Assembly: GCA_030390025.1 (NCBI GenBank) | Contig: CM059425.1 | Location: 172,112,001-172,176,000 of the forward strand | Source: Squalus acanthias | Lineage: Eukaryota | DNA length: 64,000 bases | Direction: 5' to 3' | Shown: piece after piece, positions 1 through 64,000 of the stretch | Layout of the letters: every line of letters begins with the position of its first letter | How positions within the stretch are numbered: the stretch's first letter is position 1 | Notes under the pieces: generated by a model | Told to the model about the DNA's origin: nothing | Seen by the model: the letters and a program-made list of their open reading frames with translations, nothing else | Database searches by the model: none | Program-made: the position numbers and the translations under genes

Positions 1-420
1 TGTCATTGTTGATCTACCTTAGCTCCTGGTCCTCCAACGCCTCCAATTTAAAATGCTCACCCTCATGTTTACATCACTGTGGGCCTTGCCGCTCCCTATC
101 ACTGCAACCAACAACCCCCTCCACCAAACGCTCCATTCCTCTGACTCTGGCCTCTTATGCATTCCCTCCTCTATTCACCATTGGTGGTCATTTCTTCAGC
201 TGCCTCACTCGAATTCCTTCCTTAAACCCCATGGGCTCGCCACCTTGCTGTCTTTCTTTCAGACCCTCCTTAAAACCAATCCCTTTGACCAAGCTTTTGG
301 TCACCACTGCGAATATCTTTCTTTGACATGGCATCCATTTATTTGTCTTAGTACAAATCTCTTAAGCCCCTTGAGTTGTTTTTCTGTGTAAAAGGTGCTT
401 TGTCGATGCAAGTTGTTGTC
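1..420 (+). mobile_element. L2 3' fragment
   Basis: Similar to 18470-18897 (ctttgaccaagcttttggtcac; atgcaagttgttg tail). Confidence 0.75.
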
Positions 421-1199
421 TTTGTGAGTTGGTGTTGGTACAGGAATTGAACACATAACTGAGAGTACAGTGGTGAGGGAGTGATGCATTGTTGAAGGTG
501 CTGTTCAACTGAGATGTTAAATGAAGGTCCTATCTGCACGTTCTAGTGGTTCAGATCCCATGGAACCATTTGATGAGTGGGGAGTTTTTCTGATGTCTTG
601 GTAAACAGTCGTTCCTCAATCAACACCATTAAATGCAGATTAATTGGTTGTTTATCTTGCTGTTCATCAGATAGTGTGTGCCTCCTTTGGCGACATTAAA
701 TTTCCTCACTTCAAAGTAATGAATTGTATGTGAACTATTTTGAGACATTAAATGCAAGAAGATGCTATATAAATGCAATTTTTTTTATAGAAACTTGTTT
801 GCTCTGAAGTGAGGACATTTAAGTGTTTAAAACATGAAGTGTTGACCTAACATTCAGGATTAAGTGTTATCTAATTTAGTTTAGATCAGGAAATAAGCTG
901 CATTCCTTTTTGATAGTTTTTAAAGTGGATTCAGCATAATCTGTACACTTTGATATTTGGATGGGGGAGGAGATAAATGTCTGAAAATCAATGTTCCTAG
1001 TGTTTCAGCCTCTTTGTTTTGGTCAATAATACCCATGGCACCTCACCTTGCAAGTTGTTGCTATAAGTGACTATGAATATTCTGCAAATCGAGAGCAGCA
1101 GACAAAATTGCACTTGGGAATTAGATATACATGTGGCAATTTTTAGATTAAAAAAAAATATTTATAATGTCCTGTCTGACTAATCTAGTTAAATTTTTT

Positions 1200-2390
1200 G
1201 CGATCAGTACTATGGTGGATATGGATAGAGTGTCTATGCATTGTGTGTATTTGGACTGGTAGAATGCAGTTGATAAGGTTCCGCACGAGATTATTAGCAA
1301 AATTGAGAGCGCATGGAATTGGAGGTAACCTTGTGACATGGGTTGGTAATTGGGAGGGAGGAGAGTCGGAATAAAGGGCATTTACTGATTGGCGGAATGT
1401 GATAAGTGGTGTTCTTCAGAGGTCTCTACTGGGGCCTCGGCTTTTAACCATATATGTTAATGACTTGGATGAAGGAATTGAGAGTTGTATATCCAAGTTT
1501 GTAGATGACGGTAAGTTAGGAGGTACAATAAGTTGTATGGATGGGAGGAGGAAGTGAAAAAGGGTCATAGAAAGATTTAAGTGAGTGGGCAAAACAATAG
1601 CAGATGGAGTTCAAATTGGGGAAGTGTGAGGTCATCCACTTTGGATCTGAGAAAGACAAATCAAAATACTTTCCTAATTGTGAGAGACTAGAAACTGTGC
1701 AGGAGCAAAGGGATTTGGGTGTCCAGGTACATGTATCACTAAAAGCTAGTGCACAAGTACAAAAAGTAATCAAAACAGCTAATGGAATGTTGAGATTCAT
1801 CTCAAGCAGAATATAAAAGTGAGGAAGTGATGCTTCAGTTGTACAGAACTTTGATCAGACTCCATCGGGAGTACTGTGTTCAGTTTTCGGCACTGAACTT
1901 AAGGAAAGATGTATTGTCCATGTAAGGGGTACAGCGTAGATTTACCAGAATAATATCCGGGCTTAAAGTGTTAAATTATGAGGACAGGTTGCGTAAATTT
2001 GATTTGTATTCCCTTGAGTTTAGAAGGTTGCTGGATAATCTAATCGAGGTCTTGAAAATGATTAAAAGATTCCTTTGGATAGATACAGATTATTTCCTCT
2101 GGTAGGGGAATCCAGAACAAGAGGGGACAGTCTTGAAATTCGAGCTAGGCCATTTATGAGCTAAATGAGGAAGCAGTTTTTCATACGAAGGGTAGTGAAA
2201 ATCTGGAACTCGTTCCCCAAAAGGCTATGGATGCTGGGTCAATTGAAATTTCCTAGACTGAGATCAATAGATTTTTGTCAGGTAACTGTATCAAGGGATA
2301 TAGAACAAAGGTGGGTAAATGGAGTTGAGGTACAGATTGGCCATGATCTCACTGAATGGCGGAACAGGCTCGAGGGGCTGCTTATGTTCT
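1200..2390 (+). mobile_element. 5'-truncated decayed CR1 LINE
   Basis: RT C-terminal remnants (KCEVIHFG, QRDLGV) and CR1 3' end aatggcggaacaggctcgagggg. Confidence 0.88.
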
Positions 2391-4593
2391 TGGAGCAGCA
2401 GATGCTGGAGTGTTGCGTCTGTGTGACAGATTACAGAATTTGAGCTTTTGCACCCAGTGGTGTGTTAGAATTCCACTCAATATTTTCGTCTTTGCTGCTC
2501 TTTTCAATTTAATTAAATCTAAATTGTTAATTGAGATATCTGAGGAAACTGACAAAAACTGGTGATCTCAGTCAAACAGGCTTTCATAACTTCTGGTACA
2601 TAGAATATTGTTACATGTTATTGTATTGAGTAGCAGCATATTTATTCTGTTATATGTATCTAGCATTGATAGTATTTCAACAACAGTTTGCATTTATATG
2701 GCACCATTAACATAGAACTGTTCTAAGGTGCTTCAGACGGAAAAAAGGCAGGATAGCAAGACTTTGGGAGTTCAGAAATGACAGGACTTGGATGAAGAGA
2801 GGTTTTGATCAGGCCTTTTAAAGGCAGAGAAAAGCAGAGGGTTTTTAGATTGGAGTCACAGAACAGGACTGAGATGACTGAACGTTCTGCCATCACTGGT
2901 AGAATAGGGTGGGAAGAAATGCACAGAAAGCCAGCTTCAAAGGAGTAGATGGCTGTGGGAGAGTACGTAAGGCTGGAGAAGGTTGCGGACATCGAATGAT
3001 GCTGCGCCCTGAAGGGATTTGCAAAGGAGGAAGAGGATTTTAAATTTGATGCGTTGGATGTTCAATTCTTTGTGCCAATGGATGATGTCACTGAATGGTA
3101 TCATACAAATGAGGAAGAGGTGAGGGCATTGGGGCAATTCTGGAAGTGATTGTGCAGGGATGGGAGGAGAACCATGTGTGGGAGGAGTAAGGGTAGTCTT
3201 GTGTTCTTATGTTCAGGATCCCTGAAAGAGAGAAGTGGAGAAGACGATTGTGCTTGACTGTCAAATGCAGCAGTGAGGTCAAGTAAGATAAGGAGGGATA
3301 AGGCATCACATTCAATATTGTTTAACCTTGTGACTGTGAGCAGGGCACAAGCTTGACTGAAGGGATTCTGAGAGAAACAAGGAAGTGGTCAAAGATCACC
3401 TTATCAGTGGCTTTGAGACCTCTGAAATGACAAAGCATTGTGAGATAGCTTAGTTGAGGTGCAGATTATGGATATGGATGGGAGAGTTGGCGTGAAGGGT
3501 AAGGTTGAATGAAAATAGGAGGGCAGAGACGTTGGCGGAGGGTGCGTAAGTGGAGTTTAGGTGCAGTGGGTGACAAGAACTCTGCAGGAAAAATTGGGGG
3601 AGGAAGAGGAGCTGCTTGAATAGGCAAACAATTCTTTAGGATTAAGGAGAGAGGCTACGGTGGGCTCGAGTGATGAGAGCCATGGTAGTTTGGTTGGGAG
3701 CGGGGGCATATGGTATGTGAAGCTGTGTGCCATGGCTTGATTAAGGTGTAAGCAGTAGTGGCTATTTGTCAAGTTCCACTCAGTCCAGCACATCAAGTTG
3801 ATCTATCCAACATAGATTTGTGGACAGAAAAGTCTTAGCAATGGGAGGCATTCAGGACACAGTGGTTTGGTGGTTGATAAACTGGTGAGGACAGTGGATG
3901 GGGGAAAAATGGGATTTGCAAGAGGTGAGCTTAAACTCTGGGCAGTAAGCTGGGTGGGAAGTTTACCAGGAACTGGCGATGAGGCAATTGAGATTGTTGC
4001 TCTGTTGGAACCAGCAGGGGATACTGCTATAAGCAAGTTGGAGGATGCCGAGAGCAGAGAAAAGGCAAGTTGTGGTGTTCTGAATTATTAAGATAAATGC
4101 AATTCAAAAAGGAATGATCTAAACCTCTGAATTTAGTAGCTTATGACAAGTCTCTGAAGTACCAATTGAATTTAACAAATCTAGCAATTGTTCTCAATTT
4201 TCCAAGGCAACAGCAACAACAACTTGAATTTATGTAGTGTCTTCAATATAAAAGTCCTGAGGTGCTTCACAGATGGGGGGTAAGGAAAGGGTAAGGAAAG
4301 TTGATGCTGAGCCAGGAAGGAAAAGATTAGGAGGGTGACCAAAAGCTCAGTCAAAGGGGTGGATCTTAAGGTTTCTAAAGGTGGGAAGACAGATGGAGAG
4401 CTTTAGGAAGAGAGCTCTGAAGAGTTGGACCAAGGTTGCTGGAGGAGATTGCAGAGATAGGACAGGATAAAGTCATGGATGGATCTATAGATGAGAATGG
4501 GAATTTTGAAATTAATTGAGAACTGGGAGCAGATGCAGGTCAGCAATAGCAGGGGGTGATTGGTCAGCAGGACTTGGTGTGGGGCAGGATAAT

Positions 4594-5760
4594 CACATAG
4601 AATATACAGCATAGAGCCAGGCCATTTGGCCCAACTAGTCCATGCCGGCATTTATGCTCCACTCGAGCCTCCTCCCATCTTTCCTCATCTAACTTGATCA
4701 GCATAACCCTCTGTTGCCACCTTTCTCATACTCTTATACAGCATCCCCTTAAATACATCTCTACTATTTGCCTCAATCACTCCCTGTGGTAGTGAGTTCC
4801 AAATTCTCACTACTCTCTGGGGGGTGAAGTTTTTTCTGAATTCCCTATTTGATTTCTTGGTGACTATCTTCTATTGATGGCCTCTAGTTTTGCTCTTCCC
4901 TACAATTGGAAACATTCTCTGTATCGACTTTCAAAATGTTACATAATTTTAAAGACCTCTATTGGGTCACCCCTCAGCCTTCTCCCAGCCAGTTCATCCT
5001 TTCCTGCTGGTTATAACCTCGCATTTCTGGTATCATCCTTGCAACTCTTTTTTTGCACCCTCTCCAGTGCCTCAACATCCTTTTAATAATATGGTGACCA
5101 GAACTATACACAGTACTCCAAGTGTTGTCTAACCAAGGTTCGATACAAGTTTCGCATAACTTACCTGCTTTTCAATTCTCGCCCTCAAGAAATAAACCCT
5201 TGTGCTTGGTTTGCTTTTGTTATGGCCTTTTGGACCTGTGTCGCAACTTGTAGTGATTCGTGTATTTGTATTCCCAGATCCCTTTGCTCCTCTACCCCAC
5301 TTATTTTCCAAGTAATATGAGACCTCCTTATTTTTCTTAGCAAAATGTAATACCTCACACTTAGCTCTGTTGAAATTCATTTGCCAATTATATGTCCATT
5401 CTGCAAGTTTATTCATGTCTTCCTGTAATTTGTTGCAGTCCTCCTTCCTCATTGTTGACTATCCCTCCCAATTTGGTGTTATCCGCAAATTTAGAAATTG
5501 TGTTTTTAATATAAATTGTGAACAACGGTGGTCCCAGTACTGATCCCTATGGGAACCCACATCCTGTTTCTGCCACTCTGAATAGCTACCCTTTACCCCT
5601 GCTAACTGCTTTGTCTTTCAGCCAGCTAGCTATCCATTCTGCTAATTGTCCCCTGACTCTGCATGCTCTGATCATCTTCATTAATCTATTATGTGGCTTT
5701 TTGGAAATCTCGATATATTACATCTACTACATTACCCTTGTCCACTCTCTTCGTTACCTA
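4594..5760 (-). mobile_element. 5'-truncated CR1 LINE
   Basis: Minus ORF with CNKLQEDMNKLAEW...KCEVLHF; CR1 3' end at ~4594. Confidence 0.85.
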
Positions 5761-7969
5761 CTTGAGAGAATTTTGGACATGTTTGAGTTTTTTGGAAGAT
5801 GGGAGTCTTGATAGGATGAAGGCATGTAAAAGTGTTTCAGAGGCATAGGGCAGAGGCAGGCAATGTTTCAGAGATGGAAGTCAGTGATGTTGGCTGCTCA
5901 GGTTTTGTGGGGTTTGGAGGCAGAGCTGGGTAAATTCGCAATCGGAGTAGATCGCAAACAGCGTTGAAGCTGAGAATTTGATAGTAGTAATTTGGTGGAG
6001 AGGAGGAAGGCGGTTTCTCACGTCAAACTCAAAAGAAGGACCCGAGGATCTAATATTTAGGTTCTTTGTATTTTGTATCTCAGTGGTTCTTGTTCAGCTT
6101 GAGTAAATAATTTACTCTTTGGCTCGTTTGCTTTGAGGTGCGAATAGGAAAACTGCAGTGTAGTTTATACCTAGTTAACAGCAATTATATAAATCACCTC
6201 GTGTCTAAGGAGTTTATTTTAAGTTTCTAATTAGAATGGAGGGACAGCTATGACCCATAGCCTGCAATTCCTGTGCCATGTGGGAACTTGAGGATGCTTC
6301 ATATGTCCCGGAGGCCCATGTTTGCAGGAAGTGCCTCCAGCTGCTCAAACTCACGTTGAGGGTTTCTGAATATGAGAGGCAGCTGGATTCACTGCAGAGC
6401 ATATGGGTGGCTGAGTGTGTCCTGGATTGCAGGTTCCAGGATGTAGTTACCACACAGCCAGATAGAGTTTAGAATGGCAAGTGGGTAGGAAGAGGCAGGA
6501 ATCGTGTGACACACTCAAATCGATATTGACCATTGAACAGTGAGGGTAACGACACATCAAAGGAGTGCAGTCCTGAGCCTGGCACCGTGAGGCAAAGGAC
6601 TGCACAGGGGACTACATCAAAGTGTAGAAATGCAGTAGTAATTGGGGATTCGATAGTTGGGGACAGACGGGCAGTTCTGCTACCGTCGACGTGAGACCCA
6701 TATGTAATGTTGCCACCCTGGTGCGAGTGTAAGGGAGATCACAGAGGGTGCAGAACCTTCTGTGTGTGGGGGGGGGGGGGGGGCGGGAGAGGAAGATGAA
6801 GAGCCAGAAGTCATGGTCCATGTCGGAACCAATGACATGGGGAGGAAGCGGGTTGAGGTCCTGCAATCCAAGTTTAAGGAGCTGGAGAGCAAATTTAAAA
6901 GCAGGACCTCAATGGTGGTAATCTCTAGGTTACTCCCAGTGCCATGCGCTAGAGAGAGTAGAAATAGGAAGATATGGCAGGTTAATGTGTGGTTAGAGAC
7001 GTGGTGCAGGAGGGAGGGCATTGGATTCCTGGGACATCGGGACTAGTTCTGTGGCAGAAGGGACCTGTTCAAGATGGATGGGTTGCACCTGAAGAGAGCT
7101 GGGAGCAACATCCTTGTGGGCAGTTAACGAGTGCTGTGGGGTGGGTTTAAACTAATTCGCCAATGGGTTCTACATCAGGATGTAGTATAAAAAAGTAGAA
7201 ACCAGGTGCACAGAGGACTGGGAGAGACAGTTATAGTTAGAAATAATGCAGAATGCAGAATGAGGTGTATCATAGAAAATACAAAGAGATCTAAGTTAGG
7301 TTTGGAGTGCGTGTGTGTAAATGCACAAAGTGTGATTAATAAGATCGGTGAGCTGCAGGTGCAAATAGCCGCCTGGAAATATGTAGTGACGATAACTGAG
7401 ACCTGGCTCACACAAGGGGAGGATTGGATGCTTAATATTCCAGGGTATAAGTTATTCAGGAAAGATAGGGAAGGAAAAAAAGAAGGGGTAGCAGTTTTGA
7501 TTAAGGAAAATATTAGTGCTAGAAAGAGAGCATGGCCTTGAGGGATCAAAGGCAGAATCTATTTGGTTGGAGTTGAGAAACAATAAAGGAGCTATTACAC
7601 TACTTGGTGTATTTTATAGGCCACCAAATAGTGGGATGGAGGTAGAGGATCAGATTTGCAAATAAATTACTGAGAGATGCAAGAACTATAGAGTAGCGAT
7701 GATGAGAGACTCTAACTACCCTAATATTGAATGGGGCAGTGATTGTGTTAAGGGCAGAGTAGGGGTGAATTTCTGAAGTGTGTTCAGGAGAATTTTCTTG
7801 ATCGCTGTGTTTCCTGCCCAATGAGGAAGAAGGCATTGATGGATCTCGACCTTGGGGAATGAAGTGGGTCAAGTGGAGAATGTCACAGTTTGAGAGCATC
7901 TCTGGAATAGTGATCACAGTATTATAAGGTTTAGATTCGTTATGGAGAAGGGCAAGGAGCAATCTAGAA

Positions 7970-8432
7970 TAAAAGAAAGACTTGCATTGATATAGCGCCT
8001 TTCACGACCACATCTCAAAGCGCTTTACAGCCAATGAAGTACTTTTGAAGTAGAATCACTGTTGTAATGTGGGAAATGCGGCAGCAATTTGCGCACAGCA
8101 AGCTCCCACAAACAGCAATGTGAAAATGCCCAGATAATCTGTTTTTGTTATGTTGGTTGAGGGAGAAATATTGGCCAGGACACCAGGGCTAACTCCCCTG
8201 CTCTTCTTCAAAATAGTGCCATGGGATCTTTTACGTCCACCTGAGTGAGCAGACGGGGCCTCGGTTTAATGTCTCATCCGAAAGATGGCACCTCAGACAG
8301 TGCAGCACTCCCTCAGCACTGCACTGGAGTGTCAGCCTAGCTTTATGTGCTCAAGTCCTTGGAGTGGGACTTGAACCCACAACCTTGTGACTCAGGGGTG
8401 AGTGTGCTACCTGCTGAGCCACAGCTGACACT
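7970..8432 (-). mobile_element. tRNA-derived SINE (DeuSINE/SacSINE1-like) nested in CR1
   Basis: Minus-strand head gtgtcagctgTGGCTCAGCAGGtagc...GGTTCAAGTCCc (Pol III A/B boxes); L2-type tail gcgctatatcaatgcaagtctttctttt. Confidence 0.88.
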
Positions 8433-9618
8433 AAAAATACTTAACTGGAGGAGGGCTAATTAAAGCAAATTGAGGAGAGATCTTGCCTGGGTAAATTGGA
8501 GTCAAAGACTGGCAGGCAGAAATGTAAATGGAACAATGGGCAGCCTTTAAAGAGGAGATAGTTCAGGTACAGTCTAGGTACATTCCTACAAGGGGGAAAG
8601 GGTGGGCAACCAAAGCCAGAGCTCCCTGGAAGACGAAGGAGTTGGAGAGCAGGATAAAGCAGAAAATGGGGGCATATGACAGATGTCGGCTTGATAATAC
8701 AAGGGAGAATCAGGCTGAATATAAAAAGTACAGAGAAGAAGTGAAATAGGAAACGAGGGTCAAAGAGTCAGTACGAGAATAGATTGGCAGCTCACAAAAA
8801 GGGAATCCAGAGTTCCTCTATAGGCACATTAACAGTAAAAGGGTTGTCAGGAGCGGTGGGGTCGATTAGGGACCAAAATGGAGAACTATTGGTGGAGGCA
8901 GAAGGCATGGCTGAGGTACTAAATGAGTACTTTGCATGGGTGTTTACCAAGGAAGAGGACTTTGCCAAAGCTGTGGTAATCGAGAGGTTGCTGCGATACT
9001 GGATGAGAAAGAGGAGGAGAGCCAGCATGGATTTATTAAGGGCAAATCGTGTTTGACTAACTTGATTGGGTTTTTTGATGTGGTAACAGAGGGTGGATGA
9101 GGGCAGTGCAGTTGATGTTGTTCAAAAGGCATTTGATAAAGTACCACATACTAGGCTTGTTGGCAAAATTCAAGCCCATGGGATAAAAGGGGCAGCAGCA
9201 GCATGGATTCAAAATTGGCTAAGGGATAGAAAACCGAGTTAAAGTGAATGGCAGTTTTTCAGACTGGAGGGAGGTATACAGTGATGTTCCCCAGGGTTCA
9301 TTTTTCGGACCACTGCTGTTTTTGATGTACATTAATGACTTGGACTTGGGGGTGCAGAGCACAATTTCAAAATTTGCAGATGACATGAAACTTGCAAGTG
9401 TAGTAAACAGTGAGGAAGATAGTAATAGACGTGAAGAAGACATAGACAAGCTGGTGGAAGGAAGAATGAGGAGGGACCATACACACTAGATGGTACAGTT
9501 TTAAAGGGGGTGCAAGAACAGAGACCTGGGGTGCTTGTGCACAAATCTTGAAGGTGGCAGGACAGGTTAACAAAGCAGTTAATAAAGCATATGGGATCCT
9601 TGGCTTTAAAAATAGAGG

Positions 9619-9858
9619 TCATGATGCGGAGATGCCGGTGTTGGACTGGGGTGGACAAAATTGAGAGGTCGCACAACACCAGGTTATAGTCCAACAGTTT
9701 TATTTGAAATCACAAGCTTTCGGAACTATCGCTCCTTCCTCAGGTGAAGTAAATTGGATACCAAGTTACTTCACCTGAGGAAGGAGCGATAGTTCCGAAA
9801 GCTTGTGATTTCAAATAAAACTGTTGGACTATAACCTGGTGTTGTGCGACCTCTCAAT
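9619..9858. mobile_element. Non-autonomous fold-back PLE derivative (family 1): two head-to-head pLTR ends
   Basis: 14-bp TSD tttaaaaatagagg (9605-9618, 9859-9872); perfect 96-bp inverted arms 9657-9752 / 9766-9861; sequence nearly identical to the termini of the PLE at 32644-35923. Confidence 0.92.
9771..9808 (+). ncRNA. Minimal hammerhead ribozyme motif (mirror copy on - strand at 9710-9747)
   Basis: tcac CTGAGGA a GGAGC gata GTTCC GAAA GC TT gtga. Confidence 0.8.
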
Positions 9859-9913
9859 TTTAAAAATAGAGGCAGAGAGCACAAAAGCCAGGAAGTTATG
9901 CTAAACCTATATA

Positions 9914-10403
9914 CAGGAAACTCTTGTTTAACCGGCACCTAAATATCCGGAATTCTCTCTTAACCGGCAAAAATCATACTCCGAAAACTCCTCTCAAATA
10001 ACCGGCAATGTTGCCGAGTCCGAGTCTCCCGCGAACGCCGAGTTAGTCAGTGGGGGTAGTTCTCCAAAGTGCCACTACTCGGCCTCCGGGCGCTGTCGGA
10101 AGTCCGAACACTGCAGTAACAGGAGTCTGATTCTCCCGCGCTGCCGGGAGTCTCACTTACTGTTAAGTAATTAAAGAGTTATGGATTACCCTCAACTGGC
10201 AGTACTGTACTTAATCAAGCATCTTCCACCATCCATTTAACACAACATTCTGTAGGTGAGTAACCAAATACTGTATACTGCACATTTCTTGATTTTTTTA
10301 TGTTAAAAATAGCCTCGGTAGATATAACTCTCCGTTATCCGGAACTTTCGATCAACTGGCACCACGCCGGTCCCGTCGGTGACGGATACCAAAGAGTTTC
10401 CTA
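9914..10403. mobile_element. Tigger/pogo-type (Tc1-mariner) MITE nested in CR1
   Basis: TA|caggaaactcttgtttaaccggcacc ... ggtgacggataccaaagagtttccta|TA: imperfect ~26-bp TIRs and TA duplication. The CR1 (aacctata|taaaacact) rejoins across it. Confidence 0.82.
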
Positions 10404-11269
10404 TAAAACACTAGTTTGGCCACAGCTGGTGTATTGTGTTCAATTCTGGACACTGCACTATAGGAAGGATGTGAAGGCTTTGGACAGGGTACAGAAGAGA
10501 TTTACTAGAATGGTTCCAGGGTAGAGAAGCTGGGGTTGTTCTCCTTGGAGCAGAGAAGGCTAAGAGGAGATTTGATAGAGGTGTTTAAAATCATGAGGAG
10601 TTTAGATAGAGTGAATAAAGAGAAACTGTTTCCAGTGGCTGAAGAGTCAATAACGAGAGGGCACAGATTTAAGGTGATTGGCAAAAGAATCAGAGGCGAC
10701 ATGAAGAAAATCTATTTTACGCAACGAGGGGTTAGGATTTGGAAAGCACGACCGGATAGGGTGGTGGATACAGATTCAGTAGTAGCCCTCAATAGGGAAT
10801 TGGATAAATACTTGAAAGAGGAAAAAAATTGAAGTGATATAGGGAAAGAGTGGGGGAGTGGGACTAACTGGATTGCTCTTCGAGGGAGCCGGCGCAGACT
10901 CGATGGGCTGAATGGCCTTCTGTGCTGTACTATTCTATGATTCTAAAAGTTACCATAGATTAAATAAAATGCCAATTTATGCACCGTTTGGTTTGGGAGT
11001 GACCAGGAGGGTTTGGAATCGGTCATAATGGAGCAGAGTTTGTGGTGGGGGCTAAAAATGATTGTTTTGGTCTTCCTGCTTTTGAGTTGGAGGAGCTTGT
11101 CACTCATCCAAGACTTGATTGAGATAAGTGCTGAATTGATAGGGCAGGGTCTCAGCAACATGTGTGAAAGCTGACCCATGCCCACAGATGACTTCACTGA
11201 GGGTGAAATTAAAAGAGACTTGCGAGACTCCAACAAATGCAGAACAGCAATTAACAGTGTCAGTGGAAT

Positions 11270-12390
11270 GCTGAATTAAATAACTAACAAGGTGCCACAC
11301 AAGATTGGGTTGGGGGTAATATATTAGCATGGATTGAGGATTGGTTAACTGACAGAAAACAGAGTAGGAATAAACTGGTCATTTTCAGGATGGCAGGCAG
11401 TAACTAGTGGAGTACCACAAGGATCAGTGCTTCGATGAAGGGACTGAGTGTTATATATCCAAGTTTGCTGACAATACAAAGCTAGGTGGAAATCTAAGCT
11501 GTGAGGGGAACACAAAGTGTCTGCAAATGAATATAAGCAGGTTACGTAATTGGGCAAGAAGGTGGCAGGTGGAGTATAATTTGGGGAAGTGTGAAATTAT
11601 CCACTTTGGTAGGAAGAATGGAAAAACAGAATTTTTTTTTAAAAGGTGAGAGACTAATAAATGTTGATATTCAGAGGGATTTAGGTGTCCTTGTACATGA
11701 ATCACAAAGTTAACATGCAGGTACAGCAAGCAATGAAGGCAAATGGTATGTAGCATTTATTGCAAGGTGGTTGGAGGACAAGAGTAAGGAAGTTTTGCTG
11801 CAATTATGTAGGGCTTTGGTGAGACCACACCTGGAGTGCTGTGTACAGTTTTGGTCTCCTTTCCTAAGGAAGAATACACTTCGCTTGGAGGCAGTGCAGC
11901 GAACGTTCACCAGTTTGATTCCTGTGATGAGAGGGTTGTCCTATGAGAGGAGATTGTGTAGAATGGGCCTATACTCTCTGGAATTTAGAAGAATGAGAGG
12001 TGATCTCATTGAAACATATAAGATTCTGAGGGGGATTGACAGGGTAGATGCTGAGAGGCAGTTTGCACTGGCTGGAGAGTGTAGAACTCGGGATCATAGT
12101 CTCTGGATAAGGGGTCGGCCATTTAGGACTGAGTTGAGGAGAAATTTCTTCACTCAGTGGGTTGTGAATCTTTAGAATTTTCTAACTCAGAGGGCTGTGG
12201 ATGCTCAGTCGATCAGTATATTCAAGACTGAGTGATTGATAGATTTTTAGGCACTAAGGGATTCAAGGGATATGGGTATAGGGCAGGAAGGTGGAGTTGA
12301 TGTACAAGTTCATCCATGATCTTATTGAATGGCGGAGCAGGCTCGAGGGGTACATACGGCCTACTCAGGCTCCTATTTCTTGTGTTCTAA
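11270..12390 (+). mobile_element. 5'-truncated CR1 LINE
   Basis: ISKFADNTKLGG, ALVRPHLE, RRMRGDLIE, CR1 3' end. Confidence 0.9.
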
Positions 12391-13269
12391 GACAGTGGGA
12401 ATCATAAAACTGTATCAAGCATTGGATGTAATGTTGAGAAGAGCCATGAGGCTGATCCCAAATGTAAGAGATGCTGAGGAACGACTGGAGAAATTTGGGA
12501 TGCACAGACTTGTACAGAGGCACCTGAGAGCTGATCTTTTCAGAGGTACATCAAATAGTTTTTAAATTTGTTCATAGGATGTGGGCAATGCTTGCAAGGC
12601 TGCATTTATTGCCCATCCCGAGTTGCCCTTGATAATGGTTAGCCAGCATCTTAAACTGTTGCAGTTACTGTCGTCATGATGCTTCCACTATGATGTCAGG
12701 GAATTTCAAGAGTTTGACTAAGTGCCAGTGGGTGGCGGGGAGGAGAATGTTGTTCCCACGACATTGCAGCTCTTGTCCTTCTCGGTATAGAGGTTATGGG
12801 GCTGGTAGGAGCTCTCGAACTAACTAGTTAACAATATGGAAAAAGTAAATCTGGAAAATTGCTTCAAACTAAATTGCAACAGCAGGCCAAGGGTCTCTGG
12901 TTCAAACTTGTAAAAGGCAAATTTCAAGAAGTTCTTCCTTGTACAAAGAGTGATCAATACATGGAGTGGATTTCCAGATGGGATAGCAATGCCGAAAACC
13001 TAAACTAGCTTCCAGTTGGATGCTGTAAAGGGGGGACTTTAGGGTCTTTACGAAAAGATGAGCTGAATGGCCTTCCTCATCTGCAGTTATGATGCCATTT
13101 TGTGACGTGGCAAAGCCAGATCTGGAGATTGATGACTAAGCCAGTTGTGTGCCAAATACATTCAAACTTGAGGGTGTGAAGATGGGGACCATAGTAGGGA
13201 AGCAAGACAGGAAAAAATACATCCTGCAACAACATAGATTGCATATTCAAACATGGGTAAAACTAGAGA

Positions 13270-13670
13270 ATTACATAGAATTTACAGCACAGAAACAGGC
13301 CATTTGGTCTAACAGGTTTATGCTGGTATTTATGCTCTTCATCTCACCCTATCAACATATCCTTCTATTCCTTTCTCCCTTGTGTACTAGCTTCTCCTTA
13401 AATGCATCTGTTATTCACCTCAACCACTCCATGTGGTCATGTGTTCACATTCTCACTACTCTCTGAGTAAAGAAGTTTTTCCTGAATTCCTTATTAGATT
13501 TATTATTGACTATATTACATATATGAGCCCTAGTTTTGAACTCCCCACAAGTGGAAACATCTTCTCCGTCTACCCTATTTAACCCCTTCATAATTTTATA
13601 GACTTCTAATCAGTCACCTCTGTCTTCTCTTTTCGAGAAAAGATCCCCAGCCAGTTCAGTCTTTCATGAT
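13270..13670 (-). mobile_element. CR1 3' fragment
   Basis: Similar to the 4594-5000 CR1 end (acatagaatttacagcacagaaacaggcc...). Confidence 0.75.
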
Positions 13671-14198
13671 CGTTGCAAATGGGGTACTTGATTGTGCCCT
13701 AAAGGAGAGTTGAGAGGAGAAAAACAGTCGGTGCATACAGACAAGTTAGGGATATTGAGGAGCTGATTTGAGGATGTGGCTAATTCTGGAACAAATTTAA
13801 GTTCCATGTAGTCATGGTTGAAAAACTTATGCAGAATTGTAAAACTAAAACTAAGAAGGGAATCACTAAACAGCCAATTACTAATAAATAATGTAGAGTC
13901 ACATTTGTTTAAAAAAAACCTCCCAACTCCACACCAACGGAAGATTTAAAAAACTCAATTGAAGCATAGGAGTGTCATCAAGGGAATGACACAAACCTAG
14001 TCATTCAGCTTCATTTCCAAAATGGTATTCAGGAAAACTTTGAGCCAGGGTAGAGCACTTGTTAATGAATTGCATTGGTTTCTATCCATTCTTTCTGTGT
14101 GGACCAGGACAGTGAGTGTTGGCAGGCTATTTGACCTTCGAAGTGTCACAGCTAAACCTGAGCCTGTCCGCAGTTGAAAACCATACAAGTACTTTCTA

Positions 14199-14885
14199 CA
14201 ATAGCAAAATACTACGGATGCTGGAAATCTGAAATAACAACAGAAAATGCTGGAAACACTGAGCAGGCCAGGCAGCATCCGTGGAGAGAGAAACAGAGTT
14301 AACCCTTCGTCAGAACCATAAAAAGTTAGGGATGTAACAGGTTTTAAGCAGGTGCAGAGGCAGGGAAAGGTGGTGGGGAGGGGAGGAAGGGACGGTCTGT
14401 GCTAGAATGGAAGGCAAGAGAAATTAAATGTTGCAAATGGGGATGGCAGAATCATCAACCGCTGCCACCTGAAAAATTGGGGTCAGGGGTTATTGTCTGA
14501 AATTGTTAAACTCAATGTTGAGTCCAGAAGGCTGTAAAGTGCCTAATCGAAAGATGAGGTGGTGTTCCTCGAGCTTACATTGAACTTCATTGGAACAATG
14601 TAAGAGGCCGAGGACAGAGAGGTCGGAGTGGAGCGGAGAATTAAAGTGACAAGCGACCAGTCCCGGAATTTACCATTCTAGCACTGACCGTCCCTTTAGT
14701 TCCTTCCTCCCCTACCGCCCCCCCCCCCCACCCCCTTTCCCTGCCTCTGCACCTGCTTAAAACCTGTTACATCCCTAACTTTTTCCAGTTCTGACGAAGG
14801 GTCACAGACCTGAAACGTTAACTCTGTTTCTCTCTCCACGGATGCTGCCTGGCCTGCTGAGTGTTTCCAGCATTTTCTGTTATTT
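14199..14885. mobile_element. Fold-back PLE-like non-autonomous element (family 2)
   Basis: 13-bp TSD caagtactttcta (14186-14198, 14886-14898); long imperfect inverted arms (~14233-14410 vs ~14675-14885); left arm about 30 nt longer; hammerhead motif inside. Confidence 0.88.
14787..14823 (+). ncRNA. Minimal hammerhead ribozyme motif
   Basis: agtt CTGACGA aGGGTC aca GACCT GAAA CG TT aact; palindromic AACGTT. Confidence 0.8.
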
Positions 14886-16049
14886 CAAGTACTTTCTAGC
14901 TTGGTTTAATGGGTAACTGTATGAAGCAAGTACTGTTGTGGATTTGTTATTAATTGTTCTTGTTTATGGAAATTAATTATTAATGGGACATCCATATTTG
15001 AAAGATTTTAGACTTTTTTTCTTTGCCGCTTCCCAAAAGCATACTGCAAAACATGAAATTTATTCTGTATTCATATCTACATGGATCTTTTCCAAGTACT
15101 TTCAAACTCTGCTTAAAATGACTGTTGTACATGACTGTAAGATTTCCCCACAATTATCTATTCACTATGATCTAAAAATTGTTAATTTATTGTCGCCTGA
15201 TCTTTGGAACTGTCAAAACCAGCAAAGTTGGTAAGTTTTGGAATAGTTGCTTTTTTTGTAGAAAAAGTGAAAGGTAGGTTAGTTGCATGATGAAAGGATT
15301 CTGGTTTTTCAGTTGTTTGTAGTTTAGTAATTGTTTCTTAGAACCGAGGATAATTTGAACTTCAAACAACTGTACCTTAAATGTAATATTGAAAATCTGG
15401 GAATACTAGTCAGTTTGGACAAACGGAATTCATAATTGAATGTCCCCTTCAGTTGTTTCTTCACTGTGGGCCCCTCCATGCTAAGCTGTTCTGCAGTCAT
15501 ATTTTGTTTGACCAAACAACTTCCTGGTGGTGATTTTGATGTTTTGCAGTTCAGGACATCCTGGGCCTGACCATTTTCCTTTACTCTAAGAACTTTTATA
15601 TTTTACAATTGCAGTAAATTTTTTAAACGGTGTTTTCCAATTTCCCCCAGTCCTATCCCCCCCACCAATTTTTCTCCTTTCTGAAAGGCAAGTGATTCAT
15701 GTTGGGGGTGGTGTGATGGCAGTGGGACTTTATGAGCAGTGGTGGACGGACGTCTTGAACCTTGCTCGAGTCCATTATTGACTTGTGAGCCGAGACAGTT
15801 GAAGTGGGGTGGTGGTTGGGGAAGAGGCCCAGCCAAACCCGATGCAATTTTCACACAAGCTCACCTTTCTAGTAGTTGTCGCTGGATCATAATTGGGATG
15901 GGAAGCCTAGTGTTTTTTTTAAAGCTTCCTGCCCTCCAGCTCAGACACTTGGGTTGGTTACAATGCTCAGTTGACACCTGTCTGAGATCAGCCAAGTAAA
16001 CACTTACCAGGGATCAAGTCTCACCTACTTAGTTTATTGGCTTCTCTTC

Positions 16050-18897
16050 CTGCTCCCACACCGTTGCCTCTGGAGTCTCCCAAGGATCGATCCTTAGCCC
16101 CCCTCCTATTTTTCATTTACGTGTTGCCCCTCGGCGACATAATCTGGAAACATAGAAACATAGAAGATAGGAGCAGGAGTTGGCCATTCAGCCCCTTGAG
16201 CCTGTTCTGCCATTTAATGAGATCATGGCTGATCATCCAAATTCAGTACCCTGTCCCTGCTTTCTCCCCATATCCCTTGATCCCTTTAGCCTTAAGAAAT
16301 ATATCTAACTCATTCTTGAATATATTTAATGAATTGGCCTCAACTGCCTTCTGTGGCAGAGAATTCCACAGGTTCACCACTCTCTGGCTGAAGAAATTCC
16401 TCCTCATCTCAGTCTGAAATGGCTTACCCCTTATCCTTAGACTGTGACCCCTGGTTCTGGACTCCCCCGCCATCGGGAACATCCTTCCTGCATCAAGTCT
16501 GTCTAGTCCTGTCAGAATTTTATAAGTTTCAATGAGATCCCCTTTCATTCTTCTAAACTCTAGCGAATATAAGCCTAATCGACCCAATCTCTCTTCATAC
16601 GTCATTCCTGCCATCCCAGGTATCAGTCTGGTGAATCTTCGCTGCACTCCCTCCATGGCAAGAACATCCTTCCTCCGATAAGGCGACCAAAACTGCACAC
16701 AATACTCAAGGTGTGGTCTCACCAAGGCCCTGTACAACTGCAATAAGACATCCTTGCTCCTGTACTCGAATCCTCTCGCTATGAAGGCCAACATACCATT
16801 TGCCTTCTGAACCGCCTGCTGCACCTGCATGCTTACCTTCAGCGACTGGTGCACAAGGACACCCAGGTCTTGTTGCACTTCCCCTTTTCCCAATCTATTG
16901 CCGTTCAGATAATCTGCCTTCCTGTTTTTGCCACCAAAGTGGATAACCTCGCATTTATCCACATTATGGGCAGATGCATGGCAGATGCAGTAATCACCCA
17001 ACTTGTCCAAATCATACTGGAGTTTCTCTGCATCCTCACAACATGCACGCCCACCCACCCAGCTTTGTGTCGTCTGCAAACTTGGAGATATTACATCTAG
17101 TTCCCTCGTCTAGATCGTTAATATATATTGTGAATAACTGGGGTCCTGGTACTGATCCCTGCGGTACCCCACTAGTCACTGCCTGCCACTCGGAAAAAGA
17201 CCCGTTTATTCCAACTCTTTGCTTCCTGTCTGCCAACCAGTTCTCTATCCAAGTCAGTACCTTACCCCCAATCCCATGTGCTTTAACTTTGCACGCTAAT
17301 CTCTTATGCGGGACCTTATCGAAAGCCTTCTGAAAGTCCAAATACACCACATCCACTGGTTCTCCCTTATCTATTCTACCAGTTACATCCTCAAAAAATT
17401 CCAGTAGATTAGTCAAGCATGATTTACCTTTTGTAAATCCATGTTGACTTTGTCCGATCCTGTCACTGTTTTCCAAGTGCTCTGCTATTAGATCTTTTAT
17501 AATGGACTCCAGCATTTTCCCGACTACCGATGTCAGCTTTACCGGTCTATAATTCCCCGTTTTCTCTCTCCCACCTTTTTTAAATAGTGGGGTTACATTA
17601 GCTACCCTCCAATCCATGGGAACTGTTCCAGAGTCTGTAGAATTTTGGAAGATGACCAGCAATGCATCTACTATTTCTAGGGCCACTTCCTTAAGTACCC
17701 TAGGATGTAGATTATCAGGCCCTGGGGATTTATCGGCCTTCAATCCCGTTAATTTCCCTAACACCATTTCCCTACAAATACTGATTTCATTCAGTTCTTC
17801 CCTCTCATTAGACCCTATGTTCCCGACATCTCTGGGAGGTTATTTGTGTCCTCCTTTTATGAAGACAGAACCAAAGTATGTATTTAATTGGTCTGCCATT
17901 TCTTTGTTCCTCATTATAAATTCCCCTGATTCTGACTGCAAGGGACCTATGCTTGACTTCACCAATCTTTTTCTCTTCACAATCATCAGTTTCCACATGT
18001 ACGCTAACGACACCCAGCTCTACCTCACCACCACCTCTCTCGACCCCTCCACTGCCTCTGATTTGTCTCACTGCTTGTCTGATGAGCAGAAATTTTCTCT
18101 GATTAAATATTGGAAAGATTGAAGCCATTGTCTTCAGTCTTCGCCACAAACTCTGTTCCTTCGCCACCATCTCTGCCCCTAACCCTGGCCACTGTCTGAG
18201 ACTAAACCAGACTGTTAGCAACCTTGGTGTCCTATTTAACCCTGAGCTGAGTTTCTGAACAGATAGCCTCCATCAACATGACCGCCTACTTCCAACCCCG
18301 TAATGTTGCTCGTCTTCGCCCCTGCTTCCGCTCGTCTGTTGAAACCCTTATCCATGCCTTTGTTACCTCCAGACTTGACTATTCCTGACTGACCTCCCAT
18401 CTTGCACCCTCCAAAATTCTGCTGCCTGTGTCCTAACTTCTACCAAGTCCTGTTCACCCATCACCCCTGTGCTTACTGCACTACATTGGCTCCTGGTCTG
18501 GCAGCGCCTCAATTTTAAAACTCTCATCCTTGTTTTCAATTCCCTCCATGGCTTTACCCCTCCCTATCTCTGTAACCTCCTCCAGCTGTGCATCCCTCCG
18601 AGATCTCTGCTTTCCCCCAATTCTGTTATCTTGTGCATCCATGATTATCATTGATCCATCATTGGTGGTTGTGCCTTCAGCTGCCTAGGCCCTAAGCTCT
18701 GGAATTCCCTCCCTAAACCTTTCTGTCCTCCTTTTAAGACGCTCCTTAGACACCTACCTCTTTGACCAAGCTTTTGGTCACCTGTCCTAATATCTCCTTG
18801 TGTGGCTCAGTGTCAGATTTTATTTGATAATCCTCCTGTGTAGCGTCTTGGGACATTTTACTACGTTAAAGGCAATACTATATAAATGCAAGTTGTT
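16050..18897 (+). mobile_element. L2 LINE 3' part split by the CR1 above (16050-16147 + 17982-18897)
   Basis: GVxQGSxLxPLLF-like sequence left of the CR1 and FHMYANDTQLY right of it; LHWL..RLNFK; L2 tail ctatataaatgcaagttgtt. Confidence 0.85.
16148..17981 (-). mobile_element. Relatively young 5'-truncated CR1 LINE inserted into an L2
   Basis: Long ORF2 pieces (243 and 278 aa): [36 protein letters not shown]; tail catagaaacataga. Confidence 0.95.
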
Positions 18898-19589
18898 AAT
18901 ATCACCTAGGTTTTGCATTTATACAGCAGGCCATTTGGGGAACTCTTTCTTTCCTGTTCCTTACACAATTATGAGGGAGTTTTTTTCACCGTGGGATCAG
19001 AATACACATGTGACATGTTATCTTGTACTTTATTTTTCTGATTGCTAAATAGGTGTGAAATTTGTACACCAGAGAAGTAAAGTTTTAGTTATTTATGTCT
19101 TCCTATTTATAAAGACCTAAACTATGACTATAATAGATGGCCAGATAGTGATGATCAAAACTTTTTGTGCCTTAAATGTGGTACAATTTTAAATAGTGGA
19201 AAAAATATAGACTACCTTTCTAAAACAAGTATGAATCACTTGGAAACATCCAAGCCCCATTTACAGGTCTCGAAGTTGTATGTTGCTTTCATAATGTTTT
19301 AAAAAATTGAATGCTGTGCATTGGCCAAGAGCAGTCCCTACCAATCCAATATATTTAAAACATTTTTAAAACAGCTGGCCTCCTTTTATCAGAAGTTTAA
19401 TTTTCATCCTATTTTCCATGTCCAGACTGCACTGAAGCAGGATGCCTCAACACTCTCTTTCTACTTTTCATTGCACTCATTTGAATATTTCTCAGGCATT
19501 GGGACACCCAAGCATTTAATGGCTTTCTAAAGCTGTTTAATATATGTAAAGCCTGATTTGTAGAATAACTTGTAGTTTGTTTAACTTCG

Positions 19590-20157
19590 GATAGCCTCTC
19601 TGACTAATTGACCCTCCCACAAATCTCCTCCATGTATTCTTCCATAAACTTGAGCTCACCCAAAACTCCGCTGCCCGTATCCTAACTCACATCAAATGCC
19701 GTTCACCCATCAACCCTGCGCTTGCTGCCCTACATTGGCTTCTGGTTCACCAATGCCTCACTTTTAAAATTCTTGTCCCCGTGTTCAAATCCGTCCATGG
19801 ACTCTTCCCCTCCCTATCTCTGAAACCTACTTTAGCCCTACAACCCTCTGAGAACTCTCTGTTCCGCCAACTCTGGCCTCTTGTGTATCCCCCCCACTTC
19901 CTTCACCCCACCATTGGCAGCTGCCTTTAAACATTTAGGCCCTAAACTCTGGAATTCCCTCCCTAAAACTCTGCCCATCTCTTAATAGATGCTCCTTTTA
20001 TAAGATTTTTTTTTTGACCAAGTGTTTGGTCACCTGGCCTAATGTCTCTTTCGTTCTTTGGCTTTGGTGCCAATTTTTGTCTCATTACACTCCTGTGAAT
20101 CACCTTGGGACGTTTTACTACATTAGAAGTGCTATGTAAATGCATGTAGTTGTTGTA
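19590..20157 (+). mobile_element. L2 3' fragment
   Basis: Similar to 18400-18897 (ctacattggct, ctctggaattccctccctaaa, gctatgtaaatgca tail). Confidence 0.8.
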
Positions 20158-20844
20158 ATATTGCTGGTAGAGCTGATGGTGGGTGGAGAGAAGGATCCTG
20201 GCTAATTGGAATTGAAAATGCAGTTGAAATCCTATTACGTGTGTCTTGTGAGACCATCCATTACATGTAAGGACACATCTGCAAATTCCGGATTTCCGCG
20301 TTTCACTGCGCATGTGCGTACTCTGGATCTTGCTGTCCGATTTACTCCATAATAACTCTGAGCGCTGATAGCCTCATCGTTATTCTCAATGCAAAATCCA
20401 GGCCATTGTCTCAGTCAGTTTGCCTGTGTATCTATGAATATCTTGTTACCTCAATAATTAATTTGACCAGATTTCAAGAACTGAAAAAATGTTCAAAAAC
20501 TTTAAAAAAAAATTGATATTGGAGTTCTGAAGAAGAATTATGATTTTAGATTTAATTTGAAAAAATATTAATGTGTGCTACTTTTAGATCCATTTTCAAC
20601 AATGTTCAGTCACAAAATGGAATTTCCTTCTTCGAGAGTTTTTTTTAACCTCTGCAGTGGCAACTTCTTTGAGTGCATTTTAATTCATTTTAGAATTATT
20701 CATCTGATTTTTTTCCTCCTAAAATTCCAACATTAGATTTTTTTAATGAAGGGACTTCTCGTAATTATAGTTTATAAATAACCTTGTTTCATCAAATATC
20801 CAGTTACACGTGTTGGTTTGCTGACAGATATGGTGTACATTGTT

Positions 20845-21265
20845 GGCCTCCGCTCAGTGATAGCTCACTCACCTCTGAGGCAGAATATTGTGGGTTCAAG
20901 CCCCAGTCCAGAGACTGACACTTAAGTGCAGTACTGAGTGACTGCTGTACTGTTGGAGGTGTAGTTAGGATGAGACATTAAACTGAGACCCCGTCTGCCC
21001 CCTCAGGTGGATGTAAAAGATCCGATGGCACTATTTGAAGTAGGGGAGTTCTCTTGGGGTCCTGACCTATATTTATTCCTCCACCAGCAGCAACAAATTA
21101 GCTGGTCATTTATCTGTTTGCTATTTATGGGATCTTGCTGTGCAGAAATTGGCTGCCGTGTTGTGCAACCTAACAGTGATGACACTTGAAAAGTACTTAA
21201 TTGACTGAAATGCTTTAGGATGTCCTGAGGTTGTAAATGGTGCTATGTAACTGCAAATTTGTTCT
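20845..21265 (+). mobile_element. Decayed tRNA-derived SINE
   Basis: gctcagtgatagc...tgggttcaagcccca head; body similar to the reverse complement of 7970-8432. Confidence 0.8.
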
Positions 21266-21713
21266 TAGTAATATTTTGCATACAATTTTGAATTTGGGAG
21301 AAGATAGTAACGGGTGTATGAAAAACTATCATCTTGCCATGATCACGTTGATCCAGAATTTACCAGGAACACAATGGCGAGTTTAATGCGCAAGCCATCA
21401 TTAGTGTGTAAATAACCCAGCAATTTCTGGTGAGGAAGAGATACGGCGTGAGTTGCAAATTGCTGGACGATTTGAGCTGTTCCGCCGTTAGCCTCATGGA
21501 AACAGGAGCTCGCCATCCACCTCCCCATCAGTTTGAAGAACTGCCGCAGAAAGTTAGGACTGGTATTTAATGACCAGATTTATGTTCCTGCAATGCCACT
21601 CAACTTCTCTGGTCCAGAAAGGGACAATTAAAACTGTGAAGTCTCGCTCCTGCAGGCTGTAAATTGTTCCTTAGAGGTTTGTAAAATTTTAATGTTAAAA
21701 TTTTTTTCTTGCG

Positions 21714-21720
<7 letters not shown>

Positions 21721-21748
<28 letters not shown>
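21721..21748 (+). repeat. (CT)14 microsatellite
   Basis: Direct reading. Confidence 0.95.
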
Positions 21749-21752
<4 letters not shown>

Positions 21753-22147
21753 CCAATCTTTCTTCCCTCTTTATTTCTCTTTCTGTATTGAATTTCTCTC
21801 ATTCACCCTATTTGGGTGTACAGGACACAACTTCAAAATTTGCAGAGGACACAAAACTTGGAAGTATAGTGAACAGTGAGGAGGATAGTGATAGACTTCA
21901 AGAGGACATAGACAGGCTGGTGGAATGGGTGGACACGTGGCAGATGAAATTTAACGCAGAAAAGTGCAAAGTGATACATTTTGGTAGGAACAACGTGGAG
22001 AGGCAATCTAAACTAAAGGGTACAATTCTAAAGGGGGTGCATGAACAAAGAGACCTGGGGGTATATGTGCACAAATCGTTGAAGGTGGCAGGGCAGGTTG
22101 AGAAAGTGGTTAAAAAAGCATACGGGATCCTGGGCTTCATAAATAGA

Positions 22148-22278
22148 AATGAGAAGTCGCACAACACCAGGTTATAGTCCAACAGATCTATTTAAAATTA
22201 CAAGCTTTCGGCGCTATCGCCCCTTCGTCAGGTAAAGTTACAATGAGTGAATCTACAAAAGTTCACAGAATATAAACA
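22148..22278 (-). mobile_element. 5'-truncated PLE 3' end (family 1 variant) inserted in CR1
   Basis: Shares gagaagtcgcacaacaccaggttatagtccaacag with the other PLE ends; imperfect 10-bp TSD cataaataga/cataaatcga (22138-22147, 22279-22288). Confidence 0.85.
22198..22235 (-). ncRNA. Minimal hammerhead ribozyme motif with compensatory stem I
   Basis: Reverse complement: ttac CTGACGA a GGGGC gata GCGCC GAAA GC TT gtaa. Stem I is ttac/gtaa versus tcac/gtga in the other copies. Confidence 0.8.
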
Positions 22279-23589
22279 CATAAATCGAGGCATAGAGTAC
22301 AAAAGCAAGGAAGTTATGATGAACCTTTATAAAACACTGGTTCGGCCTCAACTGGAGTATTGTGTCCAATTCTGGGGACCGCACTTTAGGAAGGATGTGA
22401 AGGCCTTAGAGAGGATGCAGAAAAGATTTACGAGAATGGTTCCAGGGATGAGGGGCTTCAGTTACGTGGATAGGCTGGAGAAGCTGGGGTTGTTCTCCTT
22501 CGAACAGTGAAGGTTAAGAGGAGATTTGATAGAGGTGTTCAAAATCATGAGGGGTCTGGACAGAGTAGATAGAGAGAAACTGTTCCCATTGGCAGAAGGG
22601 TTGAGAACCAAGGGCAATTAGGAATAGGCAATAAATGCTGGCCTTGCCAGTGATGCCTACATCCCATGAACGAATAAAAAAAAAAAAAACCAGAGGACAC
22701 AGATTTAAGGTGAATGGCAGAAGAACCAAAGGTGACATGAGGAAAAAATGTTTACGCAGCAAGTAGAATGCAATGCCTGAAAGGGCGGTAGACGAGCTGA
22801 AGTGCTCTTGCAGAGAAACGGCACGGGCTCAACGGGCCGAATGGCCTCTTCTGTGTTGTAAGCATTCTATGATTTTTTTTGTTTCTTTATCTTTAAATCT
22901 CATTGGTAAAGAGATGGACTGTTAGTCCCCTCATTCACCAAGTTCCCAGATGCCCATTGACCTTGCTGCTCGGTTACCAGTTCGCACTACCAGCAATGAG
23001 TGGCGCAAATGTTTTTTCAAGCTGAAGAGTAAGTAAAATAATCTAACAAACAGGGAACACTGCAAGATGCCCTGCTGCAGCAAATTCTGGGCCATAGTTC
23101 CTTATTTGTTCAGCTCCATTATAAAATAAGAAATTCATGTCCTCCTGTTGGGTAGGGGAAAGGAAATACCAGAGATTTTTCTTCAATTGCATTGTCCCAT
23201 ACTGATATCAGGTCCTCATCCCTTCCCCATATAAATGTGCTTTTCTGAGCTATATCTTCAGTTCTTTTTCATCTGTTGATTCTGCTCACAAATAAGCTTC
23301 CACTTGATCTTCATTTTGTTAGTGTTAGCTTATTTTTAAGGTGTAAAATGTTTGCAGAAATATTTTTGCCTTGGGTGGTGCATGCTTAGCAAATGTTTCA
23401 GTTCTGGTCTTCCTGTTCGAGTTTTTATTTACATATTTTTTTCAGGATCAGTGTCTAAGAACTGGAGTGAACCTTTATATACCCCATTCTTGGTAATAGT
23501 GAGCCCAGGAGTTGAACAGAAGCACTTAAACTTATTTAGTTTACTAGATGCAACACAAGCCCTCTTATGACCGTTATTTCCAAAAGGCA

Positions 23590-24746
23590 TTCGTTCAGGT
23601 GCCACACAAAAGGTTGCTTAAGGGCTCATGGGGTTGGGAGTAATATATCAGCATGGACAGAGGATTGGTGAACAGACAGAAAACAGAGAGTAGGGATAAA
23701 TGGATCATTTTCAGGTTGGCAGGCTGTAACAAGTGGGGTGCCGCAAGGATCAGTGCTTGGGCCTCAGCTATTTGCAATCTATATTAATGACTTGGATGAA
23801 GGGACAGAGGGTAATGTATCCAAGTTTGCTGATACAAAGTTAGGTGGGAAAGTAAGCTGTGAGGAGGACACAAAGAGCCTGCAAAAGGATATAGACAAGT
23901 TAAGTGAGTGGGCAATAAGGTGGCAGATGGAGTATAATGTGGGGAAATGTGAGGTTATTCACTTTGGTAGGAAGAATAGAAAAACAGAATATTTTTTAAA
24001 TGGTGAGAAACTATTAAATGTTGGTGTTCAGAGAGATTTAGGTGTTCTTGTACAGGAAACAAAGTTAGCATGCAGGTACAGCAACCAATTAGAAAGGCAA
24101 ATGGCATGTTGGCCTTTATTGTAAGAGGGTTGGAGTACAAGAGTCAGAAAGTCTCACTACAATTGTGCAGGGCTTTGCTGAGACCACACCTGGAGTACTG
24201 TGCACAGTTTTGGTCTCCTTATCTGAGAAAGGACATAGATGCCTTAGAGGCGGTGCAACAAAGGTTCACTCGATTGATCCCTGGGATGAGTGTTGTCCTA
24301 ATGAGGAAAGATTGAGTAGATTGGGCCTTTCCTCTCTGGAATTTAGAAGAATGAGAGGTGATCTCATTGAAACATATAAGATTCTGAGGGGGATTGACAG
24401 GGTAGATGTTGAGAGGTTGTTTTCCCTGGCTGGAGAGTCTAGAACTAGGTGGCATGGTCTCAAGATAAGGGATGGGCCATTTAAGAATGAGATGAGGAGG
24501 AATTTCTTCACTTAGAGGGTTGTGAATCTTGGGAATTCTCTGTCCGAAAAGGCTGCGGATGCTGAGTCATTTAATATATTTAAGGCTAAGATAGATCGAT
24601 TTTTGGACTCGTAGGGGAATCAAGGGCTATGGAGATTGGGCGGGAAAGTGGAGTTGAGGTCGAAGATCAGCTATGATCTTATTGAATGGTGGAGCAGGCT
24701 CGAAGGGCCATACGGCCTACTCCTGCTCCTAATTCTTATGTTCTTA
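23590..24746 (+). mobile_element. 5'-truncated CR1 LINE, followed tail-to-tail by an older CR1 3' end on - (~24747-25070)
   Basis: PQGSVLGPQLF, KCEVIHFG, RRMRGDLIE, ttcttatgttctt tail. Confidence 0.9.
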
Positions 24747-25734
24747 GAACCATAGAGATTTACAGTGCAGAAGGAGGCCCTTTGGCCCATCGTCTCTGTG
24801 CTGTCTCTGTGCTGGAGTCTCCCAAAGGTATTCCCACTGCCCCACACTTTTCCCATAGCTCTGCTTCAAATATTTGTCCAATTTTCCCTTAATAGATGAA
24901 ATGGTCTTTTCTGTAACCCCTTCTCATAGCAAAGCATTCCATGCTCCAGCAATCCTCTGTGTACAGAAATGTCTCCTATCCTTTCTCCTCACTCTCAGTG
25001 ACAACTTTAAATTGATGACCCCTTGTCACTGACTCACCAGCTAGTAGAAATAGTCTCTCCCTATTCAATTGATCAAAATCTTCAATAATAAATCTAATTT
25101 TGCCCTTATGGACTTGAGAAAGCAGAGACATGTAATGCTGTGTCAGATGGTGGTTTGGCTGTAAAGTACAAGACAGATTTACTAAAAGCATAAACAGTGG
25201 CAAAGACAATATAACAGTTTGCACTTTTTACAGAACTATTAATTTATTACAGAAAATAATAAAAACCCTTGGCTTATATTCTTAATAATAATCTTGTGTG
25301 GAATGCTTCTCAAATCCCCCATGGAGCCTCCAGCCTTCCTTGCAGTGGTCTCAGAAGGGCTGATGATCTGATATATATGCCTCTGGTACTCTTAAATTTT
25401 ATCGAGGAATCAAAAATATAATCAAACATATAGACGAAGAAAATGCCAGCAGCTCGGAGGGCTCCTCTTAAGAGTGTTAGCAGTTTCCATTCTTTGAATC
25501 TTTGTTGTATGTCCAACCAAACAGTTTTGAGCAGTGAATCTAATTTAAACCGACCAGCAAAGAAAATGGCATGTGCAGAAAAAAATATAAAGACTTTCCT
25601 GTGATATAAAATGTTATGAAACTCATTACAATGGTTTCTTGGTTAGCTTGCTCTCTCAGTTTTTCCGCCTGGCTTTAATATCTGTACTGAATGCCAGTAG
25701 CCATTGCTGTCGTATGTTCTGTAGAGCAGGGTCT

Positions 25735-28575
25735 TTTTTATTTGTTTCTGGGATGTGGGCGTCGCTGGCAAATCCAGCATTTATTGCCCATCCTTAATTG
25801 CCCTTGAGAAGGTGGTGGTGAGCCGCCTCCTTGAACCGCTGCAGTCCATGTGGTGAAGGTACTCCCACAGTGCTGTTAGAAAGAGAGTTCCAGGATTTTG
25901 ACCCAGCAATGATGAAGGAACGGCAATATATTTCTAAGACAGGATGGTGTGTGACTTGGAGGGGAACTTGCAGGTGATGGTGTTCCCATGCATCTGCTGC
26001 CCTTGTCTTTTGAGGTGGTAGTGGTTGCGGGTTTGGGAGGTGCTGTCAAAGAAGCCTTGGCGAGTTGCTGCAGTGCATCTTGTAGATGGCACACACTGTA
26101 GCCATGGTGCGCCAGTGGTGGAGGGAGTGAATGTTTAAGGTGGTGGATGGAGTGCCCATCAAGTGGGCTGCTTTGTCCTGGATGGTGTCGAGCTTCTTGA
26201 GTGTTGTTCGAGCTGTACTCATCCAGGCAAGTGGAGAGTATCCATCACATGCCTGACTTGTGCCTTGTAGATGATGGAAAGGCTTTGGGGAGTCAGGAGG
26301 TGCGACACTCGCCACAGAATACCCAGCTTCTGACCTGCTCTTGTAGCCGCAGTATTTATGTGGCTGGTCCAGTTAAGTTTCTGGTCAATGGTGACCCCCC
26401 AGGATGTCGATGGTGGGGGATTCGGTGATGGTAATGCTGTTGAATGTCAAGGGGCGCTGGTTCGACTCGCTCTTGTTGGAGATAGTCATTGCCTGGCACT
26501 TCTTTGGCGCAAATGTTATCTGTCACTTATCAGCCTAAGCCTAAATCATCTAGGTCTTGCTGCATGCGGGCATGCACTGCTTCATTATCTGGGGAGTTGC
26601 AAATGGAACTGAACACTGTGCAATCATCAGCGAACATCCCCACTTCTGACCTTATGATGGAGGGAAGGTCATTGATGAAGCAGCTGAAGATGGTTGGGCC
26701 TAGGACACTGCCCTGAGGAACTCCTGCAGTGACGTCCTGGGGCTGAAATGATTGACCTCCAATAACCACAACCATCTTCCTTTGTGTACGGTACGACTCC
26801 AACCAGTGGAGAATTTTCCCCCTGATTCCCATTAACTTCAATTTTACTCGGCCTCCTTGATGCCACACTCGGTCAAATGCTGCCTTGATGTCAAGTGCAA
26901 TCACTGTCACCTCACCTCTGGAATTCAGCTCTTTTGTCCATGTTTGGACCAAGGCTGTAATGAGGTCTGGAGCCAAGTGGTCCTGGCGGAACCCAAACTG
27001 AGCATTAGTGAGCAGGTTATTGGTCAGTAAGTGCCACTTGACAGCACTGTCAACGACCCCTTCCATCACTTTGCTGATTGAGAGTTGACTGATAGGGTGG
27101 TAATTAGCCGATTGGATTTGTCCTGCTTTTTGTGGATAGGACATACCTGGGCAGTTTTTCACATTGTCAGGTAGAGGCCAGTGTTGTAGCTGTCCTGGAA
27201 CAGCTTGGCTAGAGGCGCGGCTAGTTCTAGAGCGCACCTCTTCAGCACGACAGCCGGGATGTTGTCGGGGCCCATAGCCTTCGCTGTATCCAGTGCACTC
27301 AGCTGTTTCTTGCTATCACGTGGAGTGAATCAAATTAGCTGAAGACTGGCTTCTGTGATGGTGAGGAAGTCAGGAGGAGGCCGATATGGATCATCCACTC
27401 GGCACTTCTTGCTGAAGATGGTTGCAAACGCTTAAGCCTTATCATTTGCACTCGCGTGCTGGGCTCCACCATCATTGAGGATGGGGATATTCATGAAGCC
27501 TCCTCCTCTTCCCATTAGTTGTTTAATTGTCCACCACCATTCACGACTGGATGTAGCTGGACTGCAGAACTTTGACCTGATCCGTTGATTGTGGGATCGC
27601 TTAGCTCTTGTCTATAGCATGCTGATTTTACTGTTTAGCATGCATGTCATCCTGTGTTGCAGCTTCCCCAGGTTGGTAACTCATTTTTAGGTACGCCTGG
27701 TGCTGCTCCTGGCACGCTCTTCTGCACTCCTCATTTAAGCAGGTTTGGTGCCCAGCTTGATGATAGTGAGGGATATGCCGGGCCATTAGGTTACAGATTG
27801 TGGTGGAGTACAATACTGCTGCTGCTGATGGCTCACAGTGCTCGTGGATGACCAGTTTTGAGCTGCTAGATCTGTTCTGAATCTATCCCATTTAGCACAG
27901 TGACAGTGCCACACAACATGATTGAGGGTGCCTTCAGTGTGAAGGCGGATCTTTGTCTCCACAAGGACTGTGCAGTGGTCACTGCTACCAATGCTGTCTT
28001 GGACAGATGCATCGGCGACAGGTAGATTGGTGAGGGCGAGGTCAGGTCAGCTTTTCCCCTCGTGTTGGTTCTCTCACCACCTGCCGCAGGCCCAGTCTGG
28101 AAGCTATGTCCTTAAGGGCTCTGTCAGTAGTCCCCCATCCAGAGTACATTCTGTGCCCTTGCTACTCTCAGTGCTTCTTCCAAGTGGTGTTCAACATGGC
28201 AGGAGTACTGATTCCTCAGCTGAGGGAGAGCGGTAGGTGGTAATCAGCAGGAGGTTTCCTTGCCCATGCTTGACCTGAAGCACTGAGACTTCATGGGGTC
28301 TGGAGTGAATGTTGAGGACTCCCAGGGCCACTCCCTCCTGACTGTATACCACTGTGCCGCCACCTCTGGTGGGTCTGTCCTGCCGGTGGGACAGGACATA
28401 CCCAGGGATGGTGATAGAGGAGTCTGGAACATTGACTGAAAGGTATGATTCTGTGTGTATGACTGTCAGGCCTGTTGCTCAACTAGTCTGTGGGACAGCT
28501 CTCCCAATTTTGACACAAGTCCCAGATGTTTGTGAGGAGGACTTTGCAGGATCGACTGGGCTGGTTGTGCCGTTG
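25735..28575 (-). mobile_element. Long copy of a second LINE family (CR1/L2 group), APE + RT remnants
   Basis: NYHPISQLS, QFGFR, ALDIKAAFDRVWH, GVPQGSVLGP, FADD; 3' end atgctgg...gccagcgacgcccacatcc+poly(A) shared with ~12565, ~22610, ~51006 and ~56965. Confidence 0.9.
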
Positions 28576-28579
28576 TCGT

Positions 28580-29139
28580 GTGGGTTCTCAACCTTTTTGC
28601 TTCAGAGGTCCCCTCTTGTGTTCTAAAAAATCCAAGGACCCACTGTAATACAGCAGAATTATTTTTTTCTGTATAAAAATTAATTATACAATTAAACGTA
28701 TATTTATTTTTGTTTCACTAACTTAATGTGAAACTTGTTGACGGTGCTGAAGTTGAGACTGTATCTGAGGTTGGTGGAGTTCTGCTTAAGTTAGTAGACT
28801 GTCGCTGAGTTTGGTAAAGTGTCGCTGGAGCTGATAGTGTTGATGAGACTGATGGTGTTGACAGGCAGTAACAACTCTCAGTTTTCCTCGTGTCCGTAAC
28901 TAATAAGTGGAGCGCGCCCGCTGAGACTGGGCACCGTCTGCTTGACAACCCAGCAGAGCGTTGACCGTGAGTCTCTGGGGCCAAGCGGCAGTTTCTGGTT
29001 CCTCAGATCCTGTCGGGCCAGGGACTAAAGTGATACTTGCTTTGGATACTTGCTGGGGAGGTCAGTGGGCTGTTCAAAACATGTTCTGGAGGCCAGGAGT
29101 TTTCAACAGGGGTCAGCGGTACCCGGTTGAGGACCCCTG
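28580..29139. mobile_element. hAT (Charlie-like) MITE
   Basis: Termini gggttctcaacc ... ggttgaggacccctg; left end truncated where the LINE abuts; no TSD seen. Confidence 0.65.
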
Positions 29140-29886
29140 CTGGAGAGTACGCTGTGCAGTTTTAGACAGCACATTGAAGCCCTAGCGTGTACTGTATAAA
29201 TTCACCAGGAAGATAGGGATGAGAAACTATAGTTTTGAGGAGACTTGAGATATTGGGATAACTTCAACCATAGTAGAGACGGCTCACAGAGATTTAAGAG
29301 AAGTTTTCAAAATTATGACGATTTTATGAATCAGAAAGTATTTCCTCTGGTTGGAGAATCAGTAATAGAATGCTTTGCCACAGGGAGTAGTTGAGATAGT
29401 GATTGTTATGTCTTTTAAGAGAAATCTGGATAAACATTTGAAGCATGTGATTATACAGTGCTATGGGGATAGATCACGACAGTGGGATTAGATTGCTCTG
29501 GCAAAGATTAAGCATAGACACAATGAACTGAGTGCCTGCATTCTGTACTGTAAACTTATGTAGTTCTGTGGTCCTTGACCTTTATCTTTGCCTGCTGATG
29601 TACAATGGCAAAGCTCATGTAACTTTTAGTAAAAATAGACTCATTTATATTGCCGTCCCTTTACAATTCCATTCTGCTGGGGAAACAATTCTAAACTTTT
29701 CAAAATATATTGAGTTCCAATTCAAAACTATTAAGTTTTAGTTTGGCTCACTTAGTGGTACTCTTACCTAGAAGTTAGAAATTGATGACAAGGTAAGCTG
29801 ACACTTCCTTGTAGTACTGAGGGAGGACTGCATTTTTGGAGGTGTGGTCTTTCAGTTGAGGCATGAAACCAAGGTGCCACATCTTT

Positions 29887-30411
29887 ACGATAGCAAAATA
29901 CTGCGGATGCTGGAAAATTGAAACAACAACAGAAAATGCTGGAAAAACTCAGCAGGCCAGGCAACATCCGTGGAGAGAGAAACAGAGTTAACGTTTCGGG
30001 TCGAAACCCTTCGTCAGAACTGAGAAAAGAGCAGGAAATGAAACATAAAAATGCTGGTCGGAGGGGGGAGGATAACTATACATTTTATCCACCCTTTTGG
30101 TTCGTGCCTTTTTCCTTTTTTTCTCTCTCTCTCCCCCTACAGGCAGCTGTCTCTCATTCTGCCAGCATTTCACACTTCACCTTTTGTTTCTTAACCTGTC
30201 CCATTACCATCTCGTCTTGCCTTGAGCATCTCTTCATGTCTCTACTTACCATAGTTATTCCCCCCCTCCCCCCAGCCTCCCCCTTGCATTTTTATCTGTT
30301 TCATTTCCTGCTCTTTTCTCAGTTCTGACGAAGGGTTTCGACCTGAAATGTTAACTCTGTTTCTCTCTCCACAGATGTTGCCTGGCCTGAGTTTTTCCAG
30401 CGTTTTCTGTT
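29887..30411. mobile_element. Fold-back PLE-like non-autonomous element (family 2) inserted in a SINE
   Basis: 13-bp TSD gtgccacatcttt (29874-29886, 30412-30424); inverted arms ~29927-30050 / ~30288-30411. Confidence 0.88.
29986..30021 (-). ncRNA. Minimal hammerhead ribozyme motif (second copy on + at 30321-30356)
   Basis: Reverse complement: agtt CTGACGA a GGGT ttcg ACCC GAAA CG TT aact; stem II is capped by a UUCG tetraloop. Confidence 0.82.
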
Positions 30412-30709
30412 GTGCCACATCTTTGTTCAGGTGGATGAGGCACTATTTGAAGAAGAGCACTGAGTTCTCCTGGTATTTTAGCCAATAGCCGTGCCTCAAC
30501 AAGTACTATAAAAGCAGATGAATTAGTCATTTATCTCATTTACTGTTTGTGGGAATTTGTGTGAAAATTGGTTGCTGTATTTGCATATGTAACAACACTT
30601 TGAAAGTCATTTCTTGGCTTTGAGGCAGTGAGAGGATGTGGAAGATGCTATATGAATGGAAACTCTTGCTTTTTTGTCCTTTCTTAGTGCAGCTTCAGCA
30701 CCAGGTAAG

Positions 30710-32040
30710 TTTGCTCTTGGAGTGGTCTATAAAGCATTCTCCATTATTCTGTGCTAGTTGGCCACATTGAGAAGGGAGTGGGATCTTGAGAAGTGGGTTG
30801 GGTTGTATAGTTATTTTGAGATGCATTCATAAAGCTGTGCAATACCAGTGTCTGCCTTGAATCAATTTTCGAACAGTAATTGGCACTAATTATATCAGAG
30901 GACCTGACCTCAATAGAGTCCACATGTTGACACAATCTTGCAAACTATCAATCAAATTTAAATTCCTCTTTGACATCTCTATCATCATTCCTCGTGTCAG
31001 TGAACTCAAGTTGTGCTTTGGTTGTCAACCTGCTCTCTCATTGCTTGATTTATCCCATGTTTTTGGGAATCTTAATCAAATCATTGGGACACTTTGCTTA
31101 CGAGGGAGGAGGAGATGAAGAGGAGGCATTTCCTTCATTGGAATATCTAGTAATGTTTCCTTTACAATGACTGATGCCACCTTCCCAGTGCCCAGCTATC
31201 TTCCTAGCATTTGAACAAGGTTACATTTTCAACAATCTGTCTAATTCTGTTAGCCAAACAAGAAGCCCAATTTGCTGACTACCTTGGATTGAATCTGCTT
31301 TTCAGGAATCTGATCCAGGTGTGTGAACAGAGTTTTCATTGCAAGTACTTTCAGATCCTGTTTGTTCTCATGTTCAGCTATGTTCACAAGATCTGGGCAC
31401 AGGAGAGTATAATCATGGCAGAGATTAACTGGATTCTTGAATCTTCCAAGTTCACAATGTTGACCGGTCTCTCTGCCTTCTTCACTTAAAGGGTTGGATA
31501 TGATTAATTGACCCACAAGGTTCCTTTTTTGATGGTTTGACCAGCCTGGGCTATTTTATTTACTGTAAACTTAATCTAGCCTACCTCTGGCAAGTGTGAT
31601 ACTGATTTTTGAAAACGTGCAGAGATATAGAGTACAGCTTCTTTTGGAATATATGGAGACCCAGGCAAAAGATGGCTGCATGTCTCAAATATCTCAGATC
31701 ACAGGTTATTAATAGCTTGAAATATCTGACACTTCTTGTAGACTAACTTATTATGTTCCATGCTGTCCAAATTGAATAGTGATACCTCAGGCAACAGCTT
31801 GTCGCAATGTCAGAAATCTTTGATAATGGCAGGGCTGTTTATCCTTTCAGTTGATCTCTCTGATAACAGGAACTGAATGTCTCGTATCCAGCCTGTATTG
31901 ATTTGCAACATTTTTGTTTCAGGGATCACCACACCAATACATATAAATTTATTCTTAATCTGTCATAATGCAATATGTATTTCCTATGCGATGCCTTCAA
32001 GGCAAGTTAATCCCATTAGTGATGATTCTAGTTGTAAGAC
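30710..32040 (-). mobile_element. Possible ancient RTE-like LINE remnant
   Basis: Minus strand near 30720-30790 resembles a degraded (L)SPLLFN...IMENAL RT segment; otherwise heavily decayed. Confidence 0.3.
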
Positions 32041-32733
32041 TATACAAATTTTTAAACATTGAATATGGGCAAAATTCCCTTCAAAAGTTGACGGCTCCAA
32101 AAAAGTTCTGAATGTAGGTCTTGTGACACACTAAAACAGGAATTGGACTGTGTGCAGTGGAACTTGGATTTATCATGAACATATTATCGTAAACGTAAAA
32201 TAAAAGCAATGAGATCATGCTAGAACTTTATAAATCACTGGTTAGGCCTCCGTTGGAGAATTGTAGACCATTCTAGGCACCACACTTTTTAGGAAAGATG
32301 TCAAGGCCTTAGAAAAGGTAGAGAGGAGGTTTACCAGAATGTTACCAGAGATGATGGACTTCAGTTATGAGGAGGGGTTAGAAAAGTTAGGACTGTTCTT
32401 ACGAACAATGGCGGACAAGTAAAGACCATCTAGTCCATCGGGCCTGTCCCCCACAATTGCGATATCTTGTGTATCACAACAAATGCACTCCACCCACCCG
32501 AAACCACGTGATGATCTGGGAGAGGCAAAAAAAAATTAAAAACTCAGGCCAATTTGGCAGGAAAAAAAATCGCCTTAGAACAGAGAAGACTAAGTGGTAA
32601 CCTAATAGAGGTTTTCAAGATAATGAGAGGTTTTGATAGAGTACATGATGCGGAGATGCCGGTGTTGGACTGGGGTGGACAAAATTGAGAAGTTGCACAA
32701 CACCAGGTTATAGTCGAACAGTTTTATTTGAAA

Positions 32734-32775
32734 TCACAAGCTTTCGGAGCTATCGATCGCCCCTTCCTCAGGTGA
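32734..32775 (-). ncRNA. Minimal hammerhead ribozyme motif in inverted pLTR
   Basis: Reverse complement: tcac CTGAGGA a GGGGC gatcgata GCTCC GAAA GC TT gtga. Stem I tcac/gtga, stem II, palindromic AAGCTT in place of stem III. Confidence 0.8.
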
Positions 32776-32914
32776 AGTAAAGAGATACAGAATCGCCAAA
32801 GCAATCGATAGCTCCGAAAGCTTGTGATTTCAAATAAAACTGTTGGACTATAACCTGGTGTTGTGCGACTTCTCCGTTTTGTCCACCCCAGTCCAACACC
32901 AGCATCTCCGCATC

Positions 32915-35590
32915 ATGACCACTATCGACACCACAAACTGCAGGCTCAAAGTGGAGAGAATCGCAAGAAGATCGCGCATATCGACACCGACATCAAGTAT
33001 CTACAGAGATGCAAGAAAGCAGACAAGATCCCGAAAGGACTACAGATCACGAACCCACTCAAGTCGACATACAACACAGACTACGCTGAGAGACTCTGCC
33101 GTCGTACCTCTCGCACACTCCTCAACCATCTCGTACACCAGCTCTACAGCAAACGCCACAACCTCGAAACCAAGATAGAGTCCATGCTCTCAGCCTGTGC
33201 TCAGGACACAGCAGACCAGCTACGAGACACCGCCAAACAGACGAGGCAACGGAACTACGCTGCCTACATGCGCATCAAGAACAGGAAGCTTGAGAAACTC
33301 GGCGTAACCACCAGCAGCAACCAAGCCTCCCCCGGTACCACGGCTGCAACCACAGGGAAGTCCATCGTCAACTTGTCCGACCATACCCTCCAACCAGACG
33401 AAATCGAAGTTCTCGCCCTAGGGCTCAAGTTCTGCCCCACCACCAAAATGGACCCCATCGGTCTCGCGGCAGACACAGAGGAATTCATCAGGAGAATGAG
33501 GCTCCGGGAATACTTCCACAAATCCCAAGATGTCAGCAACAAACCCAATGAGACAATCAATGATCCAGAACAGCAGACAGAGGGACTCGCAGTGCAGCAA
33601 CCGAAGAAAAAAGAGTCAAACTGGACCCCTCCGGAGGGTCGCTGCCCCAAGCTTGACATGTATGCTCAAGCTGTCAGGAGATGCATCAACGCCAGATTCA
33701 TCAGCCGCACTCAAGACAGTCCAGAATGTCACCCGAGCACAACGCAACGCCATCCACGCTCTCAAGACCAACCGCAACATCGTCATCAAACCAGCGGACA
33801 AAGGAGGAGCCATCGTCATACAGAACAGAACGGACTCTTGTAAAGAAGCATACCGACAACTGGACAACCAGGAACACTACAGACAGCTACCCGCAGATCC
33901 GACCAAAGAACACACCCGCCAACTCAATAGACTGATCAAGACCTTCGATCCAGACCTTCAAAACATCCTACGCGCTCTCATCCCACATACTCCCCGCGTG
34001 GGAGACTTCTACTGCCTCCCAAAGATACACAAAGCCAACATACCCGGACGTCCTATCGTATCAGGTAACGGAACCCTGTGTGAGAACCTCTCTGGATACG
34101 TCGAGGGCATTCTGAAACCCATCGTACAGGGAACCCCCAGCTTCTGTCGCGACACTACAGACTTCTTACAGAAACTCAGCACCCACGGACCAGTTGAACC
34201 AGGAACACTCCTCGCCACGATGGACGTATCGGCACTCTACACCAGTATCCCCCACGATGACGGCATCGCTGCGACAGCCTCAGTACTCCACACCAACAAC
34301 AGCCAATCTCCAGACGCCATCCTACAACTCATCCGCGCCATCCTTGACCACAATGTCTTCACCTTCGACGACCATTTTTTTACCCAAACACACGGAACAG
34401 CCATGGGGACCAAATTCGCACCCCAATACACCAACATCTTCATGCACAAGTTCGAGCAAGACTTCTTCGCTGCACAGGACCTCCAGCCAACGCTGTACAC
34501 CAGATACATCGACGACATTTTCTTCCTTTGGACCCATGGCGAAGGATCACTGAAAAGACTACACGATAACATCAACAAGTTCCATCCTACCATCAAACTC
34601 ACCATGGACTACTCCTCAGAATCGGTTTCATTCCTGGACACACGAATTTCCATCAAAGACGGACACCTCAGCACTTCACTCTACCGCAAGCCCACGGACA
34701 ACCTCACGATGCTCCACTTCTCCAGCTTCCACCCTAACCATGTTAAAGAAGCCATCCCCTATGGACAAGCCCTGCGAATACACAGGATCTGCTCAGACGA
34801 GGAGGAACGCGATGGACACCTACGGACGCTGAAAAACGCCCTCATAAGAACGGGATATGACGCTCGACTCATCGATCGACAGTTCCGACGGGCCACAGCG
34901 AAAAATCGCATAGACCTCCTCAGAAGGCAAACACGGGACACAACCAACAGGGTACCCTACGTCGTCCAGTACTTCCCCGGAGCGGAGAAACTACGCCATG
35001 TTCTTCGCAGCCTCCAACATGTCATCGATGACGACGAACACCTCGCTAAGGCCATCCCCACGCCTCCACTACTTGCCTTCAAACAGCCGCCTAACCTCAG
35101 AAGTACCATCGTTCGCAGCAAATTACCCAGCTTTCAGGATAACAGCGACCACGACACCACACAACCCTGCCACGGCAACCTCTGCAAGACATGCCAGATC
35201 ATCAACACAGATACCATCATCACACGTGAGGACACTACCCACCAGGTACATGGTACATACTCATGTGACTCGGCCAACGTTGTCTACCTCATACGTTGCA
35301 GGAAAGAATGCACCGCGGCATGGTACATCAGCGAGACCATGCAGACACTGAGACAACGTATGAACGGACACCGCGCAACAATCGCCAGGCAGGAGTGTTC
35401 CCTCCCAGTCGGGGAACACTTCAGCAGTCAAGGACATTCAGCCTCGGATCTGCGGGTAAGCGTTCTCCAAGGCGGCCTTAGAGACACACGACAACGCAAA
35501 ATCATCGAGCAGAAACTGATAACCAAGTTCCGCACTCATGAGGACGGTCTCAACCGGGATCTTGGGTTTATGTCACGATACATGACGTGA
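32915..35590 (+). pseudogene. PLE reverse transcriptase + GIY-YIG endonuclease ORF with two frameshifts (~32963, ~33710)
   Basis: Motifs KPADKGG, LPKIHK, GRPIVS, DVSALYTSI, GTAMG, RYIDD, FLD; Cys-rich linker PCHGNLCKTC; GIY-YIG NVVYLIRC...WYISET...RQRMNGHR...EHF...GLN. The reading frame is split over ORF-track entries 32843, 32863 and 33530. Confidence 0.93.
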
Positions 35591-35832
35591 TCCGGACTCG
35601 AGTCATCGTTGGCTTGTTCACAGATGTGATTCCCAGTAAAAAAGTAAACATTTTAAAGTTTATCGTTTTACATACAGACTGCAGCTTTTGACACGTTAGA
35701 CCCCCTGTGACTCCACCTCATTGTCTCAGTTGTATCTTGCTATGTCTTTGATGTGACCTGATTGTTTATCTGCCGAGGTGTGACAAAAGGCAGTCAGGGT
35801 GATTTAAATGTAGTCGTCTGCTTTTGTAAGTA

Positions 35833-35874
35833 ACACATGAGGAAGGGGCGATCAATAGCTCCGAAAGCTTATGA
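35833..35874 (+). ncRNA. Degenerate minimal hammerhead in 3' pLTR (core C mutated to A)
   Basis: acac aTGAGGA a GGGGC gatcaata GCTCC GAAA GC TT atga. Confidence 0.6.
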
Positions 35875-37769
35875 TTTCAAATAAAACTGTTGGACTATAA
35901 CCTGGTGTTGTGCGACTTCTCAATTTTGATAGAGTAGATCAAGAATACCTATTCCCTTTAGCAAGTGGGTCAATAACTAGAGGTCATAGATTTAAAATCA
36001 TTGGCAAAAGATCTCGGGGGAGAGATAAGGAGAAACTCTCTCTTCTCTCCTCCCCCCCAGAGTTGTTGGGATCTGGAACACTCTACCTGAAAAGTTGTTG
36101 GAAGTTGATTCCAGAAATAATTTTAAAAGGCAGTGGGACAGGTATTTGAGGATGAGGAACTTACAGGGTTACGGACAAAAGTGGGTATGTCGGTTGAAGC
36201 ACGACTGGATTTTCAAAGAGCCAGCACAGGCATGACGGGCCGAATGGCCTCCTTCTGTGCTGTAAGTTTCTATGATTCTAAGCTGCAGGTGTGTTGGGAC
36301 TGTCCGTGTAAACCTTGATGGTGTTTTCTGGTTCTGTGTTACTAATGAATATCAAATTACTTTCATTATGGGAAGGATCCTAAAGAACACAACTGTTGAC
36401 ACTTTGGTATATTTCTTTCTGGGATTTTGGCGCTTACTGTAAAATAATTTTCACCTGAAAGTGTTCCAAATGTTTTAAATATGATAATTGTGCGAACTTC
36501 ATTACAACTTTACAGTGGGAATCTAACCCCAGATCTAACTTTCATTTGTAAACTGAAACCTTTTGCATCGCACCGACAATCCCCAACTGACTGCAGTCTA
36601 TATTTGTAAGACAAAACTGGATCATTTTTGCATCTGTTCCTGTCCTGAACTCTGTCAGCTGAGAGACAGCCAGCGATTTCACAGATTGAGAGTATGCTGA
36701 TTTAATAATTAAAACTTTTTTTGAACAACCTTCAGAAATAGTGTCACGTTCATGTCGTCAAAAATAAAAGTTTCAACTTGAGTTCTGATAAAGGTTTATA
36801 CTGAAGTATTGATTTATCTCTTTTTTTCCTTTTTAGGCATAAATTCACTGTGCATTTAAAACACTTTATTTTGAAAGTTACAATACATGAGCTGAAAAAT
36901 GACTTGACAATAATAACAGATGAACATTTAATGTGTTTATATGCGCTCCTCTGTCCACTATTCGAATAATGAGATTAACCCACTTAATATAAACTGATTA
37001 ATGTCTCAGTTAAAACAGCAAATGGAATAATTATGTATTCGCATTCAAGAACATCCTTATCTCAAAAAAGTGTCTAACTCGTCTCGCAGAACATAATTCT
37101 TTATATGCAAGAGAACAGCTTGGCATGCTCCAGAACTTTGCTTTCAGGACAATGGAGTTTTAAAAGTTAGGTTCTAACAGTTCATTTGTTATATATAATT
37201 ATTTGGGGGGAAAAATAATGAATAAGTACTCCTGCAACTGACCCTCCAAAGCCATCAGCTCATCTCCTATCTCAGGGTTTTTGTGCAATCAGGCTCTAGT
37301 CCTACTCTCTAACTGATCTGGTTGGTTCACTGCCAACCTTGGTACACATGAAAAAAATGTGTTTTTGTGTTAAATTTTAACGAGCTGTCACACTGGTTAA
37401 AATATGGCCCATCAGTCCAACACTAATGCATGCATTTTTTCTTGTATGTAGAGTTGAACTACTTTGGTATGGTAGGTAAGCTTGCCATTTTCATTTGTAG
37501 TCACTCTAATATTGGTCAACTTGCTTCTACAATTAAGTGATAAGTCATTTTCAAAACTGAGACGTTAAATTCGAGCAAGCTTCGCCAAAGATATGTAGTT
37601 TGAATCCATGTTGTTCTAGTGTAAATACAAACTTTGTCTTGGTGCATTTTCTACAGAAGAAGAATAATATCTTTTACTGTTTCACTTATTTTTCAGAACA
37701 AGGGACATGCTTTAATCAGTTGGTGCTGAAGTCGCTTTTAGCACTGGATATTGTAGTGCCTTATTCAAC

Positions 37770-37979
37770 ATGGGGTTTGGAAGTGATCTCCGGAATTCCC
37801 ATGAGGCTTTGCTAAAACTGCAGGAATCTGAGCTTAAAGTCTTGGAGACATTGAAGAAGTTTATGTCTCTACGAGTTAAGAGTGACAAGGAATATGCATC
37901 CTTGCTACAGAATATTTGCCAGCAAGTGGAGAAGCATGAAACATCCTCCCCAGTGGATTCTGTTAGCAATGTCTCCAAG
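37770..37979 (+). CDS. fer: FER tyrosine kinase, first coding exon (start of F-BAR/FCH domain); exon probably begins at 37697
   Basis: Translation [55 protein letters not shown]...SNVSK matches the recalled vertebrate FER N-terminus (MGFGSDLKNSHEAVLKLQ...). Acceptor tttttcag ends at 37696; donor AAG|gtaaag at 37979/37980; 210 coding nt, phase 0. Confidence 0.96.
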
Positions 37980-38308
37980 GTAAAGTAGTGATTTTCCTCC
38001 CCCCCCTTTCCCCCATCGGTGATTTAAATTCAGAATATCCCTACCTGTTAGCAGATAAATGTTATGCCACAAGTGAGATGTGCATTACTGATACAAATTG
38101 ATGCGATGGAATTACTCAAAGTGTTATATAGAGTTCATATTTGATACTGTAAGTGGATAATGTAATTCATGTTTCAGAATGGCAAGGAATGAATGTAGGT
38201 GCATGCATTTAATCAAGAGTGTATGATGCTTTGTGATGCAAATATGGTGTTCTGACTTGCCTGCTCAGTTCCGGCCTTTCAGGACTGTCTTTCATTCTTG
38301 CTTTGCAG

Positions 38309-38482
38309 TCTTGGGCCTGTATGGTACATCAGACAGAACAGTTGAGCAGGATAATGAAGACACATGCAGAAGACCTAAATGTGGGACCCTTGTACAGATT
38401 GACCATGATGATCAAAGATAAGCAGCAAGTGAAGAAAAGCTATCAGAGTATGCAACAACACATGGAAGCTGAAATGTGCAAG
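38309..38482 (+). CDS. fer: FER coding exon 2 (F-BAR)
   Basis: ctttgcag|TCT TGG; [58 protein letters not shown]; AAG|gtagtt; 174 nt, phase 0/0, in frame with the previous exon. Confidence 0.96.
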
Positions 38483-38799
38483 GTAGTTCAAAGACCAGAC
38501 TGTGAGGTGGTACTTGGGTACACGTTTCGTCCTTGCATTCAATCTGTTATGTTGCTGATCGTGGATTCTGAGTGGATGCCATTTACCGCCTTTTAACTGC
38601 GAGTTGGACTGCTATCGTGCTCTTCATGGGAGCTGGTTTTGAGCAGCATCGGTAGAGGCCCAGGAGCAGGTTGCTTGCTGATCCTCTTGCCACATTATTG
38701 TGTGGCCAAAAAAGATAAGGTGGTTGGAAAGTAAATAACATGGTCAGAGCCACCTGAACTTGCCCTATCCTAACCAAACACACGACTGCCCACTTGACC

Positions 38800-41700
38800 T
38801 TCTCATCATGTTTGGTGTTCTTCAATTATCAGGGCTTTCTCCGATTGCTTCCTCGTCTTCCTTTCTCCTGCATATCCCCCCCACTCTTTCTTGTATGCCT
38901 TCTCGCTTTGCCCCAACTCTGATCCACCACCTGGATTGACATCAACATATTTGTCAATCTCAAATAACTGCTCTCCTTGCTTAGATCCCCTTGTCTCCAC
39001 TAGATCTCCAGACATTCTCCCATTCCGACCGCTACCTCCTTGGCCTTGAATCTGTTGATTATAAACTCTGGTCTACATGGCAATTGATTGGCCTGGTTAT
39101 CTATTGCAAATATGACTCCACCTCCTTGAACTCTTCTGTTGCTTTGTTCCCATGACCAACTCCTTTTACTACGCTACGGTATGATCATCCTTTTCTGCCC
39201 AACTGTTTCCTCTGACTACTTTGACTGCACCCTCCATCCTCACCTCAGACACCAATGTGGCAAGCTCATGGAATATAATATGTCCAAAAGAGAGGGCAGC
39301 TGCTCTGGTTCTGCTTTCTTTGACCTCCTTTCCCTTCCCACCTGTTCACTCCTCCTCCAGGCCACCTGGTCTTAATCCATAGTAGCTCCTTCATCTCCTG
39401 TTTAATAGATTTACTTTGTCCATGGAGCCCCCTTTCCATTCTTGCTCTTGGTCACTAAGTTTCCCTTCTCAGTCCAATGATTTATCAACATAACCAACTT
39501 GTCCCTGTTCCCCAGCTTGGTTCCTGTATCTTTCAAAACTACTTTGGTGCTTCTTCTCAAAATCACCTACTTTCAAGTCCTCCATAATTTCCAGCTACTG
39601 CCCCATCTCCAAACTTGCCTTTCTTTGTAAAAACATGGACCATGTTACCTTGAATCCACCACGCACTCTAAGTCCTCCCTTGGGGTTCTGCCTGCCCACA
39701 GCACCAAGGCCACACTGGTTAAAATCATCAGAGATTTTTTTGTAACTGTGACCATGCCTCATTGTCACTTCTCATCTCATCTACCCCAACCTCTCCAGTG
39801 CCTTTGACAAAGTTGATCAGTCCATCCTCCCTATGTGTTTTTTCTCTACAGCCCCTCTCCATGGCTCTGCTTTCTTCTGGATTTGCACTTGGCTGTTGTA
39901 CATTAGACCTTACCTTGCCTGCAGTTGGTTCTCCTCCCATGCCCCAAATCACTTCTGGCACCCCTCAACTTCATCTTTTACATGCTACCTATTGACAATA
40001 TTATGTGGAAACATGAGGTCAGCTTTCACGTCTGTTAATGACACCCTACTTTATCTCTGTCCGTGATCTCTTATTGATTATCCAACCATAAGATCTGGAT
40101 GAGTCAAAGCTACTTTTTGTCCAGTGTTGGCAAAACTGAAGCCATGCACTTTGCCTCTAATGCACCTTTGGTTTCAACTCCATCAACCTCCCTTGGGTTC
40201 AATAAGGGTGCAGTACCTTGGTGTACTGCTTGATCTTGAGCTTAGCTTCCTCTCCTGCATCTGATCCACCACCAAGATTATGTGTATTAATTTACAGAAC
40301 CTTGTCTGTCTTTCCCTCCCACACCATGAAATTTAATCTGTGTGCATTTTGCTGCCACGCAGGGCCCAAGCCCATTACTTCTATCTGCCTTTTTCTGCCT
40401 CTTGGGCCATTCTCTCCTGTCACTCAGTCATGCCACTTTGTATTTCTCCCATCTTGCTTACTTTACACAACCCTCAATCCAGGCTTGAAACCTCATTGGA
40501 TAAGCTACCCTCTTGTGCCTCTCATCCTCCACCCAAAAGCCCAACGAGGCACCTGTTGCTGCCTTCTTACAAGCAGCAACACCATCCTCCCTTCTCTTGA
40601 CCTAATCACCCAGCCAGCTAATTGTAGCAACCTCCTTCCCACCCACCACTACTCCTTTGGACTTTGCCAACAGATAAACAATCACTGTCCTTCTTTGTGT
40701 TCCCTCCGGAATGTCTGTTCTCTCTCAAACAAGGCACTTGCCTCTCCTGTCCTCTCTCCAACCTCGCCCTTCATTTAAACTCTTCTACCCTTATTCGTGA
40801 CCACCTCTTGACCTTACCATCTCTCTTAGCCTCTTTGCATCCATGGTCATGATCACAGAGAAGGCCATCTCTGACCACTTCCTTGTATCCCTCACCACTC
40901 ACAACCCCCTACTGTGCTTCCATCCTCACTTCTTTCTGTATCTGCCTCTGAAAAAAGCACTTCCCCCAAGTCACTTACCATTACATTTGCAAGTTGCCTA
41001 ACCTTTGGCCCTCCATTTGCCAAGATACTACTTCAGCTATCCATCTGCTCAACCACTCCCTCACCTCCATCTTTGACGCTCTTGTCCCCACCTTGATTGT
41101 TCCCACCAGTATGGCCCCCATCTTCAGTCCCTCAAGTCCAAGGGGCACAGAAAGGTTTAGCAGGGCCACATCAAGAGCTGTTGAGCATCTCTGCTCTGCC
41201 AAAAACACTCACCACTCCAAGATCATCTGGAAAACAAATATAACCCTAGATTCTTTGCTCCACTACCAAATATCTCCTTAAAGCCCTCCACCCCCCAGCC
41301 CCTTCCACCCTCGCCTCCAACAAGCGTGAGTTCATGGACTTCATTGTCGCTAAGATTGAGATGTTCATGGACTTATTTGTCACTAAGATTGAGACAATCT
41401 GTTCATCTGCCACTGTTGCTTCTTCCCTTCCCCTTGACCCCTCAGCCAAACCTGCTCTTAGGTTCCCTCCTGCACTATTTCTGAAACTACGTCTTTCTTT
41501 ACTTTCTCTATCTCCCTTTATGCCCTCTCCAAACCCAAATTCTCACCTTACTCCTTTGACCCCATTCCCACTAAACTGCTGACCACCCATCTTCCCTTTC
41601 TGGCCTCCTTGCGAGTTGATACTCTAGATGGTTCCCTATTTTCAGTATTGCCCCCCCTCCCTTTCAAATCCCCAATCACTGCCCCCTTCCTCAAAAAAAC

Positions 41701-41830
41701 CCACCCTCAACACCTCTGTCCTTGCAATTTCACAGTTTCTGCCCTTGGCACTGATTCCATCCCTCCCCTACCACTGCCCCCAGTTGAACCAGATTATTCA
41801 CAACCTCAGCATCCGATTCAATATTGAACT
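38800..41830 (+). mobile_element. Cluster of highly decayed L2 fragments
   Basis: Pyrimidine-rich L2-like text: cacagcaccaagg...ttaaaatc, gcctttgaca, tctgaccacttcc, ttcattgtcgctaagattgag. Confidence 0.6.
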
Positions 41831-44139
41831 GAGCATCCAACCTCATTTCAATGAATTTTATTAGTTACAAAATTGAAAATCAGTGAATATGTTACATTGC
41901 TGTTGAAAGTTGTCATTCTTGTACTGTACTTACAATGTGAAATGACCAACATATTTTCAGATTAGGCAGTGCTAAATCTGAGTTAACTGTGGTAAATATT
42001 CATAAAAAGAAGGCTGCTTATTGTGATTATTTTTAAGATGTAAATTTAACGCAGGAATCAGTGATCTGAGACCTGTATCTCTTAGACTTACAGTTACTCT
42101 TGAGTTAGTCAGGAAGGATGTGGTTTTACAGATTAAGGTTTCTATTGTCCAATATTAAGTTAGTCTTGCACAGTGCTTGTTTTCATATCCAGCAAGCAGG
42201 CGAAGTGTACAACACCATTTCAATTGTTGAGAAATGATAGAATGTTTTTGAATAGTTTGTGGTCACTGCAGGGTTGGGGGGAAAAGCAACCAGTCCTTGT
42301 TTCAGTCTTGTACGTAACAAGTGAATTTGGTTTCACATCAGCATAAAATATGCAGCTTGACTGTTGTGTGAAGTCACCCAGAATTAACTTTGGCAATTGA
42401 TGAGACAACTTCACATAACCAATCTAGTATCTATGTAGCAAACTTATAAAAAGTTCCTTTGGGGTCCAACTGACTGCCTTGGGTCTTTTAACACTGAATT
42501 TTTAATATGTATTTATTAATGTCAAGGCAACCACTCTTGCCCTTCCACTGGCATTCAGTTCTTGAGTCCATGTCAGGATCAAGGCTGTGATGAGGCCTGG
42601 AGCCAAGTGGTTCTAGTGGAACCAATGCGGAGTGTCGATGAGCAGGTTACTGGTGAGTGAGTCAGTGTTGCTTGATGGCTTGTTGATGACTCCTTCAGCT
42701 GTTTTATTGATGTTTGGGAGGAAGCTTTAAACAGTAATTGGGTAAGATTTGTCTTTTCTTTTGTGGATAGGACCTAGCTGGGCAATCATTTACATTGTCA
42801 GGTGGATGCCAGTGTCAGCTGCACTAAAATAGCTTGGCTAGATGAGCGGCTGGCTTCAGTGGACAGATTTTCAGCACTCCGGCAGGCGTGCATGTTCTCG
42901 GGGTCCATAACCTTTGTTGCGTCTTGTGTACTTCGCCCCTTTTTCACTTGTGCACAGAGTTTGCTGTTTTACTCAACATCTCTGAGCACTTCGGGATGTT
43001 TTTCTGTAATGAATTTGGTGTTAGGCTTGTTCTGTGCTATATAAATGCAAGTTGTTGTTTCTCTGGTGGTCTATGATGTGGCAAGGATCAACCAGGGGGA
43101 AAAGCCCCAGCCTTCAGCTGCGCACACATCCCTGCTGCTGACGACTATCCTACCTCAGCCACTACTGTTTCATCTTTATAAATTAAGCAACCCCCTCCTT
43201 TATGGCCCAATTTATCTTTACAAACAACCATATAACCTTTCAATTGCATTTCCGACCAATTACCTATCAGACCAGGTTTCAGAAATACGAGTTGAATTAA
43301 ATGCTCATGGGAATCATTGCCTATAATTCTAGAATTTTATTTCTAATACTTTTAGGATTGGTATAAAAACATTTCAAGGAATTCCATGCATGCTTTATAT
43401 TGTTCACCCTGTGTAAATTCTCTTGTTCCTTTTACAATTGAAATTAATTTGCATCAGCTGCCCTACCATTTTCAGATTGTCTTTTACCACAAGTCTATTG
43501 TGAACTCCAGCCATTCTGAAATATTTGTCCTCCAGTTAACTTCATCACAAACTTTTCTTTTTTACTCCGTATTTGGCCAGTCATTAAAACTAATGATCCC
43601 ATTGTTCCTATCCGGTGTAAGTCAATAACCAGCAACAATCACTAATGTAGCATGCTATCCTCCGATTTGCTGAACTTTCTCTAGTAATTGTACAAAAACA
43701 GGGCATTGCCTTCCCAACCATTATATAATTTGTACCAACTGTAAAGCAAATATATATTCCCTATTTCCCTTCGTAAAACCATCTACTGTTCCCTCTCTGT
43801 CATTGACCATAGTCTCAGGAAAACACGCAACTTTACTATGGTAAGACTTCCCTGTGCACATTACTATCGGTGGATGTCACAATAGAATCTCCAAAATAAT
43901 ACGCCTTCTAATTTTGGTCTTTTTGGAGGTTGCAGTTTTTACAACTCTGTCCTCTGAGTTTGTGAATGGATATTCAAGTGGTCGAGACATCACATAACTG
44001 TTGTGAAGCTGGCGTGGATGGTCAAAACCAGGGAGCTAATCTATTGCATCTGTCACTAAATAGGCATTGGCTATATTTGAAGATTATTGTTGCCACCTAG
44101 TATGTCCTCTGGAGGTGACAACTCGGTTTCTTGGAGGAA

Positions 44140-44600
44140 TAAAAGAAAGACTTGCATTTATCTAGTGCCTTTCATGATCTCTGGGCACCTCAAAGCGCAT
44201 TATAGCCAATGAAATACTTTTGAAGTGTAGTCACTGTTGTAATGTAGGTAATGCGGCAGCCAGTTTGCGCACAGCAAGCTCCCACAAACAGCAATGTGAT
44301 AATGACTAGATAATCTGTTTTAGTGATGTTGATTGAGGGATTAATATTGGCCAGGACTCCAGGGATAACTCCAATGATCTTGTTTGAAATAGTGCCATAG
44401 GATCTTTTACATAACCCAAGGCCGCATCTGCCCCCTCAGGTGTAACATTTCAATAGAAAGACGGCACCTCCAACAGTGCAGCACTCCCTCAGTGTGCTGG
44501 AGTGTCGGCCTAGGTTTTTGTGCTCAATTCTCTGGAGTGGGACTTGAACCCACAACCTTCTGACTCCGAGGTGAGAATACTACCAACTGACCCATGGCTG
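44140..44600 (-). mobile_element. tRNA-derived SINE, same family as 7970-8432
   Basis: High similarity along its whole length to 7970-8432; B box ggttcaagtccc on -. Confidence 0.88.
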
Positions 44601-44608
44601 AAAGGGTC

Positions 44609-44880
44609 AGTCCTGTGAGAGAAGAACTGAGCCATACCAGGAAGCAATATTCTGATACAGAATAACATAAGCCAGTTGTCCAGTCTGGGTGATTTGAGCT
44701 AAGACGGTGGCTCAGTGGATTAAATAGCTCTTTAAACAGGGGGTAGATGTGGCATGTCTTGCACCTTAAGTTTCACCTTGCATCTGCATGGTTTCATTCA
44801 GCTAAGTGTCCACTAGTCCTGTGCGTGAAGAGCTGAGCCACACCAGGGAACAATACTCTGCTGCAGAATAACATAAGCCA
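44609..44880 (+). repeat. Two ~66-bp imperfect direct repeats (44609-44674, 44815-44880)
   Basis: agtcctgtg...gaagaactgagccataccagg...cagaataacataagcca repeated with a 206-bp period. Confidence 0.85.
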
Positions 44881-47222
44881 AGCCCAGAGTTTCTTGGTGT
44901 CTGTGTATTGCCTTCCTAGTTTAAACCACTGAATTTGCTGATCAAGTTAAAGGTATTCATACTGTAGTCATTGGACTGGAGCCTTTCTCCCTTCGTGGTA
45001 TTCTTCAGGGTGGTCATAACTGAGTACTGACTCCAGGAACAACCTATCTCCGTTCGATAGTACTTGGTTGCAGCAACACTGGAATCTGCAGTCTTGCAAC
45101 CCAGTGACGAGACTCCATTCAAGCAGTCGGTCTCCGACTTTTTTCTTTTTTTCTCTCTCCCTTTCTTTTACTTAAAGCTTCCCCCTCTTCATTGCAGATT
45201 TGAATTTAAATATAGTGTAGAACATGGAGATTAGAATAACAGCTGCTACTTGGCCATGATCTAGTATTCTGGGACTATAGAATTGGATTTAGTGCACAGA
45301 TGATGCGCTTCAAGTGTTCAGGATCCATTCGGGCTATTGGATTCTGGTCAGATTTTCTTTTTCTGTGCTAGCTAGCTAGTCTGATTTTCTGCCCATTCCC
45401 CTTTTTAATAGGTGGAAAATTGTATGCCGTTGAGTGTTGAAATGGAAAACCCCAGCCAGTATTTCTGTGATGGTTTACTTCAACTTTCTCCCTTTCTTAG
45501 TGGGCAGTTAGCCACATTTCTGCAAAACCTCCAGATGTTCTGTTGAATCTTCTTTGGGAGAGCGCTGAGGAATTATTCAAATATAATTATGATTGCATGA
45601 TTGAGGGGGATGTTTGAAGGAGATGTCAGCAAACCCCCCCCCCCCTCCCCCAACCCCCAACAAAAAAAAACACTCCCAGTGGATTAGATACACATTCTAA
45701 AGCTGCACCACAGACTCAATTGTGTCAAGGTAATTGCTAAGTGAGAACTGGACTTCCCCTTGACAGTGAATGTTGAGTGTCTGATTTACATCACCAGTGT
45801 GCATTATGAACAGTGTGGTGACAAAGTGAGTCGGCTTCTACTTGTATATTCGAATGACAGTATATTTATCTTTTTTTGCTATGGCTTCAGATTAGTGCTG
45901 ATGGTTAAACACTGCATGATTGAACAAGAGGTTATAAAGCTAAATGGATTGGAATGACTGCCAGTGGTCGTCATTATTTCTATCTGCTCGTGATCTATAA
46001 AGGTAGAATGAACTTCCTATTTCACAAGCTAAAGCAATTTTAAAATCATTTAATCCACAAGGCCTTAACAAGTCCAGGATTACAAAAGATTTCTGATGGG
46101 CAACAAAAGCCAGCTGAGATCTTCCGTTCTTTGAAATGTTAAGGCTTGATAGCCTGTCGTACATATCCAAACATCTAGTGACAGATCAGTGTCTTATGTT
46201 TTTCAAAAAAAAAATTCCCATTTTTGTAGAAAATAAATTAATTCCTAACTGATCTTGCTAAAACATTTTAATTTAAGTACAAAACTTGTCTAAACTATTC
46301 CAGTGGTAGCCTTACCTGGATAACGTCTAGTTTTAGAGCACTGTGTAATGTATTTTTTTGTAACCTAATGCACCAGTTTATTTCTACTGAATATTGTCTT
46401 GGGGCGCTAAGTGCAGAATGACTGGATGGCATGGGGTTTCTTTCGGATAATAGACAACATTGCTTTGGTGTTGTTACTGCACTCGGTCTCATGACTTGAT
46501 GCTGTTGGGCTGTGCTCACCTGGTTTTAATTTCTTGGAGTCATCAGGGGAGTTCAATGGCTTTTGTTTGTCTCTGCCATCTGTTGTTACGTGGGCTGGAG
46601 TAGGATCGAGACTGTGCAGATGTTTCTGATCATCTTTTGTCACTTGCCAATATTTTGGGTAGAATATATGCTGTTGATGTATATTAGTTAGTATCGCCAG
46701 ATACGATTGCTCTTGCCTATTGTTAGGGACAGTTTTTTATTCTGATCAATTTTTGATGCAGAGAAGAGTGAATCCAAATGGCCTCATAAAATAGATTTGC
46801 TCCAGTACAGCATGGCCACTAATTTTGAGTTCTTACAACCATCAGTGGTTGTGAGGTGAAGATATACAGCCCTGGAAGTTGGTAGGTTTGATCCCTAGTC
46901 TGATTTAAGTAGTGTCCTGTTGAATTGGATTGAGAATCCACAGAGGACCAGTGTTCTCAAATTTGATGAGCACCAAGATGGCAAGCCCAGAATAAGGCAC
47001 GTTATTTGGAAAATGGGGCAATCCCACAGTTATTCGGCTTTTTTGGGGTGTGGGGAAAGTCTGAGGTGAAATGTGAAACACTTTTATCTGTGCTGCACCT
47101 AATAAGGAATTTAAATTTGTCAAAAGTGGAAGCGTTTTTGGTCGTTTCAGCATTACAGAATTATAGCTGATGCATACAAATCTTCCAACTTTTCACTGGA
47201 ACATTTTGTTAATTGTATTTAG

Positions 47223-47322
47223 GTAACGAAGACTGAACTTGAAAAGCTGAAGTCTGCCTACAGGCAGTTAGCAAAAGAAGCCACCACTGCCAAGGAAAAA
47301 TATAAAGAAGCCATTTCAAAAG
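47223..47322 (+). CDS. fer: FER coding exon 3 (F-BAR); too short for the ORF track
   Basis: gtatttag|GTA ACG AAG; [33 protein letters not shown]+G; AAG|gtaact; 100 nt, phase 0/1. Matches recalled [19 protein letters not shown]...KEKYKEA. Confidence 0.95.
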
Positions 47323-50300
47323 GTAACTTTAAAATATGAAACTGTTGCAGGACTTAAAAAAAAAAAATCATTACTGCTTTGACCTTTACAATTTTTCAGT
47401 TTTTTTTGTAAAAGTGAAAAGGCATTGAGTTTGTTGTTCGGCTAGTTCTGTAATGGAAAATACACAATCATTTTAAGGGATACTATGTTCATCATTTGAA
47501 GACACAGGCTATTGGGAATAGTTGGCATGGTTTTGAAAGCAAATTGGCAAATACCTTGTAAATCTGCTGGATTTTTTTTGAGAAAACAACTATAACAGTG
47601 GACAAATGTTATTCAGTAGATTTCTTGGAATTTTGCAAGACATTTGATTTTGATATGTAAAACTTTTGAAGAAGGCAAAAACGCATGATATTAAATTAAT
47701 GGCACATTAGCTGCTGGATTGCAAGCTGGCTTGTCAACGCAAAGCAAGAGGAGCTATTAAATGGAAAAGATGCAGTGGTCTATTGTGGATACATGTTCAA
47801 TTGATTCATAAAGGCTTTGGAAGGTATTACTTCCCTAACGTGTATTACAAATGCTACATTGTTACTCCGAATGCCACACCTGTTTGCATTTATTACAGTT
47901 ATAAATTCTTGGTATCTCTGCCCTGTACACAAAGTGACCAGCACATTCCAATTTGCAAAATTCTCTGACGAAACAACTACACTCTGATTAACTCAACTTT
48001 GTTTATTTAACAATATGGGCATTGTGGTTGCAACTCAACAGAAATAATAAATTGTGCATTACATGGTATAACACTCCTGTCCTTATAAAACAGTATCATC
48101 TGGTTTACTGTGAGCAAAGCCATCAGAGATGCATTAATATTGATCAATTTGGCCACTGATTTACACTTTGAGCAGGCAGCAGGGAATGCAAAATAGTTTT
48201 ATGACATTGAATAGGATGTGACCCAATTAAATGATTATTATAAGGAACTGCTAAATGTAAGGTGTTGGAATTTGCAACTTGCAACAGGACACGCCATGAA
48301 TTATTAATTTTGAAAGAATTTGGATGTAATTTACAAAAAATGTACAGCCACTGTGAAACTTGACAACAGACTACTAGAATTCTAGAGTGCTTCTTCGGGG
48401 CGTTGGATTATAAGATTGAAACAACAGGTTATTTTAACCCTGTATCATTCAGTGGTATGGCCACATATAAAATATGTTCAATTTTGGCCGAACCTTGAAC
48501 AGAACAATGAACTGGAGATAGATCAGGATGATTCTGGTCCTTGTGAATTTTGTCTTGGAAAAACCGACAAAAAAAATGTGTTTCTGTTTGAGAATACAAG
48601 ATTCAAATGGCATTGCTGGCTTTAAAGTATTGATGATGTAGGTGTAAAGACGTTTGCAGTAAGTGCCTGCATCTTGAACTTCAGCTCAGAGTTTTTGAGC
48701 TGGAGTCTGAGGTGCAGATATTGCAGGGCATCAGGGATGGGGAGAGTTCCCTGGACACTTTGATCCAGGAGGCAGTCAGTGGTTAGGTAGTGGTTCAGGT
48801 CTGGTTCGTGGTCAGGGACAGGAGGGTGTGACTGCAACTCAGGCAGGTAAGGGGACCACAGGTGCAGTGCTGAAGGTGCCTCAGCCTTTGCCCTTGTCCA
48901 ACAGGTATGAGGTTCTTGCTGCATATGTGGATGAGGGAAAAGCCTGCAGGATGGATGAGCAAGCTCACCATGGTGCAGGAGGCCGTTCAAGTGGGGGGAG
49001 TGAAAGGGAATGTAGTTGTGGTAGGGGACCGTATAGTCTGGGATAGATACTGTTCTCTACAGCCGCGACCGAGAGTTCCGAAGGTTGTGTTGCCTGCCTG
49101 GTGCCAGGGTTAAAGTCTTCTCCTTACGGCTGGAGAAGCTTGGAGCGGGAGGATCCAGTTGTCGTGGTCCACATAGGAACCAACGACATAGGTAGAACTA
49201 GGAATGAGGTTCTGCTTAGGGAGTTTGAGAAGTTAGGATCCAAATTAAAAAGCAGAACCTCAAAGGTAATAATCTCTGGATTGTTACCTGAGCCACGCGC
49301 CAATTGGCATAGGGACAAACAGATTAGAGGTTTAAATGTGTGGCTGAAAGAGTGGTGTGGGAGGAAGGGTTTCAGTTCATGGGGTACTGGGGAAAGAGGG
49401 AGCTATTCTGTTGGGAAGGGCTCCACTTAAACCGGGTTGGGACCAGTGTCCTGGGGAACCGAATAACTAGGGCAGTAGACAGGGCTTCAAACTAATGAAG
49501 TGGGGTGGGAGGCTTCAGGAAAGAGTAAATTTAAAAAGTGAGAAAACTGTCGAGGCTCGAGAGTAGAGTTTTGGGTAAAAATAAGCAGAGTGGGTCAGGA
49601 AGGGACAGAGTAACAAGGCATCAGTGACTAAGGTGACATCAGGGGAAAAATAGAAATAAGTCAAAGCCAAAGGCGTTATATCTGAATGCACGAAGTATTC
49701 ACAACAAAATAGATGAATTAATAGCGCAGATAGAAATTAACAGGTTTGATCTAATAGCAATAACTAAGATGTGGGTGCAAAGTGGCCAAGGTTGGGAACT
49801 AAATATTCCAGGATACTTAACTTTTAGAAGAGATAGGCAAAATGGAAAAGGAGGAGGGGTAGCCCTGATAAAGGATGGGATAAAGACAGTAGAGAGGACC
49901 TTGGCTCCGAAAATCAAGAAGTTCAATCAGTTTGGGTGGAGCTGAGAAACAGCAAGAGGCAGAAAACATTGTTGGGAGTTGTTTATAGGCCCCCAAACAG
50001 TAGTTGTAATGTAGGGCAGAGTATAAATCAGGAAATTGGAGGCGCATGTAACAAGGCTAATACAGTAATCATGAGGGACTTTAATTTACATTTGGACTGG
50101 GCAAACCAAACTTGCAGAAATAGTGTGGAGGACAAATTCATGGAATGTTTGCAAGATAGTTTTCTATATCAGTATGTTGAGGAACCAACCAGGGAACAGG
50201 CAATTTTAGATATAGTATTGTGCAATGAGAAAGGGTTAATTAATAACCTTGTAGTAAAGGGGCCTTTCGTGAAGAGTGACCATAATATGATAGAATTTTA

Positions 50301-51005
50301 TATTGAGTTCGAAAGTGATTTAGTTAAATCCGAAACTAGGGTCTTGAGTGAAAACAAAGCAAACTACGTAGGTATGAGGGGCGAGTTGGCTAAGGCAGAT
50401 TGGAAAACTACATTAAAAGGTATGATGGTAGACAAGCAATGGCTAGCATTTAAAGAATTAATACATAATTTACAACAAATATACATTCCTTTTAAGGCAC
50501 AAAAACCCCATAGGAAAAGTGGTCCAACCGTGGCGAACGACAAGTTAAAGATAGTATTTGATCAAAGGAAGAGGCTTATAATGTTGCCAAAAAGAGTAGC
50601 AAACCTGGGGATTTTAGAATTCAGCAAAGGAGGACCAAGAAATTGATGAAGAAAGGGAATGAAAATAGAATGAGAGTAAACTAGCGAGAGACATAAAAAC
50701 AGACTGTAAAAGCTTCGATAGTTATATAAAAAGGAAAAGATTAGCGAAAAGTAAATGTGGGTCCCTTACAGGCTGAGACAGGAGAAATGATAATGGGGAA
50801 TAAGGAAATGGCAGAGAAATTAAACAAATACTATGGGCTCTATTTTAATAGCCCTGAGGGGGCGGGTTTGGAGGCGGGTTAGCTGCGAAAATCGGGAAAA
50901 AATGGCTTCAGGCACCCAACCCGCCCCCATGCGATTATCGTGAGTGTCTGTTCAGCTGCTTCCAAACTGACCCGACTCCAGTTTGGGACAGGTAGTTAAG
51001 GCAGG

Positions 51006-52080
51006 TTTTTTTTTGTTTATGGGATGTGGGCGTCGCTGGCAAGGCCAGCATTTATTGCCCCATCCCTAATTGCCCTTGAGAAGGTGGTGATGAGCCGCCG
51101 CCTTGAACCGCTGCAGTCCATGTGGTGAAGGTACTCCCACAGTGCTGTTGGGGAGTTCCAGGATTTTGACCCAGCGACGATGAAGGATCGGCGATATACT
51201 TCTAAGTCAGGATGCTGTGTGACTTGGAGGGGAACTTGGAGGTGGTGGTGTTCCCATACGCCTGCTGCCCTTGTCCTTCTAGGTAGAAGAGGTCGCGGGT
51301 TTGGGCGGTGCTGCTGAAGAAGCCTTGGCGAGTTGCTGCAGTGCATCTTGTAGATAGTACACACTGCAGCCACGGTACACCGGTGGTGGAGGGAGTGAAT
51401 GTTTAAGGTAGTGGATGGGGTGCCAATCAAGCGGGTTGCTTTGTCCTGGATGGTGTTGAGCTTCTTGAGTGTTGTTGGAGCTGCACTCATCCAGGCAAGT
51501 GGAGAGTATTCCATCACACTCCTTACTGTGCCTTGTAGATGGTAGAAAGGCTTTGGGGAGTCAGGAGGTAAGACACTTGCCGCAGAATACCTAGCCTTTG
51601 ACCTGCTCTTGTTGCCGCAGTATTGATGTGGATGGTCCAGTTAAGTTTATGGTCTATGGTGACACCCCCAGGATATTGATGGTGGGGGATTCAGTGATGG
51701 TAATACTATTGAATGTCAAGGGGTGGTGATTAGACTCTCGTTTGTTGGAGCTAGTCATTGCCTGGTACTTCTGTGGTGCGAATGTTACCTGCCATTTATC
51801 AGCCCAAGCCTTAGAAGTCGTCCAGGTCTTGTTGCATGCGGGCATGGACTGCTTCATTATCTGAGGGGTTGTGAATGGCACTGAACACTGTGCAGTCATC
51901 AGTGAACATCCCCATTTCTGACCTTATGTTGGAGGGAAGGTCATTGATGAAGCAGCTGAAGATGGTTGGGCCTGGGACACTGCCCTGAGGAACTCCTGCA
52001 GGCAATGTCCTGGGGCTGTGATGATTGACCTTCAACCACCACAACCATCTTCCTTTGTGCGAGGTATGACTCCAGCCAGT
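51006..52080 (-). mobile_element. 5'-truncated second-family LINE nested in the Harbinger
   Basis: [39 protein letters not shown]; near-identical to 25735-26810. Confidence 0.92.
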
Positions 52081-52385
52081 TAAGAGCCTGTTAACTGCCT
52101 TGATGATAATCCTATTTTGATAGTGGTTTCCCATTTTCATGCCTCTGGCTCATGTCTCCCATCTTGTCAGAAACGGTCCAGCTGCAAGGAGATGAGTTGG
52201 TGGAGGATATGATATGTAGTCATTATTGGTGCAGAACAAGTGCTCCTGTAACATGGCTGACATTCAAATGCAACAACTTTGTTGTTGGAGGTTTGCGATA
52301 AGATTTTGCAAATCTACTGACCTCGTGCCTGGTCAAGCTGACACTCATCTGCTGTGTGAACTGATTGGAATAATTTCAGGCCACT

Positions 52386-52688
52386 TTGTGTGTGCGCGCT
52401 TGCAAGCTTCTTGCCTCAACTGAAATCTATAACAACGGGATGGGAACCATTTACATCCTCTCATCCTGGTCGTCTGATTCGGAGGAAGAGCAGCGCGGCT
52501 TAGTGCTGCCGGATGAACAAGTGGCTCAGCACACAGCCTCCTTGCAGGAAGAGGACGAGGAGGAGGAGGATGAGCAGGAGGACGGGGAGTGCCGCCTTGC
52601 GGATCTGGATGTGGCCAATTCAGCAGCAGGCGACTACATTGATGGCCGTCAGGCAAGGGATGCACTCATCCATGCCAGATTTGTGTAA
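52386..52688 (+). pseudogene. Harbinger (HARBI1-like) transposase C-terminal fragment
   Basis: Acidic tract followed by GRQARDALIHARF*, resembling Harbinger transposase C-termini; located inside the TIRs. Confidence 0.55.
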
Positions 52689-52869
52689 GCTAACGCTTCA
52701 GCCACAAGTGACTGGCACATGAAGATGACTAAGTCTGACATTCTCAAACCCCAGGCATCATCTGTCCAATAAATGGTGGTTTGCGCTCAGTGTCACCACC
52801 ATCATTCTACATGGAAATCGCCCTGAGCCCTCACTCTTGAACTTCCATTTGCCAGAACACAGAGGCCAC

Positions 52870-53111
52870 ACTTTAGGTGATCTCAGCAGATCATTAAACC
52901 TTTTCCCACACTAAACCCATGTGCGTCTGCACACCGACATCGAGCTCACCTCCTCAGCAATTTGCAGCCAAGTTGCCTTGGTTTGCTGAGGCGGCCTCCT
53001 CCTTCTGTTTCCAGGGAAGAGGAGCTCCTGACGTCTTCTAACTCCCTCAACAAGAGCATGGAGAGAGCCCTAATTGAACCTGGGTGCAGCCTCAGTTTTT
53101 GGGGTTGCCAT
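52870..53111 (-). pseudogene. Myb/SANT-like DNA-binding protein remnant (Harbinger accessory ORF)
   Basis: Manual translation MATPKTEAAPRFN*GSLHALVEGVRRRQELLFPGNRRRRPPQQTKATWLQIAEEVSSMSVCRRTWV*CGKRFNDL, the RF..LV..V..LF..W..IA..V..R...KRFNDL trihelix pattern, with two stops. Confidence 0.8.
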
Positions 53112-55394
53112 TCCTGCAGCTCCCAGCACCTTTAAGAGAAAAAAGCATTAATATTACTAAGCAAATGATTGGAACAAATCTGGCATATTTTTCAATTCAT
53201 AGTCAGATAATAAAGTCATATATCAAAAAATCAAGAATCTCTTCTGGAATAATATGACCAGCAATATCATTCATTAAATTTTGCTCAGAACAGACGCTGT
53301 CAACTCCCCTTTCTATATAATAAAGCACCAAGCCATCCGAATGACATTTTTTGTAAAGGGGACATGGCCCCGTTAAATTTTCAAACAAACAACGCGTCAT
53401 CAGACGTGAGAAACTGACATCCTCCAAGCAATTGCCTGGAGGGACCCGCATGTCTGCCGTAACGAGGCCAATGAAGCAAAAATCAGAACTGCGGGCCGGC
53501 GGCATCCAGGTGCGGGTCCGAAAGCTGCCGAGCAGCGGGCCCACCCTCAACTCGCCTCTGTTATTAAAATCGAGGCCAATGTGTCTTTCTTCACGGAAGA
53601 AGACGCAAAAACCTCCCGGAAATAGTGGAGAACCAAGGCTCTAGCGAGAATGAGGAACTGAAAGAAATTGCTAATAGTAAAAAAAAAAAAAGTACTGGAG
53701 AAATTAATGGGACTGAAAGCCGATAAATCCCCTGGACCTGATGGCCTGCATCCTAGGGTTTTGAAAGAGGTGGCTGTAGAGATAGTGGCTGCATTGGTTG
53801 TCATTTTCCAAAATTCCATAGATTCTAGAATGGTTCCCGCGGATTGGAAGGTAGCAAATGTAACCCCACTATTTAAGGAAGGAGGGAGAGAGAAAACGGG
53901 GAACTATAGACCAGTTAGCCTGACATCAGTAGTAGGGAAAATGCTAGAATCTATTAGTAAGGACGTGGTAATAGGGCACTTAGAAAATAATAATAGGATT
54001 GGGCAGAGTCAACACTGATTTATGAAAGGGAAATTGTGTTTGACAGATCTGTTAGAATTTTTTGAGGTTGCAACTTGCAGAATAGATAAGGGGGAACCAG
54101 TGGATATGGTGAATTTGGATTTTCAGAAGGCATTCAATAAGGTGCCACACAAGAGGTTATTAAACAAAATTAGGGCTCATGGGTAATATACTAGCATGGA
54201 TTGAGAATTGGTTAACGGACAGAGTTGGAGTAAAAGGGTCATGTTCGGGTTGGCAGGCTGTAACTACTGGGGTACCGCAAGGATCAGTGCTTGGGCCTCA
54301 GCTATTCACAACCTACGTCAATGATTTGGATGAGGGGACCAAATGTAATATAGCCAAGTTTGCTGCTGATACAAAGCTGGGTGGGAATGTAAGTTGTGAG
54401 GAGGATGCAAGGAGGCTTCAAGGGGATATAGATAGGCTAAGTGAGTGGGCAAGAACATGGCAAATGGAATATAATGTGGAGAAATGTGAAGTTATCCACT
54501 TTGGTAGGAAAAATAGAAAAGAAGAGCATTTTTTTAAATGGTGAGAGATTGGGAAATGTTGGTGTTCAGAGGGACCTGGGTGTCCTTGTACACGAATCAC
54601 TGAAAGTTAACATGCAAGCACAGCAAGCAATTAGGAAAGCAAATGGTATGTTAACCTTTATTACAAGAGGATTTGAGTATAAGAGTAAAGACGTCTTGCT
54701 GCAATTATACAGGGCCCTGGTGAGACCACACCTGGAGTATTGTGTACAGTTTTGGTCTCCTTACATAAGGAAGGATATACTTACCATAGAAGGAGGGCAA
54801 CGAAGGTTCACCAGACTTATTCCTGGGATGGGGGGATTGTCCTATGAGGAGAGATTGAGTCGACTCGGCCTATATTCTCTGGAGTTTAGAAGAATGAAAA
54901 GTGATCTCATTGAAATATACAAAATTCTTACAGGGTTTGACAGGGTAGATGCAGGGAGGATGTTTCCCCTGACTGGGGAGTCTAGACCCAGCGGTCACAG
55001 TCTCAGAGTAAGGGGTTGGCCATTTAGGACTGAGATGAGGAGAAATTTCTTCACTGAGGGTGGTGAATCTTTGGAAATCTCTACCCCAGAGTGCTGTGGA
55101 GGCTCAGTCGTTGAGTATATTCAAGACAGAGATCGATAGATTTTTGAATATTAAGAGATTTGGGGATAGTGCAGGCACGTGGAGATGAGGTAGAAGATCA
55201 GCCATGATATTAATGGCGGAGCAGGCTCGAAGGGCGAAATGGCCTACTCCTGCTCCTATTTCTTAGGTTAAATACATGTTTAACAACATGACAGTGGCTG
55301 CAGAAGTGCAAGACAAGTATGAAATTGTAAAGCCCCAGGCAAAACCACAGATTAGGAGGAATTTTATACTTTTGCTAAACAGTGGATATTTGGA

Positions 55395-55620
55395 ATTAAA
55401 ACATAAAATGCTGGAAATGCTTAGCAGGTCAAACAGCAACTGTGGAGAGAGAAAAACGTTTCAGGTCTATGATCATCAGTTCTGATGAAGGTCATCGACC
55501 TGAAACGTTAACTTTGTTTTTCCTCTCTCCACAGATGCTGCTTGACCTGCTGAGTATTTCCAACATTTTCTGTTTTTGTTTCAGATTTCCAGTATCTGCA
55601 GTATTTTGCTTTTGGATTCA
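55395..55620. mobile_element. Short fold-back PLE-like element (family 2), opposite polarity
   Basis: Imperfect 12-bp TSD tggatatttgga/tggatattttga (55383-55394, 55621-55632); inverted arms with the right arm longer. Confidence 0.8.
55478..55513 (+). ncRNA. Minimal hammerhead ribozyme motif
   Basis: agtt CTGATGA AGGTC atc GACCT GAAA CG TT aact. Confidence 0.82.
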
Positions 55621-58600
55621 TGGATATTTTGAGTTGGTTGATTTAAAAAAAAAAATCAAAAAAAAAATTCTGGATGAATAATTTTTGTAAGAATGGATCG
55701 GAAGATTATAAAGTTAGATACAAGTAAACGCTGTATGGAATTTTATGCTGATAGACTGTTGAAATGATGAACAAGTCATGTGTGAATTATAAATATTTTG
55801 AGACTGCTGCCGACAAACCCTGAAAGGCGAGGAGTTCCACGGAGCTTTGTTCTTTGAAATTTACATGGAGAGGCAACCAACTACAGGAGTAGGGTCAGCA
55901 TCTTTTGCCAAGTGGCCAATAGCAGGGCAATGGGTGAGTGATAGGTAATGTAACAGTAAATTTAGCATCTTCTTTTACCCAGATTTAAGTCAGGTCATTA
56001 ATAAAGGAACTTTGAATGAAAATATGTTTCAGATATAAGGCGTCATGGAACTACTTTAACCAAGTATTTACAAGCAATTTTTGTCTCTATTAAGTAATTT
56101 TTAACAGGAAGGTGTCCATAAGTAACAACTACAACTACTAATTTGATTGATGGTTAAAACCTTTCCTCAGGAAGAGAGAGTTGAAGTCTTGGGTTTGATT
56201 TTTTTATTACTAGCTTGCAAAGAAAGACTGATGTATTTTTGCTTTTATTTGCTTATTTGCTCCAAGATTTGCATCTGACGACTGTAATCTAAGTCAGGGA
56301 AAGCAGCATGCAAAGGTGTCTCTCCCCAACCACCATAATAGAACAAAAAATAAATTAAATTAAAATGTCGGAGTCCTGATGCAGTTTTGTTCAACTTTTT
56401 AGAATTTTTTAATTCAAAAACACGAAGTAAAAACACGTGCTCCTTCACCCTTTGAATAAAATTCATTGGAAGTCTTCTGTACTGCATCAGATGTTGCATA
56501 TGCTGCAACTCAAATTTAACCCAGCTGAGATTTTGAGGGATTTTTTTTGTTTATTTCCTACAATAATTTTCTTGGGTCCTTCCAAGCAGTACACTGTATA
56601 CTATTTCCCAGAATGTGCATAACAAACTGCAGTACATTCCAATCTGCAAAATTCTCTGTTGCACCCAGGCCCTTGACAATTTTGAAGACGCCACTCTGGG
56701 AGAGCAGTTCTTAGAGAAAGTTAAGTATGCATATTAACCTATCTGCAAATAACACCTGCAGAATCAGGCAACAATGTGATTGAGAGGTTGGCTGCAGAAT
56801 TGAGTGTAGTGGAGCCTGGCTGCAGATGTGAGCAATAAGTTGCCCCTACAAATTACACGTGTGTGACTGTTTACATGGGCAAACTTCTTTCCATCAAAGG
56901 TAAGTACTTGGAATCATTGAGTTTGTTTGTTTGTAGTCTGTAAAACTAGACTACATGCTCGGAATTTTTTTTGCTTTATTCATGGGATTTGGGTGTCGCT
57001 GGCAAGACCAGCATTTATTGCCTATCCCTAATTGCCCCCGAGAAGGTGGTGGTGAGCCGCCACCTGGTGAAGTTACTCGGAGTGCTGTTAGGGACGGTGT
57101 TCCAGGATTTTGACCCAACGATGATGAAGGAACTGCAATATATTTCCAAGTCGGGATGGTGTGTGACTTGGAGGAGAACTTGCAGGGTTTCCTGCCCGGT
57201 CTAATCTTAAAGAAATGGAGTATCAGACCGAAGAACAGACAGGTGGCAGGACTACACAGCAGATTGTGTTGAATGGTGAGTCAACAGCGAGCCAAGTTGC
57301 ACATATTTTATGGTAACGTGCTTGATGGGTTAAATAGCTTTTTTTACGTTCAGTACTTTTGAGCATCGTGGTTTTTCTTGTCAAATTACCTGCTGCTCAA
57401 TGCTTATTGAGGATAGTGTTTGAAGGCCTCAAGGTGAGTAATATGACCTACCTGCCCTAATTTCTCCTGATGTGGCTCGGTGTGAAATGTTTTTGTTTTT
57501 TATTACTCCTGTGAAGCGCCTTGGGACCTGTTACTACGTTAAAGGCGCTATATAAATACAAGATGTTGTTGTTGTGACTGTCTGCATATACGGCATTAAC
57601 CAAATTCATAAATTCATGCAGTACAGCAAAAAGCGTCCCTGAGTAAAAACTATGCAAATAAATCTTGCATGTGAATTGTGGTTTATCAAATGTGACATGA
57701 ATGCATTAGTTGCTAAAAACATTCCAAGTTGTGGCTTGTGTATGAATAACTTCTTCCCTTTTCATCACAACCCCAAACTTGTAGAAATATTTTCTGGTAT
57801 TTGACTTGTTTAAGGCTGTAGGAAGTAAAATTAGTGACGAGGGACATTCTGCCCTCATGAGTATAAGCCTTCGAGTTTGTTGAAGTTAATACATGAATTT
57901 TTAACTTCACTTACTTTTTGAAATGATTCCAGAAAAATATTTAAGGCTGATGCGTCATTACAAAATAAACTGTTCCTAACTTTCTCTGGCTTAAAAACAT
58001 ACCAGTTGCAAACAGTACAGTGTCCTATAGGAACTGTTTTTTCCCCCCCAGCATGTGTGTGCCATACAAGATGAAATTTGAGTCTGTTACTTGCTTTAAT
58101 AAATGCTTATTTCATTTACATAGAGATATGAGGTTCTGATCATCCATGTTGCTGTAGAAATAAATATGAAATTCTTTGATCAGTGGAGCAAGCAAGCAAA
58201 CCCCATATTAAATTTTGAGCATGTAGTCCAGTTTTCTCCGCTACAAACAATCTCCAAAGTGCTAAGTACTTAACATGTAAAAGGTAAAAGTTTTGCTCAG
58301 GTAAAATTCCACACATGCAAAATTTGTATAGGCAACTTCCTGCTCAAATCACCCGTAATAGGCCCGTTCACTCTGAACACAAGTTAGCTGGTGCAGCAAG
58401 TGAAAAAAGTCTCACTGGTGCAATTGGGATGCTCTTACGAAGTTGCTGCATAGTGAACGAGATTTTACTTTGCATCTATTCCATACTGCATAAAGTGTTT
58501 GATATGCACAGTGATGCATGGAAAATATTTTATTGCACATTATTGTCATCTCTTCTGGACAGCAAAATTCACACTTCATTTTGCGGCGTATTTCTCAATA

Positions 58601-58960
58601 CCTAAAACAAAAAGTGAGTGTAATTTGTCATTTCTGAAAAAGGATATGGAAATGGCATTTAACCTGCAATATACTACAAAGAAAAACATACCTGCTGGAA
58701 TTTAAAAATCTCAGCCATTATTTCTGGTAGAGAAGCTACTGTTTGCAACTTCAACTTAAGCTACAATTAAAATGTTTTTGAACAAATTAGAATATACCAC
58801 ATTGTTGCTGGATTCTACAGCTTGTTGCACTATGTACTTGTTGAATTGATTGAGGATGAGTAGCCACAAATGAAGATTTGAAAAATTGTCAGGCTTATTT
58901 TATTGGAAAAAAGGTTGAGTTTCTGAAATTTGTACTCATGTGTTTTTTGTCCTCCAACAG

Positions 58961-59144
58961 GCAAAGAGACTGAAAAAGCCAAAGATAGATTTGACAAGGC
59001 CACCATGAAACTCCATAATCTGCACAACCAGTATGTGTTGGCGGTGAAGGGGGCCCAGCTACACCAGGAACAGTATTATGATAAAGCTCTTCCTCTGCTG
59101 CTAGATTCTCTGCAGAAGATGCAAGAGGAAATGATTCTTGCATT
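58961..59144 (+). CDS. fer: FER coding exon 4 (F-BAR)
   Basis: cctccaacag|GC AAA GAG; (G)[60 protein letters not shown](L); TT|gtaaga; 184 nt, phase 1/2, consistent with the previous exon. Confidence 0.96.
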
Positions 59145-59652
59145 GTAAGAAATATTCTAGATAATTCATTTGTCATTTTTGTAAAAGACTGTATTAATCT
59201 AAGTTTTTGAATAATGTACTACTTTGGTGGTCTAAATGGTCAAATAATGTACATATTTTAACATAGTAATTTAACTGGTCTCTTAGCTAAAGGCTGTTTG
59301 TGCACTTTCATTGGCCCTCATTGAGAATTGTCACCACACTTGCAACTGGCAAAAAAAATATGTTCCTCCCCTGCGCACCCCCCCCCCCCCCCCGCCCTAA
59401 AAATTCAGTTTTAAACATCCATAGAAATTGACAATTCTAAGACTGCATGGAGGCATTGATTTATTTTACAATTGATTAAGTTACGTTCAGGCAGCTGGAT
59501 ATAGAAGGTGGGGAGGTGTGAGGATGAAGAGGAAGCTTGATGGGTACCTTCATTCCACTAGTACAATTCCAGTATGAAAACCTGGAGAAGTCCATTGGCA
59601 TTTATTCTTGCCACTTCTGGCAAAAACAGTAGGACAGCTGAGTTAGAACAAT

Positions 59653-60595
59653 GGCCTGGAATTTCCTGAAAACTAGTAATGGCGTGTATGCGGTGTACAC
59701 CATTATTGCAGCGCAGAAGGTCCTGTAAATTATGACATTAGTGATTTACGCTTGGTTTTTAAACCACACCAATATTTCCTGGGTCATTTGCGCAACTCCG
59801 CAGAGATCCTTGCCAAAACAGGTAAAAGCTAAATACAATAGCTCCGCCCCCATTTAACACGGTAGCGATGGCAAACTTCCTTCATTCGCGCTAGTTCTCT
59901 CGCCACTTGCAGCACGCTGATTAATGTGTACCTCAGTCATCAAGACTGAAACAGATACGTCTGGAACAGGCTGATTTGATTGGAAAATGGAAGGGACCGT
60001 GGTCCTGCTGCCGACTTACTGTTATGAAACGAGTTTGACTGCTGAAAACTTGGAAAAGTGCAGGAGTGTGAAGAAGGTAAAAAATCCAATTGGAATATCC
60101 ACTCTCATGATTTGGATCAATTAAAATGGAGATGAGTGCCATATTTGTGGTTCTTGGCTTGGGGTTAGTTTTGCTTGACCATCGTGCAGAAGGTGGTTGT
60201 GTGGATCTGGAAACTTTCTATAAGGGAAAAGACCTCCTGATATCGCACCACTGGCTGGCAGGTCGATCACGGAACCTGTTACTGTGACCAGGCTTGTAGA
60301 CATATGCTGGATTATTGCCATAATTATCACTCATCTGCCCAGGTAATCGAGCTTTTTTGTTTCTTACCTTTCTTATTTTTTATATTTGATTATCTGTAAT
60401 TAGATCACTTGTTGATTGTAATATTGCTGCATTGTCTTGTTTAGGGTGGAAGAGAAACACCCAAAGCGGGATAACCAGCTTGTTATCAGCGGCAGTCGAA
60501 ATATTCAGGAGCCTTTCATAAATATGGTTGGCGTACCGCTCGTTTGTGAGGCTGTGGTGATTAACACTGAGCAGTTTTTAGGAAAATCTTCCAAA
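59653..60595. mobile_element. Putative old TIR element (Harbinger-like)
   Basis: ggcctggaatttcctgaaaact ... agtttttaggaaaatcttcc imperfect inverted termini. Confidence 0.4.
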
Positions 60596-62319
60596 TAGTG
60601 ACAGAGGTGGGCAGTAACTGTCTTGGGTAATATTTAGCTTTACCTAATGGATTACACAAACCCAAGGCCTGTATATATTATTATGGGCAAAGGTGTGTAA
60701 AATGTTACCAGAGGCTGGGAGTGAGAGCGGCTGTTTGGTGAGTCAAAAACCATCTTTCCTCCGTATAAAGAAAATCCGACAGAAAACACCTGGTGAATTT
60801 CACACGGCTGAATCCTCAGTTATTTCCCTCGAATGGAAGCCTTGGATCAGAGGAAAGGAACAAATTATTGGCTGTGCTGCTTCTGTTTCGCCACTATCCT
60901 CGCTGTGGCATATTCAGATCAGTTTTCGATTTAAATTTTGACACAAATTCACTACTGGAGGATAGGTGCGCACAACGGTTGAACGAATGGCCTTCAATAT
61001 TGTTGTTGCAGGAAATTCCTGCCCATAGTATAAAGTTATTGACATTATTTGATCAGCATAAATCTTACTTTAAAACATGCGGAATTGCAAAAATATTTTC
61101 AAGTAATATGCAAATTGCTACCATGTTACAATGTTCCCTTTATCGTTTGATATATCAGTCTGTTTCATTTTGCTGATTGCTGATCATGTGTTTGCAGTCT
61201 CTCAACATTTTGCATATTGTAGGATTCATGTGTATTTGGGTCCACAATACTAACTTTTTTCTATTTATAGTGGGACTGGTAACTTTGTGTCTCATGATCT
61301 GTGAGCTAAGTTTACGCTTGCAGAGATACTTTTTTTAAAAAAAGGTCTCATCTGCTACAGCTTCACGATACAAGGCACACTTTGTATAAGAATGCATATC
61401 CAGCTTCAGAGCACTAAAAACCAGAACACTTCTCAAAGTGTCAAATAATCCAGCATGGTACAGGACTTCATGTACATCTTCTATACTATTTAAAAAAAGA
61501 TGTCTGGTTCCAGTGCAAATTGGAAGAAACCCACAATGTTTTTTGCTAAGTGTGTGATTTCCATATTTTTGGACTCTGACCCAGTTGGAGGCTTGAGGAG
61601 CAATTGGGCATGTGGAATTAACAAAATATAAAAATGCTCTGTTTCCTCAGTGGCTTTCCTGTTTGGTTCCTTTACAAGGACAACTCAAAGAAACATGAAC
61701 AAAAGTACAAAACATTGACAGTGGATACCTGATAAAGTTGCTGCAAGGATTATATAGATTTCTCTCTCTTATACTTCCACTCGCCAGAGATAAATATACT
61801 CCACGATGTGTACTCCATTTTTTCTCACTGATCCTTGTTCCTTTCACATATATTCAGCTCTTCCTTGTGCAGCAGCCAGTGTAGTTGGGTGGAAAACTAC
61901 TGTCAAATAGTGGGAGTGGTCAGGGAAGCAGTGACTGTTAGTTTAGTTTACAGCAGTAATAAAACAGTCAAGTTCGCATCTGATTCGATCCATTGTTTGG
62001 AATAGTTTCTTGAAAACCATTAAGTAAACTTTCTCGGCAGATGTGTAAATGCCCTAAATTGACAACCATCTTGGTCAGTTTGGAAGAAAACTACGCAGTT
62101 GAGCCATTTCTCATTAAAACATTTGGAAATCTGGTGACATCAGAACCTTCAAATTCATACTGCACTGTCAGAAGTGCAATGGGGTGGGATTTCTCCCTGT
62201 CGACTCGCCTGGGTCAGCAAATTTTAATTTCAGGTGGGTGCCTGTGCTGTTGCAGCACCCGTCCTCGGGAGGTTGGGGGGAGCAATGCTGCTCTGTCACC
62301 TTGCCACTGGATATGGTGC

Positions 62320-62800
62320 TAGCTGCCACCTTTGATAAACTTCAGCCCATCCTAAACTCTGCTGTCCATATCCTGTCCTGCTCACCCATCACCCGTCTTC
62401 ACTGACCTACAGGGTCCCATAAATACCTCAAATTTAAAATACTCATCTTTGTGTTTAAATCTCTTCATTGTCTTGCCCCTCACTATCTCAGCAACCTCCT
62501 CCAGCCCTGCAACCATACCCCTCTTCTAAACTCTCCGTTCCTCTGACGATGGCCTCTTGTGCATTCTCTTGTCCCACCATTGATGGCCTAGCCTTCAGCT
62601 GGCGAGGCCCCACTCTCTGGAATTTCCTTTTAAAAGTCTCCACCTCCCTCTCCTCCTTGTAAGATACTTAAAATCCATCTCTTCAACCAAACGTTTGTTC
62701 CTAATAGCTCTTCCTTTGATTCGGCATCCATTTTTAAAATTCAGCCTCTGAAACGCTTTGGGATGTTTACATTTAAAGGCGCTATATAAATGCAAGACGT
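62320..62800 (+). mobile_element. L2 3' fragment
   Basis: ctcacccatcaccc...ctcaaatttaaaat...gcgctatataaatgcaag tail. Confidence 0.8.
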
Positions 62801-64000
62801 TAACTTCTTTCAGCCAGATACTAAGTGAAAGAAAGGGAAAATTGAATCAGCTTAATGTGCTTCCTTGTGACTAATGAGTAGGTATTGGTAGAAGCCTGCG
62901 ATCAAATCGCCTATCCAGCCCCTCAATCATAGAGATGTATAGCGCAGACATAGCTTAAAGTGGAAGATTTCCAAATTATTTTATCAACAAGTTTTCATGT
63001 AGCTACAAGCATCAGGGGGTCATACTCGAATATTTTGAATTTGATGAAATTAAAAGTAGTTGGCAATTGCCAAAATATTCGGAGGAAGCTGATGCAGTGA
63101 CTGATCTGTCCCCTTCTTCAATATACGTAGTATATAAAGTGTGAAGAAACATTGATATTTTTACGCACACTATTCCAGAATACAGAAAACTGTTCTGCAG
63201 TATCCATACAGTAGGCAGGAACTCAGTGATATCCACATTCAAATTGGCCATGTTCAGATCCATTTGCTTGGACATGAATGAAACAAATTGAGTTAGAATC
63301 TCTGTCTGAATTTCTTAAAGATGCTAACGGTAATTTTATATCCAAAGTTGAGGAAAGATTTCTTTAAAATCAAAAAAAATGAACTCTGAAGTCGGCCGCC
63401 TTTTAATTAAAAAATCTAAGTGTTCATTTAGCCTACGTAAATTTAATCTTCATTCCTACATTGCTACCATGACTTCAGCTTCAGAATGGTTCCTTATGAA
63501 ATTACCCACAGAAGTTTCACTATTGATGTATAATTGGGATTTTTAAAATACGATCTTTTATTGCTGATGGGTGTGCAGAAATTCTCTAATGCAACTGAGA
63601 TGCATTTTTAGCAGTATCAATTTACAGAATTAGCAAGCTTTTTTCAGTGTCTTGTAGTGACTTTTGGATTATATCTCTTCAATTTCAAAATGTTCATGTA
63701 ATATAAGCCTGTCATTAATTTAAGTGTTTTGCATAGAACTTTTGCCACCTTGTACATTTTTTCACTTCTTCGGATATGGAACATTCTGCATATCTGCTTT
63801 GTGGTTTAGGTTTCCTAATACAGAAGTCGTTTTTATTTAAATTGGATGCATTTTCTTTTTAACTTTGCATAATAAGCAAATTAGATTTTCAATAAATAGG
63901 ATGGTTAATGTGTGTGTTCATTTAGAACTGTAGATCTTTCACTTGCTAATTTAATGTGTTTCACACCTGGGGAATAGAGTAGTTATTGTTGACTAATAGG

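Follow-up and report, generated by a model that had tools for sequence, protein, structure and literature searches.

Three insertions of one Penelope-like element (PLE) family lie in the window, a 64,000-bp stretch of Squalus acanthias DNA. The initial annotation had placed all three in the 3' part of CR1 ORF2, and they were placed there again by sequence inspection and by nhmmer with a purpose-built CR1 profile. CR1 positions given here are model positions of this profile. The features of the three loci are as follows.

8438 to 10944, plus strand: CR1 host copy 1, decayed and in pieces, model positions 359-2560, with PLE insert 1 inside (nhmmer)
9597 to 9604, plus strand: left half-site of the target motif at insert 1, TCCTTGGC (sequence)
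9605 to 9616, plus strand: left copy of the 12-bp target site duplication (TSD) of insert 1 (sequence)
9617 to 9858, no strand assigned: PLE insert 1, with its two terminal-repeat arms inverted head to head
about 9710-9748, minus strand: mirror copy of the hammerhead-like motif of insert 1
9770 to 9808, plus strand: candidate minimal hammerhead-like motif of insert 1, with conserved core, stem II and palindromic stem III
9859 to 9870, plus strand: right copy of the 12-bp TSD of insert 1 (sequence)
9871 to 9878, plus strand: right half-site of the target motif at insert 1, GGCAGAGA (sequence, matrix)
21810 to 22793, plus strand: CR1 host copy 2, 5'-truncated, model positions 1603-2375 (CR1 profile mapping)
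22128-22135 and 22289-22296: half-sites of insert 2 (sequence)
22136 to 22147, plus strand: left copy of the 12-bp TSD of insert 2, at the same CR1 position as in insert 1
22148 to 22278, minus strand: PLE insert 2, a single antisense arm with a short tail
22279 to 22288, plus strand: right copy of the TSD of insert 2, 10 of 12 bases kept, with one mismatch
32200 to 36279, plus strand: CR1 host copy 3, beginning immediately beyond the hot site (model position 1951), with insert 3 near 2210
32631 to 32643, plus strand: left TSD copy of insert 3, a 13-base repeat with its right copy at 35924-35936; poor motif match
32644 to 32800, minus strand: inverted 5' arm of the full-length PLE (insert 3), carrying a long tail
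32915 to 35590, plus strand: PLE ORF of insert 3, with N-terminal region, reverse transcriptase (RT), C-x4-C-x2-C linker and C-terminal GIY-YIG-type nuclease with CCHH
35834 to 35923, plus strand: 3' terminal repeat (pLTR) of insert 3, carrying a short tail

Insert 1 had a long tail (start +51) at its left end and a short tail (start +8) at its right end, and its arms mismatched at 1 of 101 bases. Its hammerhead-like motif was compared by sequence with the description in PMC4209133 and is a candidate only. A 14-bp TSD had been assigned to insert 1; the extra "gg" is element sequence and the TSD is 12 bp. Inserts 1 and 2 had been put at one CR1 site "within 2 bp". The site is indeed shared, and the position is identical, with a left TSD of 12 bp in both. 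The CR1 hosts of inserts 1 and 2 were 84-88% identical (99/113, 35/41 and 109/130 columns) and are therefore different copies, as had been stated. Insert 3 lies approximately 280 model positions downstream (about 2,210 compared to about 1,930), at a place which did not recur among 131 insertions. Its TSD had been called related to the others through ATAGA. ATAGA is present, but inside the TSD in another register, and on the target matrix described below, which was trained on non-CR1 sites, the site reached only 0.8 bits in its best phase compared to 14.7 for the whole insert 1 site and 11.7 for insert 2. CR1 made up 22% of the window; in random DNA (200 kb) its share was 15.5%. Three of three inserts in CR1 is weak evidence alone since CR1 already fills 22% of the window.

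Judged by its sequence, the family appears to be a young, very abundant EN+ Penelope-like retrotransposon, Neptune-type by motif. The linker and nuclease motifs agree with the Neptune-type GIY-YIG element named in the initial annotation. Copy number was estimated at about 60,000 insertions and average density at about 2 per 100 kb (4 in 200 kb of random DNA). The single ORF of the insert 3 copy contained an RT domain (RVT_1/PF00078, E 3e-08), and 1473 homologues were found among 8000 scored, the best being 92% identical and from a shark. Identity was 80-92% for relatives in other sharks and 43-46% for those in turtles. A C-terminal GIY-YIG nuclease with CCHH was recognized from VVY..C...C..WYIG and two His in the alignment. 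YIG was kept in 58 of 61 nuclease matches of the fetched loci, overlapping loci counted. Two frameshifts interrupt the insert 3 ORF, at about 32965 and 33655, and its YIG reads YIS. In the window's copy the nuclease domain was not scored by Pfam; several relatives carry PF01541. C-x4-C-x2-C between RT and nuclease was present in the window's copy and in shark relatives, with 60 matches in the fetched loci, and a CX2-5CxxC-type linker is also described for Naiad and Nematis (PMC8557442). The tandem/inverted pLTR arrangement and a 30-40-bp tail were present, with ends clustering at +3 to +17 and +38 to +57. Head-to-tail arrays had a unit of about 3,140 bp. The core motif and a variable stem II of a putative pLTR hammerhead were seen by eye; Rfam, run on the insert 3 copy only, matched no hammerhead and returned only sub-threshold hairpin look-alikes.

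Target motif and the recurrent CR1 site

The sample comprised 131 insertions bounded by a TSD and was skewed to one PLE subfamily. Sixty-three sites were outside CR1, 50 of them mutually unrelated, and had the same motif. The motif derived from non-CR1 sites was the dyad CNCTGNC-N12-GNCAGNG, in which the AT-rich N12 is the 12-bp TSD. Among lengths of 8-16, 12 fitted the most two-ended inserts, 68 of 72 (11 fitted 60 and 13 fitted 40). In half-sites outside CR1 (n = 42) T was found at -4 in 34, G at -3 in 29, C at -5 in 27 and C at -1 in 25. The leave-one-out flank score outside CR1 had a median of 5.8 bits, attained by 0.4% of random positions, and shifted windows gave -0.3 to 2.4. Target information sits in the flanks on both sides of the TSD. 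This speaks against ATAGA as the recognition motif it had been taken for, as do two occupied sites reading ACAGA. In the open-access full-text literature no account was found of the dyad motif, of PLE duplications fixed at 12 bp, or of CR1 as a hot spot for PLEs.

CR1 held 68 of the 131 sites. The predicted positional peak on CR1 was recovered when flanks and TSDs were mapped, with 26 of the 131 insertions of this subfamily-skewed sample at the "GILGFINRG" position. Occupancy was estimated from sampled sites. Of 70 exact copies of the CR1 site 19 were occupied, and the 210 kb in which they lie held 3 further insertions. With an average of about 2 per 100 kb, recurrence at the same site far exceeds chance. 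Variant or lost sites were occupied in 3 of 60 (Fisher p 0.0008 against exact copies; 0.007 if only the 47 variants judged by eye to retain the site are used). Two of the three occupied variants read ACAGA, not ATAGA.

A matrix was built from 44 non-CR1 sites. Within the surrounding 3 kb it gave the empty CR1 site the highest score at 44 of 51 loci, with a median of 11.7 bits and a background frequency of 4.5e-5. The same matrix gave 8.9-11.9 bits to the CR1 peak at position 1079 and 10.6-14.4 bits to that at 1478; peaks at 2388 and 2545 fitted badly (-4.5 to 7.5 bits). The hot site deviates from the motif consensus at -5 and -4 in the left half. The 3 occupied variant CR1 sites were not distinguished by matrix score from the 44 empty ones (p 0.44), and several variants with 13-16 bits had no insert. 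By arithmetic the matrix predicts about 3-4% occupancy compared to 11-27% seen, an excess of about 3-7-fold. The matrix alone under-predicts occupancy and therefore something else contributes. CR1 was still enriched without the main site (42/105 compared to 15.5%), which comes partly from the other peaks and a locally CR1-rich sample. The hot-site share differed by sample, being 14/42 in one subfamily and 5/53 and 2/31 in the others. This subfamily, which may be specialising, has contributed to filling between a tenth and a quarter of the copies of the hot site. Two non-CR1 repeats were also hot spots, with 6 and 5 sites.

The best explanation, which we consider probable, is a young, abundant PLE that makes a 12-bp TSD within a symmetric motif; the repeated hits on the one CR1 site likely stem from its presence in many copies that match the dyad very closely. 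The initial annotation had proposed targeting of CR1. A sequence preference and a CR1 peak were found as it proposed, but CR1 as the specific target was not supported, with 63/131 sites outside it at the same motif. An evolved CR1-directed targeting, through longer CR1-specific recognition or a CR1-linked factor, would make CR1 a safe haven, as Tx1D is for Tx1L, and the dyad motif a relaxed shadow of the CR1 site. It would explain the 3-7-fold excess, the uneven subfamily shares, the more frequent filling of exact copies than of higher-scoring variants and the 68/131 sites within CR1. We consider it unlikely, given the 50 unrelated sites among those outside CR1, the off-consensus bases at -5 and -4, the hot spots in other repeats, and the approximately 90% in target described for a transposon specialist (SINEU-3, PMC4494074).

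Tails, junctions and independence of the insertions

Two-armed inserts had a short tail at one end and a long tail at the other in 70 of 72 cases, which suggests that both cut strands prime. Both arms extended into the element body in 10 of 22 inserts holding body sequence. The start of the TSD matched the element's own junction sequence in register over 1-5 bases. The template for this comparison was target-independent, that is, free of the duplication of insert 1. The mean match was 1.65 compared to 0.48 bases at short ends (n = 34) and 1.38 compared to 0.38 bases at long ends (n = 42), and 0 of 4000 permutations were as high in either case. Start +51 was found at 9 of 10 ends with a duplication beginning nCTAT compared to 1 of 58 others. 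The long junction of the hot site had four matched bases, the terminal base being a mismatch to the element RNA. A better-matching tail in the subfamily of insert 1 was considered and rejected, as 30 of 30 loci read A there (26 tallied, 4 by eye).

ATAGA is likely to mark pairing with the element RNA at priming and not a recognition motif. The junction matches indicate pairing at priming, not a higher insertion rate through pairing. Were the RNA itself mainly to select the site, its tail pairing with ATAG(A) in DNA cut by a loosely specific nuclease, this would fit the in-register matches seen in the 5-7 bases at the start of the overhang and the start moved to +51, and insert 3, with poor half-sites yet an in-register match within its duplication, would be accommodated. 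Such guidance is improbable, with the strongest signal outside the duplicated bases and beyond RNA pairing, a mean match of only about 1.5 bases, use of ACAGA variants (2/3 occupied variant sites) and about equal orientations (9 and 7).

Hot-site inserts had lengths of 110-2430, orientations of 9 and 7, differing hammerhead variants, and each its own TSD. On the host CR1 tree 16 changes between occupied and empty labels were counted compared to 16.6 when shuffled, at least 8 being forced by supported branches, and occupied hosts were interleaved with empty ones in at least 3 CR1 sub-groups. Arms were mismatch-free in 13 of 16 inserts while hosts, occupied and empty alike, were a median of 4.7% from their majority. 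The events are independent, as first proposed, because the inserts vary, the hosts are scattered on the tree and the inserts are much younger than the hosts. A few fetched loci were mutual duplicates (L019/L020, L028/L029). Descent of same-site copies from one CR1 master or segmental duplications already bearing the insert, suggested by repeated junction letters (9 ends at +51) and those duplicated loci, is contradicted by the tree, the insert structures, the near-perfect arms in 4.7% diverged hosts and the separate TSDs, and is extremely improbable. CR1 is probably a passive substrate, decayed before insertion. The idea that the PLE inactivates CR1 is unsupported because the hosts had already decayed, occupied and empty ones equally, and a safe haven would be at most a by-product.

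Proposed integration step and comparison with known elements

The proposed mechanism starts from features read from the sequences: the motif, the 12-bp duplication, the independent events, short and long tails at opposite ends, and the 1-5-base junction match. A two-fold symmetric protein-RNA complex would nick each strand just 5' of GNCAG. Nicks 12 bp apart would leave two 3' overhangs, each of which would pair briefly with element RNA and act as a primer. From one of them reverse transcription would begin at the short-tail start (about +5 to +11), from the other at the long-tail start (about +45 to +48). Head-to-head joining of the two cDNAs would produce the inverted arms. In the case of the CR1 site, four RNA bases directly behind the start codon would pair with the ATAG end of one overhang and shift the start to +51. 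We tentatively propose that shark Neptune-type PLEs could well integrate in the manner of a cut-and-paste transposase joined to an RT, as a dimer on a 26-bp palindrome, with a fixed 12-nt stagger, two cDNAs primed simultaneously from two preset RNA starts and RNA-DNA pairing over a few bases, one subfamily maybe specialising on the CR1 site. If true, a single integration step would account for the inverted arms and one-sided tail across PLEs.

Tens of thousands of young insertions share a defined symmetric target with a fixed stagger and obey a strict short/long rule at their ends, and so the two-strand priming model is directly testable. They supply an exact oligonucleotide substrate for the existing PLE in vitro system. 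They also illustrate that a plain sequence preference can give the impression that one transposon hunts a second one. For targeted gene insertion, a compact RT-nuclease that prefers a 26-bp site is of interest.

PLE target choice and the origin of inverted arms with a one-sided tail are described as open questions (PMC8557442, PMC11167929). The comparisons here hold for the known elements as the cited passages describe them. For Neptune PLEs a bias toward microsatellites is described, and TSD length varies, with 8, 9 and 10 bp recorded in Adineta (Craig et al. 2021, PMC8557442; Arkhipova et al. 2013, PMC3846280). By contrast, the TSD of the shark family is nearly fixed at 12 bp within a dyad motif that is not repetitive. 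Its "optional" tail is rule-bound, short at one end and long at the other. No TSD-bounded site lay in a long pure microsatellite among the listed flanks, inspected by eye; the microsatellite bias is a reported tendency and no strict mark of the Neptune clade.

Poseidon_Ac (PAc) of Anolis cuts and extends both strands in vitro, two neighbouring RT starts define its tail, and a dimer is predicted (Frangieh et al. 2024, PMC11167929). The shark family is similar in its two tail types; two-strand priming and a dimer are only proposed here. The preference of PAc is for AT-rich DNA and for an ATT motif, and its RNA starts are reported as non-homologous to the cut DNA (PMC11167929), whereas in the shark family the dyad motif contains GC, the stagger is fixed and primer-template matching can be measured. 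PAc is a member of the Penelope/Poseidon clade and the shark family is Neptune-type by motif.

Recurrent sites in other transposons are described for Tx1L in Tx1D, SINEU-3 in Mariner-N4 and Tx1-9_AMi in Harbingers (Kojima 2015, PMC4494074). Like these Tx1L-type elements the shark PLE independently recurs at one base of a host transposon. Unlike them (Tx1-clade LINEs and their SINEs; SINEU-3 with 90% in target) it has at most about a fifth of the sampled insertions at the site and a GIY-YIG-type nuclease. Most copies at one host site would mark an element of the Tx1L type; here 26/131 were at the main site and 63/131 outside CR1. PLE-X families of spike mosses, which have no endonuclease, are located in 28S rDNA (PMC8557442). 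The shark PLE shares with them a precise recurrent site in a multicopy sequence and differs from these rDNA-confined elements in having a nuclease and a genome-wide spread.

Inserts in the window and identity of the element

Three insertions of a very abundant Penelope-like element (PLE) with a GIY-YIG-type nuclease ORF had been placed in CR1 LINE copies by the initial annotation, and all three were confirmed in the window sequence.

9617-9858: insert 1, at the hot site (the CR1 'GILGFINRG' position) of CR1 host 1, with a 12-bp left duplication
22148-22278: insert 2, at the same CR1 position in host 2, with a 12-bp left duplication
32644-35923: insert 3, a full-length element about 280 positions downstream in CR1 relative to inserts 1 and 2

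Inserts 1 and 2 occupy two different CR1 copies as claimed, the hosts being 84-88% identical. The copy of the element in insert 3 had two frameshifts and YIS replacing YIG. The nearest named proteins were from shark, at 80-92% identity (homologue search, 8000 scored). Structurally the element is a canonical PLE, and the features listed in PMC8557442 suggest a Neptune-type element. Across many loci the terminal repeat was nearly constant outside stem II of its hammerhead-like motif. Stem II varied strongly between subfamilies, with pairing apparently retained when judged by eye. Inverted arms and a hammerhead-like core also characterize a second repeat family, located at 14197-14884, 29886-30411 and 55358-55614. 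Unrelated in sequence to the PLE studied here, it is probably another Penelope-type terminal repeat.

Sampling and occupancy of the CR1 hot site

The 3.71 Gb genome contained 92,044 exact copies of a 28-base segment from the terminal repeat. Insertions were sampled by element sequence only, from 30 loci of an element search, the first 100 places with the 28-base segment, 30 of 31 of another set, roughly 90 among the first 100 matches to the variant of insert 1, 20 random stretches of 10 kb each, and the window itself. There were 268 unique ends, of which 205 had a target-site duplication and gave 131 insertions; the other 63 were excluded from counts. With 72 two-armed and 59 one-ended insertions, the mean was 1.55 arms (terminal-repeat copies) per insertion, giving an estimated family size of about 59,000 insertions (92,044/1.55). 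The random stretches contained four element insertions in 200 kb. Hot-site counts are floors because merging by flank can fuse inserts sharing identical CR1 flanks. Two near-identical locus pairs (L019/L020 and L028/L029), with tens to hundreds of kb between their members on the same contig, are segmental duplications including an insert.

Sixty-eight of the 131 insertions mapped to the CR1 profile built here, compared to a CR1 content of 15.5% in random DNA. The recurrence seen in the window proved real, with 26 of the 131 at the GILGFINRG site (CR1 positions 1920-1938), including three at the corresponding position of other CR1 subfamilies. Other CR1 peaks held 9, 4, 4, 3, 3 and 2 insertions. 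Under a stricter sequence test the hot-site share varied with the sample, from 14/42 for the variant of insert 1 to 5/53 and 2/31 elsewhere. The 18-base site motif had 8,491 exact copies; 19 of the first 70 carried the element (95% interval 17-39%), while the 210 kb around them held only three other element segments. An anchor sequence downstream of the site had 11,746 copies. Among 60 further copies with this anchor and a variant or lost site, three were occupied; adding 29 from the exact-site set (seven occupied, hand-matched) gave 10/89 for the anchor copies examined. Relative to approximately 2e-5 insertions per base, hot-site occupancy is enriched by a factor in the thousands.

A second CR1 hot spot was located at positions 1075-1083 (L065, L075, L083, L095, L115, L119, L157, L184, L195), where an almost perfect palindrome surrounds the duplication. 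At L243 (~1450-1520) an apparent SINE 3' end adjoins CR1 hot-site sequence at about the insertion position of the element; either insertion of a SINE or truncation of CR1 may account for this.

Hot-site inserts ranged from 110 to 2430 bases, nine in one orientation and seven in the other. Both arms of an insert were free of mismatches in 13 of 16 hot-site cases, in a sample biased toward young copies by exact-match ascertainment, whereas CR1 hosts, occupied and empty alike, were 4.7% from their majority. On a tree of 68 hosts the label 'occupied' needed 16 changes compared to 16.6 in shuffles, and at least eight were forced by supported branches. Four rows were dropped from this tree for lack of CR1 flank, bootstraps were unsettled and some truncated hosts lay on long branches. 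Only 4 of 23 hosts checked had a nearly open frame around the hot site. Further unrelated insertions in host 1 (9914-10401, ~490 bases) and host 3 (32400-32570, ~170 bases) are more signs of host decay. The hot-site inserts therefore arrived separately, in mostly already decayed CR1 copies. This agrees with the earlier reading of same-site inserts as independent events and contradicts their descent from one CR1 master carrying the insert. It also removes the suggestion that the element inactivates CR1.

Target motif and choice of junction

A 12-base duplication fitted 68 of 72 two-ended inserts. The 63 non-CR1 sites, 50 of them singletons, yielded a motif with dyad symmetry, CNCTGNC-N12-GNCAGNG, whose spacer is AT-rich. 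The leave-one-out flank score had a median of 5.8 bits at 21 exact-12 non-CR1 sites, a value that 0.4% of random positions attain. When 44 non-CR1 sites were used to train a matrix, the empty CR1 site had a median score of 11.7 bits and was the top-ranked position at 44 of 51 loci. Inserts 1, 2 and 3 scored 14.7, 11.7 and 0.8 bits, respectively. Three results do not fit target choice by the matrix alone: the predicted occupancy of the CR1 site is just ~3-4%, matrix score did not separate occupied from empty variant sites (p 0.44, 3 vs 44), and two CR1 peaks score low. The sequence preference proposed initially stands, as does the CR1 peak, but specificity for CR1 is not supported, since non-CR1 sites share the dyad motif. 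The hot spot is real and is likely the product of a general palindromic target preference. Hot spots of six and five sites were also found in two other repeats, SINE-like by reading (L088, L126, L128, L129, L137, L139 and L015, L107, L113, L127, L182).

Element ends formed two clusters ~40 bases apart, and 70 of 72 two-armed inserts had one short and one long end (tail starts at ~+5 to +11 and ~+45 to +48). Both arms reached into the body in 10 of 22 inserts holding body sequence. Using element sequence from read-through copies as template, the first bases of the duplication at non-hot sites matched the next bases of the element over 1.65 bases at short ends (0.48 by chance) and 1.38 at long ends (0.38 by chance), values that none of 4000 permutations reached. 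Of 10 cases in which the duplication began nCTAT (ATAG on the opposite strand), 9 had the long start shifted from ~+46 to +51, compared to 1 of 58 otherwise. These junctions suggest that a 3' overhang ending ATAGA pairs through ATAG with element RNA during priming, and such pairing may contribute to junction choice.

Proposed mechanism and comparison with known elements

From the sequence patterns, we infer a two-strand priming scheme. A two-fold symmetric complex would nick each strand 5' of GNCAG, with the nicks 12 bases apart. Each 3' overhang would then act as primer for cDNA synthesis on element RNA, with one of the two preset starts used by each, and the two cDNAs would be joined head to head. 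Head-to-tail element arrays with a period of 3,138-3,142 bases were seen at L356-L359 (G000:C2:211.21-211.22 Mb), L362-L364 and L376-L377 and are likely source loci. Such tandem arrays, at ~3,140 bases, could provide RNA that runs on from one terminal repeat to the start of the following ORF.

No description of this motif or of PLE hot spots in CR1 was found in searches of open-access main texts. The Tx1 group includes known transposon-targeting elements, and SINEU-3 is ~90% in its target (PMC4494074). For Poseidon_Ac (PAc), PMC11167929 reports cutting and extension of both strands and a predicted dimer, and its two RT starts resemble the two end clusters found here. The same paper gives an AT-rich preference with RT starts non-homologous to the target. 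PLE duplications are described as variable, with a microsatellite preference, in passages of PMC8557442 and PMC3846280. Compared to the PLEs described in these passages and to PAc, with variable duplications and non-homologous starts respectively, the Squalus element differs in its 12-base duplication, dyad motif and junction matching.

Follow-up and report, generated by a model that had tools for sequence, protein, structure and literature searches.

The predicted self-cutting RNA motifs carried by Penelope-like elements (PLEs) form an established class, described in 2014, and a circle model has been proposed for the hammerheads of these elements (PMC4209133). The part of PMC8557442 used here describes the role of PLE hammerheads as unclear and reports that Naiad PLEs, which have no hammerheads, still form partial tandems. 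In vitro, insertion was unaffected by hammerhead mutants (PMC11167929). In LINE-1 an extra G marks capped full-length insertions, according to the portion of PMC11702581 consulted. We analysed a 64,000-nt window of Squalus acanthias DNA, together with genome-wide copies of the families found in it. What this analysis adds is that many short copies begin at the front edge of the hammerhead motif with an excess of G, and that the motif likely lies at the start of a capped RNA that is usually copied uncut.

The first-pass annotation of the window had named eight minimal hammerheads, and all eight are present at the positions and on the strands it gave, each with the CUGANGA/GAAA/UH core in type I order (Table 1). 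Six insertions account for them, two inverted pairs being among these. A ninth, damaged hammerhead absent from that list lies in the 3' pseudo-LTR of the longest element, and truncated arms were also seen near 14300 (-), 32801 (+) and 55470 (-). A structural descriptor returned eight matches in the window, consisting of seven of the named motifs and one chance match at 20527; the motif at 22198 was missed because of its stem II mismatch. Six matches were strict. Thirty simulated windows (first-order Markov) gave a mean of 0.07 descriptor matches (maximum 1) and 0 strict matches. Genome-wide, the family A pattern matched 77,707 times and the family B pattern 23,657 times, and the reversed-pattern controls matched 11 and 45 times, respectively. 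It is virtually certain that the motifs belong to the minimal type I hammerheads (min-HHRs) of PLEs. The nine matches of Rfam covariance models to the window at E<=10 included no hammerhead family; the miRNA-precursor matches among them (E 3e-8 and 1e-6, far below gathering scores) are inverted insertions. Assignment to a non-LTR retrozyme was rejected as well: the window motifs do not form tandem non-coding repeats each with a hammerhead, but are dispersed PLE ends with target duplications.

Table 1. Penelope-like insertions, hammerheads and associated features in the window
Feature	Position	Strand	Details
Family A short inverted insertion, two arms	9619..9858		Inside CR1-type LINE; tail on left arm only
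Target duplication of the 9619..9858 insertion	9605 and 9859		14 bp
Family A hammerhead	9710..9747	-	Predicted cut after 9714; predicted +1 at 9750
Family A hammerhead	9771..9808	+	Predicted cut after 9804; predicted +1 at 9768; arm starts about 2 bases before this +1
Family B inverted insertion	14199..14885		13-bp target duplication; C-terminal end of PLE endonuclease on minus strand
TATA-like TTAAAA	14757..14762	+	Putative promoter element, 30 bases before predicted +1
Family B hammerhead	14787..14823	+	Predicted cut after 14819; first base is predicted +1, in initiator-like context
Family A solo copy, older-type subfamily (TTAC/GTAA stem I)	22145..22278	-	Shares its CR1 site with the 9.6 kb insertion
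Family A hammerhead	22198..22235	-	G.G mismatch in stem II
Family B inverted insertion	29887..30411		13-bp target duplication
Family B hammerhead	29986..30021	-	Within insertion 29887..30411
Family B hammerhead	30321..30356	+	Within insertion 29887..30411; broken palindrome (AATGTT)
Near full-length family A element	32644..35923	+	13-bp target duplication; inverted 5' arm with tail and hammerhead, then truncated 5' hammerhead (from about 32801, +), ORF and 3' pseudo-LTR
Family A hammerhead	32734..32775	-	In inverted 5' arm of element 32644..35923
Damaged ninth hammerhead, family A	35833..35874	+	In 3' pseudo-LTR; changes at C3 and in the first pair of stem I
Family B short inverted insertion	55372..55614		Approximate bounds; target duplication not made out
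Family B hammerhead	55478..55513	+	Starts about 1 base before predicted +1

That these hammerheads sit in pseudo-LTRs belonging to two PLE families was borne out by an RT domain, linker and GIY-YIG-type motifs. Hammerheads stand at both ends of the 32.6-35.9 kb element, and family B motifs follow a PLE endonuclease end. The RT-endonuclease ORF of the near full-length element is frameshifted, with open frames at 32854-33843 and 33500-35590. A C-x4-C-x2-C linker and GIY-YIG-type motifs could be read in both families, between which the ORF pieces share 25-38% identity; Pfam found only RT on the window protein, and GIY-YIG is on record for the best homolog. Neptune-type PLEs are defined, in the sections of PMC8557442 drawn on here, by RT plus a C-terminal GIY-YIG with a C-x2-5-C-x2-C linker. 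By their motifs both families are assigned to this type, the linker being common also to Nematis.

Covariation in the stems had been overstated: double-sided changes are few, the other changes are one-sided wobbles, and the independent events are too few for a significance test. The claim for stem I stands on one true compensation in family A (C-G at 122 loci, T-A at 19 and the T.G intermediate at 6), but the agtt/aact pair cited with it comes from a different family. The family A examples cited for preserved stem II pairing, GGAGC/GTTCC and GGGGC/GCTCC, each depart from GGAGC/GCTCC by a G.U wobble on one side only. In family A two pair changes are double-sided and have wobble intermediates (stem I pair 3 and stem II pair 5); there are also two one-sided wobbles and a single shared break in the terminal pair of stem I. 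Family B has one rare double-sided change, and its first stem II pair is A-U in 54, G.U in 49 and G-C in 1; the corresponding G10.1-C11.1 pair is kept in 139/142 in family A. Both families have an extra unpaired A between A9 and stem II. The palindromic remnant of stem III is present in seven of the eight named motifs, being broken in the one at 30321, and by locus counts it is kept in 141/142 in family A and 84/100 in family B, with losses mostly of the CpG type. The predicted CUU and GUU cleavage triplets, taken earlier to be suboptimal, are not unusual: U17 occurs in about 24 of 56 published min-HHRs (hand count); the part of PMC1636495 consulted has no passage on U17 triplets.

Within the family A core, 10 of 11 columns have no shared variant; variation is seen at N7, at H17 (U or C) and in loop II. 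The 3' flank does not exceed the core in variability (7/49 and 1/11 variable columns, respectively), and the core-conservation test is therefore weak. The U4C core change, which is said to lower hammerhead activity considerably (PMC3088659), is found in about 3,905 copies genome-wide, compared with 222 for all A6 changes together; the hammerhead pattern with A at position 6 still included (73,853) serves only as the denominator.

Copy 5' ends pile up at the front edge of the hammerhead, in 21/141 family A and 10/112 family B loci drawn either from fixed coordinates or from the surroundings of matches to an anchor lying 3' of the cut, with the +1 position picked after the pile-up was seen. Eleven family A copies start at +1 and ten at +2, and none starts within -3..+1 of the cut (138 at risk); in family B five start at +1, five at +2 and two near the predicted cut. 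The start rate per base at -30..-11 fell to 0.0008 for family A and 0.0026 for family B. No report of copy 5' ends piling up at a PLE hammerhead front edge was found in the literature searched. In both families the front edge is an initiator-like A (YYANWYY at +1) lying 29-31 bases behind a TATA-like box, which reads TATATA at -31 in family A and TTAAAA/TTAAAT at -30/-29 in family B. Copy starts are also scattered over +2..+16.

The junctions are genuine, as seen in copies whose start lies no more than 70 bases upstream of the cut, or later. Of 80 in family A, 67 were inverted, 8 had a candidate target duplication and neither was made out in 5; the corresponding numbers for 58 family B junctions were 26, 18 and 14. 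Under a genome-wide filter for AT-rich flanks, family A starts numbered 199 at +1, 6 at +5, 22 at -3 and 26 at the cut, and family B starts 223 at +1, 66 at +5 and 10 at the cut. A looser filter gave 206 starts at the cut versus 58 at cut+3, the filters not being identical and many of the cut starts resembling stem I microhomology or palindrome loss; there may be a small excess of copy starts at the cut site. None of nine ORF-reaching family A copies starts at +1, and six extend upstream of it.

In copies with AT-rich flanks, the base before +1 was G in 156/199 cases in family A and 111/223 in family B (p 5e-31 and 2e-4, against a G background of 0.30-0.38). Hand counts at control positions gave G in 1/6 at +5, 6/26 at the cut and 3/22 at -3 for family A, and in 17/66 at +5 for family B; the G excess at +1 over these positions had Fisher p 9e-10 and 6e-4 for families A and B. 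Among the family A +1 junctions listed, 54/76-78 were still G (hand count) after removal of 22 G cases templatable by the arm, a tandem or the CR1 target, two tandem repeats among them. In 6 of the 100 junctions listed, and in a 51-bp tandem, the G occupies a place for which the element itself would supply T or A. The +1/G copies among the matches listed are mostly of N7=C subfamilies, and G-marked copies are short, at about 100-150 bases. Thirty family B loci starting at +1 comprised 8 with a target duplication, 15 in which none was made out and 7 inverted; a lone extra G was seen in none of the eight with a target duplication, where there were seven microhomology overlaps and one case with three extra bases. 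The G excess at +1 resembles the cap-derived G of LINE-1, and the copies were therefore likely made from capped, uncut RNA. That +1 is a capped transcription start is, in our judgement, probable.

The best explanation overall, to which we give an even chance, is that the hammerhead lies at the capped start and is copied mostly uncut, and that a rare dimer cut plus circle restores the promoter. The hammerhead would be the first 33-41 bases of a capped transcript from a predicted upstream TATA/initiator promoter. Most RNAs would be reverse-transcribed uncut, from two 'tail' start sites to the cap, which would yield short copies without a promoter, frequently as head-to-head pairs. In 15/17 inverted pairs the tail is on one arm only, a pattern that agrees with two RT start sites and with both strands being extended (PMC11167929). 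With a promoter upstream of +1, linear run-off could not restore it. From time to time the two hammerheads of a single full transcript, the 5' and the 3' one, would base-pair via the palindrome, helped by the element protein, and cut; the cut transcript would then be ligated to a circle, of which a more-than-unit copy would restore the promoter. The prediction that dimer cut plus circle is the purpose of the hammerhead falls just short of an even chance. The joint reading, in which capped starts fall at the hammerhead's first bases, the upstream TATA/initiator is lost in linear copying, a hammerhead pair circularises the rare full transcript and rebuilds a promoter-bearing pseudo-LTR, and the low-activity U4C core suffices, is offered tentatively, as possible rather than probable. 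Pseudo-LTR pairs in seven elements (3/10 pairs were dropped as unrelated insertions) differ at 0 sites in two, at 2-4 in three and at 7-8 in two, a mixed outcome for a circular template. The 24 public RNA runs listed consist of contigs, and the four examined carry no information on starts or ends. Folding predicted lowest-energy dimers without the palindromic stem III, and for family B a preferred hairpin that sequesters the core.

If the +1 start is real, the promoter might instead be restored by template transfer between +1-to-tail repeats, in the manner of retroviral strand transfer, or by read-through of tandem arrays; the hammerhead would then be mainly a protein-binding or folding element whose cutting is dispensable. 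We consider this unlikely, even though few copies start at the cut, some pseudo-LTR pairs differ, the U4C change has spread in young subfamilies far beyond all A6 changes, Naiads thrive without hammerheads and uncut RNA is the dominant in vitro substrate (PMC11167929). The invariance of most family A core columns speaks against dispensable cutting, weakly given the similar 3' flank, and selection on catalysis is indicated by the U3-A8 covariation published for the core. Cutting could also act as a brake, whereby the hammerhead, after protein binding or an RNA-RNA meeting, takes off the cap together with the first 33-41 bases, so that translation ends and the RNA is destabilised. Such a role would suit a hammerhead at the predicted +1, the protein-assisted cleavage of the anole element (PMC11167929), the rarity of cut RNAs as copies and the wide amplification of weak variants (U17, U4C, and the G.U or A-U first stem II pair of family B); it leaves both upstream promoter restoration and the need for a second hammerhead and palindrome unexplained, and appears quite improbable.

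Least of all do we favour a pile-up that is not a transcription start, arising from RT fall-off after the fold, from splicing into family B's pyrimidine-tract/CAG site, from recapped fragments or from microhomology at junctions. Family B does have the splice-acceptor-like TTTTTCCAG at +1, starts do spread over +2..+16, in many cases the junction is an inverted arm able to template a G, and the target-duplication cases have no lone G. However, family A has no AG at +1, the G excess survives restriction to AT-rich flanks and is not seen at -3, +5 or the cut, and TATA-like boxes stand at the expected distance in two families so dissimilar in protein. The junctions with G in place of the element's own T or A likewise argue against this origin, which we regard as very improbable.

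The reading of a hammerhead at a capped start, mostly copied uncut, draws on about 100,000 young copies, whose junction statistics are an in vivo record of templates. Short copies likely had capped, uncut templates, and a position of the ribozyme at +1 is likely. The junction-statistics test is applicable to any PLE-rich genome without experiments.

As far as the parts of PMC4209133 consulted extend, metazoan PLE min-HHRs (Cervera & De la Pena 2014) have the same CUGANGA core with an additional base following A9, stems I and II of 4-5 bp, the palindromic 15.2-16.2 and frequent U17, and they likewise occur in both pseudo-LTRs, as solo copies and as opposite-strand pairs; the painted turtle min-HHR also reads GAAA-GC-UU. 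Cartilaginous fish were not found among the supplement examples in those parts, nor was a description of the start-site position, G excess or U4C subfamilies. The matches in Squalus acanthias number about 100,000, compared with 4,000-9,000 in coelacanth and frog there, and most family B copies, unlike those min-HHRs, carry a G.U or an A-U as the first stem II pair. In Anolis carolinensis, the Poseidon element (Frangieh et al. 2024, PMC11167929) shares two RT start sites bounding the tail, extension of both strands, AT-rich targets, uncut RNA as the main substrate and no RNA ends at the cut. Its ORF starts inside stem II, whereas the ATG of the Squalus families is about 90 bases 3' of the predicted cut; the Neptune-type linker of the Squalus families is a further difference, and the evidence on Poseidon comes from purified protein rather than genomic copies. 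The Penelope element from Drosophila virilis (Schostak et al. 2008, PMC2377424) shares a start site inside the pseudo-LTR and a hammerhead near the RNA 5' end, and a partial tandem needed for expression is listed as shared; it has an internal promoter without a TATA box, and its hammerhead is preceded by 46 bases and a 75-bp intron, whereas the Squalus families have a predicted upstream TATA/initiator promoter and a hammerhead at +1. LINE-1, in the portion of PMC11702581 cited, shares the 5'-junction G excess in full-length insertions, read as a copied cap, and inversions from priming on both strands; its G-marked insertions are full length, whereas those of Squalus are the short copies described here.

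The eight minimal hammerhead motifs listed in the first-pass annotation were found in the window sequence at the positions and in the form claimed, and exceed chance expectation: a descriptor returned 8 matches (seven of the named motifs and one chance match), whereas 30 Markov simulations averaged 0.07. They derive from six insertions of two PLE families, A and B; target duplications of 13-14 bp are clear at four of them, a fifth shows a 7-bp match and the sixth has no clear duplication. Patterns with a fixed core and a few fixed stem bases, scanned across the 3.7-Gb genome, gave 77,707 family A matches versus 11 with the reversed control pattern, and 23,657 versus 45 for family B. As a type, the eight motifs are ordinary further examples of the hammerhead class described in 2014. 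The long hairpins formed by two inverted insertions receive weak Rfam scores as miRNA precursors and could be a source of small RNAs.

Coordinates of features (window positions unless a locus is named)
Feature	Position	Remarks
Near full-length family A copy, frameshifted	32644-35923	RT domain; linker and endonuclease motifs
Family A insertions at the CR1 site	9605-9872, 22138-22290; loci L225, L236, L240, L241, L247, L260, L285	
Inverted PLE insertions	55406-55568, 32708-32853	
Broken LINE copies	11.3-12.4k, 16.1-17.8k, 21.9-24.7k, 25.7-27.3k, 49-52k, 53.7-55.2k	
Long family B ORF remnant	L056:3968-5810	two hammerheads ~3.2 kb apart; best available B reference
Three 51-bp tandem units	G000:C3:139350736-139350866	each G + predicted +1 + whole family A hammerhead

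All 122 scored genome matches to the family A copy were 97-100% identical and many had 921-codon open frames, indicating that family A is young. A PLE endonuclease end precedes the family B motifs, and the family B ORF pieces share 25-38% protein identity with A. Both families have a C-x4-C-x2-C linker, a feature of Neptune/Nematis-type elements (PMC8557442). Family A has inserted recurrently at one AT-rich site within a CR1-type LINE, which adjoins 12 of 143 family A arms (7 loci) and occurs 6 times in 400 kb of fixed-coordinate DNA; CR1 copies host all three family A insertions of the window. The remaining window is mostly broken LINE copies, presumably CR1-like types, two of which gave RT matches, and no host exon was identified in it. 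At least six coded organisms (runs X1-X8, X19-X24) share about half or more of the words of the family A 5' sequence, which may reflect close relatives or transfer.

The stem covariation reported earlier is genuine in alignments of family A and B copies, but few events lie behind it. In family A (201 parsed of 274 copies, from loci that include sets chosen for near identity and for the core change U4C, so that the counts do not reflect frequencies in the genome), stem I pair 3 was C-G at 122 loci, T-A at 19 and T.G at 6, and stem II pair 5 was C-G at 118, T-A at 12 and T.G at 10. Pairs II.3 and II.4 showed one-sided changes to G.U, and the terminal stem I pair was broken in 11. The first stem II pair of family B was A-U in 54, G.U in 49 and G-C in 1 (117 parsed of 176 copies). 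Core position 17 was other than U in 10,476 family A matches; a hand count of the first 100 listed showed C in 98. CpG decay could have been the origin of U17, which occurs in ~24 of 56 published minimal hammerheads (hand count, from the part of PMC4209133 supplement file 2 consulted). U4C had 3,905 matches, mostly a few recurring stem II/loop variants, compared with 222 for all A6 changes and 73,853 standard-pattern matches. Some U4C subfamilies are joined to 98%-identical ORFs and several have a compensated stem II T-A (L301-L330, L133, L134, L141). According to PMC3088659, U4C lowers activity yet still allows viroid infectivity.

If cut RNA served as template, copies would be expected to start at the cut. 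The 5' ends of copies found via an anchor 3' of the cut were mapped at 180 loci: L031-070, taken at fixed coordinates, and L161-300, centred on anchor matches from a single chromosome arm. In family A (n=141, two of 143 copies being left out for failed alignment), 21 starts lay at +1 or +2, where +1 is the predicted RNA start at the hammerhead front edge, 41 lay inside the hammerhead and none fell within -3 to +1 of the cut; the corresponding family B counts were 10, 29 and 2 of 112. The copy-start rate drops ~10- to 60-fold upstream of -10, and the start junctions are mostly inversions or have candidate target duplications. Genome-wide, with an AT-rich-flank filter and with +1 chosen after the data were seen, family A starts numbered 199 at +1, 6 at +5, 22 at -3 (from a subfamily-restricted pattern, numerous point mutants included) and 26 at the cut; family B had 223 at +1, 66 at +5 and 10 at the cut. 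A purine-flank filter gave 863 starts at +1 versus 131 at +5. Speaking against a start at +1, a looser filter gave 206 at the cut versus 58 three bases later. The commonest family A inverted junction genome-wide forms a near-perfect palindrome with the +1 base at its centre, the arrangement expected if two cDNA ends were joined at the RNA start.

With regard to TATA and initiator consensus motifs, the +1 base lies within YYANWYY in both families, with TATATA at -31 in A and TTAAAA/TTAAAT at -30/-29 in B. Among AT-rich-flank starts, G preceded +1 in 156/199 (A) and 111/223 (B), versus a background frequency of 0.30-0.38 across 400 kb taken at fixed coordinates and hand counts at control positions of 1/6 (+5), 3/22 (-3) and 6/26 (cut) in A and 17/66 (+5) in B. 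With the purine-flank filter, G was hand-counted in 91 of the first 100 listed at +1 and 64 at +5. In LINE-1, an extra G has been interpreted as a copied cap (PMC11702581). Several points speak against the same reading here: a lone extra G was seen in 0 of the 8 family B copies whose target duplication could be resolved (of the 30 in this check, 15 lacked an identifiable duplication and another 7 lay in inversions), the +1/G class is drawn mostly from subfamilies with C at core position N7, and the RNA data examined consisted of contigs only. The 51-bp tandem is possibly a nascent retrozyme-like array.

The tail, a segment bounded by two RT start sites, is present on a single arm in 15 of 17 inverted pairs, which, together with PMC11167929, suggests that RT begins at either end of it. 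RT would then likely continue as far as the capped end of an RNA that had not been cut, and copies ending there would lose the upstream promoter. None of nine ORF-reaching copies starts at +1 and six extend past it, so active daughters would need a template of more than one unit. Our favoured route is paired cutting by both hammerheads of one full transcript followed by copying of a circle, the dimer-cut and circle route proposed in PMC4209133. Strand transfer or tandem read-through may instead supply the active daughters; as a further alternative, the hammerhead may act as a decapping brake. The active dimer is not the preferred structure in predicted folding, consistent with reported low activity. 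Pseudo-LTR pairs gave a mixed picture in seven elements: two had identical pairs, three had pairs with 2-4 differing sites and two had pairs with 7-8.

No statement of a PLE hammerhead at a capped +1, or of a G on copies there, was found in searches of paper listings or in passages of the papers cited above and of PMC6765202, PMC2377424, bioRxiv 2026.07.22.740005 and PMC11371274. A hammerhead near the 5' end is already known in the D. virilis element, where a TATA-less start and an intron precede it.
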